Source: an uncultured Candidatus Binatia bacterium (GTDB taxonomy: Bacteria > Desulfobacterota > Binatia > Bin18). From it: a stretch of DNA of 64,000 nucleotides. The DNA lies in NCBI GenBank assembly GCA_965200965.1, contig OZ241744.1, forward strand, positions 2,336,001 through 2,400,000. Reading direction: 5' to 3'. Position numbers and translations under genes: made by a program. Below the pieces are notes generated by a model. That model was not told where the DNA came from, did no database searches, and worked only from the letters and a program-made list of their open reading frames with translations. Shown here piece after piece: positions 1 to 64,000 of the stretch (the stretch's first letter is position 1; each line of letters begins with the position of its first letter).

Positions 1-946
1 GGACCTCTTCGGAGCGCCGCGTCTTGCGAACCTTGACTTGGAATATCTGACTGCTTTCACCGATTTGCTCAACCCGGAACTCATGAACGAGACCGAGCTG
101 CTTGAGCCACCGTGCGACATAGGCTTCGAGGGTCAGCCGCTTGCGCTTAGGGCCCGGGGATATTGTCCGACCCCGTTCCCGTGAGGCCAGTATCGCGTCA
201 ACCACAGCCTCGCCGGCCTGTCCCATATCGCCCGGCTGCGCACCCGTCCAGATATACTGACGCTTGGGATACGCGCGCAGCGGCCCGAGATACAAGACAC
301 GCTCAAGGCATTCCTCAAGCGCGAGCTCCAGATCGGCGAGAAATCCCGCGTTCTGGTAACAGGCGCGAACCTGATCGGGGAAGCCATAGCTCTTGACCGG
401 TGCCGGCAGCGGCCATGCCCGACCCACGCTGCGAATGAATTGCAATGCGGTGTCGGCGCTGTAGAGCTCGTATTCCGCTTTCCCTTTTTTTTCTTTCCGT
501 TGCATCCCGAATCTGGCTTCACCCACCCGATAGCACATCACATCCACCACCAGGCGTGGAATTTTTCCCCCGCCGGGCCGACCGGTGAGCACCGAAAAGC
601 CGAGTTTCCGGTCCGACAGCACCTCCTTGTCAGCACTCTTGATATCGACCACCTTGAAGGGCTTGCCAATCTCCCAATCAAGAGCAAACTCCATCTTTGC
701 CCCGGTGTCGTGACCGTGTACCACGCTCTGAAAGTTCCCCAGGTCAACCGGCGTCATAAGGTCGCCGAAATGAAACACCAAGCCGCGATCGGACAACTCT
801 GAGGTTTGTTTCAGCAACAACAGGGCTTGCAACAGGCTCGTCTTGCCGGAGCTATTTGCGCCAAACAACCCGGTGATCGGGCGCAAGGTAAGGTCTCCGG
901 TATCGGGCCACGATTTGAAGTTGCGTAACTTCAGGCGGGTCAGCAT
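1..946 (-). CDS. AAA/ABC-type ATPase, DUF3696-like (partial, runs off the left edge; absent from the ORF track)
   Basis: Manual translation from ATG at 946: MLTRLKLRNFKSWPDTGDLTLRPITGLFGANSSGKTSLLQ (Walker A), later YLGPLRAYPKRQYIWTG; no stop before position 1; GAGGAG RBS upstream. Confidence 0.8.
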   Translation of the reverse strand, partial: MLTRLKLRNFKSWPDTGDLTLRPITGLFGANSSGKTSLLQALLLLKQTSELSDRGLVFHFGDLMTPVDLGNFQSVVHGHDTGAKMEFALDWEIGKPFKVVDIKSADKEVLSDRKLGFSVLTGRPGGGKIPRLVVDVMCYRVGEARFGMQRKEKKGKAEYELYSADTALQFIRSVGRAWPLPAPVKSYGFPDQVRACYQNAGFLADLELALEECLERVLYLGPLRAYPKRQYIWTGAQPGDMGQAGEAVVDAILASRERGRTISPGPKRKRLTLEAYVARWLKQLGLVHEFRVEQIGESSQIFQVKVRKTRRSEEV

Positions 947-972
947 CAGAACAACTCCTCAGTTGTCGCCAT
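946..972 (-). pseudogene. 8-aa mini-ORF MATTEELF, possible remnant of a deleted gene
   Basis: GGAGG RBS upstream of ATG 972; its TGA overlaps the next ATG (TGATG). Confidence 0.35.
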
Positions 973-988
973 GAATTGCCTCCGTCTC

Positions 989-1570
989 TCATGTTCCGGT
1001 CTGCATAGACGCCCACACCCTTTCGACCCCCTCAACGAAGACCTGAAAGCTGTGTGAAGGGTTCTCCCGCGACAAGAGATCAGCGATGCGCTTCGCGCCC
1101 GATCGTTTCTGATACTCGGGGATCAGCTTGCCAATGACATCGGCAGGCCGAACGACAGCGTCGGGGTTTCGGTATCGGCTCCTGCTCCTGCTCAATTTGC
1201 GTAGGGTACCTGGTCGAGTTTCGGGAAACGCTTGCCTAAGTGCTTCCGGCTCGCCGATATACCACGCTTCCAGTTCCCGGCAAACGACCCGGACGAGCAC
1301 ATCAACATCAGGTCGCCCGGCCTGCTGGCAGAGTCGGACGAGGGCGGCCTTCACCTGGCGACAATCCGCGCTGTCCTGATCCCGCACCACGACGAAACGC
1401 ACGCCCGGCTCCCGCCAAGCCTTCAACTTGCGCGGGATACTCTTCTCCAAATCCTGCTTTCCCTCGTGAGGCACACACAGGAATGACAGTTCGGGAAACA
1501 GCCTCGGCAGCAAGCCTTCCAGCAGGTCACTCATGGAGCCCTCTTCAAGCAGGAACACAATACGACTCAT
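989..1570 (-). CDS. DUF4276 family (TOPRIM-like) protein, partner of the upstream ATPase
   Basis: MSRIVFLLEEGSM...HEGKQDLEKSIPRKLKAW...VVVRDQDSADC...ELEAWYIG; ATGA overlap with the ATPase stop. Confidence 0.8.
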   Translation of the reverse strand: MSRIVFLLEEGSMSDLLEGLLPRLFPELSFLCVPHEGKQDLEKSIPRKLKAWREPGVRFVVVRDQDSADCRQVKAALVRLCQQAGRPDVDVLVRVVCRELEAWYIGEPEALRQAFPETRPGTLRKLSRSRSRYRNPDAVVRPADVIGKLIPEYQKRSGAKRIADLLSRENPSHSFQVFVEGVERVWASMQTGT

Positions 1571-2772
1571 CGTGGCTCGGCTCCCTCGAAAAGCCCCTGC
1601 TTCCAGAGGGCACCCGGCAAGTCCCCCTCTGCGACAAGGTTTTTCAGCAGCTCACTATCGGACGCCCGATGTGCGGTTGTGAAGCCCTCTTTCTTGACCA
1701 GCCAGAAAATTTCATCCAGCTTCAACCCGTTCAGGAAGTCGGGAGAATGGGTTGAAACGAAGACTTGGCCGCCACGTCGCGCATAGTCCCGAAACTCCTC
1801 AGCCAGCTCTGCGAGCAATGCGGGATAGAGCTGGTTTTCTGGTTCTTCGACCGCCAGCAGCGGATGGGGCTTCGGGTCATGCAGCAACACGAGATAGGCG
1901 AACATCTTGATTGTGCCGTCAGAGACATAGCGGGCAATAAAGGGGTCCTTGAAGCTGCCATCCCGAAAACGCAGCACGAGACGCCCGTCCTCTGTTGTTC
2001 TGGCCTCAACCCTTTCCACGCCGGGAACGCGCTGCCTCATGGCATCCAGGACGCGCTTGAAACGGTCGGGGTGATTATCATGGAGATACTGGGCGACCTG
2101 GGCGACATTATCGCCGCGCTCCGACAGATGCTCGGCATAGCCGGCCTCGGTGCTCGGTCGGGCGTCGGCAATGTGGAAGTCCGAGACGTGCCAATTCTCA
2201 ATCATCCCGCGGAATTCCGAGACAACCTGAAACTCACGAAACTGGCCCAGCCCTTTGATGGCGAGGATGCTGGGGTCATCGAGTTTGTATGTCGCTCTTT
2301 TCGCTTCAGCCCCTTCTTTGCCGTAAACGGATTCGTTTGTGACCGCAGTTCCCGTCCCGCCTGAGAAATCAACGAAGTGCCAGGGGCGTCCATACTGCCC
2401 TCTGCGGTAACCAAGCACCTCACGTTCCACAACGACCTGGCTCCCCTTCGCTGCTATTTCAATGGCATAGGTCGCCAGCCGCCCTCCGCTCTCGCGGAAC
2501 TTGACTGTGATCCCGACCGGCCCGCACTCGCCCCGGCTGATCAACTCGCGGAAGCCACCACGTCGTGCCACCGCCGCGGCCGCGTTCTGGGAGAGGGCAT
2601 CCTTGAGAAAGGTGAACACGTCGAACAGCGTTGATTTGCCCGTCCCGTTTGCGCCCACGACGACGACCATCGAGGGAAGATTCTTAAACACGATATGACG
2701 AAAGGAACGGTAGTTCTTGATCTCAATCTGCTCAATCCGCATCCGTGTCTTCCTAGCGTTGTCGGACATCAT
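1567..2772 (-). CDS. ABC/AAA_21-type ATPase
   Basis: Walker A GANGTGKST, signature-like SDGT, Walker B AVEEPEN, H-loop STHSP; start moved to MMSDNARK (2772; 2742 also possible) because the longer ORF overlaps the methylase. Confidence 0.88.
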   Translation of the reverse strand: MMSDNARKTRMRIEQIEIKNYRSFRHIVFKNLPSMVVVVGANGTGKSTLFDVFTFLKDALSQNAAAAVARRGGFRELISRGECGPVGITVKFRESGGRLATYAIEIAAKGSQVVVEREVLGYRRGQYGRPWHFVDFSGGTGTAVTNESVYGKEGAEAKRATYKLDDPSILAIKGLGQFREFQVVSEFRGMIENWHVSDFHIADARPSTEAGYAEHLSERGDNVAQVAQYLHDNHPDRFKRVLDAMRQRVPGVERVEARTTEDGRLVLRFRDGSFKDPFIARYVSDGTIKMFAYLVLLHDPKPHPLLAVEEPENQLYPALLAELAEEFRDYARRGGQVFVSTHSPDFLNGLKLDEIFWLVKKEGFTTAHRASDSELLKNLVAEGDLPGALWKQGLFEGAEPR

Positions 2773-2785
2773 TCCCACACCGTTC

Positions 2786-5566
2786 TCACTCCTCCTCAAA
2801 CAACCCGTCCTGCGCCGCCCGGGGCCGGCTGGCCGCTTGGGCCAAGCGGCTGATCTCCGGCCAACTCTGCACCAGGCCGTTGTACGACAAGGCTTCGCCA
2901 GCCCACTGCTTGCGCTCGCACAGGTTGTACAGCCGATAGCACAACTCCCGCGCCGTCCCGGCCCGCGCACCCCCCAGCTTGGCCACCAACTCGGCCGCGG
3001 CCTCCTCGCCCCGTTCCAGCATCCGAATGAGGTGATGCACCATCTCCCAGGCCACCAGCCGCCCGTCCTGCGTCGGGTCCCAAGTCGTCGGCAAATCGGC
3101 CGGCCTCAGCAGCCGCACCGTCCCGGCCTCGGCTTTCACAATGCCGGCCTCAACCAGCCCGCCCACGCTGGTATTCTTGGCTTTGGACAGGGTTTCGGCC
3201 ACGCCGTACTCGCCCGCAGCAAAGCCGTGTTGCTCAAAGAAAGCCAAGGCCCAGCGGCTATCGGCGTCAAAGTCGCCCTCCTGCTCGGCCAGCGTCTCAT
3301 CCAGGGTGTGGTTGATGAGCGCCAACGCCTCCCGCACCGACACCGGCTTGCCGGCCGCGTCCAGCACCCGGGCGTAGCGGGTATACACCGCCATGCCCGG
3401 GCCAATGGCCGCCTGAGCGAGCAGGACGATGGAGGAGGCCAGGGCGTTGGAGCCCATGCCGATCATGCGGCTGCTGTTCTCCGTGCGTACTGGCCAAGTG
3501 CCGGTAACAGCAAAGCCCTGACGGATCACCGCGTCTAGGAAAGTCTCCCAGCCGGTGCTAGCGGTTCCGGTCTCGCCTTTCTTCTCCGACTGCTTGAAGG
3601 CGTAGCAAATCGTGACCGGAAAGGCAGGGTGGGTCTGCTCGGCAAGGCAGCGCATGGCTTTCTTCATCCCGTCAAGAAAGAAGGCTTCCGCCCTATCTTT
3701 GCTTCCGTGCCGGTAGGGCGTGGCAACCAGTTCTTCGGCTTTCGGCGTGGACAGCGTGGCAAACAGAGCGGGGTAGATTGGCCTGAGCGAGCGGCGGAGC
3801 CAGACATAGAAGAATTCGGACAGGTCGGCGTAGCCAATGTTGTCGTAGTAGGGCGGATCGGTGAAAATCAGCTTGTTACAAGAGATATTCTGTACTCTCG
3901 CATCCGCTTGCTGCGAGCGCCCTGACGCATTCGTATGAACAGACTCAAAGGTTTTGGAGAACGCCTTGGTGATGCCAGCGACAAACACAGCCCACGAACC
4001 TGAACTGTCACCCAATGGATTGCCCTCAGCATAATCCCAGATCATGGGAATCGCTTGGCGGCCGAAGAGGTGTCTCGGACACTGGGCAACAGGCTCCCAA
4101 CCGCACAAGCTATTACCAAGGTCAGCCAATTTGCTCAGCGCGAAGGCCAAATACACCCCCACCGCCTCGGCATACGCCGTCACCCCGGTTCCCCCTCCCC
4201 GCAAAGACCGCCCGTCATCGGGCAAATCGGCGAGAGCGGCATCCTGCTTGATACGCGCCATTGCCTCCCCCACCAAGTCGGAGAAGGTGGCCAGGGCGAC
4301 GAGTTGGCGGGGAGTGAAGAGGTCGCCGAAGGTCGAGAGGCCGTAAAGGGGCGTGTTGAAGTTGCGCGGGTTTTCAGGTAACGGCCTGTCCGGCTTCCAT
4401 TCCGGCTTTGCCTGTTTGGCGATTGTTTCATGTTCCTCCAGCGGCGACAGATACACCCGCCCCCGGTCTCCCTCGGCGACAATTGCCATCAACCGCGCCC
4501 CCATGCGGCCGGCCTTCCCTTCGGCCCGGATGTGTTCATACGTCATAGCCACGCCGGACATCAGACACCGGAAGGCGTTGCGCTTGCCCGCTGTCGTACC
4601 GGCCTTCACCGCGTCCCGGTCGGGCGGCACACCTACCTTGACCGTGAACCGATAACCGCCCTCCTCAATCACCGGCTCAACATAGGCTTCCTTGCCCTTT
4701 TTGGTGGACAGCATGAAGGTGGAAGCCAGCGGTACGGCCACATCACGAAACGCCGGGTTGGAGCTCGTGACCGTCCGCGCCCACAACCACGCGATGACGG
4801 TCAGCTTGCGGCCCTGGTACGGCTTCAGGTCGGGCCGCTCTTGGGTCATCTGCTGCGTAACCTCAATCTGCGGATACAGATGCCCGATACGCTTCGCCGC
4901 CTCCTCCCGCATCCAGCGGCCGTAGTAGCGCACATCCTCGGCCAGCCCCCGCGCCCCGGCCCAGCCCGTCATGGTCTGCTGCTCCGTGCTTGTCGCCTGC
5001 CAGTCGGGGTTCACCGGCGGGCGGCCGGCAAACCTGGGCGGTATCTCAATCATCGCCTTGTTGATCAGCACCGCCACCGGGTTGAGGTCGCTGGCGTGGG
5101 CCTCCAAGCCCAGCCGCCCGGCTTCCAGCGGTAACGCCCCGCCGCCGGCAAACGGGTCGTGGAAAGCCGGCAGCCGTGACGGGTCAAACAACTCGGCTGC
5201 GCGTGGATGGTCGGCGTGCTCGGCGCAGGTCCGCGCCCAACTCTCCCGGATGGCCTTACGCGCCCTCTGCAAGACTTTCTCGTTGGTGGTGTTCTCCCAC
5301 TTCACCAACTCCTCAATGATGCCAAACAGCCGCCCCCGCTCTTCCTCTTGCGCCTCGGCGGTAGGGAACAGCTCGGGCCAACTGCCGGGGTCGTCTACCA
5401 TCTGGGCGAACAGCACCGCCCGGGCCGCGGCCAGCGGACGGCGTGCCCACCACAGGTGCAGGGTGCTGGGGTGGCCGTGGCGGATGGACTTCTCGCGTGC
5501 CGCCGCGGTGTTTATGGCGGCCAGCGGCAGGGCGACTTCGATCAGCTTCTTGCGGGGTGGGGGCAT
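2786..5566 (-). CDS. DUF1156-domain adenine-specific DNA methyltransferase
   Basis: [10 protein letters not shown]...[21 protein letters not shown]-terminus, SAM motif DPFAGGG, catalytic DPPYYDN. Confidence 0.92.
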
Positions 5567-5580
5567 GGGAGTGTGCAGGG

Positions 5581-5694
5581 TCAGGTAAGGACGCTTGCCA
5601 GCGATTTTCCCGAACGACAGAGTTCAATCTCGTGTTTCCCGGCCTGACACTTCTCAGGCACTTTCTCTCGTATCTCCTCCAAAAAATTGCTCAC
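5581..5694 (-). pseudogene. 37-aa ORF coupled to the ATPase stop, probable collapsed partner gene
   Basis: GTG overlaps the ATPase TGA; translation (V)[36 protein letters not shown]. Confidence 0.4.
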
Positions 5695-7178
5695 CGCCCG
5701 CGTTCCTCCTCAATCCGATTCCCGATATGCGCCCAGTCATTATAGAGATGTTCGGCAATCTCGCTGTAATCCGAACCCAGACCGCCCGTGTCAGGGTCAA
5801 TGCTCAGTTCTTCAACGACGGACCCCTTGGGGCGCTGTTTCGGCTTAAACAGCCACGCCCCAAATTGTTCCGGCCGAAGCGCTTCATCCGCTCCGGGAAG
5901 CCCCTTTCTCTTCGCTTCGGGAAGTTCAGAGAGCCGTACCAGGTTGGCGAACTGGTCGAGCAACCATTCGCTGTGAGTCGTGACAACAACCCGGATGCCG
6001 GAGCGAACCAGGCGGGCCAGATCGCGCGCAAAGGCGGCCTGCATGGCCGGGTGCAGGTGGGCTTCCGGCTCTTCGATAATGAGCATATCGCCGGGTTCCA
6101 CGAGATGGCGTAGAAACAACACGACCGGCGCGAGTTCGGACACCATAGAAGACGCTCGCATCAGCGGCAGGTCGTCCTTCCAGCCGCTCGGGCGATACGC
6201 AAAAACAGGGTAGCCGGTCTCAGTGCGGTCCAAGCGAACCGTGCCATTGAGTAGGCCGCGTTCCAGGGGTGTTTCAACTCCGTTTCGATGTGGGGGCCGC
6301 CCTCTGCTTATGTTGATCAGGTGGCTCAGAAAATCGGCCAACACACCGGACAGCATCGGAACGTCATGGGAAGGACGGAGGCCGGCCGTTGTGGCGTTTT
6401 GGACCAGCGTACTCACCACCACTTGGTGACTGTGCATGACGCCGGTACGGTCGGCCGGCAGGTAATAGGCGTTTTTCCCGAGCGGTTGAACCAAGGAAGC
6501 GAATAGCGACCGCGCGAATCGTATGAATAGATAATCTGGCTCGTCGTCGTCTTCCCCGGTGCCAGTGTCAAGGAGCCGGTCTCGCGCTTCTGTGGGGGAA
6601 ATGCGCGGTGGCGACATTATTTCGGGAAGTTGCCCGGACAGGCGAGTGCTGTTCTGACCGAATTCAAGCTGGTAGCGAACTTCCTGCGCATCGGCGGCCT
6701 GGGGAATGCGCAGGTCAACCCTCGTGTCGGCGTGGGGGCTTGATCGTCGAATCAGGTCGGCAGGACTCTCAGCCCCGAAGCAACGACATATTTCTTGCTC
6801 CAGGAGGCGATCAAGGCCCTTCGCTTGTTCCAGCCTGGAGCGGAGGTGCGCGGCCACATCCGTTGGCAGTGCCGGGAGCGATCCCCCCTGCACCGCCACC
6901 TTCGAGAGCCAGCCCTTCAGACTTTTCCGAATTGAAGCTTTGGGCCGCATAGCTTCTCTGAACTGAAACGTGCGCCACCCCATGAGACGCGGGAATCCGT
7001 CGAAACACCGATGTAAAGCATACATCAAAATCGCCAGATAGGACTTGCCGGTGTTACTCGGACCGATGAACACCGTCAGCGGGCGCACATCCACACTCGC
7101 CTCGGCGATAGGCCCGAAGTCCTTTACAGCGATATGGTACTTCCCCCCCACCTGCCGTTCAGCCTGCGGTGTCGTCAT
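5691..7178 (-). CDS. AAA_15/AAA_21-type ATPase
   Basis: VKDFGPI, Walker A GPSNTGKS, ASSMVSEL, Walker B IIEEPEAHLHP, TTHSE. Confidence 0.88.
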   Translation of the reverse strand: MTTPQAERQVGGKYHIAVKDFGPIAEASVDVRPLTVFIGPSNTGKSYLAILMYALHRCFDGFPRLMGWRTFQFREAMRPKASIRKSLKGWLSKVAVQGGSLPALPTDVAAHLRSRLEQAKGLDRLLEQEICRCFGAESPADLIRRSSPHADTRVDLRIPQAADAQEVRYQLEFGQNSTRLSGQLPEIMSPPRISPTEARDRLLDTGTGEDDDEPDYLFIRFARSLFASLVQPLGKNAYYLPADRTGVMHSHQVVVSTLVQNATTAGLRPSHDVPMLSGVLADFLSHLINISRGRPPHRNGVETPLERGLLNGTVRLDRTETGYPVFAYRPSGWKDDLPLMRASSMVSELAPVVLFLRHLVEPGDMLIIEEPEAHLHPAMQAAFARDLARLVRSGIRVVVTTHSEWLLDQFANLVRLSELPEAKRKGLPGADEALRPEQFGAWLFKPKQRPKGSVVEELSIDPDTGGLGSDYSEIAEHLYNDWAHIGNRIEEERGR

Positions 7179-7211
7179 GCTTCGCCTCCAGATGGTATCT
7201 CTATTTTAATT

Positions 7212-10200
7212 TTACGCCGGCTCCCCGGCCCGGGCTAGTAGCTCGGCAAAGTTGTAGTTTACGCTGGTCACGCCGAAATCCGGCTCCCGCTGGAAAGGCC
7301 GGCGCAGGTAATGAACGCGGTGTAGGCCGCCCTCAAGAAACTCCACAATGGCCAGAATGAAGTCCTCGGGCTTGTTCAGGGAGTACAGAATTTCGTTCCG
7401 CGTGGCCGTGATCGTGGCCGCCCCGCTGACGCGGCCCTTGACCTCGATAAACCGCAGCTTGCCGGTGGCGGGGACGCGGCTCTCGATATCATAGCCCAGC
7501 TTCTCGAACTCGCGATCCGTCGGCTCAAAGCCGAGACCGCGCTCCACCTCTACGACAATGGCGCGGGCCCGGGCGGCCACGGCCCCGGTGTCTGCCGCCG
7601 CTCCTGAGACAGGCGTTTGCCGGCCGCTCATCGCCTCGAGCAGTCCCTTGGGGACCAGCACCAAGCCGCCCAGCATCACCGGCGGCAGGGGCGAGAGCTG
7701 GGCTTCGAGCCTGAGTTCCTCCAGCCGCTTCTGAAGCCGGGCCTGCAAGCCGTCCGCCCGTTTGCGCGCTTCGTCTGAATTGAGCCGCGCGCCGGTCTTG
7801 CCGGCCCGTTCCTGGAGCTTGAGCTGTTCGGCGCGGCGATCCCAATAGGTGATTTCCTTGCCCAGCCGCTCCCTGACCGCCGCCTCGGTCCTGGTAATCA
7901 GGCCCAGCCTGGCACCGCGGACCTCTTCCAGATGTTCGGGGACAAAGCTGGCGACAGCATAGGTGTGGGCCTGACGCTCCAACTTGGGGCTGATCCAACT
8001 GCACTCCGGGCGGGCCAGAATCGCCGCAGGGTCCGGCTCGCCGGCGGCGAGCGGCCGGTAGTCAAGATAGGGCGCATAGCGGACATGGCGGGTCACGCCC
8101 TCGGCGTCAAGTTCCACATACAGCACCCGCTTGGAAACGATACGGCGGTCGCCGCGGGGTGTCTGGCTCGCATCCTGAATCGCGTGTTCCAGAGAAAACA
8201 GCACCCGCGGCCTGAGGCCCGCATCGCGCTCGTCAACCAGGACTGTTCCGCGCGTGAGCAGGTCGCGGTGGCGTTTCAGGGTCAGGTCAATCACCGCCTC
8301 AAGCAGCGGGTGGCCCGGACAGATGAACGCCGCCAGGGGCCGGCCCGGCTGCGCGACCAGAGACTTGTCAAAGGCGATACGTTCATAGCGGGACAGCACG
8401 GGCTCGCCGCTGCCGACCGGGCGATGGCGGACCGCCTCCGGCACATGGCTGATCTCGTATCGCCGCGTCTCGCGCTGCCTGACCGTTCCGCCCAACTGCC
8501 GGAACGCCTCGTGGAAAAACGACGCGATGTAGTGGGGTTGCAGGCGGCGGGCTTCGGCCCGTTCCATGTCAGCGCGGATGCCGTGGACGCGGCTGGCGTC
8601 CATGACATCCTGGGCCAGCGCTCTGTCTTCGAGCAGATTGCGCAGCGTGCTCCGGTCCAGGGCGTGCTCAACGGCCGTGGTCAGCCGTGCCCGGACTTCC
8701 GCCCGCTCACCATAGCGGATGGCTTCGAGCAGCAGGTCTCGCAAGGGCCGGTCCTCGAACAGTTTGCCCAGCACGTCAAAGACCTGGCCGCCCAGGGCCC
8801 GGCGTGCCCGCTCCAGCTTGTCCAGCAGGGTGCGATAGACATCGCCCTCGCGGGTCTCGTCCGCCACCAGGTTCCACAGGTGGCACACCTCGGTCTGGCC
8901 GATGCGGTGAATACGCCCGAATCGCTGCTCCAGACGGTTTGGATTCCACGGCAGGTCATAGTTGACCATCAGGTGGGCGCGTTGCAGGTTGATGCCTTCG
9001 GCTGCCGCATCCGTTGCCAGCAGCACCTGGACCTCGGGGTCGTACCGGAACACTTCCTGCACCCTGAGCCGTTCCCCGCGGCCCAGGCCGCCGTGAATCA
9101 CCACCACCGCCCCCTGACGGCCCAGCAGGGTGGTGACGCGGTCCTGCAAGTAGCGCAGGGTATCCCGGTGCTCGGTGAATATGACCAGCTTCTGCCGCGG
9201 GGACGGCGTGGGTTGCGGGATTTCGCCCGCGCCATACGGAACGGTCTGCTCGGCAACCTGACCGCCGGGGGTGAAAATCTCGCTCAGCAGGCTGGCGAGC
9301 TGTCGCCACTTCGTATCCCGGCCGCGGCGACGCACGCCCAGGGCGAGCGCTTCCAAGCCTCTGAGCGTTTCGATTTCGGCCTCCAGCTCGATACGGGAGC
9401 GGGCCGCCGTGGCCTGGTCAACAATCTCCTCTTCCGCGTCAACGACCTCCTGCTCGAGCGCGTCCTCCAGGTCCTCAAGGTCTTCCGCACTGAAGTCCGG
9501 ACCGCCAGGAAGGCCGCCAGCCTGTCCGCCGTGCTGAAGCACCTGGAGTTCACGCAAGCGGCTCTCCAGGCGCTTGCGCCGGCGGCCCAGAGTCTGGGAG
9601 ATCGCTTCGGGTGAAGACGCCAGCCGGCGCTGAACAATAGTCAGGGCAAAGCCAACCGTCCCGGCTCGTTTGCCATCCTTGAGCGCATCGGCGCGGTTGA
9701 ACTCCTCGCGCACATAATCGGTCACCTGCCTGTAGAGACGCGCCTCGTCGTCGGACAGCTTATAGGGCACGGTGGAGGCGACGCGCTCGGGGAAGAGCGG
9801 GGTCGCGTCAAACGTGAGCAGACGCTCTTTCACCATGCGGCGCATCAGGTCGGACACATCGGTTGTATGCGCACCGTCACGAAAACGGCCCTCGAACCGG
9901 TCGCCGTCAAGGAGCGCCATGAAGAGCTGGAAGTCTTCCTCTCTGCCGTTATGCGGCGTGGCCGTCATCAGCAGGAAGTGACGGGTCAGGCCGGACAGGA
10001 GTTGACCCAGGCGGTACCGCCTGGTGTAGCGGACCTGACCGCCGAAGAACCTCGCCGCCATCTTGTGCGCCTCATCGCACACGACAAGGTCCCAGCGACA
10101 GTCCGGTGCCGTGAGCTTGTGCTGTACGTCTTCGTCGCGCGCCAGCTTGTCCAGGCGAGCGATAACAAAATTGGTCTCCAGAAACCAGTTGCCAGTCCGC

Positions 10201-10766
10201 GCGGCTGCGAGCGCATCGTTGGTGAGGATATCAAAAGGGAGCTGAAAGCGGCGGTAGAGCTCATCCTGCCATTGCTCGGCCAAGCTGCCGGGACACACGA
10301 CCAGGCAGCGTTGGATGTCGCCTCGGGCGATCAGCTCCTTGATAAGCAGCCCGGCCATAATGGTCTTGCCGGCACCCGGGTCATCGGCCAGCAGAAAGCG
10401 CAGCGGCTGGCGGGGCAGCATGGCTTCGTAGACCGCGGTGATCTGATGCGGCAAGGGCTCGACAACCGAGGTATGGACCGCCAGCAGGGGATCGAACAGA
10501 TGCGCGAGGCGGATGCGCTGCGCCTCAGACACCAGGCGGAACAGGGCCCCGTCTCCGTCAAAGCTCCACGGACGCCCGCGTTCAACGATCTCAAGCCGCG
10601 CCTCGTCATGACGGTACAGCAAGGCATTGGCCACCTTGCCGCTCGGCGTCTTATAGAACAACTCAAGAGCATCTGACCCGTACCACTGCACGCCGACCAC
10701 AGTCACCACCGCGTCAGGCAGGATGCCGCCCAGGGCGGCCTGCGGGCGAATATCTTCCAGTTTCAC
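7212..10766 (-). CDS. SNF2-family helicase with C-terminal DUF3883 (PD-(D/E)xK-like) domain
   Basis: LADDPGAGKT, DEAHK, TATPH, EGINLQ, WNPNRLEQRFGRIHRIGQ; C-terminal GYDIES...FIEVKGR...TRNE. Confidence 0.93.
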   Translation of the reverse strand: MKLEDIRPQAALGGILPDAVVTVVGVQWYGSDALELFYKTPSGKVANALLYRHDEARLEIVERGRPWSFDGDGALFRLVSEAQRIRLAHLFDPLLAVHTSVVEPLPHQITAVYEAMLPRQPLRFLLADDPGAGKTIMAGLLIKELIARGDIQRCLVVCPGSLAEQWQDELYRRFQLPFDILTNDALAAARTGNWFLETNFVIARLDKLARDEDVQHKLTAPDCRWDLVVCDEAHKMAARFFGGQVRYTRRYRLGQLLSGLTRHFLLMTATPHNGREEDFQLFMALLDGDRFEGRFRDGAHTTDVSDLMRRMVKERLLTFDATPLFPERVASTVPYKLSDDEARLYRQVTDYVREEFNRADALKDGKRAGTVGFALTIVQRRLASSPEAISQTLGRRRKRLESRLRELQVLQHGGQAGGLPGGPDFSAEDLEDLEDALEQEVVDAEEEIVDQATAARSRIELEAEIETLRGLEALALGVRRRGRDTKWRQLASLLSEIFTPGGQVAEQTVPYGAGEIPQPTPSPRQKLVIFTEHRDTLRYLQDRVTTLLGRQGAVVVIHGGLGRGERLRVQEVFRYDPEVQVLLATDAAAEGINLQRAHLMVNYDLPWNPNRLEQRFGRIHRIGQTEVCHLWNLVADETREGDVYRTLLDKLERARRALGGQVFDVLGKLFEDRPLRDLLLEAIRYGERAEVRARLTTAVEHALDRSTLRNLLEDRALAQDVMDASRVHGIRADMERAEARRLQPHYIASFFHEAFRQLGGTVRQRETRRYEISHVPEAVRHRPVGSGEPVLSRYERIAFDKSLVAQPGRPLAAFICPGHPLLEAVIDLTLKRHRDLLTRGTVLVDERDAGLRPRVLFSLEHAIQDASQTPRGDRRIVSKRVLYVELDAEGVTRHVRYAPYLDYRPLAAGEPDPAAILARPECSWISPKLERQAHTYAVASFVPEHLEEVRGARLGLITRTEAAVRERLGKEITYWDRRAEQLKLQERAGKTGARLNSDEARKRADGLQARLQKRLEELRLEAQLSPLPPVMLGGLVLVPKGLLEAMSGRQTPVSGAAADTGAVAARARAIVVEVERGLGFEPTDREFEKLGYDIESRVPATGKLRFIEVKGRVSGAATITATRNEILYSLNKPEDFILAIVEFLEGGLHRVHYLRRPFQREPDFGVTSVNYNFAELLARAGEPA

Positions 10767-10865
10767 AGGCGGTGTCCAAGCTGAGCTGGCACTGCACCGC
10801 AGCCGGACGATTCAGAGCGGGACACGCGCACGCGACTCGAGATGCCTGGCAGTGCCCGTTGCGTG

Positions 10866-12086
10866 CTAGACCTTTTTCTCCACCAGCACGCCAGCCTCCC
10901 GGAGTTGGCGCACCTCGTCCGGTGTCCGGCCCAGACAGGTCGTCAGTATCTCTTCGTTATGCTGGCCGAGCGTCGGGGCCACCAGCGGCAGCGGCTCGGG
11001 AAAGGCCGAGAACTTGAGCGGCATACCCGGTATCTCAAGGTCGCCGTGCAGCGGATCGCTGACCGTCCGCACCGTGCCTCTGGCCCGGTGGTGGGGGTGA
11101 TGCACGGTGTCGGCCACCGACAGCACCGGGGCAACCGGAACCCGGTGCTGCTCCAGATACTTGACGGCGCTCGGCACATCGGGGAAGGTCTGGAGCCAGT
11201 CCTCAAGCATGGTGACAATCTCGTCGCGCCGTTCCAGCCGCTTCATGTCGGTCGCATAGTCCGGGTGGCTGGCCAGTTCATCCCGGCCCAGCGCCTTGCA
11301 CAAGTCCTTCCAGTGGTGCAGCAGGGCCATGATGACCAGATAACCGCCCGTGCCCCGAAACACCCCGCACGGGCAGGCATAGGTCATGTAGCGGCCGCTG
11401 CGGGTCGGTTTGATTGTCCCGCCGCTGCCGCTGTAGGTTTCGACATTGGCCTCGTGGTAGTGGTAGTAGACATCGAGCAGGGCGACATCCAGATGCTGGC
11501 CAAGGCCGCTGCGGTCGCGGTAGCGCAGGGCCGACACAATCGCCAGCGCGGCGTGAACGCCGGTGCTGACATCGCCCAGCCCGACCAGCGGGATATAGGG
11601 CGCGTCGTCCGGCTCGCCAATCATGGACGTGACGCCCGAGTAGGCCTGGGCAATGTAATCGTAGCCGGGCGTAGCCGCCAGCGGGCCGCTCTGGCCCAGG
11701 GCCGAGATGGAGCACAGGATGATGTCGGACTTGAGGGCTTTGAGCCGGTCATAGCCCAGGCCCATAGTGGCAATCACCCCGGGCTTGAAATTCTCGACCA
11801 CCACATCAACCCGCGGCACGAGTTCGGCAAGCAGGGCCAAGCCCCGGGGGTCGCGCAGATTGACGCACAGGCTCTTCTTGCCCCGGTTCTGCTGGACATA
11901 GTACAGGCTGCGGTCGTTGCGGAAAACCGAGATACTGCGGACCATATCCCCGCCCGGGGCGGGTTCAACCTTGATGACCTCGGCCCCCATTTCCACCAGC
12001 ATGCGGGTACAGCTCGGGCCGGCCAGGGCGCGGGTCAGATCGAGAACACGCAAATCAGACAGCAGGTGATCCATTCCGTGGGGCAT
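10866..12086 (-). CDS. CaiB/BaiF family III CoA transferase
   Basis: RVLDLTRALAGP, GAEVIKVE, NRGKKS, VENFKPG, APTLGQHN. Confidence 0.93.
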   Translation of the reverse strand: MPHGMDHLLSDLRVLDLTRALAGPSCTRMLVEMGAEVIKVEPAPGGDMVRSISVFRNDRSLYYVQQNRGKKSLCVNLRDPRGLALLAELVPRVDVVVENFKPGVIATMGLGYDRLKALKSDIILCSISALGQSGPLAATPGYDYIAQAYSGVTSMIGEPDDAPYIPLVGLGDVSTGVHAALAIVSALRYRDRSGLGQHLDVALLDVYYHYHEANVETYSGSGGTIKPTRSGRYMTYACPCGVFRGTGGYLVIMALLHHWKDLCKALGRDELASHPDYATDMKRLERRDEIVTMLEDWLQTFPDVPSAVKYLEQHRVPVAPVLSVADTVHHPHHRARGTVRTVSDPLHGDLEIPGMPLKFSAFPEPLPLVAPTLGQHNEEILTTCLGRTPDEVRQLREAGVLVEKKV

Positions 12087-12104
12087 GGGTGTTCCTCCGG
12101 CTTG

Positions 12105-12884
12105 TCAGTCCCACATCAGTCCGCCGTCAACGTTGAAGGACTGACCGGTAATGTTCCGGGCCTCGTCCGAGGCCAGGAAGGCGGCCATGTTGGCGATGTC
12201 GTCCGGGGTGTTGGAACGCTTGAGCGGGATGGAGGCGTCCATGCGGGCCATTGCCTCAGCCTCGCTGATGCCCTCGCGCTCGGTGCGTTGCTGGAGCACC
12301 CGGTCGTACAGGCTGGTGCGGGTCGCGCCGGGACAGATGGCGTTGACGTTGATGTTGTGCCGGGCCAGTTGCGAAGCGCCGATGCGGGTCATGGCAATCA
12401 CCGCGCCCTTGGAGCCGGCATAGGCGATATTCGACGTGCCGCGAAAGCCTTTGCCGGCGATGGAGGCGATGTTGACAATCCGGCCCTCGTTGCGTTTGGC
12501 CATCTCACGGGCCACCTCCTGCATACAGAAAAAGACGCCTTTGGCATTGACCGCATGAATCCAGTCCCAGTCTGCCTCGCTCACATCAAAAAAGCCCAGG
12601 CTGCGGGTCACTCCGGCATTGTTGACCAGAATGTCGATCCGCCCGAAGGTCTCCACCGCCCTGGCGACCATAGCCCTGATATCGGCCAGCTTGCCCATAT
12701 CGGTCTTGACATACAGGCCGCGGCGGTCATGGGCGCTGATCCCGGCCGCGGTCTGTTGCCCGCTGGCCTCGTCAATCTCGGCCCCGACCACATGGGCCCC
12801 TTCCCTGGCGTAGCGCAGCGCGATCGCCTTGCCCATGCCGGTCCCGATCCCGGTGACAACCGCGATTTTGTCCTGCAACAGCAT
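12105..12884 (-). CDS. SDR family oxidoreductase
   Basis: TGIGTGMG, NNAG, YAGSK; start at MLLQDK after a GGAGG RBS. Confidence 0.92.
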   Translation of the reverse strand: MLLQDKIAVVTGIGTGMGKAIALRYAREGAHVVGAEIDEASGQQTAAGISAHDRRGLYVKTDMGKLADIRAMVARAVETFGRIDILVNNAGVTRSLGFFDVSEADWDWIHAVNAKGVFFCMQEVAREMAKRNEGRIVNIASIAGKGFRGTSNIAYAGSKGAVIAMTRIGASQLARHNINVNAICPGATRTSLYDRVLQQRTEREGISEAEAMARMDASIPLKRSNTPDDIANMAAFLASDEARNITGQSFNVDGGLMWD

Positions 12885-12898
12885 CGTCCTGCCTCCTT

Positions 12899-13945
12899 TC
12901 ATTTGTCCGGCGTGAACTCCGGCATGACTTCCCTGGCAAACAGTTCCAGCCCGGCCCTGGCGCGACCGATATCCCGCCCGCCGGCGTGAAAATAAAACGC
13001 GACCTGATCCAGCCCGAACTCGTCGTTCAACTCGGCCAGACGCCGCCGGCACTCGGCCGGGGTGCCGACCACGGCCCGCTCTTCGATCTGCTCGGGCATG
13101 GCCCGGACAAACTCCAGAAAGGCCCTGAACGGGTCGCCGGCCTGCATCCGGCTCAGCAGCCCGGGCGGGACGAACGAGGTGAACAGACTGGTATAGGCGC
13201 GGGTTGCCTCACGGCCCTCGCGGACCGCCCGGTTATGGTCGGGGTCAACAAACAGCCAGAAGATGAAGGTCATCCGTTTCTGCTCATGGCCATGTTCGGT
13301 GAGCCGGCGACGGTAATCCTCAACCCGCTTTCTGACCTTGGGGTGGGGGGCGGTCAGCCACGGCACGACAAAGGCGTTGTCGCCGGCAAGGGCGGCACGC
13401 TCATACGATTCCGGGCTGATTGTGCCCCGATAGATCGGCGGGTGGGGTTTCTGGACGGGTTTGGGGCCGACCGACACGGGCGGAACCTGCCAGAACGCGC
13501 CCTGATACTCCACCTGGTCCCGGGTCCAGGCCCGCCGGATGATCTCCAAAGACTCCTCATAGCGCGCCCGGCTCTCCTGCGGGTTGACGCCAAAGCCCTC
13601 AAAGTGCTTCTGAATAATGCCCCGTCCGACCCCGAAATTCAGCCGCCCGTCGCTCAGGATATCAAGCATGGCAAAGTCTTCGGCCTTGCGCAGCGGGTTG
13701 TCAAACGGCAGCAGGCTGATGGATGTGCCCAGACGAATCCGGGATGTTTCCCGCGCCAGGGCGGTCAGAAAGATCTGGGGGCTGGGACAGATCCCGAAGG
13801 CATAGAAGTGCTCCTCGCCAAACCACACCGAGTCAAAGCCGAGCCGCTCGGCGGCAACCGCGAGGGCGAGCGTATCGCGGTAGTACTGGGCCTCATTCTG
13901 GCGGTCGGGGAAAAAGTCAAACAGCGAGAACAGACCAAACTCCAC
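12899..13945 (-). CDS. LLM-class flavin-dependent oxidoreductase
   Basis: GFDSVWFGEEHF, RIRLGT, LDILSDGRLNFGVGRG, PKPVQKPHPP; GTG start after AGGAGGAG. Confidence 0.92.
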   Translation of the reverse strand: MEFGLFSLFDFFPDRQNEAQYYRDTLALAVAAERLGFDSVWFGEEHFYAFGICPSPQIFLTALARETSRIRLGTSISLLPFDNPLRKAEDFAMLDILSDGRLNFGVGRGIIQKHFEGFGVNPQESRARYEESLEIIRRAWTRDQVEYQGAFWQVPPVSVGPKPVQKPHPPIYRGTISPESYERAALAGDNAFVVPWLTAPHPKVRKRVEDYRRRLTEHGHEQKRMTFIFWLFVDPDHNRAVREGREATRAYTSLFTSFVPPGLLSRMQAGDPFRAFLEFVRAMPEQIEERAVVGTPAECRRRLAELNDEFGLDQVAFYFHAGGRDIGRARAGLELFAREVMPEFTPDK

Positions 13946-14083
13946 GCTCTCCTCCTGTGTGCAGCTCCGTCCTATCACCCCGGTTTGTGGTATCGCAAGC
14001 AGTCCGCCCTTGACTTGGCGCGTGCAGTGCGGGATAGTTCCGGGGCCACTGCTCCTGTTATTCTCTTTGGTGAAGGAGGACAT

Positions 14084-14737
14084 ATGAAGCTCTACAGCAC
14101 ACCGCTCAGCAATTTTGCCTCAAAGTGCCGCGTCGCCGCCTATGAAAAGGGTCTGGATATCGAACTGGTCGAGCCGCCGGGCGGGATGGGGTCCGACGAG
14201 TACAAGCAGATCAACCCCCTGGGCAAAGTCCCGGCCCTGGATACCGGCAGCCGGATCATCGCCGAATCCGAACTCATCAACGAGTATTTTGAGGACAGGT
14301 TCCCGGACAAGCCGCTGTTGCCCAGGGACCCGGAGGGGCGGGCCAGGGTGCGGAGCTTCACCCGGCTGCATGACCTGTATCTCGAGCCACCGCTACGCGC
14401 CTGCTTTCCAAAACTGCTCGGCCAGGAGCTTGAGCAGAGTTTCATTGACGAGAAGATGGCCGAGATTCAGGGCTGTCTCAACCACCTTGAATCACAACTC
14501 TCGGATGAGGGCTGGGCGGCCGGGGCTGACTTCAGCCTGGCCGACGCCGCCCTGACGCCGACCATTTTCTTCATGAACAACTTTCTGCCGGCCTTTGGTC
14601 AGAAGCCGGCAACTGAGGGACGCCCGAAACTGGCCGCCTGGTGGGCGAACATTCAAGAGCGGGCTTCTACCAGGCGGGTGCTGGCCGAGCAGGGAGCCGC
14701 CTTGGAGGCGCTGCAAAAACAGCAGCAGGGCGGCTGA
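14084..14737 (+). CDS. Glutathione S-transferase family protein
   Basis: MKLYSTPLSNF, INPLGKVPAL, ESELINEYF, FSLADAA; AAGGAGG RBS. Confidence 0.92.
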   Translation: MKLYSTPLSNFASKCRVAAYEKGLDIELVEPPGGMGSDEYKQINPLGKVPALDTGSRIIAESELINEYFEDRFPDKPLLPRDPEGRARVRSFTRLHDLYLEPPLRACFPKLLGQELEQSFIDEKMAEIQGCLNHLESQLSDEGWAAGADFSLADAALTPTIFFMNNFLPAFGQKPATEGRPKLAAWWANIQERASTRRVLAEQGAALEALQKQQQGG

Positions 14738-14832
14738 TTGTGTTGGGGCGGCCCACCCCTCTGGTGGGGAGGTGAGGCCGCACTGTGGCCGAACCGGCGG
14801 TTCTGCAATGACGCTGATGACCACCCCGGCGA

Positions 14833-15201
14833 TTATTGGCACTTGGGGTCACACGCCGCCATTGTATTGGCCGCGTCCCGCTCGCACGACTCGCTGGTCT
14901 CATAGGTATTGTTCTTTTCCAGGCAGTCGAGAATGTCATTGACCGGGACGGTGAGACAGTTGCGGTAGCAGACCGGCGAGGCGTTGCCGCCGGCGGCTTC
15001 GAGTTTGTCATTCATCCAGGTGGTAATCGCCCCGAAGCGGGCCAACACATTGGTCCCGCCCTCAGCCGCCGGCTCTGACGGACTATAGCCCTCGGGATAG
15101 TCCTGCTGAGCGCCGGCCCGGCCCGGGGCGACGAGACACACGGCCAGAACTGTTCCCAGGATGATTGCCTGCGCCAAGCTGCGGATTGGTTGCTGACCCA
15201 T
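14833..15201 (-). CDS. Secreted cysteine-rich small protein
   Basis: Signal peptide ending AGA-QQ; six C-terminal cysteines; GGAGGAG RBS. Confidence 0.7.
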   Translation of the reverse strand: MGQQPIRSLAQAIILGTVLAVCLVAPGRAGAQQDYPEGYSPSEPAAEGGTNVLARFGAITTWMNDKLEAAGGNASPVCYRNCLTVPVNDILDCLEKNNTYETSESCERDAANTMAACDPKCQ

Positions 15202-15247
15202 ACCTTCTCCTCCTCTTTCAGAATCGTCTTGTCTTCCATGCAACGCT

Positions 15248-15276
15248 ACTGTGCGCGATCCGGTTCAAGGTGTCAA
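15248..15276 (-). promoter_or_regulatory. sigma70-like promoter, copy 2
   Basis: Minus strand TTGACA-N17-CACAGT upstream of 15201; near-identical to 18924-18952. Confidence 0.6.
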
Positions 15277-15426
15277 CGATTCTCAGGCGCTTTGTCGGGA
15301 CAGCCTGCCCACCGGGGGCATAGCCTGGTCGGTCGTGGTGGTCAAGGGACGGACGGACGAGGCTATGCCGTTTTCTCTACACCCGTAGTCGCCCGGCTGG
15401 GCGGTAAATAACAGAAAGGAAAAACT

Positions 15427-16035
15427 ATGATCCGCTTTTTGTTCTTGCTCCTGATCAGTGCAGGCTTGCCCTTCCCAGCCCTTACAAGCGCGGGACACCG
15501 TGAAGAACCAGTCCACACCGCGGCGGTTCTTGAAACCCCGATGGGTGGAACCTATCAATCGGGGATCGGAGTTGTTAGAGGCTGGGCATGTGGCGCGTGG
15601 TATGCTAATAACCTCCCAAACATTGAGATCGTGCTTAGGCGTTATGATCCTAACGTTGCGGTATCCGAACAGCAACATCTCAGCACTATCCGCGCTCAAT
15701 ATGGCACCCCACGGGCGGACACGCAGCGGTTTTGCAGTCGGGAAGAAACAGGAAGATCAGGGACGGATAGCGGCTTTGTGGCCCTCGTGAACTGGAACCA
15801 AGTTGTTGCGGGCCTGCCGTCCTCTGATGACGGGACATATCTTATTGATGCCGAGCTCAGGATCAATGGCCATCCTTTGCTTGGGAATATCTTTACCGTC
15901 GTAACCCTGGGGCAAGAGTTTGTGAGGGGGGTAGAGCGGGATGTTACAGTTGATAACTTCCCATTTGAAGGCGAATCTGTAACCCTGATCTGGGACCAGA
16001 GCCGCCAGAACTTTTCTATCAAGGCATGGGATTGA
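15427..16035 (+). CDS. Secreted protein consisting of a single unnamed LExP..QSGIG..GWxC domain
   Basis: Signal peptide, AAAGGA RBS; aligns by eye with 16051-17049 and the matrixin C-terminus. Confidence 0.75.
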   Translation: MIRFLFLLLISAGLPFPALTSAGHREEPVHTAAVLETPMGGTYQSGIGVVRGWACGAWYANNLPNIEIVLRRYDPNVAVSEQQHLSTIRAQYGTPRADTQRFCSREETGRSGTDSGFVALVNWNQVVAGLPSSDDGTYLIDAELRINGHPLLGNIFTVVTLGQEFVRGVERDVTVDNFPFEGESVTLIWDQSRQNFSIKAWD

Positions 16036-16050
16036 TGCCCTCCCCTTGGC

Positions 16051-17049
16051 TTAGTAAAGCAGAAGTGTCATTGCATCTCCCGGGTCAGAATTTGGCGTAC
16101 CGTAGGCAACTGACACCAAGCTCCCCCGCTCTTGCATCCTGATGTCCAAAGTCACTTTGAAGCCCTCGATTCTGAACAAGGTAATGTTACCTAGCATGTA
16201 GGCATTGCTGCCATCTGCCTGTATCTGGCTCAACTCGATTCCTCTGCCGGGTAGAACCTTCGTCTGAAGCCACCTAAGCAAGCCCTCAGCATCAATCCAG
16301 AGGGTTAGCGTCGTGGTGGTGGGCCAGGCTTCCCGGCGGGAAGGGGGGCTTGACGTTGCTAGAGGCGTTGTAGTGGTGGGCGGTGTTAGCCCCGTAGCAT
16401 GCCATTCCCCGTTTGCGTCAACTTGGCTCGCCCGGGGGACGAACGTGGACAGGGTGATTGCCTGCGAGAAGCCGGTTGAGGGGGCGTTGACTAATCCGGG
16501 AGGGCAAGCAAGCGGCAGCTGACTGCCTTGACAGGGTTTCGGGCCTGGGCTACGGGTGGCCGCTGGAACGATGACAAAGTTCTGCACGGGCTGTTGCCAG
16601 CGAAGCGTTACAGTTTCACCAGGACCAGGGAAGTCCTCAACCGTCACATCCTTCTCTACATCCCTCACAAACTCTTCCCCCAGCGTGGTCACGGTGAACG
16701 AATGACGCCTGAGCGTCTGCCCATCTACGACAAGGGCGGCGGTGTGGGTCCCTTCCCCCATGAGATTCCAGTTCCAGATAGTCAGGAAGCCGTTGTTCTG
16801 ATCTCCGCAAGCCGCTTCCGTATCACCACGGGCCAAGCCGCGGGCGGTCACAGGCAAGCGTTGATCGCCGTTCAGGACAACCTCCACTACCTCCCCGGCG
16901 CATACCCAGCCGGAAATGAAGCCTATGCCGCTCTGAAATGAGCCGTTACCAGGGACTTCAAGGTTGCCGACTGGTACATCCTGGGCAAGCGCCGGCGCGA
17001 GAAGCGCGAGGCTGACGGTCAGGGCCATTGCAAGATTGAATTTTTTCAT
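16051..17049 (-). CDS. Secreted protein: same unnamed domain, Pro/Thr linker and unknown C-terminal region
   Basis: MKKFNLAMALTVSLALLAPALA signal; LEVPGNGSFQSGIGFISGWVC...QNFVIV. Confidence 0.75.
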   Translation of the reverse strand: MKKFNLAMALTVSLALLAPALAQDVPVGNLEVPGNGSFQSGIGFISGWVCAGEVVEVVLNGDQRLPVTARGLARGDTEAACGDQNNGFLTIWNWNLMGEGTHTAALVVDGQTLRRHSFTVTTLGEEFVRDVEKDVTVEDFPGPGETVTLRWQQPVQNFVIVPAATRSPGPKPCQGSQLPLACPPGLVNAPSTGFSQAITLSTFVPRASQVDANGEWHATGLTPPTTTTPLATSSPPSRREAWPTTTTLTLWIDAEGLLRWLQTKVLPGRGIELSQIQADGSNAYMLGNITLFRIEGFKVTLDIRMQERGSLVSVAYGTPNSDPGDAMTLLLY

Positions 17050-17084
17050 ACAGGCTGGAATATCCGGGGAGTTGGCCCGGTCAA

Positions 17085-17276
17085 GGCAGGGCGGAAGGAC
17101 GGCCCGGTTCATGACAACTCGGCCAAGAGCGCCCGGGCCTGCCCCACATCGACACTCTCTCCGGCTTCATCACGGCTCAGGCTCTCTTCCAACAGTTCAC
17201 GCGCCTCGGTCCATCGCCCCTGGGCCTGCCACATCCGGCTCAGGCCCAAGACCGCCCGCAGTTCCTACAGCTTGGC
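17085..17276 (-). repeat. 192-bp duplicate of 18969-19160 (3' end of the regulator gene), with a TGG>TAG stop
   Basis: Direct comparison shows 4 mismatches. Confidence 0.9.
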
Positions 17277-17290
17277 ATACTGTGGCCCTC

Positions 17291-17671
17291 TCATATCGTC
17301 CCCGCCCGGCTTGTGCTCAGAATGCTCTCGGCCGGAATGTCTTCAACCGACTCCATCAGATGCGCCAAGTACTCCCGATCTGTTGGACGGCAGGGGGCGA
17401 AAGTCACCCCGCAGTTGCCCATCACGACCGAGGTCACACCGTTCCAGCACGACGACAAGGCGACCGGGTCCCAGCTGATCTGGGCATCCAGGTGGGTATG
17501 AATATCAATAAAGCCCGGCGTCACCAAATGCCCGTCGGCATCAATCGTCCGTTTTGCCGGGCCGCTGACTGCGGTGATCCGGCCGCCCTGTCCGGCCACA
17601 TCGGCCCGGGACGACGGACGGCGCGTGCCGTCCACAACGGTTCCGGTCTGAATCACAGCATCGCAGGCCAT
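17291..17671 (-). pseudogene. Truncated N-acyl-D-amino-acid deacylase-like amidohydrolase (N-terminal fragment)
   Basis: GTVVDGT, PGFIDIHTH, GVTSVVMGNCG, MESVEDIP, then a stop at 126 aa beside the duplicated block. Confidence 0.8.
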
Positions 17672-17681
17672 CGTTCCTCCT

Positions 17682-18899
17682 CTAGGCTGCGTCCTGATCG
17701 AGCGCCGCTCTGGCTTTGCGTTTCACTTCGGGGTCGCTATCGCTGAGCAGGTGGCGAAGAATACGCCTGCCGCCCTCGGCCCCGAACTGCACGGCCCTGA
17801 TAACCAGGTCTTTTCTGACTTCGGAGGCCGAGTCCAGGACCAGAGCGCTCAGAATTCTCTCTCCCTCTTCCCCTCTCAGTTGGGTTGCGTACAGCGCCAG
17901 CGCTTTTCGCACCTCCGGGTCCGGGTCCAACAGCAGGACGCTTACTATGTTGTGGCGTTTGGTGTTGCAGGCCAGGTCACGCGGGCTGAAGGCCAGCGCT
18001 TTTCGCACCTCCGGGTCTGGATCCCGGGCCAGCCTGAGAAATGCGCTGTTCTTCGTCAGTTCTCCTAACTGGCAGACATGCAGGACAACCTCCACCCGGA
18101 CTTCAGGGTCCGGGTCGGTCATCAGCGTGTTGACAAGGGCTTCGCCGGCCGCGCCTCCCAACTGGCAGGCGCGCAGCACCACCACTTTCCTCACCTCCGG
18201 GTCTTCGTCACCCACCAGCCGGGACAGGACCCGCACCTCCGGCTCGCCCCCCAGTTGATGGGCCCCGGAAGCGGCCATGAACTTCACCGAGCGCTCTTCG
18301 TCTGGACTGGCCAGGGTCAGAAGCAGCTCGGTCGCCGCTTCTTCGCCCAAGAGGTGGGCATTGAGAGCGACATCGATGCGAACCTGGGTTTCCCGGTCCT
18401 GAAGGAGCAGGTCAAGAATTCGTCTGCCCCTTTCGTTTCCGAGTTTGCCGGCGTGTCGGGCGACCAATCGTCTCACAGCCAGGTCTTTGTCCTGAGACAG
18501 AAGAGCGAAAACCGCTTCACCCTCCCGGCCTCCCAGTTCAGCCGCTCTGACAGCCACTTCTTTTCTCACCTCAAGGCTCGGATCATTGGCCAGGCTGGTC
18601 AGAAACTGCTCCCCGACTTCGCCTCCCAGGAGACTGGCATACTGCGCCACCGTCTTTTTCACGGCAGGGACGGGATCATTGACCAGCAGGCTGAAAATCT
18701 CTCTCGCCGTCTCCTCTCCGGCTTGATAGGCGCTGAGAACGCTTCCCTCTCTGACTTCACTGGAAGTATGCCTGGCCAGGTCTTCCAGCTGCTTGAGGCG
18801 ATTCCGCTCCACCAGGGGGACCTGTTGGGCAGGGAGTTGCGGAGAAGGAAGGGAAAAGAAAAAAACTGTGACAACGAGGCAGGAGAAACGCTTTGTCAT
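17682..18899 (-). CDS. Signal-peptide-bearing HEAT-repeat protein
   Basis: Repeated L..DPDPEVRK units; hydrophobic N-terminus MTKRFSCLVVTVFFFSLP. Confidence 0.85.
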   Translation of the reverse strand: MTKRFSCLVVTVFFFSLPSPQLPAQQVPLVERNRLKQLEDLARHTSSEVREGSVLSAYQAGEETAREIFSLLVNDPVPAVKKTVAQYASLLGGEVGEQFLTSLANDPSLEVRKEVAVRAAELGGREGEAVFALLSQDKDLAVRRLVARHAGKLGNERGRRILDLLLQDRETQVRIDVALNAHLLGEEAATELLLTLASPDEERSVKFMAASGAHQLGGEPEVRVLSRLVGDEDPEVRKVVVLRACQLGGAAGEALVNTLMTDPDPEVRVEVVLHVCQLGELTKNSAFLRLARDPDPEVRKALAFSPRDLACNTKRHNIVSVLLLDPDPEVRKALALYATQLRGEEGERILSALVLDSASEVRKDLVIRAVQFGAEGGRRILRHLLSDSDPEVKRKARAALDQDAA

Positions 18900-18923
18900 T
18901 ATACCCTCATCCATTGCAGCGCT

Positions 18924-18952
18924 ACTGTGTACGATCCGGTTCAAGGTGTCAA
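18924..18952 (-). promoter_or_regulatory. sigma70-like promoter, copy 1
   Basis: Minus strand TTGACA-N17-CACAGT upstream of the HEAT gene. Confidence 0.6.
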
Positions 18953-18992
18953 CGATTCTCAGGCGCTTGGCGGGGCGGAAGGACGGCCCGGT

Positions 18993-21983
18993 TCATGACA
19001 GCTCGGCCAAGAGCGCCCGGGCCTGCCCCATATCGACACTCTCTCCGGCTTCATCACGGCTCAGGCTCTCTTCCAACAGTTCACGCGCCTCGGTCCATCG
19101 CCCCTGGGCCTGCCACATCCGGCTCAGGCCCAAGACCGCCCGCAGTTCCCACAGCTTGGCCTGCTGCCGGCGGGCAAGAGCAATCGCCCGGCGAAAATAC
19201 TCCTCAACCTGGGAGTGGGTCAGAACGTGTTGCCCTGTACCCTGTGGCCTGTGACTGTCCTGGGCCAGCAGAATCCCGGCTCTAATCCGGTACAGTTCTG
19301 CCTCACAAAACCGCTCGTGCGTCGTCCCGACCAACTCCACGGCCGCATCAACGGTCTGCAAGCCCTCCGCAAGCCGACCCGTTGTGGCATACGCCTCGGC
19401 CAGGACCGCCAGATAGTAGGGCCGCATGACTGCCGCCCCGGTGGCCTCCCAATCGTCCAGACCCCGGCGGATCTGCTCAATCCTGCCCGCCGCCTGGGGC
19501 TGGCTGTCCGCCACCAGGATCGTCCCCATAGCCAGCCAATAGGCGAAGCCGTGTTCCTGCGACACCGCGAGCGTCTCCTCGGCAAACGCCCGGGTATCGC
19601 GCTCATCCCGGCACATATGGGACACAATGGCCGCACAGCCCAGGGCATAGGCCAGGCTGTGGGGGTGGGCGAGTCGGCGGGCCAGGGACACGGCCTGCCG
19701 CACGCTGCTGCGGGCCTGGCGTGAGAACCCGAGCACACACAGCGAAAAGGCGGTATAGGAGCGGCACACCACGCCCGGGTCCTGGACAAACCCGTCGGCC
19801 CAACGCTTATGGGGGTCGTCCAGTGCCAGCCCTTTCTCAAGGTGGGCGCGTGCCCGGCTGAATTCGCCCCTGTGAAAGTGGGCAATCCCCAGGGCGTTGT
19901 GGGCCGAAAGCAGCAGGGTCGGCTCGTTCTGGCGCTCGGCCAGGGCCAGGAACTGTTCTCCCAACTGGAGGGCGGTGTAGAGTTCAGCCCGAATCAGGGC
20001 CGCCGCGCCCAGCCCGCGCAGAGCCAGAAAGAGCTGGCGGGTCTCGCCAGTCGCTTCACACAGGCTGCGCGCCCGGCTGTAGACTTCCTCCACTTCCGGA
20101 GCGGCGTAGCCTTTGGTCATCGCCAGCGGAACACTGAGGCTCAGCAACAGGACGATTTCCTGTTGCCGGCGGTCCTGACGGTCCGGGGGCGCGTCCGGGG
20201 TGTGTTGCCTGTCCAGCAGGGACAGCCCGCGCAACAGATGGGTGATAGCCTCCTGGTAGGCGCGCCGGTGCAGGGCGTTGTGGGCCGCCTGCTGCCGATA
20301 CGGAACGGCGCGCTCAAAGACCCGGGCCTGCTCAAAGTGCATGGCCAGTTCAGCGGCAATCTCTCCGGCCCGGCCGCCATACGCCTGCTCCTCCCGTTCG
20401 CCAATGGCGCGGTGGAGTTGGAGGCGTCGGCCCGCCGGAATACGTCCATACAAAACGTTCTGGTAGAGCGAGTGGATAAACCGGTAGCGGCCAGCCACTG
20501 TTCCGTCCGGCCATTCGGTCCAGCCGTCGGCGTATAAAAACTTTCCCCCGCGGGCCAGGGTCTGGCAGTGCGCTTCGGCCTGAACGGCCGTCCCGTTGCT
20601 GCCACCCAGGGCCGCGGCTGAAAACTCGACTCCGGCCACACTGGCCGTCTCAAGCAACTGCTGGTGGTGCGGATTCAGGCAGTCAATCTGTTTTTCGATC
20701 ATCTGGCGCAAACTGTCGGGCACCCATTCCCGACCGTCGTCCATACCCGCCAGGTCAAACAGCCGCGCCTCAACCTCCCAGCGACCGCCCGGCACAGTGG
20801 ACGATGAGTCCTCCGCCTTTTCGGCCAGGTAGCCGCGGGCCACCAGATAGTCCAGCAGATTCACCAGAAAGAGCGGATTGCCGTCCGTCTGCCGGTGCAG
20901 CAGTCCGGTCAGCCGGGCGTGGTCCGGGGCAGTCAGCGGGAAGCGACCGGCCAGATATTCCCCGACCGCCGAGGCCGGCAGAAAAGCCAGCGGCAGGTCT
21001 CTACAGTGGCGGCGTATGCGCAACTCCTGGCCGAGGGCGGCGAGTGGATGGTCAGCGTTCGAGATATCGGCCGGTCGGTAGGTCGCCACGACCAACAGGC
21101 GGGCCGCCTCTTGCCGCTGGGCCAGGACTGACAGCAGGGCCAGGGTGGAATGATCGCTCCATTGCAGATCCTCGAGGACCAGCACAAGGCTGACCTGGCC
21201 GGTCAGGGCTTCCAGGGCTTTGACCATCTCGCGCAGCATCCGCTCGCGGGTGACGCCCTGAATTCTGCGCTGGAGCGCTTCGAGTTCCCCCGGCTCAAGC
21301 AGAGACGGGAGCTGGGCCAACCAGCTTGGGGCGTGGTGGGCCAGGACGGCCGGCAGGCGTTTCCCGTCGGCCCGCCGACACAGCCGCTCCAGGGCTTCCA
21401 GGACCGGCATATACGCCTCGCCCGCCCCGTGCTGCTCAATACACTGGCCGCGGCCGACCCACACCGCGGCGTGGTGCCCGACCTGGCGCAAAAAAGCCTC
21501 AACCAGCGTTGTTTTGCCGATGCCGGCTTCGCCGGTCACAAAGACAAGCTGACGGGTCCCGGCCTGGGCGCGACCAAACCAGCCGTGGAGCAGAGCGAGT
21601 TCCTGCTCACGACCGACGAGGGTCGGCATGGAAGAGTGGGGATGGGGGGGTGGGGACTCGCCGGCGGCAGACAGCGGGGCAACAAACCGATAGCCGCGGC
21701 GATGGACGGTCTCAATGAACCGGGGCCGTTTTGCCGTGTCACCCAGGGCACGCCGAATACGTCGGATACAGACCTTGAGCACCCCTTCGCTGACCGTTGT
21801 CCCCGACCACACGGTGTCGAGCAGTTCCTGTTTGGTGACCAGCTGACCGGGCTGGTCCACCAGGCACTGCAATACGGCAAAGTCCTTGGGCTTGAGGGCA
21901 ATGGACCGGGTTCCGCGCCAGAGACATTCATTCCCCGGGTCAAAGCGAAAGGGGGAAAAGCTGATCTGTGCTCCAGATTTCAT
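18993..21983 (-). CDS. Transcriptional regulator: OmpR-type winged helix, AAA/STAND ATPase and TPR region
   Basis: IRRALGD...FIETVHRRGYRF; GEAGIGKTT; LEDLQWSD; C-terminal LWELRA helical repeats. Confidence 0.9.
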   Translation of the reverse strand: MKSGAQISFSPFRFDPGNECLWRGTRSIALKPKDFAVLQCLVDQPGQLVTKQELLDTVWSGTTVSEGVLKVCIRRIRRALGDTAKRPRFIETVHRRGYRFVAPLSAAGESPPPHPHSSMPTLVGREQELALLHGWFGRAQAGTRQLVFVTGEAGIGKTTLVEAFLRQVGHHAAVWVGRGQCIEQHGAGEAYMPVLEALERLCRRADGKRLPAVLAHHAPSWLAQLPSLLEPGELEALQRRIQGVTRERMLREMVKALEALTGQVSLVLVLEDLQWSDHSTLALLSVLAQRQEAARLLVVATYRPADISNADHPLAALGQELRIRRHCRDLPLAFLPASAVGEYLAGRFPLTAPDHARLTGLLHRQTDGNPLFLVNLLDYLVARGYLAEKAEDSSSTVPGGRWEVEARLFDLAGMDDGREWVPDSLRQMIEKQIDCLNPHHQQLLETASVAGVEFSAAALGGSNGTAVQAEAHCQTLARGGKFLYADGWTEWPDGTVAGRYRFIHSLYQNVLYGRIPAGRRLQLHRAIGEREEQAYGGRAGEIAAELAMHFEQARVFERAVPYRQQAAHNALHRRAYQEAITHLLRGLSLLDRQHTPDAPPDRQDRRQQEIVLLLSLSVPLAMTKGYAAPEVEEVYSRARSLCEATGETRQLFLALRGLGAAALIRAELYTALQLGEQFLALAERQNEPTLLLSAHNALGIAHFHRGEFSRARAHLEKGLALDDPHKRWADGFVQDPGVVCRSYTAFSLCVLGFSRQARSSVRQAVSLARRLAHPHSLAYALGCAAIVSHMCRDERDTRAFAEETLAVSQEHGFAYWLAMGTILVADSQPQAAGRIEQIRRGLDDWEATGAAVMRPYYLAVLAEAYATTGRLAEGLQTVDAAVELVGTTHERFCEAELYRIRAGILLAQDSHRPQGTGQHVLTHSQVEEYFRRAIALARRQQAKLWELRAVLGLSRMWQAQGRWTEARELLEESLSRDEAGESVDMGQARALLAELS

Positions 21984-22015
21984 ATCTTCCTCATATCATC
22001 CCCAGGCGTGGCCAC

Positions 22016-22056
22016 AAGATCACGACAATATCACCGGAATATCACTTTTGTATCAT
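22016..22056. promoter_or_regulatory. Four direct repeats at 11-bp spacing, putative winged-helix operator
   Basis: ATCA cores at 22019, 22030, 22041 and 22052 (AAGATCAC, AATATCAC, AATATCAC, TGTATCAT). Confidence 0.6.
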
Positions 22057-22129
22057 GACTCCCCGAGCCCGGTCAGGTTAGGTTTTTCACAGTATGGGAC
22101 ACAGCCCGTACAAGGAAGGAGAGGAAGGG

Positions 22130-22369
22130 ATGCAGGATACAACATATGTGATTACCGAGATTGTTGGCGTCTCGGACAATTCAATCTCTCAGGCGGTGTC
22201 CAACGCGATTGATCGCGCCAATCAGACCCTCACAGCTCTGGACTGGTTTGAGGTCAAAGAAGTCCGCGGAACGGTTGTTGACGGCAAGGTGGGGCAGTAT
22301 CAGGCCACGCTTGATGTGGGATTCCGTTACCTCAGTGATGAAGAGATGCGCAGCTGGGCCACCGGCTAG
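22130..22369 (+). CDS. Dodecin family protein
   Basis: YVITEIVGVSDNSISQAVSNAIDRANQTL..LDWFEVKEVRG...YQATLDVGF. Confidence 0.88.
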   Translation: MQDTTYVITEIVGVSDNSISQAVSNAIDRANQTLTALDWFEVKEVRGTVVDGKVGQYQATLDVGFRYLSDEEMRSWATG

Positions 22370-22413
22370 GTGTGGCACCATCCACACCCACCGACACCCG
22401 GAAAGGAGCACCC

Positions 22414-22623
22414 ATGCAGGAAAAAACGTATAAACTGATCGAACTCGTCGGTGTCTCAGAGACATCTCTTGAAGACGGGATCCAGAACGCCATCAGCCGC
22501 GCCAGCCAGACGCTGAACAACCTGGACTGGTTCGAGGTCGTCGAAAGCCGCGGCCTGATTCAGGAAGGCCGGGTCAAGCAGTTTCAGGTCAAAATCAAAG
22601 TCGGCTTCCGTTTGAATATGTAG
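22414..22623 (+). CDS. Dodecin family protein
   Basis: TYKLIELVGVSETSLEDGIQNAISRASQTLNNLDWFEV...FQVKIKVGFRL; AAAGGAG RBS. Confidence 0.92.
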   Translation: MQEKTYKLIELVGVSETSLEDGIQNAISRASQTLNNLDWFEVVESRGLIQEGRVKQFQVKIKVGFRLNM

Positions 22624-22703
22624 TCTCCTTGTTCCGGTCCCCCGGGCTGGAGGAGTCACCTGCTCCAGCCGCTCTGCTCCAAGCCGCTGGAAAGGAGAAA
22701 CCT

Positions 22704-23069
22704 ATGCAATTTACCCTGCACCTGGACCCAAAAGACCTGCACCTGGACCGCGCCACGGTCCAGCACATCCACGACAAAGCCGCCAGACTGGCCGCCCTCT
22801 ATCCCCGCATCCTGAAGTGTCGGGTTGTGCTGGAAGGGCCGGTTCACCACCACCGCAAAGGCGGTCCGTACACAGCCCGGATTGATCTGACCGTTCCCGG
22901 AGCGGAACTGGTGGTCAACCATCACGAAACGACCGACCTGCGGCGGGCGGTTCGTGAGGCGTTTGAGGCCGCCCGCCGACGCCTGGAAGAGTATGCTCAG
23001 CACCGACGCGGGGAGGTCAAGAAACACCCCGCCCACCGCTCCGAGGAAACGGTCTCCTCCGGGCTCTAG
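22704..23069 (+). CDS. HPF/RaiA family ribosome-associated protein
   Basis: CRVVLEGPVHHHRKGGPYTARIDLTVPGAELVV...AVREAFEAARRRLEEY. Confidence 0.85.
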   Translation: MQFTLHLDPKDLHLDRATVQHIHDKAARLAALYPRILKCRVVLEGPVHHHRKGGPYTARIDLTVPGAELVVNHHETTDLRRAVREAFEAARRRLEEYAQHRRGEVKKHPAHRSEETVSSGL

Positions 23070-23109
23070 GAGACGCTCCGCCCAGCCGTCAGCCGGGCGG
23101 CTTCCCGAT

Positions 23110-24702
23110 TCAGGGATCGTCCGTGCTCAGGCGGACGATCCGTTTGCGGACTTCGGCGGCGAAGGGCGCAGCCGGGTCCAGAATGACCGCCTGTTTATAG
23201 GCCTCGAGCGCTTCGTTGTTTTGCTCAATCTGTTCAAGGGCTTCGCCGAGATTGGCATACGCGTAGGCATAGTCCGGCTGGAGCTCGGTCGTCTGTCGCC
23301 ACTCTCTGGCTGCGCCCTGCCAGTCGCCCGTTGAGGCGAGCAGATGACCGAGCCGATTATGGACATGGGCCGAAGTCGGCACCAGCTTGCGGGCCTTGTT
23401 GTACGCATCCAGAGCCCCTTTGCGATCACCTTTGGACTCCAGGGCCTGGGCCAGATGCACATAGGCGGTGGCGTTCCCGGGGTCGAGACCTACCGAGGTC
23501 TGGAGGGTGCTGATCGCTTCCCCGGTCTTGCCCTGGTCCTGGAGGGCAAGGCCGAGCAGGTGGTGCGCCTTGGCATTATTCGGCGCGAGACGGGCTGTCT
23601 CGCGCCATTCAACAACCGCTTCATCGACTTTTCCCTGATCGTACAGAATCTGTCCTTTTCCCAGATGACGCCGGGCCGAACTGGACAGGCTGGACCCGGA
23701 CGGCGCTTTTCTGGCCGGCTGGCTCAGCGCATCGTTCGGAGAGAGGGCGGCAAGTTGCCGGGACGGGGCGGGTGCGCCGGGGGGTTGAGACGGGGAGCGG
23801 CCTGGCGCAGGGGCGACGGACGGCTGACGACTGGCCGCCGCGCTGCCGGATGGGACGGTCACGGGGTTCAGCAGGGAGTATGCCTGCCGCGGTGCCTGAG
23901 GGGCGGGAGACGGACGCAGGAGTGAAGCCCCGGGGACAAGGCGGGGAACCGGCGCGTCCCCAGCGGACCGGGACGCCCTGACCTGTACAGGCTGCCGCGC
24001 TTCGGGCAGGACCAAACGGGGGGCCGGGGCGGGCGGAGGCGGCTCGGGCGTCTGCGCGTCTGTGTCCGAAGACCCAGCGTTGATCTTGGCTGCGATGGTG
24101 GCCGGGGCGGGCGGAGGCGGCTCGGGTGTCTGCGCGGCCTGAACGGCCGGCGGAGGGGTGGGCGGAGCGGCCGGCGGCCCGGTCTGGCTCAGCCCGGTGC
24201 CGGCCGGCGTTTTGCGCGTCGTGCCGCGGCGGGCAAAGAGAACCTGTGCCGGGGCGGCGGTCGCCTCTTGGCCCGGGACCTGGAGGCTGGCGATCACCCG
24301 CTCCTGTGTCTGTTCAACAGAAAAGGGGGGAATGAAGCTCTTCCTGAGGTCAAGCACGAAGCGGATGTATTCCTGATGAAAACCCACCCGCACGCGCTGA
24401 ATAAGGCTGTCCCGGGCGGCATACCTGGCCGACGCCACGGGCCGGATCGGACCCTGGACATCAATCACGACCCGAGGCGGGGAGCCAAGGGCGAAAGCCT
24501 TGAGTGCGGCCGGAGGCTGGGAGAACTGCAAGGAGACGAGTTTGCGGTGGCCGGTATCAGACAACTCGACCTGCTCCAGGCGGAGCGACCCGGCCTGAGA
24601 AAAAACGGGACCCGGCCAACTGCCGATCCACGCCACAAGCAGGACGACCCAGCGGTGCGGCCGTCGCCTGTGCGAATGTCGTCCTCTTCGTTTTTGCGTC
24701 AT
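23110..24702 (-). CDS. Exported AMIN-domain protein with Pro-rich linker and TPR repeats
   Basis: FALGSPPRVVIDV...RVRVGFHQEYIRFVLDL; duplicated AQTPEPPPPAPA; TPR repeats. Confidence 0.82.
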   Translation of the reverse strand: MTQKRRGRHSHRRRPHRWVVLLVAWIGSWPGPVFSQAGSLRLEQVELSDTGHRKLVSLQFSQPPAALKAFALGSPPRVVIDVQGPIRPVASARYAARDSLIQRVRVGFHQEYIRFVLDLRKSFIPPFSVEQTQERVIASLQVPGQEATAAPAQVLFARRGTTRKTPAGTGLSQTGPPAAPPTPPPAVQAAQTPEPPPPAPATIAAKINAGSSDTDAQTPEPPPPAPAPRLVLPEARQPVQVRASRSAGDAPVPRLVPGASLLRPSPAPQAPRQAYSLLNPVTVPSGSAAASRQPSVAPAPGRSPSQPPGAPAPSRQLAALSPNDALSQPARKAPSGSSLSSSARRHLGKGQILYDQGKVDEAVVEWRETARLAPNNAKAHHLLGLALQDQGKTGEAISTLQTSVGLDPGNATAYVHLAQALESKGDRKGALDAYNKARKLVPTSAHVHNRLGHLLASTGDWQGAAREWRQTTELQPDYAYAYANLGEALEQIEQNNEALEAYKQAVILDPAAPFAAEVRKRIVRLSTDDP

Positions 24703-24837
24703 CCCTGTTCCTGCCCGGCGAGCAGAAGCCCGGCCTCCCGCTTCTTCCCTACCTGTCTACCCCTGGAGGGAATGCCAGGTCAAGCCACGCCCGCCGGACA
24801 TCTGGACTCCCGGCTGCGGACGATGCATGATAGCGGG

Positions 24838-26754
24838 ATGGTGAAGGCGGTGTTGATATGTCAATCCGGTCTGCTGCGCCGTCCCGGGGGCGGGCTGATC
24901 TGGAGGCTGCTGCTTGTTGCCCTCATCATGGGGAAGACAGGGGGAGCACAGGCGGCTGAACAGCGGGCCGGCCCGCCCGAGTGGGCCGGAGACCTGAGAC
25001 CAATCACCGCGGCAGACTGGAGCCACGACCGGGCGGCCCACCTGCTGGAGCGGGCCGGCTTTGGCGGAACGCCCCGGGAGATTGACCGCCTGGCCGCACT
25101 GACCCCCATCGACGCAGTCGAATGGCTGGTCAACTACCAGGCCGTTGCCAACGATCACCTGCCGCCCTTTGACGAATCCAACATCTTTGACCCTCCAGTT
25201 GAGCCGTTTCCCAAGAGCCGGATTGACGCTGTGCGGATGGCCCGGGCCAGGGGCGAGGCCATGGGCGTCACCATCAAGCCGGGCGGCGACCGGCCCCTCC
25301 AGCCGGTGGTCAACCGGTTTTTTTACTGGCTGCGGGCCGACTACCTGGAAGTCCGCCGGGCGGCCCAGTGGTGGGCCAACCGGATGCTGACCACCAGGCG
25401 GCCGCTGGAGGAAAAGCTGGCCCTGTTCTGGCACGGGCACTTTGCCACCTCCGACGCCAAGCTGCGCGACTACCGCAAATCGCTCAAACAACTCGCCCTG
25501 TTCCACGAACACGGCAACGGCAACTTCCGGGATCTGCTCATCGGCGTGGCCCGGGACCCGGCCATGCTGGTCTATCTGGACGCCGGCGAAAATATCAAGG
25601 GCAGCCCCAACGAAAACTTTGGCCGTGAAATTCTGGAGCTCTTCACCCTGGGCGTCGGGAATTATACCGAAACCGATATCCGGGAGGCGGCCCGTGCCTT
25701 TACCGGCTGGACAAATGACGGCCTGCGCTTTGTGGTCAAGCCCGAGCTGCACGACGACGGCCCCAAGACCTTTCTGGGCCGCCGCGGCAATTTTGACGGG
25801 CTGGGGATTATCGACATTATTCTGGAGCAGGATGCCGCGGCCCGCTTCATCGCCGCCAAGCTGTACCGCTCTTTTGTCCACACCGACCCCCCGGCCGGGT
25901 TGATCGCCGAACTCGGCCGGCGCTTCAAGGCCGACGGCTACCACATTGGCCGGCTGCTGCGGACCATCTTTGTGTCGCGCGACTTCTACAGCCCGCCGGC
26001 CTACGCCACCCAGATCAAAAGCCCGGTCCATCTGGTGGTCTCGAGCTGTCGCAAGCTGGGGCTGAGCGAAATTCCCGGCATCCCTGATTTCAACACGACC
26101 ACCCGCACCCTGGGCCAGGAACTCTTCCACCCGCCCAATGTCGCCGGCTGGGAAGGCGGACGGAGTTGGGTCACGCCGGCCCTGCTGCTGGAGCGGGGCA
26201 ACTTTGCCCGACAGGTGCTCTTTCCGGATATTGCCAATTTTCAGCCGCCCGACCAGCGTATGCCAGAGTTGAACCGCAGGGTCGCGGTCAAGATCGCCCA
26301 GGGCCATGAGATCACCGAGGCAACCAGAGAGCGCGGCGCGGGGATGGGGTCAATGGACGCCGGGATGGGCGGCATGTCCGACACCGCGCCGGCGGTCTCC
26401 ATGTTCAACCGGATGGCCGGGGCGGACGAGGATTTCAATACGCGCTACGGCAGCACCCACGGCTGGATGGAAGCCTTCCGACGGGTCAAGCCCATTCCCC
26501 GCCGGGCGGCGCAACTCAGCCTGACAGACATGGTGACTGAGGCCGGCTTGCAGACCAGCGCCGAAGTGGTGGATTATTTTGCCGCTCGCCTGCTGAGGCT
26601 GCCGCTCGACGCGGATGAGCGGCAGGCTTTGATCGACTTTCTGAGCCGGGAGTTGGGCACGGACGACATCGCACCGGCCCTGAGCTATCTGGAAGAGCCG
26701 GTCCGGCTGGTGGTGCATCTGATTATGAGCACGCCGGCCTATCAACTCGGATAG
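24838..26754 (+). CDS. DUF1800 family protein (start uncertain)
   Basis: AAHLLERAGFG, EKLALFWHGHFATS, DPAMLVYLD, PNENFGREILELFTLG, PPNVAGW. Confidence 0.9.
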   Translation: MVKAVLICQSGLLRRPGGGLIWRLLLVALIMGKTGGAQAAEQRAGPPEWAGDLRPITAADWSHDRAAHLLERAGFGGTPREIDRLAALTPIDAVEWLVNYQAVANDHLPPFDESNIFDPPVEPFPKSRIDAVRMARARGEAMGVTIKPGGDRPLQPVVNRFFYWLRADYLEVRRAAQWWANRMLTTRRPLEEKLALFWHGHFATSDAKLRDYRKSLKQLALFHEHGNGNFRDLLIGVARDPAMLVYLDAGENIKGSPNENFGREILELFTLGVGNYTETDIREAARAFTGWTNDGLRFVVKPELHDDGPKTFLGRRGNFDGLGIIDIILEQDAAARFIAAKLYRSFVHTDPPAGLIAELGRRFKADGYHIGRLLRTIFVSRDFYSPPAYATQIKSPVHLVVSSCRKLGLSEIPGIPDFNTTTRTLGQELFHPPNVAGWEGGRSWVTPALLLERGNFARQVLFPDIANFQPPDQRMPELNRRVAVKIAQGHEITEATRERGAGMGSMDAGMGGMSDTAPAVSMFNRMAGADEDFNTRYGSTHGWMEAFRRVKPIPRRAAQLSLTDMVTEAGLQTSAEVVDYFAARLLRLPLDADERQALIDFLSRELGTDDIAPALSYLEEPVRLVVHLIMSTPAYQLG

Positions 26755-26766
26755 GGAGAACCCCCC

Positions 26767-28038
26767 ATGTCTGCCGCGTTCCATCGTGTCTGTACCCGTC
26801 GTGAGGCGCTGCGGGCCGGCGTGTACGGTCTGGGCCTTGGTCTGGGAGCACTTGGCCGCCCACTGACGGCCCGGGCCGATTCCTTCCGCCGGCCACACCC
26901 CGAGCGCATTGTGGTCGTGGTTGAACTGTCGGGCGGCAATGACGGCTTGAATACCGTTGTCCCGTATGCGGACGACAGATATTACCAACTCCGCCCCACG
27001 CTCGGCATTCCGGCCAGGAGCCTGCGCAAAATTGACGATCATTTCGGTTTTCATCCTGCCCTGTCCGGCTTTGAGCGACTCTACGGCGACGGCAAGCTCG
27101 CCATTGTCCACGGCTGCGGCTATGACAGGCCAATCCTGTCCCACTTCTCGTCCATGAGCTTCTGGCACACCGGCATTCCCCATGCGGGCGAAAAACTCGG
27201 CTGGCTCGGCCGTTTGGCCGACGCCCGAGACCCGCAGGGCAGGCGCAACTACCTGGTCAATATCGCCACCACCCAATCGCCAGCAGTGCGCAGCCGGCAT
27301 CACTCGCCGCTGGTCTTTTCCGACCCGGAGCACTTTTCGCGCAACGGTCTGTATCAACAGCAGGCCGTCTTTCAGCGTTTGAGCCAGAGCCGGCCGACCC
27401 CCAACGCCTCGCTCGCCTTTCTGCACGGCCTGCTTGAAAACGCCACCCACAGCGCCGCCTTTGTCCGTCGGGCCTGGGCCGACTACCACACCCCGGTCGA
27501 TTATGGTGCACGCTCGGCCGGCCTGGGACTGGACCTGCGCAAAGTCGCCGCTCTGATCAGCGCCGACATGCCGGCCCGCCTGTACTATGTCAGCTATGCC
27601 GGCAATGTGTTTGACACCCATGTCCACCAGCTCGACCTGCACGCCCGGATTCTGACCTATGCCTCGGACGCGCTGCGGGCCTTTATTGAAGACCTCGGCC
27701 GGCTTGGCCGGGGCCGGGATGTCGCCGTCATGGTCTTCACCGAGTTTGGCCGCCGCGTACCGGAGAACGCCAGCAAAGGCACCGACCACGGCACGGCTAC
27801 CCCGGTCTTTGTGCTGGGCGACCGGGTCAAAGGCGGCCTGTACGGCCGCCCGCCGAGCCTGACCGGGCTCGACGACGGCAACCTGCGCTACACCACCGAC
27901 TTCCGGCGGGTGTACGCCAGCCTGATCGCCGGCTGGCTGGGCTATCCCGACCCGGCCCTGCTGCTGCGGGGCGAGTTTGAGCCCTTTGACATGTTTGATG
28001 GGGTCAATCTGGCAAAAAACGCTACATCTTCCAAGTAA
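26767..28038 (+). CDS. DUF1501 family protein with Tat-like signal
   Basis: TRREALRAG, GGNDGLN, FDTH, TEFGRR..ENAS.GTDHG, TTDFRRVY. Confidence 0.92.
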   Translation: MSAAFHRVCTRREALRAGVYGLGLGLGALGRPLTARADSFRRPHPERIVVVVELSGGNDGLNTVVPYADDRYYQLRPTLGIPARSLRKIDDHFGFHPALSGFERLYGDGKLAIVHGCGYDRPILSHFSSMSFWHTGIPHAGEKLGWLGRLADARDPQGRRNYLVNIATTQSPAVRSRHHSPLVFSDPEHFSRNGLYQQQAVFQRLSQSRPTPNASLAFLHGLLENATHSAAFVRRAWADYHTPVDYGARSAGLGLDLRKVAALISADMPARLYYVSYAGNVFDTHVHQLDLHARILTYASDALRAFIEDLGRLGRGRDVAVMVFTEFGRRVPENASKGTDHGTATPVFVLGDRVKGGLYGRPPSLTGLDDGNLRYTTDFRRVYASLIAGWLGYPDPALLLRGEFEPFDMFDGVNLAKNATSSK

Positions 28039-28146
28039 GGGGGCTGGAAGGCGATATCTCGTCCTGGCCTATACCCCAGGACCCTAGCCCATCGTTTCTT
28101 ACCCGGCTTAGGGATAGGTCTAGGGCAAACAAGCAAGGAGGCTCAC

Positions 28147-28284
28147 ATGCCTATCAAGAAAAAGAAGACCCTCAACTTTGACGTGTCGGCCGACATAATC
28201 AACACCATCAAGCACATGGCAGTAGACCGGGAAACCAACACCGCAACGTTGTATCGGCAAGCATTGCAAGCTTATCAACCGTAA
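28147..28284 (+). CDS. 45-aa ribbon-helix-helix-like protein (absent from the ORF track)
   Basis: AAGGAG RBS; MPIKKKKTLNFDVSADIINTIKHMAVDRETNTATLYRQALQAYQP. Confidence 0.6.
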   Translation: MPIKKKKTLNFDVSADIINTIKHMAVDRETNTATLYRQALQAYQP

Positions 28285-28308
28285 ACTGGCCGGGTGGCCG
28301 AAGAATGT

Positions 28309-28482
28309 TCAGCTCGGGGTGTGGGTGTGAGACGCGCCTTGTTCGTCACTATCCCGGTTGAGGGCAATGAGATTGTCGGTCAGGAGTTTGTTGAGCGCAT
28401 CAATGCGGCTGCTGAGCTGCCACCACATCATGCCCAAGGCAACCAAGACCACAACGAAGGGAGCAAGTTCTGTCCAGTCCAT
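28309..28482 (-). CDS. Small membrane-anchored coiled-coil protein
   Basis: MDWTELAPFVVVLVALGMMWWQLSSRIDALNKLLTDNLIALNRD. Confidence 0.55.
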   Translation of the reverse strand: MDWTELAPFVVVLVALGMMWWQLSSRIDALNKLLTDNLIALNRDSDEQGASHTHTPS

Positions 28483-28581
28483 GTTTCTGCCATAGCAGGT
28501 TCCTGCCTGGTATGCCACATCGTCAGCATAGTACGTCCCGCCAGGGTGGACAGGAGTAGCCCCATTCAGTACCCGCCTTTC

Positions 28582-29643
28582 TTAGCGCACTTCATCAATA
28601 ACGAAGTTCTGTGAACTTTCCTCCCAGCGGATAGAGGTTTCTCGGCCAACCCGGGGGAAGTCCGGCAACGTATAGGAACCTTGGAGGCCACGGACAAACT
28701 CCCCAAGCCCAAGCGTAGATACCGTAAACCGTGAAGACCTGGTGAGGACCCCGTCTACATATAAGCGGATGGTATGCCCACCGGTCCCAAACAGGTTCCA
28801 GTTGATGAGCAGTCCAAAGCCGTTGTTTGTATCTCCACACACCGCCCGGGTATCACCCCGAGGCGTTCCATACGCCATCCGCATCCTTGGATGACTATCG
28901 ACTTGCACTTCTACCGTCCTGGCAGAACAGACCCAGCCTGAGATGACCCCTATCCCGCTCTTGAAGGCGTTGGCCTGGGGGTTTTCCAAAGCCGCCCGAG
29001 GAGCAGGAGGAGTCGGAGGAGTCTGCTCAACCCCGTAGATAGCCAGAATCCCGGCAATGTCATCAGGCTGGAGGGTGTAGGTATCGCTATCAGTGCTATG
29101 CATAATCGTGGGCCAGCCCTGGTAAGCGGGATATTCATCGGGATGGGCCAGCCCCAGGACATGGCCGAGTTCATGGAGCAGGACACGCCTGAAGTCCATA
29201 ACCCCGGATCGGAGAGGGCCGTCATACGCGCCCCAATCAAAGTCACTATTGAAGATGATATCCGCCTCTATCAATTGGCCTGTAGACAGTCTCGACCAGG
29301 AAACCGTAGTAGCAAGCACTCGCGGCGGCCACGGGTCGCAGCCTCTCCTGCTGGAGAACCATATCCCGTTGGTTCGGTCTGCCGTACATGGCCTGGGACC
29401 GCTGCTGCCTAACCTTGTGGTAAAGGAGAACCGCGACCCGGCCCTGTTCCAGGCATTGGCTGCATTTTGGACATCGGCAAACCAATGTCGTCCATTTCCC
29501 ACCTCGAAAAACAGAGTCACTGTTTTCGGGTTCCAATACAGCGGCTGTCCAAAATCGTTCCTCAAGCGTACAAACGCCGCACTGACCCCGACCGTTGCAA
29601 TCAGGATGAGCCCGCCTACTGCCATCGGGAGGCACCTAGTCAT
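28582..29643 (-). CDS. Secreted matrixin (M10-like) metalloprotease with C-terminal unnamed domain
   Basis: HELGHVLGLAH zinc motif, Met-turn TIMHS, DDIAGILAIYG. Confidence 0.88.
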   Translation of the reverse strand: MTRCLPMAVGGLILIATVGVSAAFVRLRNDFGQPLYWNPKTVTLFFEVGNGRHWFADVQNAANAWNRAGSRFSFTTRLGSSGPRPCTADRTNGIWFSSRRGCDPWPPRVLATTVSWSRLSTGQLIEADIIFNSDFDWGAYDGPLRSGVMDFRRVLLHELGHVLGLAHPDEYPAYQGWPTIMHSTDSDTYTLQPDDIAGILAIYGVEQTPPTPPAPRAALENPQANAFKSGIGVISGWVCSARTVEVQVDSHPRMRMAYGTPRGDTRAVCGDTNNGFGLLINWNLFGTGGHTIRLYVDGVLTRSSRFTVSTLGLGEFVRGLQGSYTLPDFPRVGRETSIRWEESSQNFVIDEVR

Positions 29644-30229
29644 GGGCCGCCTCCTGTTCAACGGCTGCCGCAAAGTCGTCCAAGGTCATGGGTGATGCGG
29701 CCGCTTGGCGCAATGCCTGAACCGACGAGCCGTCGTGCAGGAGCTCGCCCTCACTGCCGGGCAGGCTGGTCAGGGGCTGCATGTCGTGCGTGTACACGGT
29801 CTCCGTGCCACTGGCCGGGTCCGGGACAACCCGGAACACGCCCTGCCACAGACCCACGAAGGGAATGGCATAGTGGTGGTTGCCAGTAACAAACAGGATC
29901 GACCGCTCGCCGAGGGAAAAGGCGGGGACCCCGGCTATCTGGAGTGAGGTTCCGTCCGGTGCTGGGCCGCCCAACAAGCGGATGGTCAGGGTGGGGTGGC
30001 TGTGGCTTCCTTTGAGCACGTCCAGGTCCGTGAAGGTCACCAGGGTATACGGGGTTTCTGTGGCCTCGTTCCACGCCGCTTCAATAGCCTGCGCCGTGCC
30101 CACGACTACCAGGGCGGCCTCGTGGACCAGGGCGGGAAATGCGGTCGACAACACCGTCGTTGCGTGAGCACTTGTGGCGAATGGGGAAAGCAGGGCCCAT
30201 GCTCCTATGCAGATTCTCAGCAGTTTCAT
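29636..30229 (-). CDS. Secreted hypothetical protein coupled to the matrixin gene
   Basis: Signal ending AHA-TTV; stop overlaps the matrixin start by 8 nt. Confidence 0.75.
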   Translation of the reverse strand: MKLLRICIGAWALLSPFATSAHATTVLSTAFPALVHEAALVVVGTAQAIEAAWNEATETPYTLVTFTDLDVLKGSHSHPTLTIRLLGGPAPDGTSLQIAGVPAFSLGERSILFVTGNHHYAIPFVGLWQGVFRVVPDPASGTETVYTHDMQPLTSLPGSEGELLHDGSSVQALRQAAASPMTLDDFAAAVEQEAAHD

Positions 30230-30516
30230 CCCGTCACGCCTTCCTCTCCTGAGACAGTGCCGGTGTTCTCCGGTACCGGGAAATCCGGAATCTCCCCTGT
30301 CATGGCGTACTGCTCCATTCCCAGCCGCGCGGTAACGCGGGGGTCCAATCAGGATTGAATCTACACCAGAGAGCGTGTGTGGTGAATACCACACAATGGA
30401 CAGGCCAGGGAAAGTCACCCTTGAACAAGAGCGGCCAGCCTCACCGCTCAGGGACCTGCGACGCTTGGCAGACGGGGCCGGGTCTGCTAGTGTCCGGGCC
30501 GGAAGGGAGAGCCACG

Positions 30517-31293
30517 ATGGCAGAAGCGTCCGATATGTCCAGGTCGGCTGAGGCACAAGATCGTATCATCATGGCCCTTGATGTAGCCACACGGGAGAAA
30601 GCGCTTGACCTTGTTGACGAATTGGAGGGGCAGGTGTCCTTCTTCAAGGTGGGCTATCAGCTCTTTGTGGCTGAGGGCATGGCTGTTGTGCGCGAGCTCC
30701 AGGAGAGGGGCAAGAAGGTCTTGCTTGACCTCAAGATGGACGATGTAGGCGCAACCATTGCCCTGGCGGTGAAGGAAATCGCCAGGCATCAGGTCTCGCT
30801 GTTGACGCTGCATGGGAACGCGGCAACCGTCCGCGCTGCGCTCCAGGGCCGTGGCCCTTCTCCCTGGCCGAAGATTCTGTCGCTGACCCTGCTGACCAGT
30901 CTCGACACAACAGATGTACAAGACCTGGGGCTGCTTGGAGCACACGCCAAATGCAAAACGCTGGGGGAGTATGTTGACTGGCGGGCCGCGCAGGCCGTTA
31001 CTGCGGGGTGTGACGGGCTTATTGCGGCGGGGGAGAATGTTGCCCGCCTGAGGTCGCAACACCCGGATACCCTCATCGTTACCCCGGGAGTCCGGCTGCA
31101 AGGAAGCGCTGTTGATGATCACAAGCGGTCAACAACGCCCTGCCAGGCCATTGTTGCCGGGTCAGACTACCTCGTCGTGGGCCGCCCCATCCGTGACGCT
31201 GAGAAAGGGCAACGGGCACCCATGGCCCAGCGCATCGCCGAAGAAATCCAGCGGGGTCTTGAGGACAGAAGGAGGCAGCCTGCCACAGGGTAG
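30517..31293 (+). CDS. pyrF: Orotidine-5'-phosphate decarboxylase
   Basis: IIMALD, FFKVG, DLKMDDVGAT (DxKxxDxxxT), LTLLTS, VTPGVR, DYLVVGRPI. Confidence 0.9.
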   Translation: MAEASDMSRSAEAQDRIIMALDVATREKALDLVDELEGQVSFFKVGYQLFVAEGMAVVRELQERGKKVLLDLKMDDVGATIALAVKEIARHQVSLLTLHGNAATVRAALQGRGPSPWPKILSLTLLTSLDTTDVQDLGLLGAHAKCKTLGEYVDWRAAQAVTAGCDGLIAAGENVARLRSQHPDTLIVTPGVRLQGSAVDDHKRSTTPCQAIVAGSDYLVVGRPIRDAEKGQRAPMAQRIAEEIQRGLEDRRRQPATG

Positions 31294-31326
31294 CCGCTGC
31301 CTGTTCCTCTGAAGCGCCTTGCCCCT

Positions 31327-32517
31327 TCAGTCGGCGACGAGCGGTTCCTTGTCCACCGCGGTCGGCGCGAGCGGCAGCACAGTCAGGATATAACAGGCGA
31401 GCGTCACCAGCAGGCCGAACAGGCCGCCGCTGTAGAACACACCGCTCAGGCTGTAGAAATCAACGACCAGGCCGAACAGCATCGGCCCGACCGTCATCCC
31501 AAAGCTGTGGACCGTCAGCAGCAGGCTCATCACCGTCCCCATGCCAAAGCCCTTGGCGTTCTCCATCGCTATCGCCATGTGGGCCGGATAGGCCAGACCA
31601 AACGCGGCCCCAACGAGCAGGTTGAGCACGACCAGATGCCAATAGCTGGCGGCAAAGGGAAACAGAGCCAGCGATACCGCACTGACCAGCCCACCGATCA
31701 CAATCAGCGTCAGCTTGTTCCTGACCCGGTCGGCCAGCCGGCCGCACGGGGCCTGAAGGACGGTGCTGACCAGCACATTGAGCGAGATCAGCAGACCGAT
31801 CTGAGAGGTGCTGAGCGCCAGCAACCCGGCGGCCAACAGGGGCACAAAGACCCAGATGACCGCGTTGGCCGCGGCATAGCTGAGCCGAAAGACCGCCATG
31901 CCGACCAGCGGAGCGCGTGAAAAAATCTCCCGCAGGGGAAGAGGGGCGGTGGCCCGGGCCTTTTTCCCACGGTGAACCTCGGGCAGAAACAGCCACACCA
32001 GGAGCAGAGACAGCAGGCTCAGCAGCCCCAGCAGCATGAAGCTGGCCTGCATAGTGTACAGATCTCTGACCACCCCACCCAGCACCGGCCCGCCGGCCAC
32101 CCCACCCAGAAACGCGGTATTGATATAGCCGCTGTAGGTGCCCTCTTTGCCCGTGGGGGTCAGGTCGCCGACATAGGCCATGGCGATGGGCTGGACCATT
32201 GCCGTGGCTGCTCCCTGGAGGGCCATGACCAGGGTCAGGACAAACAGGCTGTTGGCCAGCACAAAGGCGACCGAGGCCGCGGCATAACAGGCCAGGCCCC
32301 ACAGCAGAAACGCTTTCCGGCCGCGGCGGTCGGAGGCCCGGCCAATACACGGCAGCAAAAAGGTACGCGAGGCCGAGTGCGAGCCAAACAGCAGCCCGAT
32401 GGTAAAGCCCTCGGCTCCAAACTGCTGGGAGTACAGCGGGATAAACGGCATGACCACGCCGTTACCCAGCATGGTCGCAAAAATGGCCGCGGACACAACG
32501 AACAGGCCGCGCGTCAT
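31327..32517 (-). CDS. MFS transporter
   Basis: About 12 hydrophobic segments; GRASDRRGRK motif A. Confidence 0.9.
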   Translation of the reverse strand: MTRGLFVVSAAIFATMLGNGVVMPFIPLYSQQFGAEGFTIGLLFGSHSASRTFLLPCIGRASDRRGRKAFLLWGLACYAAASVAFVLANSLFVLTLVMALQGAATAMVQPIAMAYVGDLTPTGKEGTYSGYINTAFLGGVAGGPVLGGVVRDLYTMQASFMLLGLLSLLSLLLVWLFLPEVHRGKKARATAPLPLREIFSRAPLVGMAVFRLSYAAANAVIWVFVPLLAAGLLALSTSQIGLLISLNVLVSTVLQAPCGRLADRVRNKLTLIVIGGLVSAVSLALFPFAASYWHLVVLNLLVGAAFGLAYPAHMAIAMENAKGFGMGTVMSLLLTVHSFGMTVGPMLFGLVVDFYSLSGVFYSGGLFGLLVTLACYILTVLPLAPTAVDKEPLVAD

Positions 32518-32581
32518 GCGTGCCGCCGCCAACGAACAGGGCAGGCCCCTCGGGTGTTGCCGCACGGCCCCGGATACGGCA

Positions 32582-33790
32582 CTAATACAACACTTTCTCG
32601 TCTTGCAGCCGGGCGACCTCTTCCGGCGACAGCCCCAGCAACTCGCAACACACCGACGCGGTATCCTGGCCCAGACACGGTGCCGGGCCATACCGGGGTG
32701 CAAAGCCGCTGTATATGCCGGGGATGCCCGAAACCGGATGGCCGCCGGTCTCAGGATGGGGCGGCGAGACCAGAAAGTCGCGGGTTTGAAACTGGGGATC
32801 GTTGAGCAGACCCTCGGTATCAAAGACCGGGGTGGCCGCTACCCCGACCTTCTGGAGCTGGTGCATGATGTCGGTATTGGTGCGATCCCGGGTCCAGGCC
32901 GTCAGGAGAGCGTCAAGCGCACCTTCGTTGGCTTTGCGGCTTGTTTGATCCCTGAACCGCTCGTCCTGGGTCCACTCAGGATGGCCCACCGCTTCACACA
33001 GGCTGCGCCACTCGTGTTCGGTCTCAACCACAATCGTGACCCAGGCGTCGTCGCCTTTGGCCCGATAGACATTGTGCGGGGCCATGAGCGGGTCGCGGTT
33101 GCCGGTCCGGCCCTGGTCGCGGCGGTTCATGGTGTAGTCCATGACCGCTTCGGGCAGCATTGAGGTCACGACTTCGGCCATAGCCAGATCAATATACTGT
33201 CCTTTGCCGGTCCGTTGGCGGTAGAACAGCGCCGCCTGGACGGCGTAGGACATGGCCACCCCGACCATGTAGTCGGGCCAGGTCCCGCCCAGACTGCTCG
33301 GCGGCCCGTCCTCATAGCCGGTCAGGTGACAGATGCCGGCCGAGGCTTGGGTAATCGGCCCCCAGCCCACACAGTGGCTGTCCGGCCCGTCCTGGCCGAC
33401 CGGCGTTCCCGAAACCATGATAATGTCAGGCTTGAGCCGGCACAGCGCGTCATAGTCCAGGCCCCAGCGTTTCATCACCCCGCCGGTAAAGTTTTCAACA
33501 ACGATATCGCTGTGTGTGATCAGTGCCTTGGCCAGGTCAATGCCGCGCGGATGACGCAGATTGAGGGTGATGCTTTTTTTGCTGTAGTTGAGGCCGTTGA
33601 ACAGCGGTGAGCCGTTGGGTGTCATCCCTTTGCGGGGGTCCTGACCCAGAAAGCGGATCACGTCCGGGCGCTGGCTGGACTCAATCCGAATGACCTCAGC
33701 GCCCATCGCGCCCAGCCAGGCAGTACACTGTGGGGCGGCCAGAATCCAGCCAAAATCGGCAACGCGAATCCCTTCGAGCGGTAGTGCCAT
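32582..33790 (-). CDS. CaiB/BaiF family CoA transferase
   Basis: LEGIRVADF, GAEVIRIES, NYSKKS, VENF, TWPDY, PCLGQD. Confidence 0.92.
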   Translation of the reverse strand: MALPLEGIRVADFGWILAAPQCTAWLGAMGAEVIRIESSQRPDVIRFLGQDPRKGMTPNGSPLFNGLNYSKKSITLNLRHPRGIDLAKALITHSDIVVENFTGGVMKRWGLDYDALCRLKPDIIMVSGTPVGQDGPDSHCVGWGPITQASAGICHLTGYEDGPPSSLGGTWPDYMVGVAMSYAVQAALFYRQRTGKGQYIDLAMAEVVTSMLPEAVMDYTMNRRDQGRTGNRDPLMAPHNVYRAKGDDAWVTIVVETEHEWRSLCEAVGHPEWTQDERFRDQTSRKANEGALDALLTAWTRDRTNTDIMHQLQKVGVAATPVFDTEGLLNDPQFQTRDFLVSPPHPETGGHPVSGIPGIYSGFAPRYGPAPCLGQDTASVCCELLGLSPEEVARLQDEKVLY

Positions 33791-33837
33791 GCGCTTCCCT
33801 CCTTACTGGCGATGTGTGAACGCTTCCCCGGCCTGGT

Positions 33838-35067
33838 TCAGATCACCCCGTCCCGGTGGAGCTGCTCCAGCCGTTGCGCACTCAAGCCCAGCCCTTGGCC
33901 GTACACCTGGCTGTTGTGCTGGCCGAGTTGGGGCGCGGGGGAGCGGACCTGCCACGGACTGGCCGAAAATTTGAACGGGGCACCGGGACAGGTCAGCGGC
34001 CCGGTTGCCGGGTGGTCAATCTCAACAAAAAACTCACGTTCCCGGAACTGGCTGGACTCAACCACCTCTCGCATGTTGCGCACCGGAAAAACCGGAATGT
34101 GCAGGGCCTGGCCTGCCCGGGCCAACTCATCCCGTTTCTGCCCGGCAATCCAGGCGGCGACCGAAACCTCCAGGGCGTCAAGATGCTGAAAGCGGCTCAT
34201 CAGGGTCGCAAACAACTCGCTGTCGGCCCACTCGGGCCGGCCCATCAGCTCCTTGAGGCTCTCCCAGTGCTGGTCGGTCAGGGCCAACAGCGCAATATGG
34301 CCGTCCTGGCACGGAAAGACATAGGACAGGCCCCACTTGGTCCGCCGCAGAAACCGACTGCGGTTGGGACCGTCGGGCGGCTCGTGGGTATACAGGGCGG
34401 TATTGGGGCGAATCATGTGGGCAACCGCCTCAACCTCAGCGATATCAATGTGCTGCCCGTGGCCGGTCCGCTCGCGGAGAAACACCGCGCTCATGGTGGC
34501 CGAGGCCGCGGTCCAGCCGCTCAGCAGGTCGGCCTGTTGACCGCCGGCTTTGAGCGGCGGTTCGTTTTCGGGATCGGTCACATAGTTGAAAGGCGTCTCA
34601 TAGCCGACCACGCCGGCGTGAAAGGTGTTGAGATTATGCGCTTTATACTGCCGGTAGGGGCCGGTTTGTCCAAACGGGGAGATTGAGGTCATAACCAGCT
34701 GGGGCGCAAGCTGGTGGAGGCTCGCATAGCCCAGCCCCAGGCTGTCCAGAAAACCGGGGGTCCGGGTTTCGACCAGGATGTCGGCGTCTTTGACCAGGTC
34801 CCGAAACAGGGCTGTTCCCTGCGGCTGGGTGATGTCCAGCGTCACCCCGGTTTTATTGGTGTTCAGGTACAGAAACAGGGCGCTGCGGTCGGGGTGCGGC
34901 TCGTCACCGGGAAACGGGCCACGCGTGCGGGTGACATCGCCGCTGCCCGGCTTTTCAATTTTGATCACCTCCGCCCCGAGGTCGGCCATGACTTTTGTAC
35001 AGAACGGTCCTGTCACCCGTTCGCTCAATTCAACGATCTTCAGACCAGCCAGGGCACCATCAGGCAT
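33838..35067 (-). CDS. CaiB/BaiF family CoA transferase (possible heteromeric partner of the adjacent gene)
   Basis: LGAEVIKIEKP, LNTNK, SISPFGQTGPY, APQLGQHN. Confidence 0.92.
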   Translation of the reverse strand: MPDGALAGLKIVELSERVTGPFCTKVMADLGAEVIKIEKPGSGDVTRTRGPFPGDEPHPDRSALFLYLNTNKTGVTLDITQPQGTALFRDLVKDADILVETRTPGFLDSLGLGYASLHQLAPQLVMTSISPFGQTGPYRQYKAHNLNTFHAGVVGYETPFNYVTDPENEPPLKAGGQQADLLSGWTAASATMSAVFLRERTGHGQHIDIAEVEAVAHMIRPNTALYTHEPPDGPNRSRFLRRTKWGLSYVFPCQDGHIALLALTDQHWESLKELMGRPEWADSELFATLMSRFQHLDALEVSVAAWIAGQKRDELARAGQALHIPVFPVRNMREVVESSQFREREFFVEIDHPATGPLTCPGAPFKFSASPWQVRSPAPQLGQHNSQVYGQGLGLSAQRLEQLHRDGVI

Positions 35068-35196
35068 AGTGTTCCTCCCACATGAAAACGGCCGATACGG
35101 GGGCCAGCCTACCGCAAGCCGAGGGGAAAAGAAAGGCGTGGAGCAGCACGCGCATGCCTGGCCTCCTCTGGGGTAGGGTCTTTTGTCCCTTGCAGC

Positions 35197-36600
35197 TCAG
35201 CCGGGTCCGGGAGCCGGAGGAAAGACCCGCCGACAATCGTACACCCGCTCATCAAATACCATGTCCCTGGCTGTCACCGGACGGCTGAAGACCAGCCCCT
35301 CCAGAGATGTGCACCGGCTGAGCGCGACATAGGTCTGACCGTGGGCAAACGCCCCCCGGCCCAGATCAATCAGGACCTTGTCAAAGGTCTGGCCCTGGCT
35401 TTTGTGGATGGTGATCGCCCAGGCCAGGCGGAGCGGATACTGGGTGAAGCTGCCGATTTCCTCTTCTTCAATCCGGTTGGTCTCCTGATTGTAGCGGTAT
35501 CGAATGTTCTGCCAGGTCTCGGGTTCCACCTCGTACTCCGTCCCCCCAATCTCAACCCGGACCGTTGTGTCGCTCAGGCGACTGACCCGTCCGATCGTGC
35601 CGTTGACCCAGCGTCTGTAAGGATCATTCCTGATCAGCATGACCTGGGCCCCGGGTTTGAGCTCCAGCAGCGCTTCGGTCGGAAAGATGGCGTCCTCAAA
35701 CTGACCGCTGCATTCTGCCGGATAGGTATACGATCGCTCGGCGAGACGCTCCAGACAGGCCTGGTTCTTCCGAAACGCGGCCTGGTTGGTGGCAGTCAGG
35801 GTAATACACGACGAGTCCCGGGGCGGCCCGCCGCCCCGCTGCACCCTGGCGTTCAACATGGCTAGCAGTTCGGCGTCCACGTCGTTCTCGCGGATTTTAT
35901 TCAACGCAGAGATGAAAGCCGCGTCGTGTTGGCGGTAGATCGTGGTCAGTTCGACCGAGGAGGGCTGGAGGTCGGCAAAAACCTTGGCGCGAAAGAAGTA
36001 CGGACCGCCGTACTGCTGGTCAAAAAAGGTCTGCATGTCCCGCTCTCTGACAATCGGCGGAAGCTGGAACAGGTCGCCGCACAAAATGACCTGGACCCCG
36101 CCAAACGGGGTGTGCGGGGCATCCCGGTGGAGACGCAGGGCCGTATCAATCCCGTCCATCACATCGGCCCGAACCATGGACACCTCGTCGATAATCAGGG
36201 TTTCCAGTTTCCTGAACAGTTTTGCGCCCCGGCGTTTCCGAAGACTGCCCGGATCGATCAGCGTGGGCGGAAACCGGAAAAAGGAATGGATCGTCTGACC
36301 CCCGACATTGAGGGCGGCCACGCCGGTCGGAGCCAGGACCGCGGTGGCCCTGGTGCTTGTCTCGCGCACATAGTGTAACAGGGTCGATTTTCCTGTGCCG
36401 GCCTTGCCGGTCAGAAACAGACACGGACAGTCCCGCTCGATCAGCGCAAGGGCGTGTTGAAACTCGGCGTTGATCTCAATCTGCTCCAGGTCCCGGCTCC
36501 GCTCCCCGATCGTGCGGAAGGCCGACGGGGCGGGGAGTGAAGGTGTCGCCTTCCGGTCGATCTGATGACTCGTTCGCTCCTTGCTGTGCTGCTGCGTCAC
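35197..36600 (-). CDS. PIF1/RecD-like SF1B DNA helicase (GTG start at 36600 inferred)
   Basis: GKAGTGKST, APTGVAA, DEVSMV, GDLFQLPP, LAWAITIHKSQGQT, GQTYVALSR. Confidence 0.9.
   Translation of the reverse strand: MTQQHSKERTSHQIDRKATPSLPAPSAFRTIGERSRDLEQIEINAEFQHALALIERDCPCLFLTGKAGTGKSTLLHYVRETSTRATAVLAPTGVAALNVGGQTIHSFFRFPPTLIDPGSLRKRRGAKLFRKLETLIIDEVSMVRADVMDGIDTALRLHRDAPHTPFGGVQVILCGDLFQLPPIVRERDMQTFFDQQYGGPYFFRAKVFADLQPSSVELTTIYRQHDAAFISALNKIRENDVDAELLAMLNARVQRGGGPPRDSSCITLTATNQAAFRKNQACLERLAERSYTYPAECSGQFEDAIFPTEALLELKPGAQVMLIRNDPYRRWVNGTIGRVSRLSDTTVRVEIGGTEYEVEPETWQNIRYRYNQETNRIEEEEIGSFTQYPLRLAWAITIHKSQGQTFDKVLIDLGRGAFAHGQTYVALSRCTSLEGLVFSRPVTARDMVFDERVYDCRRVFPPAPGPG
36534..36580. repeat. 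47-bp palindromic element, copy 1 (in or just before the helicase 5' end)
   Basis: GGAGTGAAGGTGTCGCC...GATGACTCGTTCGCTCC. Confidence 0.8.
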
Positions 36601-36746
36601 GGTGGCAAGCACTCCCTTCTGTGTTCCGCCCAGCCTACACCAAAGTGCAGCATCTCTCCAGGAAGCGCCCGGCATTCCCTTTGCGTGGACAGCGCAAGGC
36701 CCCCAGCTCTTGCAGGAATGCCCCAAAGCCGCATACTTCTGGCTGC

Positions 36747-38147
36747 ATGGAAGCCAAGCTGTCCCAGACCTTTGATGTGCTGGTCATCGGCGGTGGTAAT
36801 GCGGGGCTGTGCGCGGCCATGACGGCCGCCCGGAGCGGGGCCACGGTGCTGCTGCTCGAAAGCGCGCCCGAGGCGTTTCGGGGTGGTGACAGTCGCCATA
36901 CGCGCAACCTGCGCTATGCGCACAAGCGGGCCAACGCCTTCCTGACCGGGCCGTATGACGAGGAGGAGTTCTGGGATGATCTGGTGCGGGTCACTGCCGG
37001 CAAGACCAACGAGGGCCTTGCCCGTCTGACCCTGCGTGAGTCGATCGATATCGGCGGCTGGATGGAAGCCCACGGCTGTCGCTTTCAGGCCCCCCTGCGC
37101 GGCACGCTCCATCTGTCAAGAACAAACGCCTTTTTCCTGGGCGGGGGCAAGACGCTGCTGAACGCCTATTATCACACTGCCCAACAGCGCGGGGTACGGA
37201 TCGCCTACCAGACCGAAGTGACCGATCTATGCATGCGGGACGGCCGTTTCTGCTCGGCGCGCATCGGCTCGGGTGCCACCGCACAACAGGTCCATGCCCG
37301 GGCGGTCGTTATCGCCGCCGGCGGATTCCAGGCCAACATCGCCTGGCTCAAAGCGTATTGGGGACCGGCGGCCGACAACTTCATTATCCGCGGCACCCCC
37401 TATAACACCGGCACAATGCTGAGGGTCCTGCTTGACAACGGGACGCAGCCGGTGGGCGACCCGCGCCAGTGTCATGCGGTGGCGATTGACGCCCGAGCAC
37501 CCAGGTTTGACGGCGGCATTGTCACCCGTCTGGACTGCGTGCCATTCGGCATTGTGGTCAACAGCCGGGCCGAACGCTTCTCCGACGAGGGCGAGGATTT
37601 CTGGCCCAGGCGCTACGCCGTGTGGGGCAGAATCGTTGCCCGGCAGCCAGACCAGATCGCCTATGCGATCATTGACGCCAAGGCGCTGGGACACTTCATG
37701 CCGTCCGTTTTCCCGCCCATCGAAGCCGCCTCAATCCGCGGGCTGGCCGGGAAACTCAGCCTGGACCCGGCTACCCTGGAGCAGACGCTCGCCGCGTTCA
37801 ATGCCGCGGTCCAGCCCGGCCGGTTTGATCCGTTGGAACTGGACGCATGCTCGACACGCGGCCTCAGCCCGCCCAAAAGCCACTGGGCGGTGGCGATCGA
37901 CACCCCGCCGTTCTTCGCCTACCCGCTCCGCCCGGGCATTACCTTTACCTACCTGGGGGTGGGCGTGAACGAGCGCGCCCAGATCGTCATGCAGGACGGA
38001 AAACCGGCCGCAAACATGTACGCGGCCGGTGAAGTCATGGCCGGCAATATCCTCGGCCAGGGCTATCTGGCCGGTTTTGGCATGACCATCGGTACAGTCT
38101 TTGGCCGGATTGCCGGCCGGGAGGCGGCCCGCCATGCCCTCGCCTGA
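36747..38147 (+). CDS. tcuA: FAD-dependent tricarballylate dehydrogenase TcuA-like
   Basis: GGGNAGLCAA, GGDSRHTRNLR, LRGTLHLSRTNAFFLGGGK, GNILGQGYLAGFGMTIG. Confidence 0.9.
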   Translation: MEAKLSQTFDVLVIGGGNAGLCAAMTAARSGATVLLLESAPEAFRGGDSRHTRNLRYAHKRANAFLTGPYDEEEFWDDLVRVTAGKTNEGLARLTLRESIDIGGWMEAHGCRFQAPLRGTLHLSRTNAFFLGGGKTLLNAYYHTAQQRGVRIAYQTEVTDLCMRDGRFCSARIGSGATAQQVHARAVVIAAGGFQANIAWLKAYWGPAADNFIIRGTPYNTGTMLRVLLDNGTQPVGDPRQCHAVAIDARAPRFDGGIVTRLDCVPFGIVVNSRAERFSDEGEDFWPRRYAVWGRIVARQPDQIAYAIIDAKALGHFMPSVFPPIEAASIRGLAGKLSLDPATLEQTLAAFNAAVQPGRFDPLELDACSTRGLSPPKSHWAVAIDTPPFFAYPLRPGITFTYLGVGVNERAQIVMQDGKPAANMYAAGEVMAGNILGQGYLAGFGMTIGTVFGRIAGREAARHALA

Positions 38148-39231
38148 ACTCCTGAGCGAAGCCCGGCGGCTGATGACGATCTGCAATGCGTGTCGCTATT
38201 GCGAAGGGTTTTGCGCGGTCTTTCCGGCTATGGAGTTGCGCCGGACCTTCGCTTCCCAAGACCTGATCTATCTGGCCAACCTGTGCCACAACTGCCGGGG
38301 CTGTTACTACGCCTGCCAGTACGCGCCGCCGCACGAGTTCGGGGTCAATGTGCCCCGGACCTTCTCGGCCTTGCGGCTGGAGAGCTACCGGGACTTTGCC
38401 TGGCCGGCCGGCTTGGCCGGCCTGTTCCGGCGGAACGGCCTGGCCCTCAGCCTCATCACCCTGACCGGCGTCCTCCTCGTCGGCCTGCTGGTCCTGGTCT
38501 GGCAGGACCCCTCGGTCGTCTTCTCTCCCCACACCGGCCCCGGCGCTTTTTATGAGGTCATTCCCTACCGGCTGATGGTGGCCCCGGCCCTGGTCCTGAG
38601 CGGCTGCATCCTGCTGGCCTTCTGTATCGGCCTGGGCCGCTTCTGGCGCGCTATTGGCGGCGGCCGGGCCGACCTGCCAGCCCTGGCCCGGGGCGGCCGG
38701 GACGCCCTGCGGCTGACCTATCTGGGTGGCGGCGGCCACGGCTGCACCTACCCGGACGCGGCTTTCTCGCAGCGCAGAAAATGGTTGCACCACCTCACCT
38801 TCTACGGCTTTCTGCTCGACCTGGCCGCCACCAGCCTGGCCGCCGCCTACCACCACCTGTTGCACTGGCCGGCCCCCTACCCCTATCTGAGCCTGCCGGT
38901 TGTCCTGGGCACGCTTGGCGGGCTGGGTCTGCTGGTCGGACCCGCCGGCCTGCTGTGGCTCAAGTGGCGCAGCGACCCACGGCCCGCGGCTGAGAGCGTG
39001 TCCGGCATGGATGTCAGCTTCCTGGTCCTGCTGTTTCTGACCAGCCTGAGCGGCCTGGCGCTGCTTGCCCTGCGCGAGACCGCGGCAATGGGCAGCCTGC
39101 TGGCGGTCCATCTGGGGATTGTGGCCGGCCTGTTCCTCACCTTTCCGTATGGCAAGTTTGTCCATGCTTTCTATCGCTATGCGGCCCTGGTGCGCTACGC
39201 TCAGGAGCAGGCCGGCACGCCGGCTGACTGA
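38134..39231 (+). CDS. tcuB: Tricarballylate utilization 4Fe-4S membrane protein TcuB-like
   Basis: CNACRYCEGFC, CHNCRGCYYACQYAPPHEF, HHLTFYGF, PYGKFVH. Confidence 0.9.
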   Translation: MPSPELLSEARRLMTICNACRYCEGFCAVFPAMELRRTFASQDLIYLANLCHNCRGCYYACQYAPPHEFGVNVPRTFSALRLESYRDFAWPAGLAGLFRRNGLALSLITLTGVLLVGLLVLVWQDPSVVFSPHTGPGAFYEVIPYRLMVAPALVLSGCILLAFCIGLGRFWRAIGGGRADLPALARGGRDALRLTYLGGGGHGCTYPDAAFSQRRKWLHHLTFYGFLLDLAATSLAAAYHHLLHWPAPYPYLSLPVVLGTLGGLGLLVGPAGLLWLKWRSDPRPAAESVSGMDVSFLVLLFLTSLSGLALLALRETAAMGSLLAVHLGIVAGLFLTFPYGKFVHAFYRYAALVRYAQEQAGTPAD

Positions 39232-39289
39232 CAGCCGGCTCGACACACCATGCTGATTTCTATACCATCCCCGGCAGAAGAGACCCCCC

Positions 39290-41062
39290 GTGCCAGAAAT
39301 CGAAGCCAAGTTCCTTGTTCAAGACCCCCACCAGACCGGCCGCCTGCTGAGCGTTCTGCAAGAACTGGGCTACAGCGTTGAACTGCACGGGAACGCGACC
39401 ATTGTCGATCGGTATTTTGACACCCCTGACTGGTCGATATTTCGGGCCGGCTGGGGCTGTCGCCTGCGCGACAGCAACGGCGAGCAGACCCTGACGCTGA
39501 AAGGGCTGGGCTTGCGTGAGGGGGCCATTCAGGTCCGCGAAGAAATTGAACAACGGCTGCTCGTCTCCCATACCTTGAGGCATGAACGTGTCATCCGCTC
39601 GACCGGCCGGCGACCCGTTTACGCCTTGTCACAGGCGATCCCCTCCGGCCCGGTCCGCGACCGTCTCGCCGGCCTGGTCGGCAACCAGCAGACCCGGGAG
39701 TTGTTCATCGTCCGCAATCAGCGCAGCCTGTACCGGCTGACCAGCCCGGCCAAAGGGAATCGTGATACCACAGGAGATCGCCAGGAACTCACGCTTCCCC
39801 TTGCTGACCAGCCCGCCGGGGAGAACCCGGCGTCCACATTGATCGAACTCGCCCTTGACCAAGTCCATATCACCGGAGAAAAATACGCCAGGCTGGCCCC
39901 CGGCGCGTTGAGCTTCAGCGAGGTCGAGCTTGAGCTCAAGCACGGCCCCCAGGAACCGCTGCTGCAACTGGCCGAGCTGCTGCCCAGAAAAACCGCGCTC
40001 CTGCCGGCCCGGCTGAACAAGTTTCAGCGTGGCTTGCAAACCACCGGCCTGTCCATCCCGACCGGGCCGGCCCCAGCCCCACGGCAAGGCGTGAACGGGT
40101 CGCCTTCCTCTCGATCGGATGACACATTCACGCCTCTCAGCCCAACAGCCCCCTGGACCCGCCTGGCCTATGCCCATCTGGCCCGCCAGGCCCGGATTCT
40201 CACACTCCAGCAACCGCGCGCCTGGGAGGGTCTGGAGCCCGAGGGCGTCCACCAGATGCGGGTCGCCCTGCGCCATATCCGGGCCGCCCTGCGGGTCTTT
40301 CGGGCGGTATTGCCGCAGCGCGCGATCGCCCGCCTGAACGCCGAGTTTCGCTGGGCGGCGCGGGTGCTGGGCGAGGTCCGCGACCTTGACGTGTACCGCG
40401 AAAACCTCAAGCGCTATATGGCAGCCATTCCGGCCAACGACGCCGCCCACCTGGCCGAGTACGAACGCCACCTGGCCGAGGAGTGGAAGCGCAGCCGACG
40501 GCGGCTGATCGCCACCTTTCAGAGCCGCCGCTATACCCGGCTGATGGACCGCTTTGAAAAGTTTGTCCAGCGCGGCCCCTCGGCCGCGGCCCTGCGTCCG
40601 TCTGCCGTCGTGCGTATCTGCGACGCCGCGGCCCCGGCCGTAGACCGCAACCTCAAACGGCTGCTCAGAGGCGGCCGGGCCGTTGAAGCCCACTCGCCGG
40701 CCGAACTGCTGCACGCCTTGCGCATCCGGGGCAAACGCCTGCGCTATCTGCTGGAGTTTCTGCGCGATGTGTATAAACCGTTCGGCGATCCGCTGAAGAG
40801 ACCCATTGAGGCGACCAGGCAGCTCCAGGACGTGCTCGGCGAGCATCAGGACGCCTGCGTTGCCTCGGCCCGCCTGCGCAGCTATGCCCAGACCGTGCCC
40901 AAGCGCAAAACCGAACGCCACCTGCTGCTGGCTCTCGGCCAGCTCATCTACAGCCAGGATCAACACGCCGCGGCCCAGCACCAGCAGTTTGACAAGGTGT
41001 GGCGACGCTTCGAGAAAGCGGTCTCGCGCAAGCGGCTGGCAGCCCTCCTGCGGGCCGCCTGA
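39290..41062 (+). CDS. CYTH and CHAD domain protein
   Basis: EIEAKF, YFDTPD, EVELELK; VHQMRVALR, LGEVRDLDV, LHALRIRGKRLRY, LQDVLGEHQD. Confidence 0.9.
   Translation: MPEIEAKFLVQDPHQTGRLLSVLQELGYSVELHGNATIVDRYFDTPDWSIFRAGWGCRLRDSNGEQTLTLKGLGLREGAIQVREEIEQRLLVSHTLRHERVIRSTGRRPVYALSQAIPSGPVRDRLAGLVGNQQTRELFIVRNQRSLYRLTSPAKGNRDTTGDRQELTLPLADQPAGENPASTLIELALDQVHITGEKYARLAPGALSFSEVELELKHGPQEPLLQLAELLPRKTALLPARLNKFQRGLQTTGLSIPTGPAPAPRQGVNGSPSSRSDDTFTPLSPTAPWTRLAYAHLARQARILTLQQPRAWEGLEPEGVHQMRVALRHIRAALRVFRAVLPQRAIARLNAEFRWAARVLGEVRDLDVYRENLKRYMAAIPANDAAHLAEYERHLAEEWKRSRRRLIATFQSRRYTRLMDRFEKFVQRGPSAAALRPSAVVRICDAAAPAVDRNLKRLLRGGRAVEAHSPAELLHALRIRGKRLRYLLEFLRDVYKPFGDPLKRPIEATRQLQDVLGEHQDACVASARLRSYAQTVPKRKTERHLLLALGQLIYSQDQHAAAQHQQFDKVWRRFEKAVSRKRLAALLRAA
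39579..39625. repeat. 47-bp palindromic element, copy 2 (inside CYTH-CHAD)
   Basis: Read through as RHERVIRSTGRRPVYAL. Confidence 0.8.
40088..40134. repeat. 47-bp palindromic element, copy 3 (CYTH-CHAD linker)
   Basis: Read through as GVNGSPSSRSDDTFTP. Confidence 0.85.
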
Positions 41063-41119
41063 AGCGGAGTGGTCTGCCCGGTGATTTACGGGATTGAGGG
41101 GCCGCCTGGATGTTTCCAA

Positions 41120-41166
41120 GGCGTGAAGGTGTCATCAGAGCGAGAGGAAGGCGGCACGTTCACGCC
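41120..41166. repeat. 47-bp palindromic element, copy 4 (supplies the res stop codon)
   Basis: GGCGTGAAGGTGTCATC...GGCGGCACGTTCACGCC. Confidence 0.85.
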
Positions 41167-43793
41167 TCAACGCACTCCAGCAACTGCCGGCGCATGTCCT
41201 TCCCGTCAACGCTGCGCTCTACCAGGCTGAACAGCCCCCGGCCCGCGCTTGCGCGCTGCCACAGCTCGCCCACAGTCCGCTTCTCCGCGGTATCCGCCCC
41301 GTCGGCAAGATGCGCGCCCTTGTATTCGACAACCAGCAGCCTGCCGTCGTCCAGCCGGGCCACAAAGTCGGGGTAGAACCTGCCGGTCGCCGTTGGCAGC
41401 CAGAATGAAGCCGGGTGGCCGGCCACATTGCGAAGCCAGAACTGCACCCCCGGCAGGTGGTCAAGGACCTCGGCGCAGCGACGCTCCTCACCGTCGTCCG
41501 CGCCGTCAAAGGCCGGGACGTGGGCCGGGCCGAGAAAGTGCCGGGCCGGCTTCCAGGGTCCCCGGTAGCACCGCCGGTCCTGATACATGCCGGCCCGGAA
41601 TGCAAAGGTGTTGGCAAAGGACACTTCGGGCCTGGCCCCGGGCGACAGGAGATAGCGCTGATAGGCGCGTTCGCGTTCCTGACGGCGAATGGCGTTGAGC
41701 TTGTCACGGATCTTTCGCATCAGGATGAACTTGCAGCGCATGAGGGCGGCCACCGGGATGCCCCGCCCGACCGTCAGGTGATGGACGAGATCGGACAGCC
41801 ACCTGAGCAATTCGCCCTGCCCGATATCGGGCCCGCGCACCTGCCGGTCGAGCCACAGGACCAGCTTTTCCGGGGTCCAGCCGGCCACGGCAACATTCAG
41901 CCCGAGCTGCTCCTGCTCGCCGGCGAACTGATAGGTGACACGCTGGCCGTCAAGGTCAATCTCAAAGCTGCGGACCGTCTCCCGGACCGAAAATTCCGCC
42001 TCGCTCAGCCGTGGCGAATGCGCCAGCAGCGACCAGTCGTGGAACTCCATGAACACGTCGCTGTCGGCACCCTCAAACCCGCCCTGCATATCGACCATGA
42101 GCCGCGGCACCTCAAACGGCTCGCCCCGCTCCGCGGGCGACAGCCGGTCGTTCATCTGCTGGCGATGCCACGCAAAGGAGTCGGCAAGCTGCCGGCCCTC
42201 GGCCTCCGGCAGGGCCGCGCACACGGCCCGCTCCAGGCCGGCGTCTACCGGGCCGACAATCTCCAGCGCAAGCCGGCCGCCGCCGAGCTTGCGCACGGTC
42301 AGCGCGTGCTCCGCCTGCTCCGCCTGCGCCAGGGCGGCCACCAGCGCGGGCGTGGCCGGCAGCGTCTGCCGGAAGGTCGGCCCGGGGTTCTCGTGCCGGC
42401 TGAACAGCACGCCCGGTTCTTCCTGCAGCGGCTCAATGCTGTCGTGCGCCTCGTCCTCCTCAAAACCCATCGCCACCAGCCTGTCGGCCAGCGCCCGGGC
42501 CGCCTCGCCGGCGGACGGCTCGGACAGACAGGCGTAGGCCCGGTTCAGCTCGGCGACAGGCCGGCGGCTGGCAAACGGCATCCGCAGCACCCGGCCCAGC
42601 AACTGTTCAACATCGGTGGCGCTGTGAATGCGCGAGACCGAGCAGAACACATAGGCAAAGGAACAGTCCCAGCCCTCTTTGAGCGCCTCGACGGTGATGA
42701 TGTACTCAATCGGACAGCGCCGATCAAACAGGTCAAGGCCGTCGAGTTCGCGCTGTTCGCCGGTCGCCACCGCAATCGCGCTGGCCGGGATATGCTCAAC
42801 CCCGGTCAGATGCGCCTTCAACACCCGGGCCGTGACTTCCCCGCTCTTCTTCTGGGCCTGAAACAGAACGATGGGCCGGACGTAGTCGGCGTCACGGCCG
42901 GCCGCCTCGGCCAGCGCGGCCCGCCTGGCAATCGCCGCGTTGACCGCGTTCTGCCAGTTGTCATGCTCGGACAGCATGATCGGCAGCGTGATCATGTCCG
43001 CAGCCTTCAACTCCTGGGCGGTGACGCTGTACAGAATGTTTGACTTGGGCCGGGGCGTTGCCGTGAACTCAATAATGGCGCTCGGATTGACCCGGGCCTG
43101 CATATCGCGGGTCAGTCCTGTCACCGCGTTGTGCGCCTCGTCCACGATCATCAGCGGGCGGTGGAGGTACAGCAGGTTGGCAAACGAAAACCTGAGCCGG
43201 CCGCTGTCCAGCCGCTCCAGGCCCGGCAGGTCGTCGGGCAGCGTTGAGAAGTGCGGCTCCAGGTGCTCATTGTGGGCGTAGACCTTGCGCCCCTCGGTAC
43301 TCTTGACCCGCAGCGTCTGGATCGTGCCGACCACCAGGCAGCAGTGGTCGCGCAGCTCGGGCGGGCGAATCTGGGCAAAGTCGGCAATATCGAACACCCG
43401 CACCCGGCCGCCAAAGGCCGCGTCCAGGGCTTGGCGGCAGGGGTGACGGGGGTTCCTGAGGGCTTCGACGGTCTGCGAGCGGATGGTGTTGGACGGGACC
43501 AGCCACAGGACGGCCGGATGGTCTTTTTCAATCCAGGCGTCACGCGCTACCGCAACCGCGTGGGCGGCCAGGAGGGTCTTGCCCCCGCCGGTCGGCAGCC
43601 GCAGGCAGACAGAGGGCACCTCCGGCAGCCCGTCCAGCGGCGCATACGCCCCGGCGTAGCGGCCCAGCCGCCCGGCCAGCTCGGGTTCGCGGGTCAGGGT
43701 CGCATAGGCGGTCTGCGGCCCGGCGATGCGCGCCGTCTCAAAGAAGCGGCGCAGCGTAGACAGGGTATCGGTCTGATAGGGCTTGAGTTGCAT
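41160..43793 (-). CDS. res: Type III restriction endonuclease Res subunit
   Basis: MQLKPYQ, LPTGGGKT, DEAHN, EFTATP, LKEGWD, QLLGRVLR, FYPDFV...VEYKG. Confidence 0.9.
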   Translation of the reverse strand: MQLKPYQTDTLSTLRRFFETARIAGPQTAYATLTREPELAGRLGRYAGAYAPLDGLPEVPSVCLRLPTGGGKTLLAAHAVAVARDAWIEKDHPAVLWLVPSNTIRSQTVEALRNPRHPCRQALDAAFGGRVRVFDIADFAQIRPPELRDHCCLVVGTIQTLRVKSTEGRKVYAHNEHLEPHFSTLPDDLPGLERLDSGRLRFSFANLLYLHRPLMIVDEAHNAVTGLTRDMQARVNPSAIIEFTATPRPKSNILYSVTAQELKAADMITLPIMLSEHDNWQNAVNAAIARRAALAEAAGRDADYVRPIVLFQAQKKSGEVTARVLKAHLTGVEHIPASAIAVATGEQRELDGLDLFDRRCPIEYIITVEALKEGWDCSFAYVFCSVSRIHSATDVEQLLGRVLRMPFASRRPVAELNRAYACLSEPSAGEAARALADRLVAMGFEEDEAHDSIEPLQEEPGVLFSRHENPGPTFRQTLPATPALVAALAQAEQAEHALTVRKLGGGRLALEIVGPVDAGLERAVCAALPEAEGRQLADSFAWHRQQMNDRLSPAERGEPFEVPRLMVDMQGGFEGADSDVFMEFHDWSLLAHSPRLSEAEFSVRETVRSFEIDLDGQRVTYQFAGEQEQLGLNVAVAGWTPEKLVLWLDRQVRGPDIGQGELLRWLSDLVHHLTVGRGIPVAALMRCKFILMRKIRDKLNAIRRQERERAYQRYLLSPGARPEVSFANTFAFRAGMYQDRRCYRGPWKPARHFLGPAHVPAFDGADDGEERRCAEVLDHLPGVQFWLRNVAGHPASFWLPTATGRFYPDFVARLDDGRLLVVEYKGAHLADGADTAEKRTVGELWQRASAGRGLFSLVERSVDGKDMRRQLLECVEA

Positions 43794-43839
43794 GGGAGTC
43801 GTTCGGATGACGTGTGTCGTGCTGCTCGTGGGAGGGCTG

Positions 43840-44226
43840 TCAGCCCTCCCCCTGGCGCGGCGCGGTGCGTTCAATCAAGGTCCGCAGGGCTTCCCCCTGC
43901 TGGTGGAGGGCTTCCCCCTGCTGGTGGAGGGCTTCCCCCTGCTGGCGGAGAGTTTCCCCTTGCTGGCGCAGGGCTTCCCCCTGCTGGCGGAAAGCTTCCC
44001 CTTGCTGGCGCAGGGCTTCCTCCTGCTGGCTCAGGGCTCCGCTCTGCTGGCGCAGGACTTCCATTGTCTCGGCGTGCTGTTGCCGCGCTTCGGCATGACG
44101 CTCGGCGTGTTCGGTCGCGCGCCGGCGGCTCTCGTTGCGTATGAGCAGCAAGCCGCCTCCCAGCACAAGGATCTGCCCCAGCCCCACAAGGCCCGCAACC
44201 ACCACTCCAGCAGCTTCCCAATTCAT
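43840..44226 (-). CDS. Small TM and heptad-repeat coiled-coil protein
   Basis: N-terminal TM; 8 x 21-bp repeats at 43885-44052 encoding (R/H)QQGEAL. Confidence 0.75.
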   Translation of the reverse strand: MNWEAAGVVVAGLVGLGQILVLGGGLLLIRNESRRRATEHAERHAEARQQHAETMEVLRQQSGALSQQEEALRQQGEAFRQQGEALRQQGETLRQQGEALHQQGEALHQQGEALRTLIERTAPRQGEG

Positions 44227-44245
44227 ACGCCTGTCCTTCAGAGGG

Positions 44246-44307
44246 GCAGGTCAGCTTAGCAGGATGTCGATTACGCTCCGCTCATCCGACCTGCTCATCC
44301 GACCTGC
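44246..44307. repeat. Degenerate REP-like inverted repeat containing a 13-bp tandem duplication
   Basis: GCAGGTCAGCTTAGC...(GCTCATCCGACCT)x2 GC; the minus strand resembles GTAG-type REPs. Confidence 0.5.
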
Positions 44308-44310
44308 GAT

Positions 44311-45867
44311 TCATCCCCGCGCCCGCACATCATACGGCAACTGTTTGAACACCACCTGCTCCCGCGCCAGCGTGGCCGCGGCCAGGCGCGACTGCTCGCC
44401 GTAGACCGTCAGCGGACAGGCGGGATGCGCCGGCGCAAAGCCCGGATGGGCCGCGGCGAGCTGCTCACGAATCAGCCCCAGCGTGGCCCGCGTCAGCACA
44501 TTGCCGCCGGCCGGCCGCCGGTCGCCCAGAATGCCGTTGTACAGCAGGGCGTAGGCGTGGCCGTCGTGCAGGCCGAGAAGAGGCGGGTGCGCATTCCCCG
44601 GCCAGGGCCGCTCAGTCTCGCTGAACCACACATGGGCGGCCAGGGTCGAAAACCCTATCTCCGCGTTGATACGCCCCGCAGCGTCAAACACCGCCGGCCC
44701 CAGCCGGAAGCAGCGGAAGCCGCCCCCGCCCTCCCAGCCGACCGCCTTGGAGATGCCGCCCTGCTCGCCGGCCATGACCTTGCCGAGCCGGGGCACGCAG
44801 TGCGTCACCGCGTGCTCGCCCATCTCAATGCCGATCCAGCGTCTGCCCATCTTGTGGGCCACCGCCGCGGTCGTGCCCGAGCCGAGAAACGAGTCAAGCA
44901 CCAGCTCGCCGGGCCTGGTGGCAATGTGCAGCACCCGGTGAATGAGGCGTTCGGGCTTCGGCGTCTCGAACACTGCCGACTTCCCGAATAAGTCAATGAT
45001 TTCCCGTTTCGCCTCTTGCGTATTACCAGTCTCTTCATTTGACCACCACGTCCAGGATTGCCTCCCCTTGGCCTCCGAGAGGTAATTCTTCCTGCGTGGT
45101 ACGCCTTTTCCGTCCTTACCGAACCAGAATCGCCCTTCCTCAACCTGCTTCAAAAAAACACTTTCCACATTCTTCCAGCACGATCCTTCCGGCGGATAGT
45201 ATGCGACACCCCCCGGAGTGACGATTTTGTACATTTGATTCGGCCTGTACCCCTGTGCGCTGAAGTCCCGCGAAACCCACGCACCACGGGGATCATGATC
45301 CGGGTTTTTGTATTCCTCCCTCTGGCGTTGGCTCAGCGGAAGCAGATTGGCGTTTTCACGGAATGCTTCTGCGTTTCTGGAATAGACAAGCACAGCGTCG
45401 TGTCCATCGCCAAGAGCCACGCGAAAATCGGGGGAAGTTCTCTTCTGCCAGACGACATTTGCAATAAAGTTCTTGCGCCCGAACACCTCATCCATGATGA
45501 CCTTGAGATAATGCCCCTCGTTGTCGTCAATGGAGACCCAGATGGACCCGTCTTCGGTCAGCAGTTCGCGCAGGAGTTCGAGCCGCGGCCACATCATCGC
45601 CAGCCATTGGGTATGTTCGAGATTGTCGTCATAGTGTACAAAGGCCGAGCGGGTGTTGTACGGCGGGTCAATGCAGATACACTTCACCCGCCCGGCGTAG
45701 AACGGCAGCAGGGCCTTGAGCGCGTCCAGATTATCGCCCTGAATCAGCAGGTTGCCGGCCTCCGGGTCGCCGGCCGACAGCGCCGGCACTTCCTCCAGCA
45801 GCCGATACGGCACACGGCCGGCGGCGCGCACATCTTCGTCCCGGGTCAGCCAGTGCAGGGTCGGCAT
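44311..45867 (-). CDS. mod: Type III R-M modification methylase (N6-adenine)
   Basis: IQGDNL, IDPPYNT, SIDDNE, TPKPERL, DSFLGSGTT. Confidence 0.92.
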   Translation of the reverse strand: MPTLHWLTRDEDVRAAGRVPYRLLEEVPALSAGDPEAGNLLIQGDNLDALKALLPFYAGRVKCICIDPPYNTRSAFVHYDDNLEHTQWLAMMWPRLELLRELLTEDGSIWVSIDDNEGHYLKVIMDEVFGRKNFIANVVWQKRTSPDFRVALGDGHDAVLVYSRNAEAFRENANLLPLSQRQREEYKNPDHDPRGAWVSRDFSAQGYRPNQMYKIVTPGGVAYYPPEGSCWKNVESVFLKQVEEGRFWFGKDGKGVPRRKNYLSEAKGRQSWTWWSNEETGNTQEAKREIIDLFGKSAVFETPKPERLIHRVLHIATRPGELVLDSFLGSGTTAAVAHKMGRRWIGIEMGEHAVTHCVPRLGKVMAGEQGGISKAVGWEGGGGFRCFRLGPAVFDAAGRINAEIGFSTLAAHVWFSETERPWPGNAHPPLLGLHDGHAYALLYNGILGDRRPAGGNVLTRATLGLIREQLAAAHPGFAPAHPACPLTVYGEQSRLAAATLAREQVVFKQLPYDVRARG

Positions 45868-45868
45868 G

Positions 45869-46513
45869 TCAGAGCAGCTTGACCAGGGCCACAGTCAGAC
45901 CGACAATCGCCGCCGCCTGCGCCCACAGCACCCGATACATCTCGGCCCGCAGGTCCGCGATGGCGGCCTTCGTCGAGTTTTGCGACTCCACCATCTGCGC
46001 TTTCAGGTCCGCAAGCTCCGCTGTCGTCGTCTCGCGCAACTCCCCGATCCCGGCCCGCAACGCCGCAATGTCGGCCTTCGTCGTCTCGCGCAACTCCCCG
46101 ATCCCGGCCCGCAACGCCGCAATGTCGGCCTTCGTCATGTCGCGCAACTCCGCAAGCTCGGCCTTCAACTCGGCCCGCAACGCCGCAATGTCGGCCTTCG
46201 TCGTCTCGCGCAACTCCCCGATCCCGGTCTTCAACTCGGCCCGCAACGCCGCAATGTCGGCCTTCGTCGTCTCGCGCAACTCCCCGATCCCGGTCTTCAA
46301 CTCGGCCCGCAACGCCGCAATGTCGACCTTTGTCGTGTCGCGCAACTCCCCGATGTCCGCTTTCGTCGTAGCCTGCGACTCCACGATGTCCGTCTTGGTC
46401 GCTACACCTTCGGTGACGGCACTACGCAGCACGCCAACGACCGCCGCGGCCTGGGTTTCATCCATCCCCGCCTCGGTCAGTTGGCGGGCAGCGATCAGGG
46501 TATCGAAGAGCAT
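45869..46513 (-). CDS. CCDC90/DUF1640-like head, coiled-coil stalk and membrane-anchor protein
   Basis: FDTL..ARQLTEAGM...QAAAVV head, ATKTDI neck, 54/66-bp repeats with TTKADIAALRA, C-terminal TM. Confidence 0.8.
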   Translation of the reverse strand: MLFDTLIAARQLTEAGMDETQAAAVVGVLRSAVTEGVATKTDIVESQATTKADIGELRDTTKVDIAALRAELKTGIGELRETTKADIAALRAELKTGIGELRETTKADIAALRAELKAELAELRDMTKADIAALRAGIGELRETTKADIAALRAGIGELRETTTAELADLKAQMVESQNSTKAAIADLRAEMYRVLWAQAAAIVGLTVALVKLL

Positions 46514-46594
46514 GGTCGTCTCCCCTCATGGTGTCTGGTGAGCCAGATTATAGGCTATTGAGTCCGGCGGGGCGACTCAGGGCAGCCGCAGGTA

Positions 46595-47980
46595 TCAATC
46601 GGCCTCCGCCTTCGGGACCTCCGACATGGCTTGCTTGTATTCAGCGATCCATTGTTCAGCCTCTTCCGCGGTGTAGGCTCCGGTCTCGGCTCCGGCTGGT
46701 GGTTCGTGACTTGGCGGCTTGCCAAGGTGTGGCGTCAATGGCTCTCGCAACTCCTGTGCTCGTTTACCGGACAAGCCTTTGACAAGGGAGTCAATGTCTT
46801 CTTGACTCAGCCCGCCCGCAAAAGTTACCCTCGAGAGGTCGCTTTCTTTACCAATCCAGTTTCTTATTCTTTCTTCAAAGGGTTTCCCAGACAGATATTC
46901 GCTCGTAGCCCCTTGCAACCGTGCGTCCCTAAGAACAACTCCTTGTAACTGCGCGTCCAAAAGATTAGCCCCTTGTAACCGCGCGCCCAAAAGATTAGCC
47001 CCTTGTAACTGCGCGCCCCAAAGATCAGCCCCTTGCAACTGCGCGCCCAAAAGATCAGCCCCTTGCAACTGCGCGTCCAAAAGATTAGCCCCTTGTAACC
47101 GCGCGCCCCAAAGATTAGCCCCTTGTAACTGCGCACCCCTAAGATCAGCCCCTTGCAACTGCGCACCCCTAAGATCAGCCCCTTGCAACTGCGCGCCCCA
47201 AAGAACAGCCCTTTGTAACTGCGCGCCTAAAAGAACAGCCCTTTGTAACCGCGCGCCCCAAAGATTAGCCCCTTGCAACTGCGCGCCCCTAAGAACAGCC
47301 CCTTGCAGTCGTGCCCGGCTTAAGTCGGCCCTTGCTAAACGCGCTAGAGTGAGAGAAGCCCCATTCAGCCAACTTCCTTGCAGATTGGTATGGCAATTTT
47401 TGAAAACCTCGTGCTCCTGCACAAACAGCAAAGTCAGCATACTTTGGACTTCTTCCGAAGGTTCCACCTCGTGCTTTTTTCTGTATTCGTCCCCGCCCGT
47501 CGTCTGCCGGATGTGGGCACAGAGAATTTCAAGCACGGTCTGACATAGCTCCGGGGTGTCTTGCGCCAGATGGAAAAGCTCATAGGCCCCGCCCAGACGC
47601 ACAGAGTCCTTTTCGTTTCCCAGATGCTCAATGGCGTTTTTCAGGCGCTCTTGTCGCTGGCCCTGCTCGGTGTTCAACACGGCGTCTTCCATCGCCTTGG
47701 CCCGCCGGTAGGACATCAGGGCTTGCAGGGCAACCAGCACCCCGCCCATGCCAAAGCCGAGAAACCTCAGGGCCTGATACTTCCTTGATGGACCGCCTTC
47801 CGCTTCCCTTATTCCCAAAAGGCTGAAAATCGACTCTGAGCACACATCAAACGCAACAGCCACGAAAAGGCCGGCCAACACCAGACCAACACAGAAAAGC
47901 AGACCGACAAGAAGACTCTGAAAAGGCTGAGCCTTGATTTTTTTCCAGAGGTTTTGGCACACGGTTGCAAACTTAGTCAT
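46595..47980 (-). CDS. Membrane-anchored pentapeptide-repeat protein
   Basis: Two TM segments, ERLKNAIEHLG...VRLGGAYEL, 13 x 30-bp repeats at 46911-47300. Confidence 0.88.
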   Translation of the reverse strand: MTKFATVCQNLWKKIKAQPFQSLLVGLLFCVGLVLAGLFVAVAFDVCSESIFSLLGIREAEGGPSRKYQALRFLGFGMGGVLVALQALMSYRRAKAMEDAVLNTEQGQRQERLKNAIEHLGNEKDSVRLGGAYELFHLAQDTPELCQTVLEILCAHIRQTTGGDEYRKKHEVEPSEEVQSMLTLLFVQEHEVFKNCHTNLQGSWLNGASLTLARLARADLSRARLQGAVLRGAQLQGANLWGARLQRAVLLGAQLQRAVLWGAQLQGADLRGAQLQGADLRGAQLQGANLWGARLQGANLLDAQLQGADLLGAQLQGADLWGAQLQGANLLGARLQGANLLDAQLQGVVLRDARLQGATSEYLSGKPFEERIRNWIGKESDLSRVTFAGGLSQEDIDSLVKGLSGKRAQELREPLTPHLGKPPSHEPPAGAETGAYTAEEAEQWIAEYKQAMSEVPKAEAD

Positions 47981-48012
47981 AGCGGCATCCTTTCTGCCCC
48001 AGCACTCCGACC

Positions 48013-48330
48013 TTACGCACCGCGGCGTAACAACTCCTCCAAGGCGCGCCCGTGGCGGTCGAGGGTCTGGCTCTGCCGCTCCAGTATCTGGCTCTGCCGC
48101 TCCAATATCTGGCCCAGGGTCTGGCCCTGTCGCTCCAGCATCTGGCCCAACACCACCCCCTGCCGCTCAAACGCCTCGCCCTGCTGCTTGACAGACTGGC
48201 TCATCATGTCAATTTCCCGGTCCCGCCGCCGCCCGGCTTTCTGCATCTGGAACAAACCCCAAAAAATGCCACTCAGGCCCACCGTGTTGATGCCGATTTG
48301 TACCCAGGTGGCGATGATCTGCTGTTCCAT
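48013..48330 (-). CDS. Small TM and heptad-repeat coiled-coil protein
   Basis: Hydrophobic N-terminus; LERQ(G/S)Q(T/I) repeats; ends ALEELLRR. Confidence 0.7.
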   Translation of the reverse strand: MEQQIIATWVQIGINTVGLSGIFWGLFQMQKAGRRRDREIDMMSQSVKQQGEAFERQGVVLGQMLERQGQTLGQILERQSQILERQSQTLDRHGRALEELLRRGA

Positions 48331-48446
48331 GCCGTCCACCTTACCCTGCTCACCCGCTCAGGACGGATGTAGCGCATTCTCGCCCGGCGCGCAAAAACGC
48401 ACCGACACGCCATGACAAAACCGCGGAAAGCAGCCACAATAGCCCC

Positions 48447-48749
48447 ATGCACAACGTTCACCTCAGTCGCCTGCGGATCATCGGACTGGCCGAAGGCAGC
48501 TCATTTGTGGCCCTGCTCGGCATCGCCATGCCGCTCAAATACCTTGGCGATATGCCGCTGGCGGTGACGCTCGTCGGCTGGGTGCATGGCCTGCTGTTCA
48601 TGGCCCTGTGCGTCGCGGCCCTGCGGGTCAAGCGCGCGCTGGGCTGGGACAGCAGAGCCGCCGGCCTCGTGGTGCTGGCCGGGCTGCTGCCCTTCGGCCC
48701 ATTTGTGATTGACGGCTGGTTACGCAAAGAGGATGGGACACGCCCATGA
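48447..48749 (+). CDS. DUF3817 family membrane protein
   Basis: [18 protein letters not shown]...GWVHGLLF...LPFGPF. Confidence 0.85.
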
Positions 48750-48789
48750 CCGGTCGCCGTCGTGTCCCGTCCTCACAGGAGGGAAGAGC

Positions 48790-49548
48790 ATGACCCCATA
48801 TCAGAAAGTGGCACTGGTGACGGGAGCCGGCACAGGCATCGGTAAACACCTGACGCTGGCCCTGTTGAGAGAAGGCTATGCGGTCGCACTGGCCGGCCGG
48901 CGGGCCGAGCTGTTGGAGCAAACGGTCAGCGAAGCCGGAGTGTCGGACGAACGGACCCTGATCGCGCCAACCGACGTGGGCGACCCGGCCGCGGTGCGCG
49001 CCCTGTTTGGCAAGCTGCGCGAAAAATTCGGACGGCTCGACCTGCTGTTCAACAACGCCGGCAGCGGTGCGCCGGCGATTCCCCTCGAAGACCTGTCCTA
49101 TGAGCAGTGGCAGAGCGTGGTCAACGTGAATCTGACCGGTACCTTTCTGTGTACCCAAGAGGCGTTCAGGATCATGAAGAACCAGGACCCGCGAGGCGGA
49201 CGGATCATCAATAACGGATCGATCTCGGCCCATGTCCCGCGGCCCAACTCGGCCCCCTACACCGCCACCAAGCACGCCATGACCGGGCTGACCAAATCGA
49301 CCGCTCTGGACGGCCGCGCATACGACATTGCCTGCGGCCAGATTGACATCGGCAACGCCGAGACGGCGCTGACGGCCCGCATGAAGCAGGGCGTGCCGCA
49401 GGCCAACGGGACGGTGGCGGCAGAGCCGACAATGGATGTGGAGAACGTCTCGCGGGCGGTCGTGTATATGGCCAGCCTGCCCCTGGACGCCAACGTGCAG
49501 TTCATGACGGTCCTGGCAACCAGGATGCCGTATGTGGGCCGGGGCTAG
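48790..49548 (+). CDS. SDR family oxidoreductase
   Basis: [19 protein letters not shown]. Confidence 0.92.
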
Positions 49549-49568
49549 CCCACCACGGGGAAGCGCGT

Positions 49569-50981
49569 ATGTCTCGCCACGAACTGTGTTTTCTGCCCGC
49601 CACCGAACTGGCCGACCGTCTCCGTCGCCGGGAGGTGTCCTGCCGGGAAGTCCTCGAAGCCCATCTGGCGCAGATCGAGCGGATCAACCCGCAGGTGAAC
49701 GCGATTGTCACCCTGGTGGCCGATCGGGCCCTTGACCAGGCGCGGCGGGCTGACGCAACCGCGCCCGACGCCCGCGGGCCTTTGCACGGCCTGCCTGTCG
49801 CCCATAAGGACCTCGTGCTGACCAAAGGCATACGGACGACCCTCGGCTCGCCCATTTTTGCCGACTTTGTGCCCGAGCAGGATGAAATCATCGTGGAGCG
49901 CATGAGACAGGCCGGGGCCATTACCCTTGGCAAGACCAACACGCCCGAGTTCGGGGCCGGCTCGCAGACCTGTAACCCGGTGTTCGGGGCCACCCGCAAC
50001 CCGTATGACCTGAGTAAAACCTGTGGCGGCAGCAGCGGCGGGGCCGCGGTTGGCCTGGCCTGCGGCATGGTGTCGCTGGCCGACGGCAGCGACCTCGGCG
50101 GCTCGCTGCGCAATCCGGCCAGTTTCTGCAATGTGGTCGGCCTGCGTCCCTCACCCGGGCGGGTCCCGGTCTGGCCGCACCGGGTGGCCTGGTTTCCGCT
50201 GGCGGTTGAGGGACCGATGGCGCGCACGGTGCAGGATGTAGCCCTGTTGCTGAGCGTCCTGGCCGGCCCCGACCCCCGGGCACCGCAGGCGCTCAACGAA
50301 CCGGGCAGCCTTTTCAGGCAGGACCTGGAGCGGTCTTTTGGGGGCGTGCGTATCGCCTGGAGCCAGACCCTGGGCGGTCTGCCGTTTGATCCGCGGGTAA
50401 GCGCGGCCCTGGAGTCCCAGCGGGCGGTCTTTGAGGGGCTGGGCTGTATTGTCGAGGAGGCCACGCCGGATTTCCGTCATGCCGACGAGATCTTCCGGGT
50501 CTGGCGGGCGTGGTATTTTGAGCTGGCCTTGGGCGAACTGCTGGCCGGGCATCGCGCCCGGATGAAAGACGCGGTGGCCTGGAATATTGAACAGGGCCAG
50601 CAGCTGAGCGGTCCCCAGCTTGGCCAGGCCGAACGCCGGCGGACCGAGCTGTATCATCACATGCGGGGGTTCATGGACCGCTACGCCTTCCTGATCGCTC
50701 CGGTGTCTCAGGTCCCGCCGTTTGCGGTGGACCGGGAGTATGTGACCGAGATCAACGGCACCGCGCTCGACACCTACCTCGACTGGATGAAGTCGTGCTA
50801 CTACATCAGCGTCACCGGCCTGCCGGCCATCTCGGTGCCGGCCGGATTTACGCCCGAGGGGCTGCCGGTCGGCGTGCAGATCGTCGGCCGCTATCAGGAC
50901 GAGCTGGGCCTGTTGCAGTTGGCCCACGCCTTTGAGCAGGCGACCGGGGCATGGAAGCGAAGGCCGGCGATCGTCGCCTGA
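49569..50981 (+). CDS. Amidase (amidase-signature family)
   Basis: GKTNTPEFG, GGSSGGAA, GSDLGGSLRNPAS. Confidence 0.93.
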   Translation: MSRHELCFLPATELADRLRRREVSCREVLEAHLAQIERINPQVNAIVTLVADRALDQARRADATAPDARGPLHGLPVAHKDLVLTKGIRTTLGSPIFADFVPEQDEIIVERMRQAGAITLGKTNTPEFGAGSQTCNPVFGATRNPYDLSKTCGGSSGGAAVGLACGMVSLADGSDLGGSLRNPASFCNVVGLRPSPGRVPVWPHRVAWFPLAVEGPMARTVQDVALLLSVLAGPDPRAPQALNEPGSLFRQDLERSFGGVRIAWSQTLGGLPFDPRVSAALESQRAVFEGLGCIVEEATPDFRHADEIFRVWRAWYFELALGELLAGHRARMKDAVAWNIEQGQQLSGPQLGQAERRRTELYHHMRGFMDRYAFLIAPVSQVPPFAVDREYVTEINGTALDTYLDWMKSCYYISVTGLPAISVPAGFTPEGLPVGVQIVGRYQDELGLLQLAHAFEQATGAWKRRPAIVA

Positions 50982-51005
50982 GCCGCGCCGGCCGGGACGG
51001 AACAC

Positions 51006-51548
51006 ATGGCCCATGCCTACGATCCGTACTACCGGGATTTTCCGTCAAACCTCCTGCCGGCCCACACGCCGTTCACCCGCGCCGGCCAGGGCGACGCCGG
51101 CCATGTCTTCATCTACATGACGCGCAGATGGAGGCGAGGGGTGAACCTGTCATCAGAAGGCGACACATTCACCCCTTGCTGGAGTCTGGTCCTGGACAGA
51201 AGCCGCCTGGAGCTGATTCACGATGAGGCCCGGCAGTGTATTCCGCCCGGCTTCTCCCAGCTCTGGCTGCTGGAAAAGCGCTACAGCACGGCCCGACCGG
51301 GCGGCCGGGCACGGCCTTTGCCCACACACCCTCTGTTTGACCGCCGTGGGCCTCCGCCCAAGACCATTCTTGAAGAAAAGCTGCTGGTCGTCCTGCGCGA
51401 GCCGCCCCAACGGCCCGACGGCAAGGGGGATGTGCTGTCCTACCACCTGCGTGAGGCCGAAGCGCTGCGGGCGGCCGAGGCATATACGCGGAGGTCCCGG
51501 CACCGGGCGGTCGTCGCCGGGCTGCTCTGGGATGAGTTGTGGTTTTAG
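51006..51548 (+). CDS. Hypothetical protein containing a palindromic element
   Basis: Fills the gap after the amidase on the same strand; no recognised motif. Confidence 0.6.
   Translation: MAHAYDPYYRDFPSNLLPAHTPFTRAGQGDAGHVFIYMTRRWRRGVNLSSEGDTFTPCWSLVLDRSRLELIHDEARQCIPPGFSQLWLLEKRYSTARPGGRARPLPTHPLFDRRGPPPKTILEEKLLVVLREPPQRPDGKGDVLSYHLREAEALRAAEAYTRRSRHRAVVAGLLWDELWF
51138..51175. repeat. Palindromic element, copy 5 (38 bp; 9-bp loop deletion)
   Basis: Read through as GVNLSSEGDTFTP. Confidence 0.8.
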
Positions 51549-51560
51549 CCGGAAGAGGGA

Positions 51561-52766
51561 TCAGTTTCCCCAAGGGGTGAATGTGTCGCCTTCCTCTCGA
51601 TCGGATGACAGGTTCACCCCTCGGAGCCGGGCCAGGTTGCGGCGGACTTCAGGACAAAAAATTGTCGCCTGCTCCTTTCTCCCCATCTTCTCCAGGACCT
51701 CGGCAAAGCGGCTGCACATTGACAGGGCGCGCTCATAGGCGCTCAGGGCCTCGTCTTTTTTGTTGAGGCGCTCAAACGCATCGCCCAAATGGACATAGGC
51801 ATAGGCATAGTCGGGGGCCAGGTGTACCGTCTGTTGCCACGCCTGGGCCGCTCCCGACCAGTCGCCTTTGGCGGCCAGCAGGTGGCCTAAGCGGTTATGC
51901 ACATAGGGGGCGGACGGCACGAGCTGGAGCGCTGCGCGATAGGCTGCGAGGGCACCGGGCGCGTCTCCGGTCGCCTCGAGCACCCTGGCAAGCTGCACCT
52001 GGGCCGTCGCATTATCCGGCTCCAGCCGCAGCGCTTCCCGGAAGGCCGCAATCGCTTTGGTCTGCTCGCCACGGTCTCGCCACGCCACGCCGATCAGGTG
52101 GTGGGCTTTGGCCGCGGTGGGCGCGACACGAATCGTCTTTTGCCACTCGACAATCGCTTCATTCAGCTGGCCTTGGTCGTAGAAGCGTTGTCCGCGTTCG
52201 ATATGCGCCTCGGCCTCCGGGGGTAAAGAGGGCGGCGGCGAAGGAGCAGCGGTGCGCGCCTCGGGTGACAGCGAGGGGTGAACGTGTCGCCTTCCTCCCG
52301 AGCCGATGACCTGTTCACCCCTCGAAAAGAGCACCCGGGCCTGCTCCCCAGCCACGTCCTCACCCGGCTCTCGCCCCACTTCGCCGAGCGCGGCCGTGAC
52401 CAGACCCTCCTGTTGTTTGACCACAAAAGGCGGCATGTCTGTTCCGGTCAAATCGAGGACAAAGCGGGTGTAGCCCGGGTGGGAGCCAACCCGGACCTGC
52501 CGCACCAGCCTGTCCTCTACGCCATAGGTGGCCGCTCGACGCGACTTGACCGCTCCCCTGACATCAACCACCAGCCGCAGCGGTGACGACAGGGCAAAAG
52601 GTTTCACGGCATCGGGCGGATGAGAGAACCGCAGGGCAAGGATGCGCTGTCCGCCCTGCACCGAGAAGCGCATGGTGTGCAGCCTCAGTTCGCTGTGGGA
52701 CCGCGCGGCGTGCGCCCCGCCTGTCCAGACACTCACGAGCAGGATGCAGAGCCAGGCTTTGCCCAT
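51561..52766 (-). CDS. Exported AMIN-domain and TPR protein (paralog of 23110-24702)
   Basis: Signal ending AHA; FALSSPLRLVVDV...QVRVGSHPGYTRFVLDL; AKAHHLIG, YVHNRLGHLLA, PDYAYAY. Confidence 0.85.
   Translation of the reverse strand: MGKAWLCILLVSVWTGGAHAARSHSELRLHTMRFSVQGGQRILALRFSHPPDAVKPFALSSPLRLVVDVRGAVKSRRAATYGVEDRLVRQVRVGSHPGYTRFVLDLTGTDMPPFVVKQQEGLVTAALGEVGREPGEDVAGEQARVLFSRGEQVIGSGGRRHVHPSLSPEARTAAPSPPPSLPPEAEAHIERGQRFYDQGQLNEAIVEWQKTIRVAPTAAKAHHLIGVAWRDRGEQTKAIAAFREALRLEPDNATAQVQLARVLEATGDAPGALAAYRAALQLVPSAPYVHNRLGHLLAAKGDWSGAAQAWQQTVHLAPDYAYAYVHLGDAFERLNKKDEALSAYERALSMCSRFAEVLEKMGRKEQATIFCPEVRRNLARLRGVNLSSDREEGDTFTPWGN
51574..51620. repeat. 47-bp palindromic element, copy 6 (encodes the TPR protein C-terminus)
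   Basis: Read through as GVNLSSDREEGDTFTP. Confidence 0.85.
52275..52321. repeat. 47-bp palindromic element, copy 7 (AMIN-TPR linker)
   Basis: Read through as RGEQVIGSGGRRHVHPS. Confidence 0.85.
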
Positions 52767-52802
52767 AGCAGCTCGGGGCCAGCATAGGCCGCGGCCGGCC
52801 AC

Positions 52803-53786
52803 CTACCAGCGAAGGATTGAAGTCCCCCAGGTCAGCCCCCCGCCGCAGCCGCACAGGGCAAGAATATCGTTGGGCCGCACCCGGCCGGCCCGGACGGCCT
52901 CATCAAGCGCAATCGGGATAGAGGCGGCGGAGGTATTGCCGTAGTTCTGGATGTTGCAGTACACCCGGTCCATCGCAATCTGAAGACGGTCGGCCACCGC
53001 CCGGATGATGCGCAGGTTGGCCTGATGGGGAATCATCAGGCTCACGTCAGCGGGCGACAGGCCGGCCTTGTCCAGGGCTTTGCGGGTGACCTCGGACAGG
53101 GCCCGGACGGCGACCTTGAACAACTCAGGCCCCTTCATCTGAATACCCCACTCTTTGGGGCGCGAGCCTGCTTGATCGACCGTCTGTCTATGGTCGGCGC
53201 GCACATGCAGCAGCTTCCACAGCGTCCCGCTCGATTCCACTACGGTGCTGAGCAGACCGCGTTTGTCGGACCGGGCATTCTGGGTATCCAGGACAACCGC
53301 CCCGGCCCCGTCGCCAAACAGGACACAGGTCGAGCGGTCTTCCCAGTTGACCATCGTGCTGAGGGTATCAGCCCCGACCAGCAGCAGACGGTCGTAGTCA
53401 CCGCTCTTGATATAGCTGTGGGCGACAGACATGCCGTACACAAAGCCGGCGCACGCCGCGTTCACGTCAAAGGCCGGGATATTGTCGAGCCCGAGGCGGG
53501 CCTGGAGCAGGCAGGCGGTGGAGGGGAAGGCGTAGTTGCCGGAGACGGTGGCCACCACAATCGCCTGGAGCCGCTCGGCCGCCACACCCGAGGCGTCCAG
53601 GGCCTGGCAACTGGCCTGGTACATCAGGTCGAGGACATCCTCGCCCTCGGTCATCACATACCGCTGGTGGATGCCGGTCCGGCTGACAATCCAGTCATGG
53701 CTGGTGTCAACACGTTTTTCCAGGTCGGCATTGCTCAGACAGGTCCTGGGGACGGAGGAGCCGGTACCGATGATGCGAGCGCCCAT
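52803..53786 (-). CDS. fabH: 3-oxoacyl-ACP synthase III
   Basis: AACAGF, LFGDGAGA, PHQAN, GNTSAASIP, GGGLTWG. Confidence 0.95.
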   Translation of the reverse strand: MGARIIGTGSSVPRTCLSNADLEKRVDTSHDWIVSRTGIHQRYVMTEGEDVLDLMYQASCQALDASGVAAERLQAIVVATVSGNYAFPSTACLLQARLGLDNIPAFDVNAACAGFVYGMSVAHSYIKSGDYDRLLLVGADTLSTMVNWEDRSTCVLFGDGAGAVVLDTQNARSDKRGLLSTVVESSGTLWKLLHVRADHRQTVDQAGSRPKEWGIQMKGPELFKVAVRALSEVTRKALDKAGLSPADVSLMIPHQANLRIIRAVADRLQIAMDRVYCNIQNYGNTSAASIPIALDEAVRAGRVRPNDILALCGCGGGLTWGTSILRW

Positions 53787-53807
53787 GCGCAATCCCTTTC
53801 TCTCTGA

Positions 53808-53854
53808 GGCGTGAACATGTCGCCGTCCTCTCGATCTGATGAAACGTTCATTCC
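53808..53854. repeat. 47-bp palindromic element, copy 8 (fabF-fabH intergenic)
   Basis: GGCGTGAACATGTCGCC...GATGAAACGTTCATTCC. Confidence 0.85.
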
Positions 53855-53869
53855 TTTCTGCCCCCCGTC

Positions 53870-55120
53870 TTACTCCGTCCATTTGCGAAACGCGATGGTC
53901 GCATTGGTGCCGCCAAAGCCAAATGAGTTTGACAGCACCGCCCGAACCGGCGCTTTTCTCGGCGTGTTGGGGACGTAATCGAGGTCGCAGTCTGGATCAG
54001 GTTCTTCATAGTTGATGGTCGGCGGCAGGGTGTCACGGTCAAGGATCAGAGCGGCGTAGACCGCTTCGACCCCGCCGGCGGCACCGAGCAGATGACCGGT
54101 CATGGATTTGGTTGAACTGATCGCCAGCCGTCCGGCATATTCGCCAAACACCCGTTTGATGGCCTGGGTCTCGGTGGCGTCGTTGTAGGGGGTCGAGGTG
54201 CCGTGGGCGTTGATGTAGTCAATCTCGGTCGGATGGATATTCCCGCTGCGCAGGGCCTGCTGCATACAACGGACCGCGCCTTCTCCCTCGGGCGAGGGGG
54301 CGGTCATGTGGTGGGCGTCACAGTTCGCGCCATAGCCGACCACCTCGGCGTAGATTTTCGCCCCGCGGCGATGCGCCGATTCCAGCTCTTCCATCACCAC
54401 CATGCCGGCACCTTCGGCCATGACAAAACCGTCCCGACGCCTGTCAAACGGGCGGCTGGCTCTGTGGGGCTCGTCGTTGTGGGTTGAGACCGCCTTCATG
54501 GCGATAAAGCCGCCTAGTCCCAGGGGGGTGAGGGCGGCTTCTGCACCGCCGGCGATGACCGCCTGTTGTTCACCGAGGCGAATCAGTCGAAACGCCTCGC
54601 CAATGGCGTGCGACCCGGAGGAGCAGGCGCTTGTCGGGGTGTAGTTGACGCCCTTGGCACCATAGTGAATGGCAATCTGACCGGGGGCCAGGTTGGCGAT
54701 CAGCTTGGGAATAAAAAACGGTGAGACCTTTTTGAGGCCGGTGTCGAGGAAAACTTTATGGTAGGTTTCAATGCTGGTCAGGCCGCCAATGCCGACACCA
54801 ACGATCACCCCCACCCGGTCTTCATTGTCCGGTGTGATCGGCAGGCCGGCCTCGTCCATTGCCATTTGGGCCGAGGCGTAGGCGTACTGGATGAAGGGGT
54901 CCATCTTTTTGATTTCGCGTTTCTCGATAAACTCCTCAGGCACAAAATCCGTGACCTCGCCACCAATCCGGGTCGGAAAGTCCGATACGTCGAAGCGGGT
55001 GATCGGGCCGATACCAGAGCGGCCTTCGAGCAGCCCGGTCCAGTTTTTCTCAACCCCCGTACCGAGCGGCGTGACCAGACCCAACCCAGTAATTACGACG
55101 CGACGGCGTTCGTCTTTCAT
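53870..55120 (-). CDS. fabF: 3-oxoacyl-ACP synthase II
   Basis: RRVVITGLG, SACSSG, INAHGTST, KSMTGHLLGAAG, SNSFGFGGTN. Confidence 0.96.
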   Translation of the reverse strand: MKDERRRVVITGLGLVTPLGTGVEKNWTGLLEGRSGIGPITRFDVSDFPTRIGGEVTDFVPEEFIEKREIKKMDPFIQYAYASAQMAMDEAGLPITPDNEDRVGVIVGVGIGGLTSIETYHKVFLDTGLKKVSPFFIPKLIANLAPGQIAIHYGAKGVNYTPTSACSSGSHAIGEAFRLIRLGEQQAVIAGGAEAALTPLGLGGFIAMKAVSTHNDEPHRASRPFDRRRDGFVMAEGAGMVVMEELESAHRRGAKIYAEVVGYGANCDAHHMTAPSPEGEGAVRCMQQALRSGNIHPTEIDYINAHGTSTPYNDATETQAIKRVFGEYAGRLAISSTKSMTGHLLGAAGGVEAVYAALILDRDTLPPTINYEEPDPDCDLDYVPNTPRKAPVRAVLSNSFGFGGTNATIAFRKWTE

Positions 55121-55137
55121 ACACACCTCTGCCTTGA

Positions 55138-55184
55138 GGCGTGGACGTGTCATCAGAGCGAGAGGAAGGCGGCACGTTCACGCC
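55138..55184. repeat. 47-bp palindromic element, copy 9 (upstream of fabF)
   Basis: Nearly identical to copy 4. Confidence 0.85.
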
Positions 55185-55269
55185 TTTGTCACACACAAGG
55201 AATCCGGGCATCTTAGAGGCTCTGTTTCTGGCCTGTCAACTCCGCTGCCCCCAGACCCGGCCCGGTCGC

Positions 55270-55722
55270 TTACAGCAGGTGAAATTCACGCAGCACGCCA
55301 GCCACTTCCGGGTCCCGCCGCCCTAAGGCCCGCAAGGCGGCCAGCAGGGCATCGAGCCGGCCCCGGTTGCCGCCGATCGCTGCCTGCAGGCTCTGGACCG
55401 TCTGCTCAAACGGGCGCAGCATCGTCCGCCGGTCCCACAGCGCAAAGCCGATAATCGCCGCCACCAGCGCCGCAAAGGCCCCCAGCAACGCCAGGGTCAG
55501 CTGGAATTGGCGGGCAAACTGCGCGGCCAAGTCCTCACGCAACTGGCCCAGGTCCTCACGCAAGTGCTGCACCGCATCCCGCAACCCCTCCTGCCCGGCT
55601 TCGAGCCGCGTCAGCCGCTCTACGATCTCCCGGTCGGTCAGGGCCGGGGCGGCCTCCACCGCCCACAGCGGAGCAGGCATAAGGAGGAGTGCCACGATGG
55701 ACCAGAGCAGGGACCGGCGCAT
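55270..55722 (-). CDS. Signal peptide, coiled coil and TM protein; tandem copy A (150 aa)
   Basis: MRRSLLWS..LWA signal, LTDREIVERLTRLE, TM, WDRRTMLRPFE. Confidence 0.78.
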   Translation of the reverse strand: MRRSLLWSIVALLLMPAPLWAVEAAPALTDREIVERLTRLEAGQEGLRDAVQHLREDLGQLREDLAAQFARQFQLTLALLGAFAALVAAIIGFALWDRRTMLRPFEQTVQSLQAAIGGNRGRLDALLAALRALGRRDPEVAGVLREFHLL

Positions 55723-55728
55723 GGGGGC

Positions 55729-55757
55729 ATTCAAAGCCCGCCCGCCCGCAATGTCAA
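55729..55757 (-). promoter_or_regulatory. Putative leaderless sigma70 promoter, repeated upstream of all four tandem copies
   Basis: TTGACA-N17-TTGAAT-N6-ATG with no Shine-Dalgarno. Confidence 0.55.
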
Positions 55758-55806
55758 GCCACAGCCCGCCCCCCGCAGGCAGGACCACGCGCCGGACGAC
55801 CGCCGC

Positions 55807-56301
55807 TTACAGCAGGTGAAATTCACGCAGCACGCCAGCCACTTCCGGGTCCCGCCACCCTAAGGCCCGCAAGGCGGCCAGCAGGGCATCGAGCCGGCCC
55901 CGGTTGCCGCCGATCGCTGCCTGCAGGCTCTGGACCGTCTGCTCAAACGGACGCAGCATCGTCCGCCGGTCCCACAGCGCAAAGCCGATAATCGCCGCCA
56001 CCAGCGCCGCAAAGGCCCCCAGCAGTGCCAGGGTCAACTGGAATTGGCGGGCGAACTGCGCGGCCATGTCCACCCGCAACTGGCTCATCTCCACCCGCAA
56101 CTGGCTCATCTCCACCCGCAGTTGGCCCAGGTCCTCACGCAAGTGCTGCACCGCGTCCCGCAACCCCTCCTGCCCGGCTTCAAGCCGCGTCAGCCGCTCT
56201 ACGATCTCCCGGTCGGTCAGGGCCGGGGCGGCCTCCACCGCCCACAGCGGAGCAGGCACAAGGAGGAATGCCACAATGGACCAGAGCAGGGACCGGCGCA
56301 T
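55807..56301 (-). CDS. Tandem copy B (164 aa)
   Basis: As copy A plus two heptads. Confidence 0.78.
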   Translation of the reverse strand: MRRSLLWSIVAFLLVPAPLWAVEAAPALTDREIVERLTRLEAGQEGLRDAVQHLREDLGQLRVEMSQLRVEMSQLRVDMAAQFARQFQLTLALLGAFAALVAAIIGFALWDRRTMLRPFEQTVQSLQAAIGGNRGRLDALLAALRALGWRDPEVAGVLREFHLL

Positions 56302-56385
56302 GAGGGCATTCAAAGCCCAACCGCCCGCAATGTCAAGCCACAGCCCGCCCCCCGCAGGCAGGACCACGCGCCGGACGACCGCCGC

Positions 56386-56880
56386 TTACAGCAGGTGAAA
56401 TTCACGCAGCACGCCAGCCACTTCCGGGTCCCGCCACCCTAAGGCCCGCAAGGCGGCCAGCAGGGCAGCGAGCCGGCCCCGGTTGCCGCCGATCGCTGCC
56501 TGCAGGCTCTGGACCGTCTGCTCAAACGGACGCAGCATCGTCCGCCGGTCCCACAGCGCAAAGCCGATAATCGCCGCCACCAGCGCCGCAAAGGCCCCCA
56601 GCAGTGCCAGGGTCAACTGGAATTGGCGGGCGAACTGCGCGGCCATGTCCACCCGCAACTGGCTCATCTCCACCCGCAACTGGCTCATCTCCACCCGCAG
56701 TTGGCCCAGGTCCTCACGCAAGTGCTGCACCGCGTCCCGCAACCCCTCCTGCCCGGCTTCAAGCCGCGTCAGCCGCTCTACGATCTCCCGGTCGGTCAGG
56801 GCCGGGGCGGCCTCCACCGCCCACAGCGGAGCAGGCACAAGGAGGAATGCCACAATGGACCAGAGCAGGGACCGGCGCAT
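56386..56880 (-). CDS. Tandem copy C (164 aa)
   Basis: Almost identical to copy B (RLDALL vs RLAALL). Confidence 0.78.
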   Translation of the reverse strand: MRRSLLWSIVAFLLVPAPLWAVEAAPALTDREIVERLTRLEAGQEGLRDAVQHLREDLGQLRVEMSQLRVEMSQLRVDMAAQFARQFQLTLALLGAFAALVAAIIGFALWDRRTMLRPFEQTVQSLQAAIGGNRGRLAALLAALRALGWRDPEVAGVLREFHLL

Positions 56881-56964
56881 GAGGGCATTCAAAGCCCAAC
56901 CGCCCGCAATGTCAAGCCACAGCCCGCCCCCCGCAGGCAGGACCACGCGCCGGACGACCGCCGC

Positions 56965-57495
56965 TTACAGCAGGTGAAATTCACGCAGCACGCCAGCCAC
57001 TTCCGGGTCCCGCCGCCCCAAGGCCCGCAAGGCGGCCAGCAGGGCAGCGAGCCGGCCCCGGTTGCCGCCGATCTCTGCTTGCAGGCTCTGGACCGTCTGC
57101 TCAAACGGGCGCAGCATCGTCCGCCGGTCCCACAGCGCAAAGCCGATAATCGCCGCCACCAGCGCCGCAAAGGCCCCCAGCAACGCCAGGGTCAACTGGA
57201 ATTGGCGGGCAAACTGCGCGGTCAGGTCCTCACGCAACTGCCGGGTTTGGGCGGTCAGGTCCGCCCGCAACTGGCTCATCTCCGCCCGCAGTTGGCCCAG
57301 GTCCGCCCGCAACTGGCTCAGGTCCTCACGCAAGTGCTGCACCGCGTCCCGCAACCCCTCCTGCCCGGCTTCGAGCCGCGTCAGCCGCTCTACGATCTCC
57401 CGGTCGGTCAGGGCCGGGGCGGCCTCCACCGCCCACAGCGGAGCAGGCACAAGAAGGAGGAGTGCCACAGTGGACCAGAGGAGGGACCGGCGCAT
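56965..57495 (-). CDS. Tandem copy D (176 aa)
   Basis: As copy A plus two heptads, one 11-residue unit and one extra signal Leu. Confidence 0.78.
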   Translation of the reverse strand: MRRSLLWSTVALLLLVPAPLWAVEAAPALTDREIVERLTRLEAGQEGLRDAVQHLREDLSQLRADLGQLRAEMSQLRADLTAQTRQLREDLTAQFARQFQLTLALLGAFAALVAAIIGFALWDRRTMLRPFEQTVQSLQAEIGGNRGRLAALLAALRALGRRDPEVAGVLREFHLL

Positions 57496-57613
57496 GGGGG
57501 CATTCAAAGCCCGACCGCCCGCAATGTCAAGCTGTAAGCGCGTCAGCCACTTTTGCCGGAGGGGGTGGTTTCTGCTAAGAGAGAGCAGGACGACGCAAAG
57601 GGAGGCAAAGACC

Positions 57614-58762
57614 ATGTTTACCCATCCCGTGATTTCTGCCGACGGTCACATTGATCTGCCGTGCTTGCCGGCCGGCCTGTTTACCGACAACGCTCCGGCC
57701 AGCCTGAGAGACAAAATGCCCAAGGTCGCAGACCGACCCGAGGGCAAAACCTGGGTGTCCCACCAGGGAACAACTCTGGGACTGGTCGGCGGTATGGGCT
57801 CGGCCGGACGCCAGTACATTCCGGGCCAAATCTACCGGGCCGACCGCATGGCCGAGACCGGGCTGTACGAAGATCAGAGCCGGGGCGTCATGCGGCCCGC
57901 CATTCCTGAGTTGCGGCTCAAAGACCAGGAGCGCGACGGCGTGGTCGGCGAGGTCCTGTATGGGGTGCTGGGCGCGGCCAGCCGCATCAACGACCCCGAG
58001 GTCAGCGATGTGGTGGTGACGATCTACAACGATTTTGCGGCGGATTTCAGCAAGGCCAGCCCCAGCCGGTTTGCGTGTGTGGCGAGCCTGCCCACCTCGA
58101 CCGAGGACCGCACGGCCGACGAGATCCGGCGCTGCGCCAAACTGGGCCTCAAGGGCGCGGAGCTGGCGGCCCAGCACAATATGAAGCCGCTGTGGCATCT
58201 GGACTGGGAGCCGGTGTGGCAGGCGGCCCACGAAACCGGCCTGCCGATCCACCTGCATACCATCGGTCCCAAAGTCGATATGAAATGGCTGCAAGACCAC
58301 CGCTCGCGGCGGATGTGGCTGGCCACGATTCTGACCGAGTTTCAGATCTCGATGGCCGGCTGTATGGGCGCGATCATTTACGGCGGTGCCCTGGAACGCT
58401 ATCCGAATCTGAGGATCGTGATTGGCGAGGCCGGCATTGGCTGGATTCCCTATGTGCTTGAACGCATGGATTACGAGTGGGAAGACCAGTTCAGAGACCT
58501 GGAACTGAAAATGAAACCCAGCGAGTACTGGTACCGCCAGATGTACGCCACCTTCCAGCAGGACCAGACCGGCATTGACCAGATTGAGAAGGTCGGCGTC
58601 AACAACGTCATGTGGGGCTCGGACTTTCCCCACCCGGACGGCGTGTGGCCGGACTCACAGGACTTCTTGCACAAGCAGCTCGGCCACCTGCCGGAAGACC
58701 TCCGCCGCAAACTGGTCTACGAGAATGTCGGCACGCTGTACGGGTTTCCGCTCGGCCACTAG
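57614..58762 (+). CDS. Amidohydrolase_2 family protein
   Basis: ISADGHID, PIHLHT, LERYPNLRIVIGEAGIGW, MWGSDFPHPD; GGAGG RBS. Confidence 0.92.
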   Translation: MFTHPVISADGHIDLPCLPAGLFTDNAPASLRDKMPKVADRPEGKTWVSHQGTTLGLVGGMGSAGRQYIPGQIYRADRMAETGLYEDQSRGVMRPAIPELRLKDQERDGVVGEVLYGVLGAASRINDPEVSDVVVTIYNDFAADFSKASPSRFACVASLPTSTEDRTADEIRRCAKLGLKGAELAAQHNMKPLWHLDWEPVWQAAHETGLPIHLHTIGPKVDMKWLQDHRSRRMWLATILTEFQISMAGCMGAIIYGGALERYPNLRIVIGEAGIGWIPYVLERMDYEWEDQFRDLELKMKPSEYWYRQMYATFQQDQTGIDQIEKVGVNNVMWGSDFPHPDGVWPDSQDFLHKQLGHLPEDLRRKLVYENVGTLYGFPLGH

Positions 58763-58815
58763 GGCGCACCCCATGCGACAGATGCTGTTTTGATTCGACC
58801 AGGAGGGCAACGCAG

Positions 58816-59967
58816 ATGACCGATATCGGTACCCTTGGCGCGCGGTTGGCAACGATACGCGAGACCATGCGCGTCCACTACGCGAAACAGCATGCCGACC
58901 CGTGGATTGTGGCCTATTCGGGGGGCAAAGATTCGACCCTGCTGTTGCATCTGAGCTGGGAAGTGCTGACCTCGTTCCCGCCTGCCGCGCGGCGACGGAC
59001 GATTCATGTGGTGTCCAACGACACCCTGGTGGAATCGCCCCTGGTCATCGATCATCTGAAAAAAAGCCTCGCGGTCATACGCTCGGCGGCACAGTGTGCC
59101 ACTCTTCCGATCACCGTCACCATCACGGAGCCCTGTATTGACCAGACCTTCTGGGTGAACGTGATCGGGCGGGGCTATATTCCCCCCACCCGCAACTTCC
59201 GGTGGTGTACCGACCGGATGAAAATCCACCCTACGAACGCCTTTCTGGAAAAGCTCATCCGTTCACACACACGCGCAGTCTTGCTGATCGGGACGCGCAG
59301 AAGCGAATCACAGAACCGGCGGCGCACGATGAGAAAACATGGGGTGAAAGCGGACGCGATGAATCCCCATCAGACGATCACGGGGTGTCGTATCTTTGCC
59401 CCGCTGGCGGATTTGGACGACAATGATGTCTGGACGATCTTGCTGCAACGCCAGCCCCCGTGGGGCGGTTCGCACCGCGACCTGATTGGCCTGTACCGGA
59501 ATGCCGGGGGCGGTGAGTGCCCCTTAGTCCTGACCAAAGCGGATGCGCCGTCCTGCGGGACAACATCGCCCCGCTTCGGCTGCTGGACCTGTACGGTCGT
59601 ACCCAAGGACAAAAGTCTCCGCGGCGTGATCGCCGCTGGCCATGAAGAGGAAGACAAGTTGGAAGCCCTCGCCGACTTCCGTGACTGGCTGATCGCCCTC
59701 CGCGAAAATACCCGCAACCGCCTGCCGGTCCGCCGGGATGGAAGCACCAAGCTGCGCGAAGACGGCAGCCGGGTCTTCGGGCCGTTCAGGCTGGATATCC
59801 GGGAAAAGATTTTGGACCGCCTGCACGGCCTCGAACGGCACTGTCAGGAATCCCTTATCTCGCCAGCAGAACTCGAAGTCATCGAGGACATCTGGCGACA
59901 TGATCGCATTCGAGAACAAGGACGCCTCGCACTCTCACCACAGGCAGAGGAGGGGATAGGGGAGTGA
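58816..59967 (+). CDS. dndC: DndC-like PAPS-reductase/PP-loop sulfurtransferase
   Basis: PWIVAYSGGKDST, NDTLVESP, FWVNVIGRGY, FRWCTDRMKIHP, GTRRSES, GGECP, SCG..SPRFGCWTCTVV; AGGAGG RBS. Confidence 0.88.
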   Translation: MTDIGTLGARLATIRETMRVHYAKQHADPWIVAYSGGKDSTLLLHLSWEVLTSFPPAARRRTIHVVSNDTLVESPLVIDHLKKSLAVIRSAAQCATLPITVTITEPCIDQTFWVNVIGRGYIPPTRNFRWCTDRMKIHPTNAFLEKLIRSHTRAVLLIGTRRSESQNRRRTMRKHGVKADAMNPHQTITGCRIFAPLADLDDNDVWTILLQRQPPWGGSHRDLIGLYRNAGGGECPLVLTKADAPSCGTTSPRFGCWTCTVVPKDKSLRGVIAAGHEEEDKLEALADFRDWLIALRENTRNRLPVRRDGSTKLREDGSRVFGPFRLDIREKILDRLHGLERHCQESLISPAELEVIEDIWRHDRIREQGRLALSPQAEEGIGE

Positions 59968-61784
59968 CGACGACAGCCCATACTCAGCCGGTTATCTGCT
60001 CTCAATCTCGTATCTTTTCTGAGTTGTTTCACACAGGGACGTTTGCCGTCCCGTGGCATCAGCGCCGCTATGATTGGACAAAAGAGCATGTTTCTGAACT
60101 GCTCCGGGATATTGACGAAGCCGTAACCGAGGAGCGGCAATGTTATTTCCTGGGTGCAATCATGCTTGTCGAAAAGGGGCCAGACACATGGGAAATTAAC
60201 GATGGACAACAACGCATGGTCACATATTCCCTTCTTTGTGCCTGCTTCTGTCGTTCGTTCAGAGAAGCGAATGATTCGCACCGTGAGCACCACGCTCTTC
60301 GCGTCCTCTTCAACATAGGCGTAAACAGCACCGCGACATTAAACGAGGCCGATAAGCTAAGTCCCCGCCTTACGCCTCCGCGTGATGACAAAACCCGCTA
60401 CAACCTGATGATTCGGGGGCATAGCATCGGAACCAACGGAAAACTTACCTCTGCATGGAGAGAAATTGAAAACTTCATTTCGGGTATGAGGCAAGAAAAA
60501 CGGGTCAGTTTTTTTGACTTTCTCCTCCAGAGGATAGAAGTAGCCTGTCTTTACATCCCTCCCGACATTGACCCAAATTCGGTTTACGAAACGATAAACT
60601 CCCGCGGCAAACAGCTGGACGATCTGGACCTTATCCGAAACTATCTGTATTCGTACTTCAATGCTGAAAGGGAAAAACCCAGGCGTGACACCATGCACGA
60701 TAATCTTGAAAGCGTGCGTAGCCAACTGAGAGAAGATATGAAGTTCAGCGATTACGCGCGGTGCTACTTTCAATGCCGGTATGGCTTTTTACCGAAAAAT
60801 CGTTTTTACAGAGAAAGCCGGGATAAAATTCGTTCCACCACTGAACGCGGTCCAACCGTGAAAAGGCCGGCAGACTATATTTATGATCTCGTCTCCGACT
60901 TTTCGCGCAAGGAACAGGTAGAACTGTTTCGAGTCGTAGCAACGCCCAGCCGTGGCGAGTCTTTCATCGGGAGATTCCTAAAGGATTCTGGAAAGGGAAA
61001 TTCACGTCGGAATCTATCTCTCTTTCTAAGAGAACTGGCGACCTATAAAGTTACACAGCCAGTAGTATTTGCGCTGCTGTGGCAGTACGAGAAGGAATCA
61101 GATGGCAGGAAAAAGAAAAGGCTGGCGAATTTTGTCCACGGAAAGCTGAAGGATTTTACTTCCTTCGTAATGCGGACCGCTTTTGTGGCACCCAAATTTG
61201 AGCCATCTCACTTCGAGAGAGAATTTTCAGACTTCGCCGAAAAAGTCGTGTCCTCAACGTCAGTATACGATATTCGCTTTGACGAATTTCTGAGAGATTG
61301 CGATGCTGCCTACACCATTTTGGACGACACAAAATTTACTGAAAGGATGAAGAAACAGGAAATGCGCGACACAAAAAAAATCAAACGGTTCTTGCTCGGC
61401 CTCAACCATGTTCTCCAATCCGACAGCGATGTTATCAACGAGTACCACTGTACCGTTGAACATATCCTCCCAAAATCTGAGCGGCACTGGCAAGAATGGG
61501 ATAACTTTGAGGGAACAAACCCGGGGGACTGGATTCACCGTATCGGCAATCTGACCTTGCTCGGACGATCTGACAACAAACCCGGTGATGCTGAAAATCG
61601 GAATTTTTCCCGAAAAAGACAGGGTTACAAACGGAGTGCAATTCTGCTTACTCAAGAAATTGGCAAACGTGACCAGTGGTCCCCGAACGAAATTGACAAG
61701 AGGCAAGAAGAACTGATCACTCGTGCTACTCATGTCTGGTCTTTCTCCGGTCAGCAACATGAAAAGACAAGACAAGAAAATTAA
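59964..61784 (+). CDS. DUF262 and DUF1524/HNH protein (GmrSD/SspE-like nuclease)
   Basis: VPWHQRRYDW, INDGQQRM, YETINSRGKQL, TVEHILPK, IGNLTLL; GTGA overlap with the dndC stop. Confidence 0.88.
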   Translation: MTTTAHTQPVICSQSRIFSELFHTGTFAVPWHQRRYDWTKEHVSELLRDIDEAVTEERQCYFLGAIMLVEKGPDTWEINDGQQRMVTYSLLCACFCRSFREANDSHREHHALRVLFNIGVNSTATLNEADKLSPRLTPPRDDKTRYNLMIRGHSIGTNGKLTSAWREIENFISGMRQEKRVSFFDFLLQRIEVACLYIPPDIDPNSVYETINSRGKQLDDLDLIRNYLYSYFNAEREKPRRDTMHDNLESVRSQLREDMKFSDYARCYFQCRYGFLPKNRFYRESRDKIRSTTERGPTVKRPADYIYDLVSDFSRKEQVELFRVVATPSRGESFIGRFLKDSGKGNSRRNLSLFLRELATYKVTQPVVFALLWQYEKESDGRKKKRLANFVHGKLKDFTSFVMRTAFVAPKFEPSHFEREFSDFAEKVVSSTSVYDIRFDEFLRDCDAAYTILDDTKFTERMKKQEMRDTKKIKRFLLGLNHVLQSDSDVINEYHCTVEHILPKSERHWQEWDNFEGTNPGDWIHRIGNLTLLGRSDNKPGDAENRNFSRKRQGYKRSAILLTQEIGKRDQWSPNEIDKRQEELITRATHVWSFSGQQHEKTRQEN

Positions 61785-62082
61785 GTGGACACACACCAAC
61801 ATTAGTGAAATACCGAGATCAATATCTGGGGTTTACGCTTTTTGGTGTCGAGAGAACGAGAAATGTATCTACGTTGGCAAGGCTGCTGAGCAACCAATAA
61901 GAAAGCGGCTGCTCCAGCACTGGCGTGGATCACACAACAGAACGCTGAATCTATGGATTCAGGCTTTTGGTGAACATTTGGACGTTTGCTACATGTCTGT
62001 CACACCGAGCAAAATTGACCGCTTCGAGCAGAGGTTAATCAGGCTCTGGAGACCAGAAGCAAACGTGCAACACAATCCATGA
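61759..62082 (+). CDS. Small GIY-YIG nuclease
   Basis: SGVYAF...IYVGKA...IRKRLLQH...EQRLIRLWRPEAN. Confidence 0.8.
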   Translation: MKRQDKKIKWTHTNISEIPRSISGVYAFWCRENEKCIYVGKAAEQPIRKRLLQHWRGSHNRTLNLWIQAFGEHLDVCYMSVTPSKIDRFEQRLIRLWRPEANVQHNP

Positions 62083-62092
62083 GGAGGAGCAA

Positions 62093-63364
62093 ATGCCTAC
62101 AACTGTTCCGGCAATGAAATCGCAATTGGGCGACACCGAATATTTCATCTTGTCGATGAAAGCTCAAAAATTGGTGGAAATGGTCAAAATTCCCAAGGAG
62201 CTAGAGGAATGGAAAGATATGTCTGTTGAAGAGCGATATCAACGAGACATCAATTACACCCGGGTTAAAAAACAAATTGCGCCATATTTGGCCAATGATG
62301 AATCGCGGTTCTTCGGCGCGATTATCGTTGCAGCGATGAACTTCGGCGATGACGTGACATTCGAACCATTGGCCGAAATTGCCACGAAAGGCTTGCCTGG
62401 CTTGTATCGCAAGGCGGCAACCAACATGGGGTTTTTGACCTTTGGAGATGGGGAACTTCTCGTGCCGCTGGACGGCCAACATCGCCTGAAGGCGATAGAG
62501 TTTGCCATAACTGGCCGCGACGAAAAGCTGAAAGACATTCCCAATGTCATGCCCTGTACTCAACTCGCACAGGAAGATGTCACCGTTATTTTGGTCCCAT
62601 ACGTCGTGGCGAAAGCGCGCAAAATTTTTACGCGGGTCAACCGCTACGCCAGACCAACCACCACCGGACAAAACTTCGTCACCGACGATGATGATATCAT
62701 CGCCGTGTTGGCCCGCGAAATCGTGAACGACCTCATCGGCGGGCGTCTTGCCAAATACACCAGCAACACCTTGACCCCGAAAGACCCGGAGTTCACCACC
62801 CTCTCCATTGTCTACAACTGTAACAAGGAGATTCTCACCAAGGCGTTTCCAACCGGAGAACCGGATACAATCCAATTGCCCGACACCGCCAAAAGACAAC
62901 TGTACCGTGACAAGGTACGCGAAGTGTGGGAGCTCTTGCTGCAAGAAATTGAGGTCTTCGCGGACGCACTCAGCGATAAAGAAGAGACGGGCGATGAAAA
63001 ACGCCGTGAAATACGCAAAACCAATGTGCTGGGCAAGCCGGTGGGCCAGGAGTGCCTGGTGCGGGCGTTCCTTCGTCTGACAGGTTCACCCAGCAACATG
63101 GGAGACGAGAAAGCGTGCGAACGGCTGAATGCTCTGCCTTGGGCCATTACCGAGGAAAACCTGAACGTGTGGCAAAATGTCCTTTGGACAGGCGGGGTAG
63201 ACGGCAAGATCATTACCAAAAAGCGCCCCTTGGCGACGAAACTGATTGCCTGCATGGCTGGCGAGAAAATCACCGCCGAGAAAAAAGCCGGGTTGCTGAC
63301 AGAATATCGTGAGCTGTTCCCCGAAGCCGAACGCGGGAGTAAACAGTTACCTGAGTTGCCCTGA
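62093..63364 (+). CDS. DndB-like DGQHR-domain protein
   Basis: YQRDINYTRVKKQIAPYL, RFFGAII, PLDGQHRL, IFTRVNRYA; GAGGAGG RBS. Confidence 0.88.
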   Translation: MPTTVPAMKSQLGDTEYFILSMKAQKLVEMVKIPKELEEWKDMSVEERYQRDINYTRVKKQIAPYLANDESRFFGAIIVAAMNFGDDVTFEPLAEIATKGLPGLYRKAATNMGFLTFGDGELLVPLDGQHRLKAIEFAITGRDEKLKDIPNVMPCTQLAQEDVTVILVPYVVAKARKIFTRVNRYARPTTTGQNFVTDDDDIIAVLAREIVNDLIGGRLAKYTSNTLTPKDPEFTTLSIVYNCNKEILTKAFPTGEPDTIQLPDTAKRQLYRDKVREVWELLLQEIEVFADALSDKEETGDEKRREIRKTNVLGKPVGQECLVRAFLRLTGSPSNMGDEKACERLNALPWAITEENLNVWQNVLWTGGVDGKIITKKRPLATKLIACMAGEKITAEKKAGLLTEYRELFPEAERGSKQLPELP

Positions 63365-63622
63365 TTCGGAGCCTGAGTTGACAAGCCGACCGATTCGCAC
63401 GAACGACCTGGTTCGAGAGGGGGACTGACCCCTATGGACTTCCGCGCTCACCTGCTACGCGCCGTTCAGCCGCAAGGGGCGGCCCTGTTGGATGTGTTCT
63501 GGGACATGGGCCTGAACGGGTCAGACTGGCCGGTCCAGGGCGGGCGGCCCTGACAGGCGTCCGCGGTTTCGGTCTGCACCACCACCCGCGGCCGTTGGGG
63601 CCGCAATCCTTGGAGGCACAGC

Positions 63623-64000
63623 ATGGATGACACGTCTCTTCACGAGCGTTTCCGGCGCGTTGCGCCACCGGCCGATTTCTGCTCCCTGCGCCTGGTTGAG
63701 GAGCGTTCGCAACATATCGCTGTCCGCCAGGATATCGTCCAGCCCGTGACCAGCGCGGAAGACCGCGGGGCCATGATAACGGTCATTGACCGCGGCGGAC
63801 TCGGCTATGCCGCGACCGGCGACCTCAGCCAGGCCGGGCTGCGTCGGGCGGCAGAGCAGGCCCGGGCCTGGGCCTGGCGCAGCGCCGACCACAGCGTACT
63901 TGATTTTTCCCGGCTCCGGTTGGCCAGTCCGGGCGGCAGCTATGCGACACCGGTTGCGCGGCCCTGGGACTCGGTGCCGCTGGGCGAGAAAATTGACCTC
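63623..64000 (+). CDS. TldD/PmbA family protein (partial, runs off the right edge; absent from the ORF track)
   Basis: GGAGG RBS; MDDTSLHERF...ADFCSLRLVEERSQHIAVRQD...GLGYAATGDLSQAGL. Confidence 0.8.
   Translation, partial: MDDTSLHERFRRVAPPADFCSLRLVEERSQHIAVRQDIVQPVTSAEDRGAMITVIDRGGLGYAATGDLSQAGLRRAAEQARAWAWRSADHSVLDFSRLRLASPGGSYATPVARPWDSVPLGEKIDL

Follow-up and report, generated by a model that had tools for sequence, protein, structure and literature searches.

The window analysed here, a stretch of 64,000 nucleotides from an uncultured Candidatus Binatia bacterium, contains nine copies of a 51-bp hairpin that has inserted bluntly and without target-site duplication (TSD) at about 100 sites of the genome. 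We consider it, with a probability of roughly one half, to be a non-autonomous MITE that was likely mobilized in trans by a transposase-like enzyme which the genome no longer has. That the hairpin is a selfish non-autonomous mobile repeat is in itself very probable. An initial annotation had proposed a mobile, non-autonomous palindrome that adds in-frame segments to proteins, and this proposal is supported because orthologous sites are empty, host-protein alignments show exact gaps of 17 and 14 residues, and the host genes remain under purifying selection.

Copies in the window and their host genes

The nine copies had been reported from the sequence alone, and a profile HMM recovered all of them, position and orientation included (E 4e-8 to 4e-16). 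As had also been reported, the first 36 kb are free of copies, with no profile HMM match at E<=1. The copies are as follows.

36532..36582 (+), 51-bp copy, antisense, within the 5′ portion of the PIF1-like helicase ORF and some 6 codons past the probable start (start codon uncertain); empty in G003, G001 and G007, with a 17-aa gap
39577..39627 (−), 51-bp copy, in frame within the CYTH domain of the CYTH-CHAD protein, aa ~97-113
40086..40136 (+), 51-bp copy, in frame within the linker joining the CYTH and CHAD domains, aa ~267-283
41118..41168 (−), 51-bp copy, giving the type III restriction (res) gene its TGA stop
51136..51177 (−), 42-bp copy lacking 9 bp of the loop, in frame within a hypothetical protein of 180 aa; 14-aa gap
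51572..51622 (+), 51-bp copy, in frame at the AMIN-TPR C-terminus; clean empty site in orthologs
52273..52323 (+), 51-bp copy, within the linker of AMIN-TPR, in frame; a clean empty site is lacking
53806..53856 (+), 51-bp copy, intergenic, between fabF and fabH; exact empty site in G007
55136..55186 (−), 51-bp copy, intergenic, upstream of fabF

The host genes are as follows.

35197..36600 (−), PIF1-like helicase
39290..41062 (+), CYTH-CHAD protein, two inserts
41160..43874 (−), type III restriction subunit (ResIII)
51006..51548 (+), conserved hypothetical protein, no Pfam match
51561..52802 (−), AMIN-TPR protein, two inserts

The peptides quoted in the initial annotation, the supply of the res stop codon by a copy, the N-terminal position in the helicase and the two intergenic positions were borne out, as was the 9-bp loss in the short copy. 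Reading in both orientations and several frames likewise held, with four frames used inside unrelated genes. At 41118..41168 G007 has no copy, and its res protein extends about 7 residues further. The inserts had been thought to be limited to linkers and termini, which does not hold for the first CYTH-CHAD insert, located inside the CYTH domain; in the AlphaFold model both CYTH-CHAD domains reach pLDDT >90 and the inserts lie in low-confidence loops. The AMIN-TPR paralog at 23 kb, offered as an insert-free comparison, is a weak one (45% identity, much longer linker), and orthologs sustain the point for the insert at 51572 and not for that at 52273.

Structure and distribution of the element

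Empty orthologous sites set the boundaries of the mobile unit at 51 bp (AA+47+TC), two bases per side beyond the 47 bp initially assigned. The ends are asymmetric, AA...TC, with AA...TT also occurring, and the AA and TT bases at the junction belong to the element, not to the target. The arms are 15-16 bp long, with 91% of cells paired (26 copies). The genome carries 103 full-length copies, and the profile HMM search returned 119 matches at E<=1 in the real genome versus 0 in the reversed-genome control. Copies occur as single units, not doublets, and the flank logos revealed neither a GTAG nor a CGTC tetranucleotide at the hairpin foot.

Covariance model searches were carried out within the class. 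Copies of differing age are present in 28 genomes, another 27 genomes of the family being non-carriers. Versions of 54 bp occur in relatives belonging to two Binatia genera, and both versions (51 and 54 bp) have lengths that are multiples of three. The exact core pattern had one locus in the GTDB collection, a Binatia record, and viral contigs gave 7 lone-arm matches and 0 paired elements. Among the copies of G031 the arms are conserved and the loop centre is hypervariable, which fits a left end and a right end joined by a free spacer. Literature searches, with supplements outside their scope, did not return a published description of the element; a mention in a genome paper is possible.

Insertions within genes

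Intragenic copies (50/103) are fewer than expected from the 84% of DNA that is coding (p=1e-16), and 43/103 are intergenic. Each 51-bp insert is predicted from the reading frames to add 17 amino acids to its host protein. Predicted host genes include ThrS, DnaX, MurF, PhoR, Cas3 and the CCA-adding enzyme, and together they offer a natural insertion scan of the loops in these proteins that tolerate 17 extra residues. The intragenic copies are read in stop-free, mostly polar frames; the most hydrophobic open frame was used once versus 8 times expected (p=0.002, post hoc), the overall frame test giving p=0.07. The median dN/dS of host genes, 0.29 (n=22), is slightly higher than the background of 0.23 (n=561; p=0.024). 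In genus g8, multiple-of-three length was not significantly associated with intragenic position (6/50 versus 0/22, p=0.17).

Insertion sites and target

Orthologs had been proposed as the means of defining empty sites, and empty sites are indeed present in congeners. For 57 full-length copies with orthologs in G007, 25 sites showed exact flank joins without duplication, 6 were shared and 26 had flank indels. Genus g8 yielded clean 54-bp empty sites, likewise without TSD, and insertion sites are mostly lineage-specific gains. The target duplication expected initially was therefore not borne out at the empty sites, and a 1- or 2-bp duplication was ruled out since the end base does not vary with the flank.

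The blunt insertions fall in the middle of a weakly palindromic target, C-N3^N3-G. Of 206 half-sites, 122 had C at −4 or G at +4 (p=3e-17), and the preference was repeated in 54 G031 copies and in 40/41 metagenome loci (G−5 49/80, C−4 35/80). A target that mimics a circle junction was rejected, since only position 4 fits and g8 has G, not T, at −5.

Local spread and loop inversion

The 54 adjacent copy pairs differ at 11.2 positions versus 15.6 for all pairs, a value reached in 0/10,000 permutations, so copies next to one another are sisters, which suggests that the element hops locally. Copies are enriched near the putative origin, 43/103 lying within 300 kb of the GC-skew minimum. In a sister genus a loop was seen inverted in place, which excludes that the loop always keeps the orientation it had when inserted. 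Nor is end class passed on from copy to copy: among near-identical copies, 7 were the same and 6 had switched.

These features could also arise from host replication or repair with no dedicated enzyme, in that template switching onto a hairpin close by, perhaps following cleavage by a host nuclease, would copy the element locally. Template switching is described in part of PMC8604942 as homogenizing arms and inverting spacers, and G000 and G007 lack every transposase type searched, each having two tyrosine recombinases taken as XerC/D by size alone. Against such copying stand ends that are base-precise across two genera, sister copies with flank homology close to nil (5.0 versus 4.5 of 12) and a strong target motif that suggests recognition by a protein. 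Moreover, none of the matches listed for four close-strain runs shows a window copy lost, so activity may have ended on the loss of an enzyme. We regard host-driven copying as improbable, at about one chance in five.

The initial annotation also pointed to covariation of the stems. Covariation is present in the arms; as proof of selection on structure it fails, because arms are homogenized and loops invert in place, and it may reflect template switching instead of function. Together with the origin-proximal enrichment and the many intergenic copies, it would suit palindromes that are not selfish DNA but are maintained as signals of the host, either RNA hairpins or protein-binding sites. That interpretation is very improbable, being largely refuted by the empty orthologous sites and at odds with insertion into unrelated genes in both orientations and four frames, with the lack of Rfam matches at the gathering threshold in the window and with folding energies that are similar on the two strands (−11.3 and −11.4 kcal/mol). 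Individual copies could still have been co-opted by the host.

Search for a mobilizing enzyme

The search covered Y1/RAYT, IS110, IS4/5, ISAzo13, ISKra4, serine and tyrosine recombinases, reverse transcriptases and small nucleases. No autonomous partner with the same ends was found among the families searched. No multi-copy IS is present in G000, and IS proteins collected from relatives did not match it either. Genes adjoining copies are housekeeping genes or lack an assignment, with no mobilizer among them; lone arms number only 17 in 55 genomes, and the 9 loci examined adjoin housekeeping genes or ORFs that match no Pfam family.

A RAYT or IS200/IS605 transposase flanked by the element had been anticipated, and none was found. 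Such a HUH single-strand enzyme would release the hairpin as a circle of ssDNA joined at C^A and reinsert it without duplication, as for REP/REPIN. The strong hairpin, the absence of TSD and element ends that would form a C^A junction suit this mode, Marinomonas TnpA-REP being described in part of PMC8266576 as cleaving at CA and CT, and end-oriented targets favour C at −1 (24/60) and a purine at +1 (45/60). It is nevertheless unlikely, at somewhat above one in five: the Y1 domain is absent from G000, G007, G003, G004, G005 and G054, the element HMM has no match in 30 Y1 loci from relatives, none of 8 Y1 loci from g8 carries the arm, the GTAG tag is lacking, the target is symmetric, and no leading/lagging bias was detected (25 versus 35, p=0.25). 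Several Y1 loci of relatives have GTAG REPs of their own.

Among the other families, ISAzo13 was found in 0/5 genomes, the positive control also being silent, and serine recombinases in 0/5; IS110 occurred in 1/5, unlinked to the element. Reverse transcriptases were present in 3/5 genomes, the one in G000 having an internal stop and no adjacent element copy. ISKra4 was detected in 2/36 genomes of the two carrier genera and mostly in non-carrier genera, and stand-alone GIY-YIG and DUF559 were absent from G000 and G007. DDE_Tnp_1 (IS4/IS5), present in 4/5 genomes and not in G007, was rejected on account of other ends and duplicated targets. A 10-base word of an IS427-like element in G006 recurs in 25/96 copies; the link is weak, since the word lies at another distance from the end, the duplication is of TA type and G000 holds no remnant of this IS. 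AAC/GTT boxes define integron attC sites, and these boxes are not kept across subfamilies, which excluded attC as well.

Returning to a MITE moved in trans, we tentatively favour, at slightly under even odds, an enzyme of the DDE class with Spy-like geometry as the most likely class. To our knowledge no DDE family of bacteria inserts bluntly; among eukaryotes, part of PMC4122938 presents Spy as a TSD-free DDE precedent. A dimeric enzyme would recognize the arms and a few adjoining loop bases, cut the target bluntly at the palindrome centre and work close to the donor. Selection would then retain intergenic copies, together with intragenic ones in loops, linkers or termini read in a stop-free polar frame, the latter making up, on the assumption of unbiased insertion, about a fifth of coding hits. 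Flipped loops would afterwards result from template switching between arms, which would also repair AA...TC to AA...TT and account for much of the arm covariation.

A bolder proposal, which we hold to be rather doubtful at one chance in four, is a bacterial micro-transposon of a new class, in which a hairpin of 51-54 bp would be copied locally and bluntly, without TSD, by a host or undescribed enzyme that is not any known transposase, and the in-place loop flip would let one insertion switch between two unrelated 17-residue peptides in essential proteins.

Comparison with known systems

The small dispersed repeats (SDR) of Nostocaceae, ascribed to Elhai et al. (2008), are reportedly very small mobile repeats with no known enzyme; by that description they resemble the present element as tiny mobile repeats, in a different phylum. 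Rickettsia palindromic elements (RPE) are said to go back to Ogata et al. (2000). How RPE-like elements move is a long-standing question, made testable here by base-exact ends, a target motif and copies of varied age, and with transposase-poor carrier genomes and two lengths divisible by three, comparative genomics can narrow the hunt for the enzyme.

Like bacterial MITEs as outlined in parts of PMC10969869 and PMC3184786, the element consists of a short non-coding spacer framed by terminal inverted repeats, encodes no enzyme and is polymorphic between relatives. Unlike MITEs, it lacks TSD, no IS with matching ends was found among the families searched, and it is smaller than the entries in the PMC3184786 table (103 bp and up). 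With Spy it shares terminal inverted repeats and precise insertion at a palindromic target centre without duplication, whereas Spy, in the account given in part of PMC4122938, is eukaryotic, encodes a DDE transposase and uses an AAA^TTT target in place of the GC-framed C-N3^N3-G. The short hairpin, about 100 copies, lineage-restricted subfamilies, some intragenic copies and a possible C^A junction recall REP/REPIN as portrayed in parts of PMC8266576, PMC3116915 and PMC3733652. By the same partial accounts, REP/REPIN are linked to a RAYT (TnpA-REP), mainly extragenic and often inverted doublets, whereas the element has no GTAG or CGTC tag, no REPtron and no Y1 gene in the carriers G000 and G007, and occurs as single units, half of them intragenic.

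A close likeness is to RPE, which passages of PMC10969869, PMC3184786 and PMC3733652 describe as palindromic, non-autonomous and dispersed, many of them in frame in unrelated genes and some twice per gene, with a length of about 105-150 bp and a CGTC tag on the short ones. The element is likewise palindromic, non-autonomous and dispersed, with a large in-frame share and two inserts in one gene. Set against that description, it differs in its length of 51 or 54 bp, the missing CGTC tag and a probably unrelated sequence, as well as in being read in four frames and both orientations, in blunt insertion at a defined symmetric target and in its host, a Binatia lineage found in sponge metagenomes. 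The phenomenon of in-gene palindromic elements is already known, the hosts here being uncultured, and the element works like RPE but is neither an RPE nor a REP.

Copies of the element in the host genome

All nine palindromes of the initial annotation were located at the positions it reported, and a profile HMM confirmed that the window's initial 36 kb is free of copies. Iterated over the complete source genome (G000, 3.62 Mb), the profile HMM returned 119 matches at E<=1 and none in the reversed genome at the same threshold; no Rfam match to the element was obtained. With genes predicted by a purpose-built codon model (84% coding), the 103 full-length copies comprised 50 intragenic copies, 43 intergenic copies and 10 lying across a gene end. 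Strains close to the host were present in sponge metagenomes, and contigs from four sequencing runs of such strains spanned the window copies, with no 51-bp loss among the rows shown; therefore, assembly error does not explain the window copies, which look fixed in the species. The window also carries the following features.

43862-44092, 45938-46434, 46846-47385, 48057-48146 and 55267-57601: coding tandem repeats with 21-, 33- and 30-bp periods, among them a pentapeptide-repeat gene, plus a tandem array of four near-identical genes, each about 579 bp long
2786-10766, 41160-45867 and 58612-63364: defence-type genes (DUF1156 methylase, SNF2 helicase, type III R-M, PAPS-reductase domain, GmrSD, DndB)

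Boundaries and target of the element

Empty orthologous sites, proposed as a check in the initial annotation, were found for eight of the nine window copies in the corresponding regions of the congener G007 (about 89% identical to G000) and the related genomes G004, G003 and G001. Six of these are empty by a strict test and two have indels close by, while no clean ortholog for copy 52273 was found among the compared relatives. The gain over the empty site was 51 bp, so that the palindrome was correctly recognized and its length of 47 bp was short by two bases on each side; the short window copy corresponded to a 42-bp gain. Nothing was duplicated at the empty sites, contrary to the target duplications anticipated. 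The comparison with G007 covered about 0.85 Mb of its 3.6-Mb genome; there, the 57 comparable full-length copies included 25 exact flank joins, 6 shared copies and 26 unresolved ones.

The target was symmetric: 122 of the 206 G000 half-sites carried C at −4 or G at +4 (p=3e-17), and the identical motif was recovered in 54 copies of G031, a genome of the second carrier genus (g8), and in 40 perfect-arm metagenome copies. The element ends were asymmetric, the 103 copies falling into the classes A...C (28), G...T (32), A...T (21), C...T (9) and other (13). The G...T class equals A...C ends with the loop reversed, and the end base is no copy of the flanking base.

Loop inversion and arm covariation

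The stem covariation claimed at the outset was borne out: 91% of cells were paired, and the covariation score was reached by 0 of 500 shuffles. Each larger stem subfamily contained both loop orientations, and near-identical copy pairs retained the end class in 7 cases and switched it in 6. One orthologous g8 copy, flanked by identical sequence in G031, G036 and G054, has its loop inverted in G054 compared with the other two; a second g8 site probably underwent the same inversion, and at a third the terminal base is C in a single genome and T in four others. Judged by eye, no flip was seen at the 14 loci that G000 and G007 share fully or in part, most of which are old and degenerate.

Passages of PMC8604942 describe template switching at inverted repeats, which homogenises arms and inverts spacers. 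Because the loops flip and such switching is known, the arm covariation is explicable without selection on structure and need not mean it. The second rival explanation holds that host-driven template switching spreads the element itself. Separately, a micro-inversion in the flank beside a copy (locus L154:3670-3678, compared with L222 and L228) suggests frequent template switching at short inverted repeats across these genomes.

Predicted inserts in host proteins

Protein alignments showed exact 17-residue gaps, two in CYTH-CHAD and one in the helicase, and an exact 14-residue gap in the hypothetical protein. Both inserts were essentially missing from 95 CYTH-CHAD homologs, and the predicted CYTH-CHAD structure (mean pLDDT 91.5) retained both domains, with the inserts in one loop and a linker. 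Further host genes encode ThrS, DnaX, MurF, PhoR (2 copies), the CCA-adding enzyme (2), ATP synthase delta and Cas3 (3). Judging from the sequences, the inserts would be translated into protein.

L159:9263-11116 (G000 C1:1914262-1916115): ThrS gene, one copy in frame at aa 570, within the C-terminal domain
L170:2129-4942 (G000 C1:2840128-2842941): Cas3 gene, three in-frame copies, each read in a different frame

The aa-570 copy coincides with the point at which the alignment to solved ThrS chains stops, and a second copy supplies the ThrS stop codon; ten copies provide a stop codon, including that of res in the window. Median dN/dS was 0.29 for host genes (n=22) versus a background of 0.23 (n=561; p=0.024); purifying selection on the host genes thus persists in slightly relaxed form. 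Intragenic copies were rarer than expected from coding density (p=1e-16) and used four reading frames 16, 14, 9 and 9 times and the other two once each. The most hydrophobic open frame was depleted (1 vs 8 expected, post hoc p=0.002; overall frame test p=0.07). In g8, 6 of 72 copies were intragenic, all six of 54 bp, the length effect not being significant (p=0.17).

Distribution among relatives

A covariance model matched 28 of the 55 genomes of the family: G000, 6 of its 7 congeners and 21 of the 28 g8 genomes. None of the 19 genomes from the eight remaining genera matched; in a class-wide sample, all 13 matching genomes of 151 came from the same two carrier genera. In the relatives, most copies are 54 bp long (34/54 in G031); their arms are conserved and the centre of the loop is hypervariable. 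The exact 51-bp core occurred in one other record only of the GTDB collection. An older sister family, family B, gave 64 further matches at E<=1 in G000, 15 of them intragenic, and is present also in G001, G003, G004 and G007.

G000 C1:223900, 948865 and 1938680: family B examples

In the fabF-fabH spacer, where G000 has element copy 53806, G004, G003 and G001 carry a family-B copy. A 46-bp hairpin directly upstream of an SDR gene (window 48729-48774) is common to G000 and G007, and at its place G001 and G003 have a different, family-B-like hairpin; the 46-bp hairpin is probably an older remnant of the superfamily to which the element belongs.

Mobilising enzyme and mechanism

Searches of G000 revealed no multi-copy IS, Y1 domain or serine recombinase; two tyrosine recombinases were present, along with one stand-alone reverse transcriptase not linked to element copies.

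L248:1048-2421 (G000 C1 about 2,405,000, 5 kb beyond the window): reverse transcriptase gene interrupted by a single TAG codon

Its G007 ortholog is stop-free over the match region, and the enzyme looks like a defence-type RT. The main rival explanation, that an HUH enzyme moves the element, draws on the hairpin and a C^A junction, as outlined in parts of PMC8266576. The RAYT or IS200/IS605 transposase flanked by the element, sought as initially suggested, did not emerge, the relatives' Y1 loci being without the element. Searches for IS110, IS4/5, ISAzo13, ISKra4, GIY-YIG and DUF559 yielded nothing linked to it. An unpartnered-arm pattern occurred at 17 sites in 55 genomes, with no transposase nearby in the 9 loci examined, and genes adjoining copies in G000 and metagenomes were housekeeping or unassigned. 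Thus, no mobiliser was found among the IS, Y1, recombinase, RT, GIY-YIG and DUF559 families searched. In the related genome G006, an 875-bp IS5-family element (L189/L193/L196; about 45 identical-scoring copies) has a terminal repeat in which a 10-base word also occurs at the arm-loop junction of the palindromic element.

Adjacent copies in G000 were sisters (11.2 vs 15.6 differences; 0 of 10,000 permutations), and 43 of 103 copies lay <=300 kb from the GC-skew minimum, with no leading/lagging strand bias. We favour a dimeric transposase because of the precise ends, terminal repeats, symmetric target and blunt insertion. Such an enzyme would act in trans, transposition would take place close to the donor copy, and blunt insertion at the symmetric target would follow a geometry like that described for the eukaryotic Spy group in sections of PMC4122938; the enzyme may since have been lost from G000. 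The proposed course of events between insertion and retention has good support; the enzyme class is a guess that carries about even odds.

Comparison with known systems

No published description of the element was found in the literature searched. Its mode of action resembles that of the Rickettsia palindromic elements (RPE), as far as portions of PMC10969869, PMC3184786 and PMC3733652 describe it, whereas its size sets it apart from them. It departs from REP both in the tag and in the RAYT, and from MITE in target duplication. The element is real, and it is a new variant of a kind of element already known.
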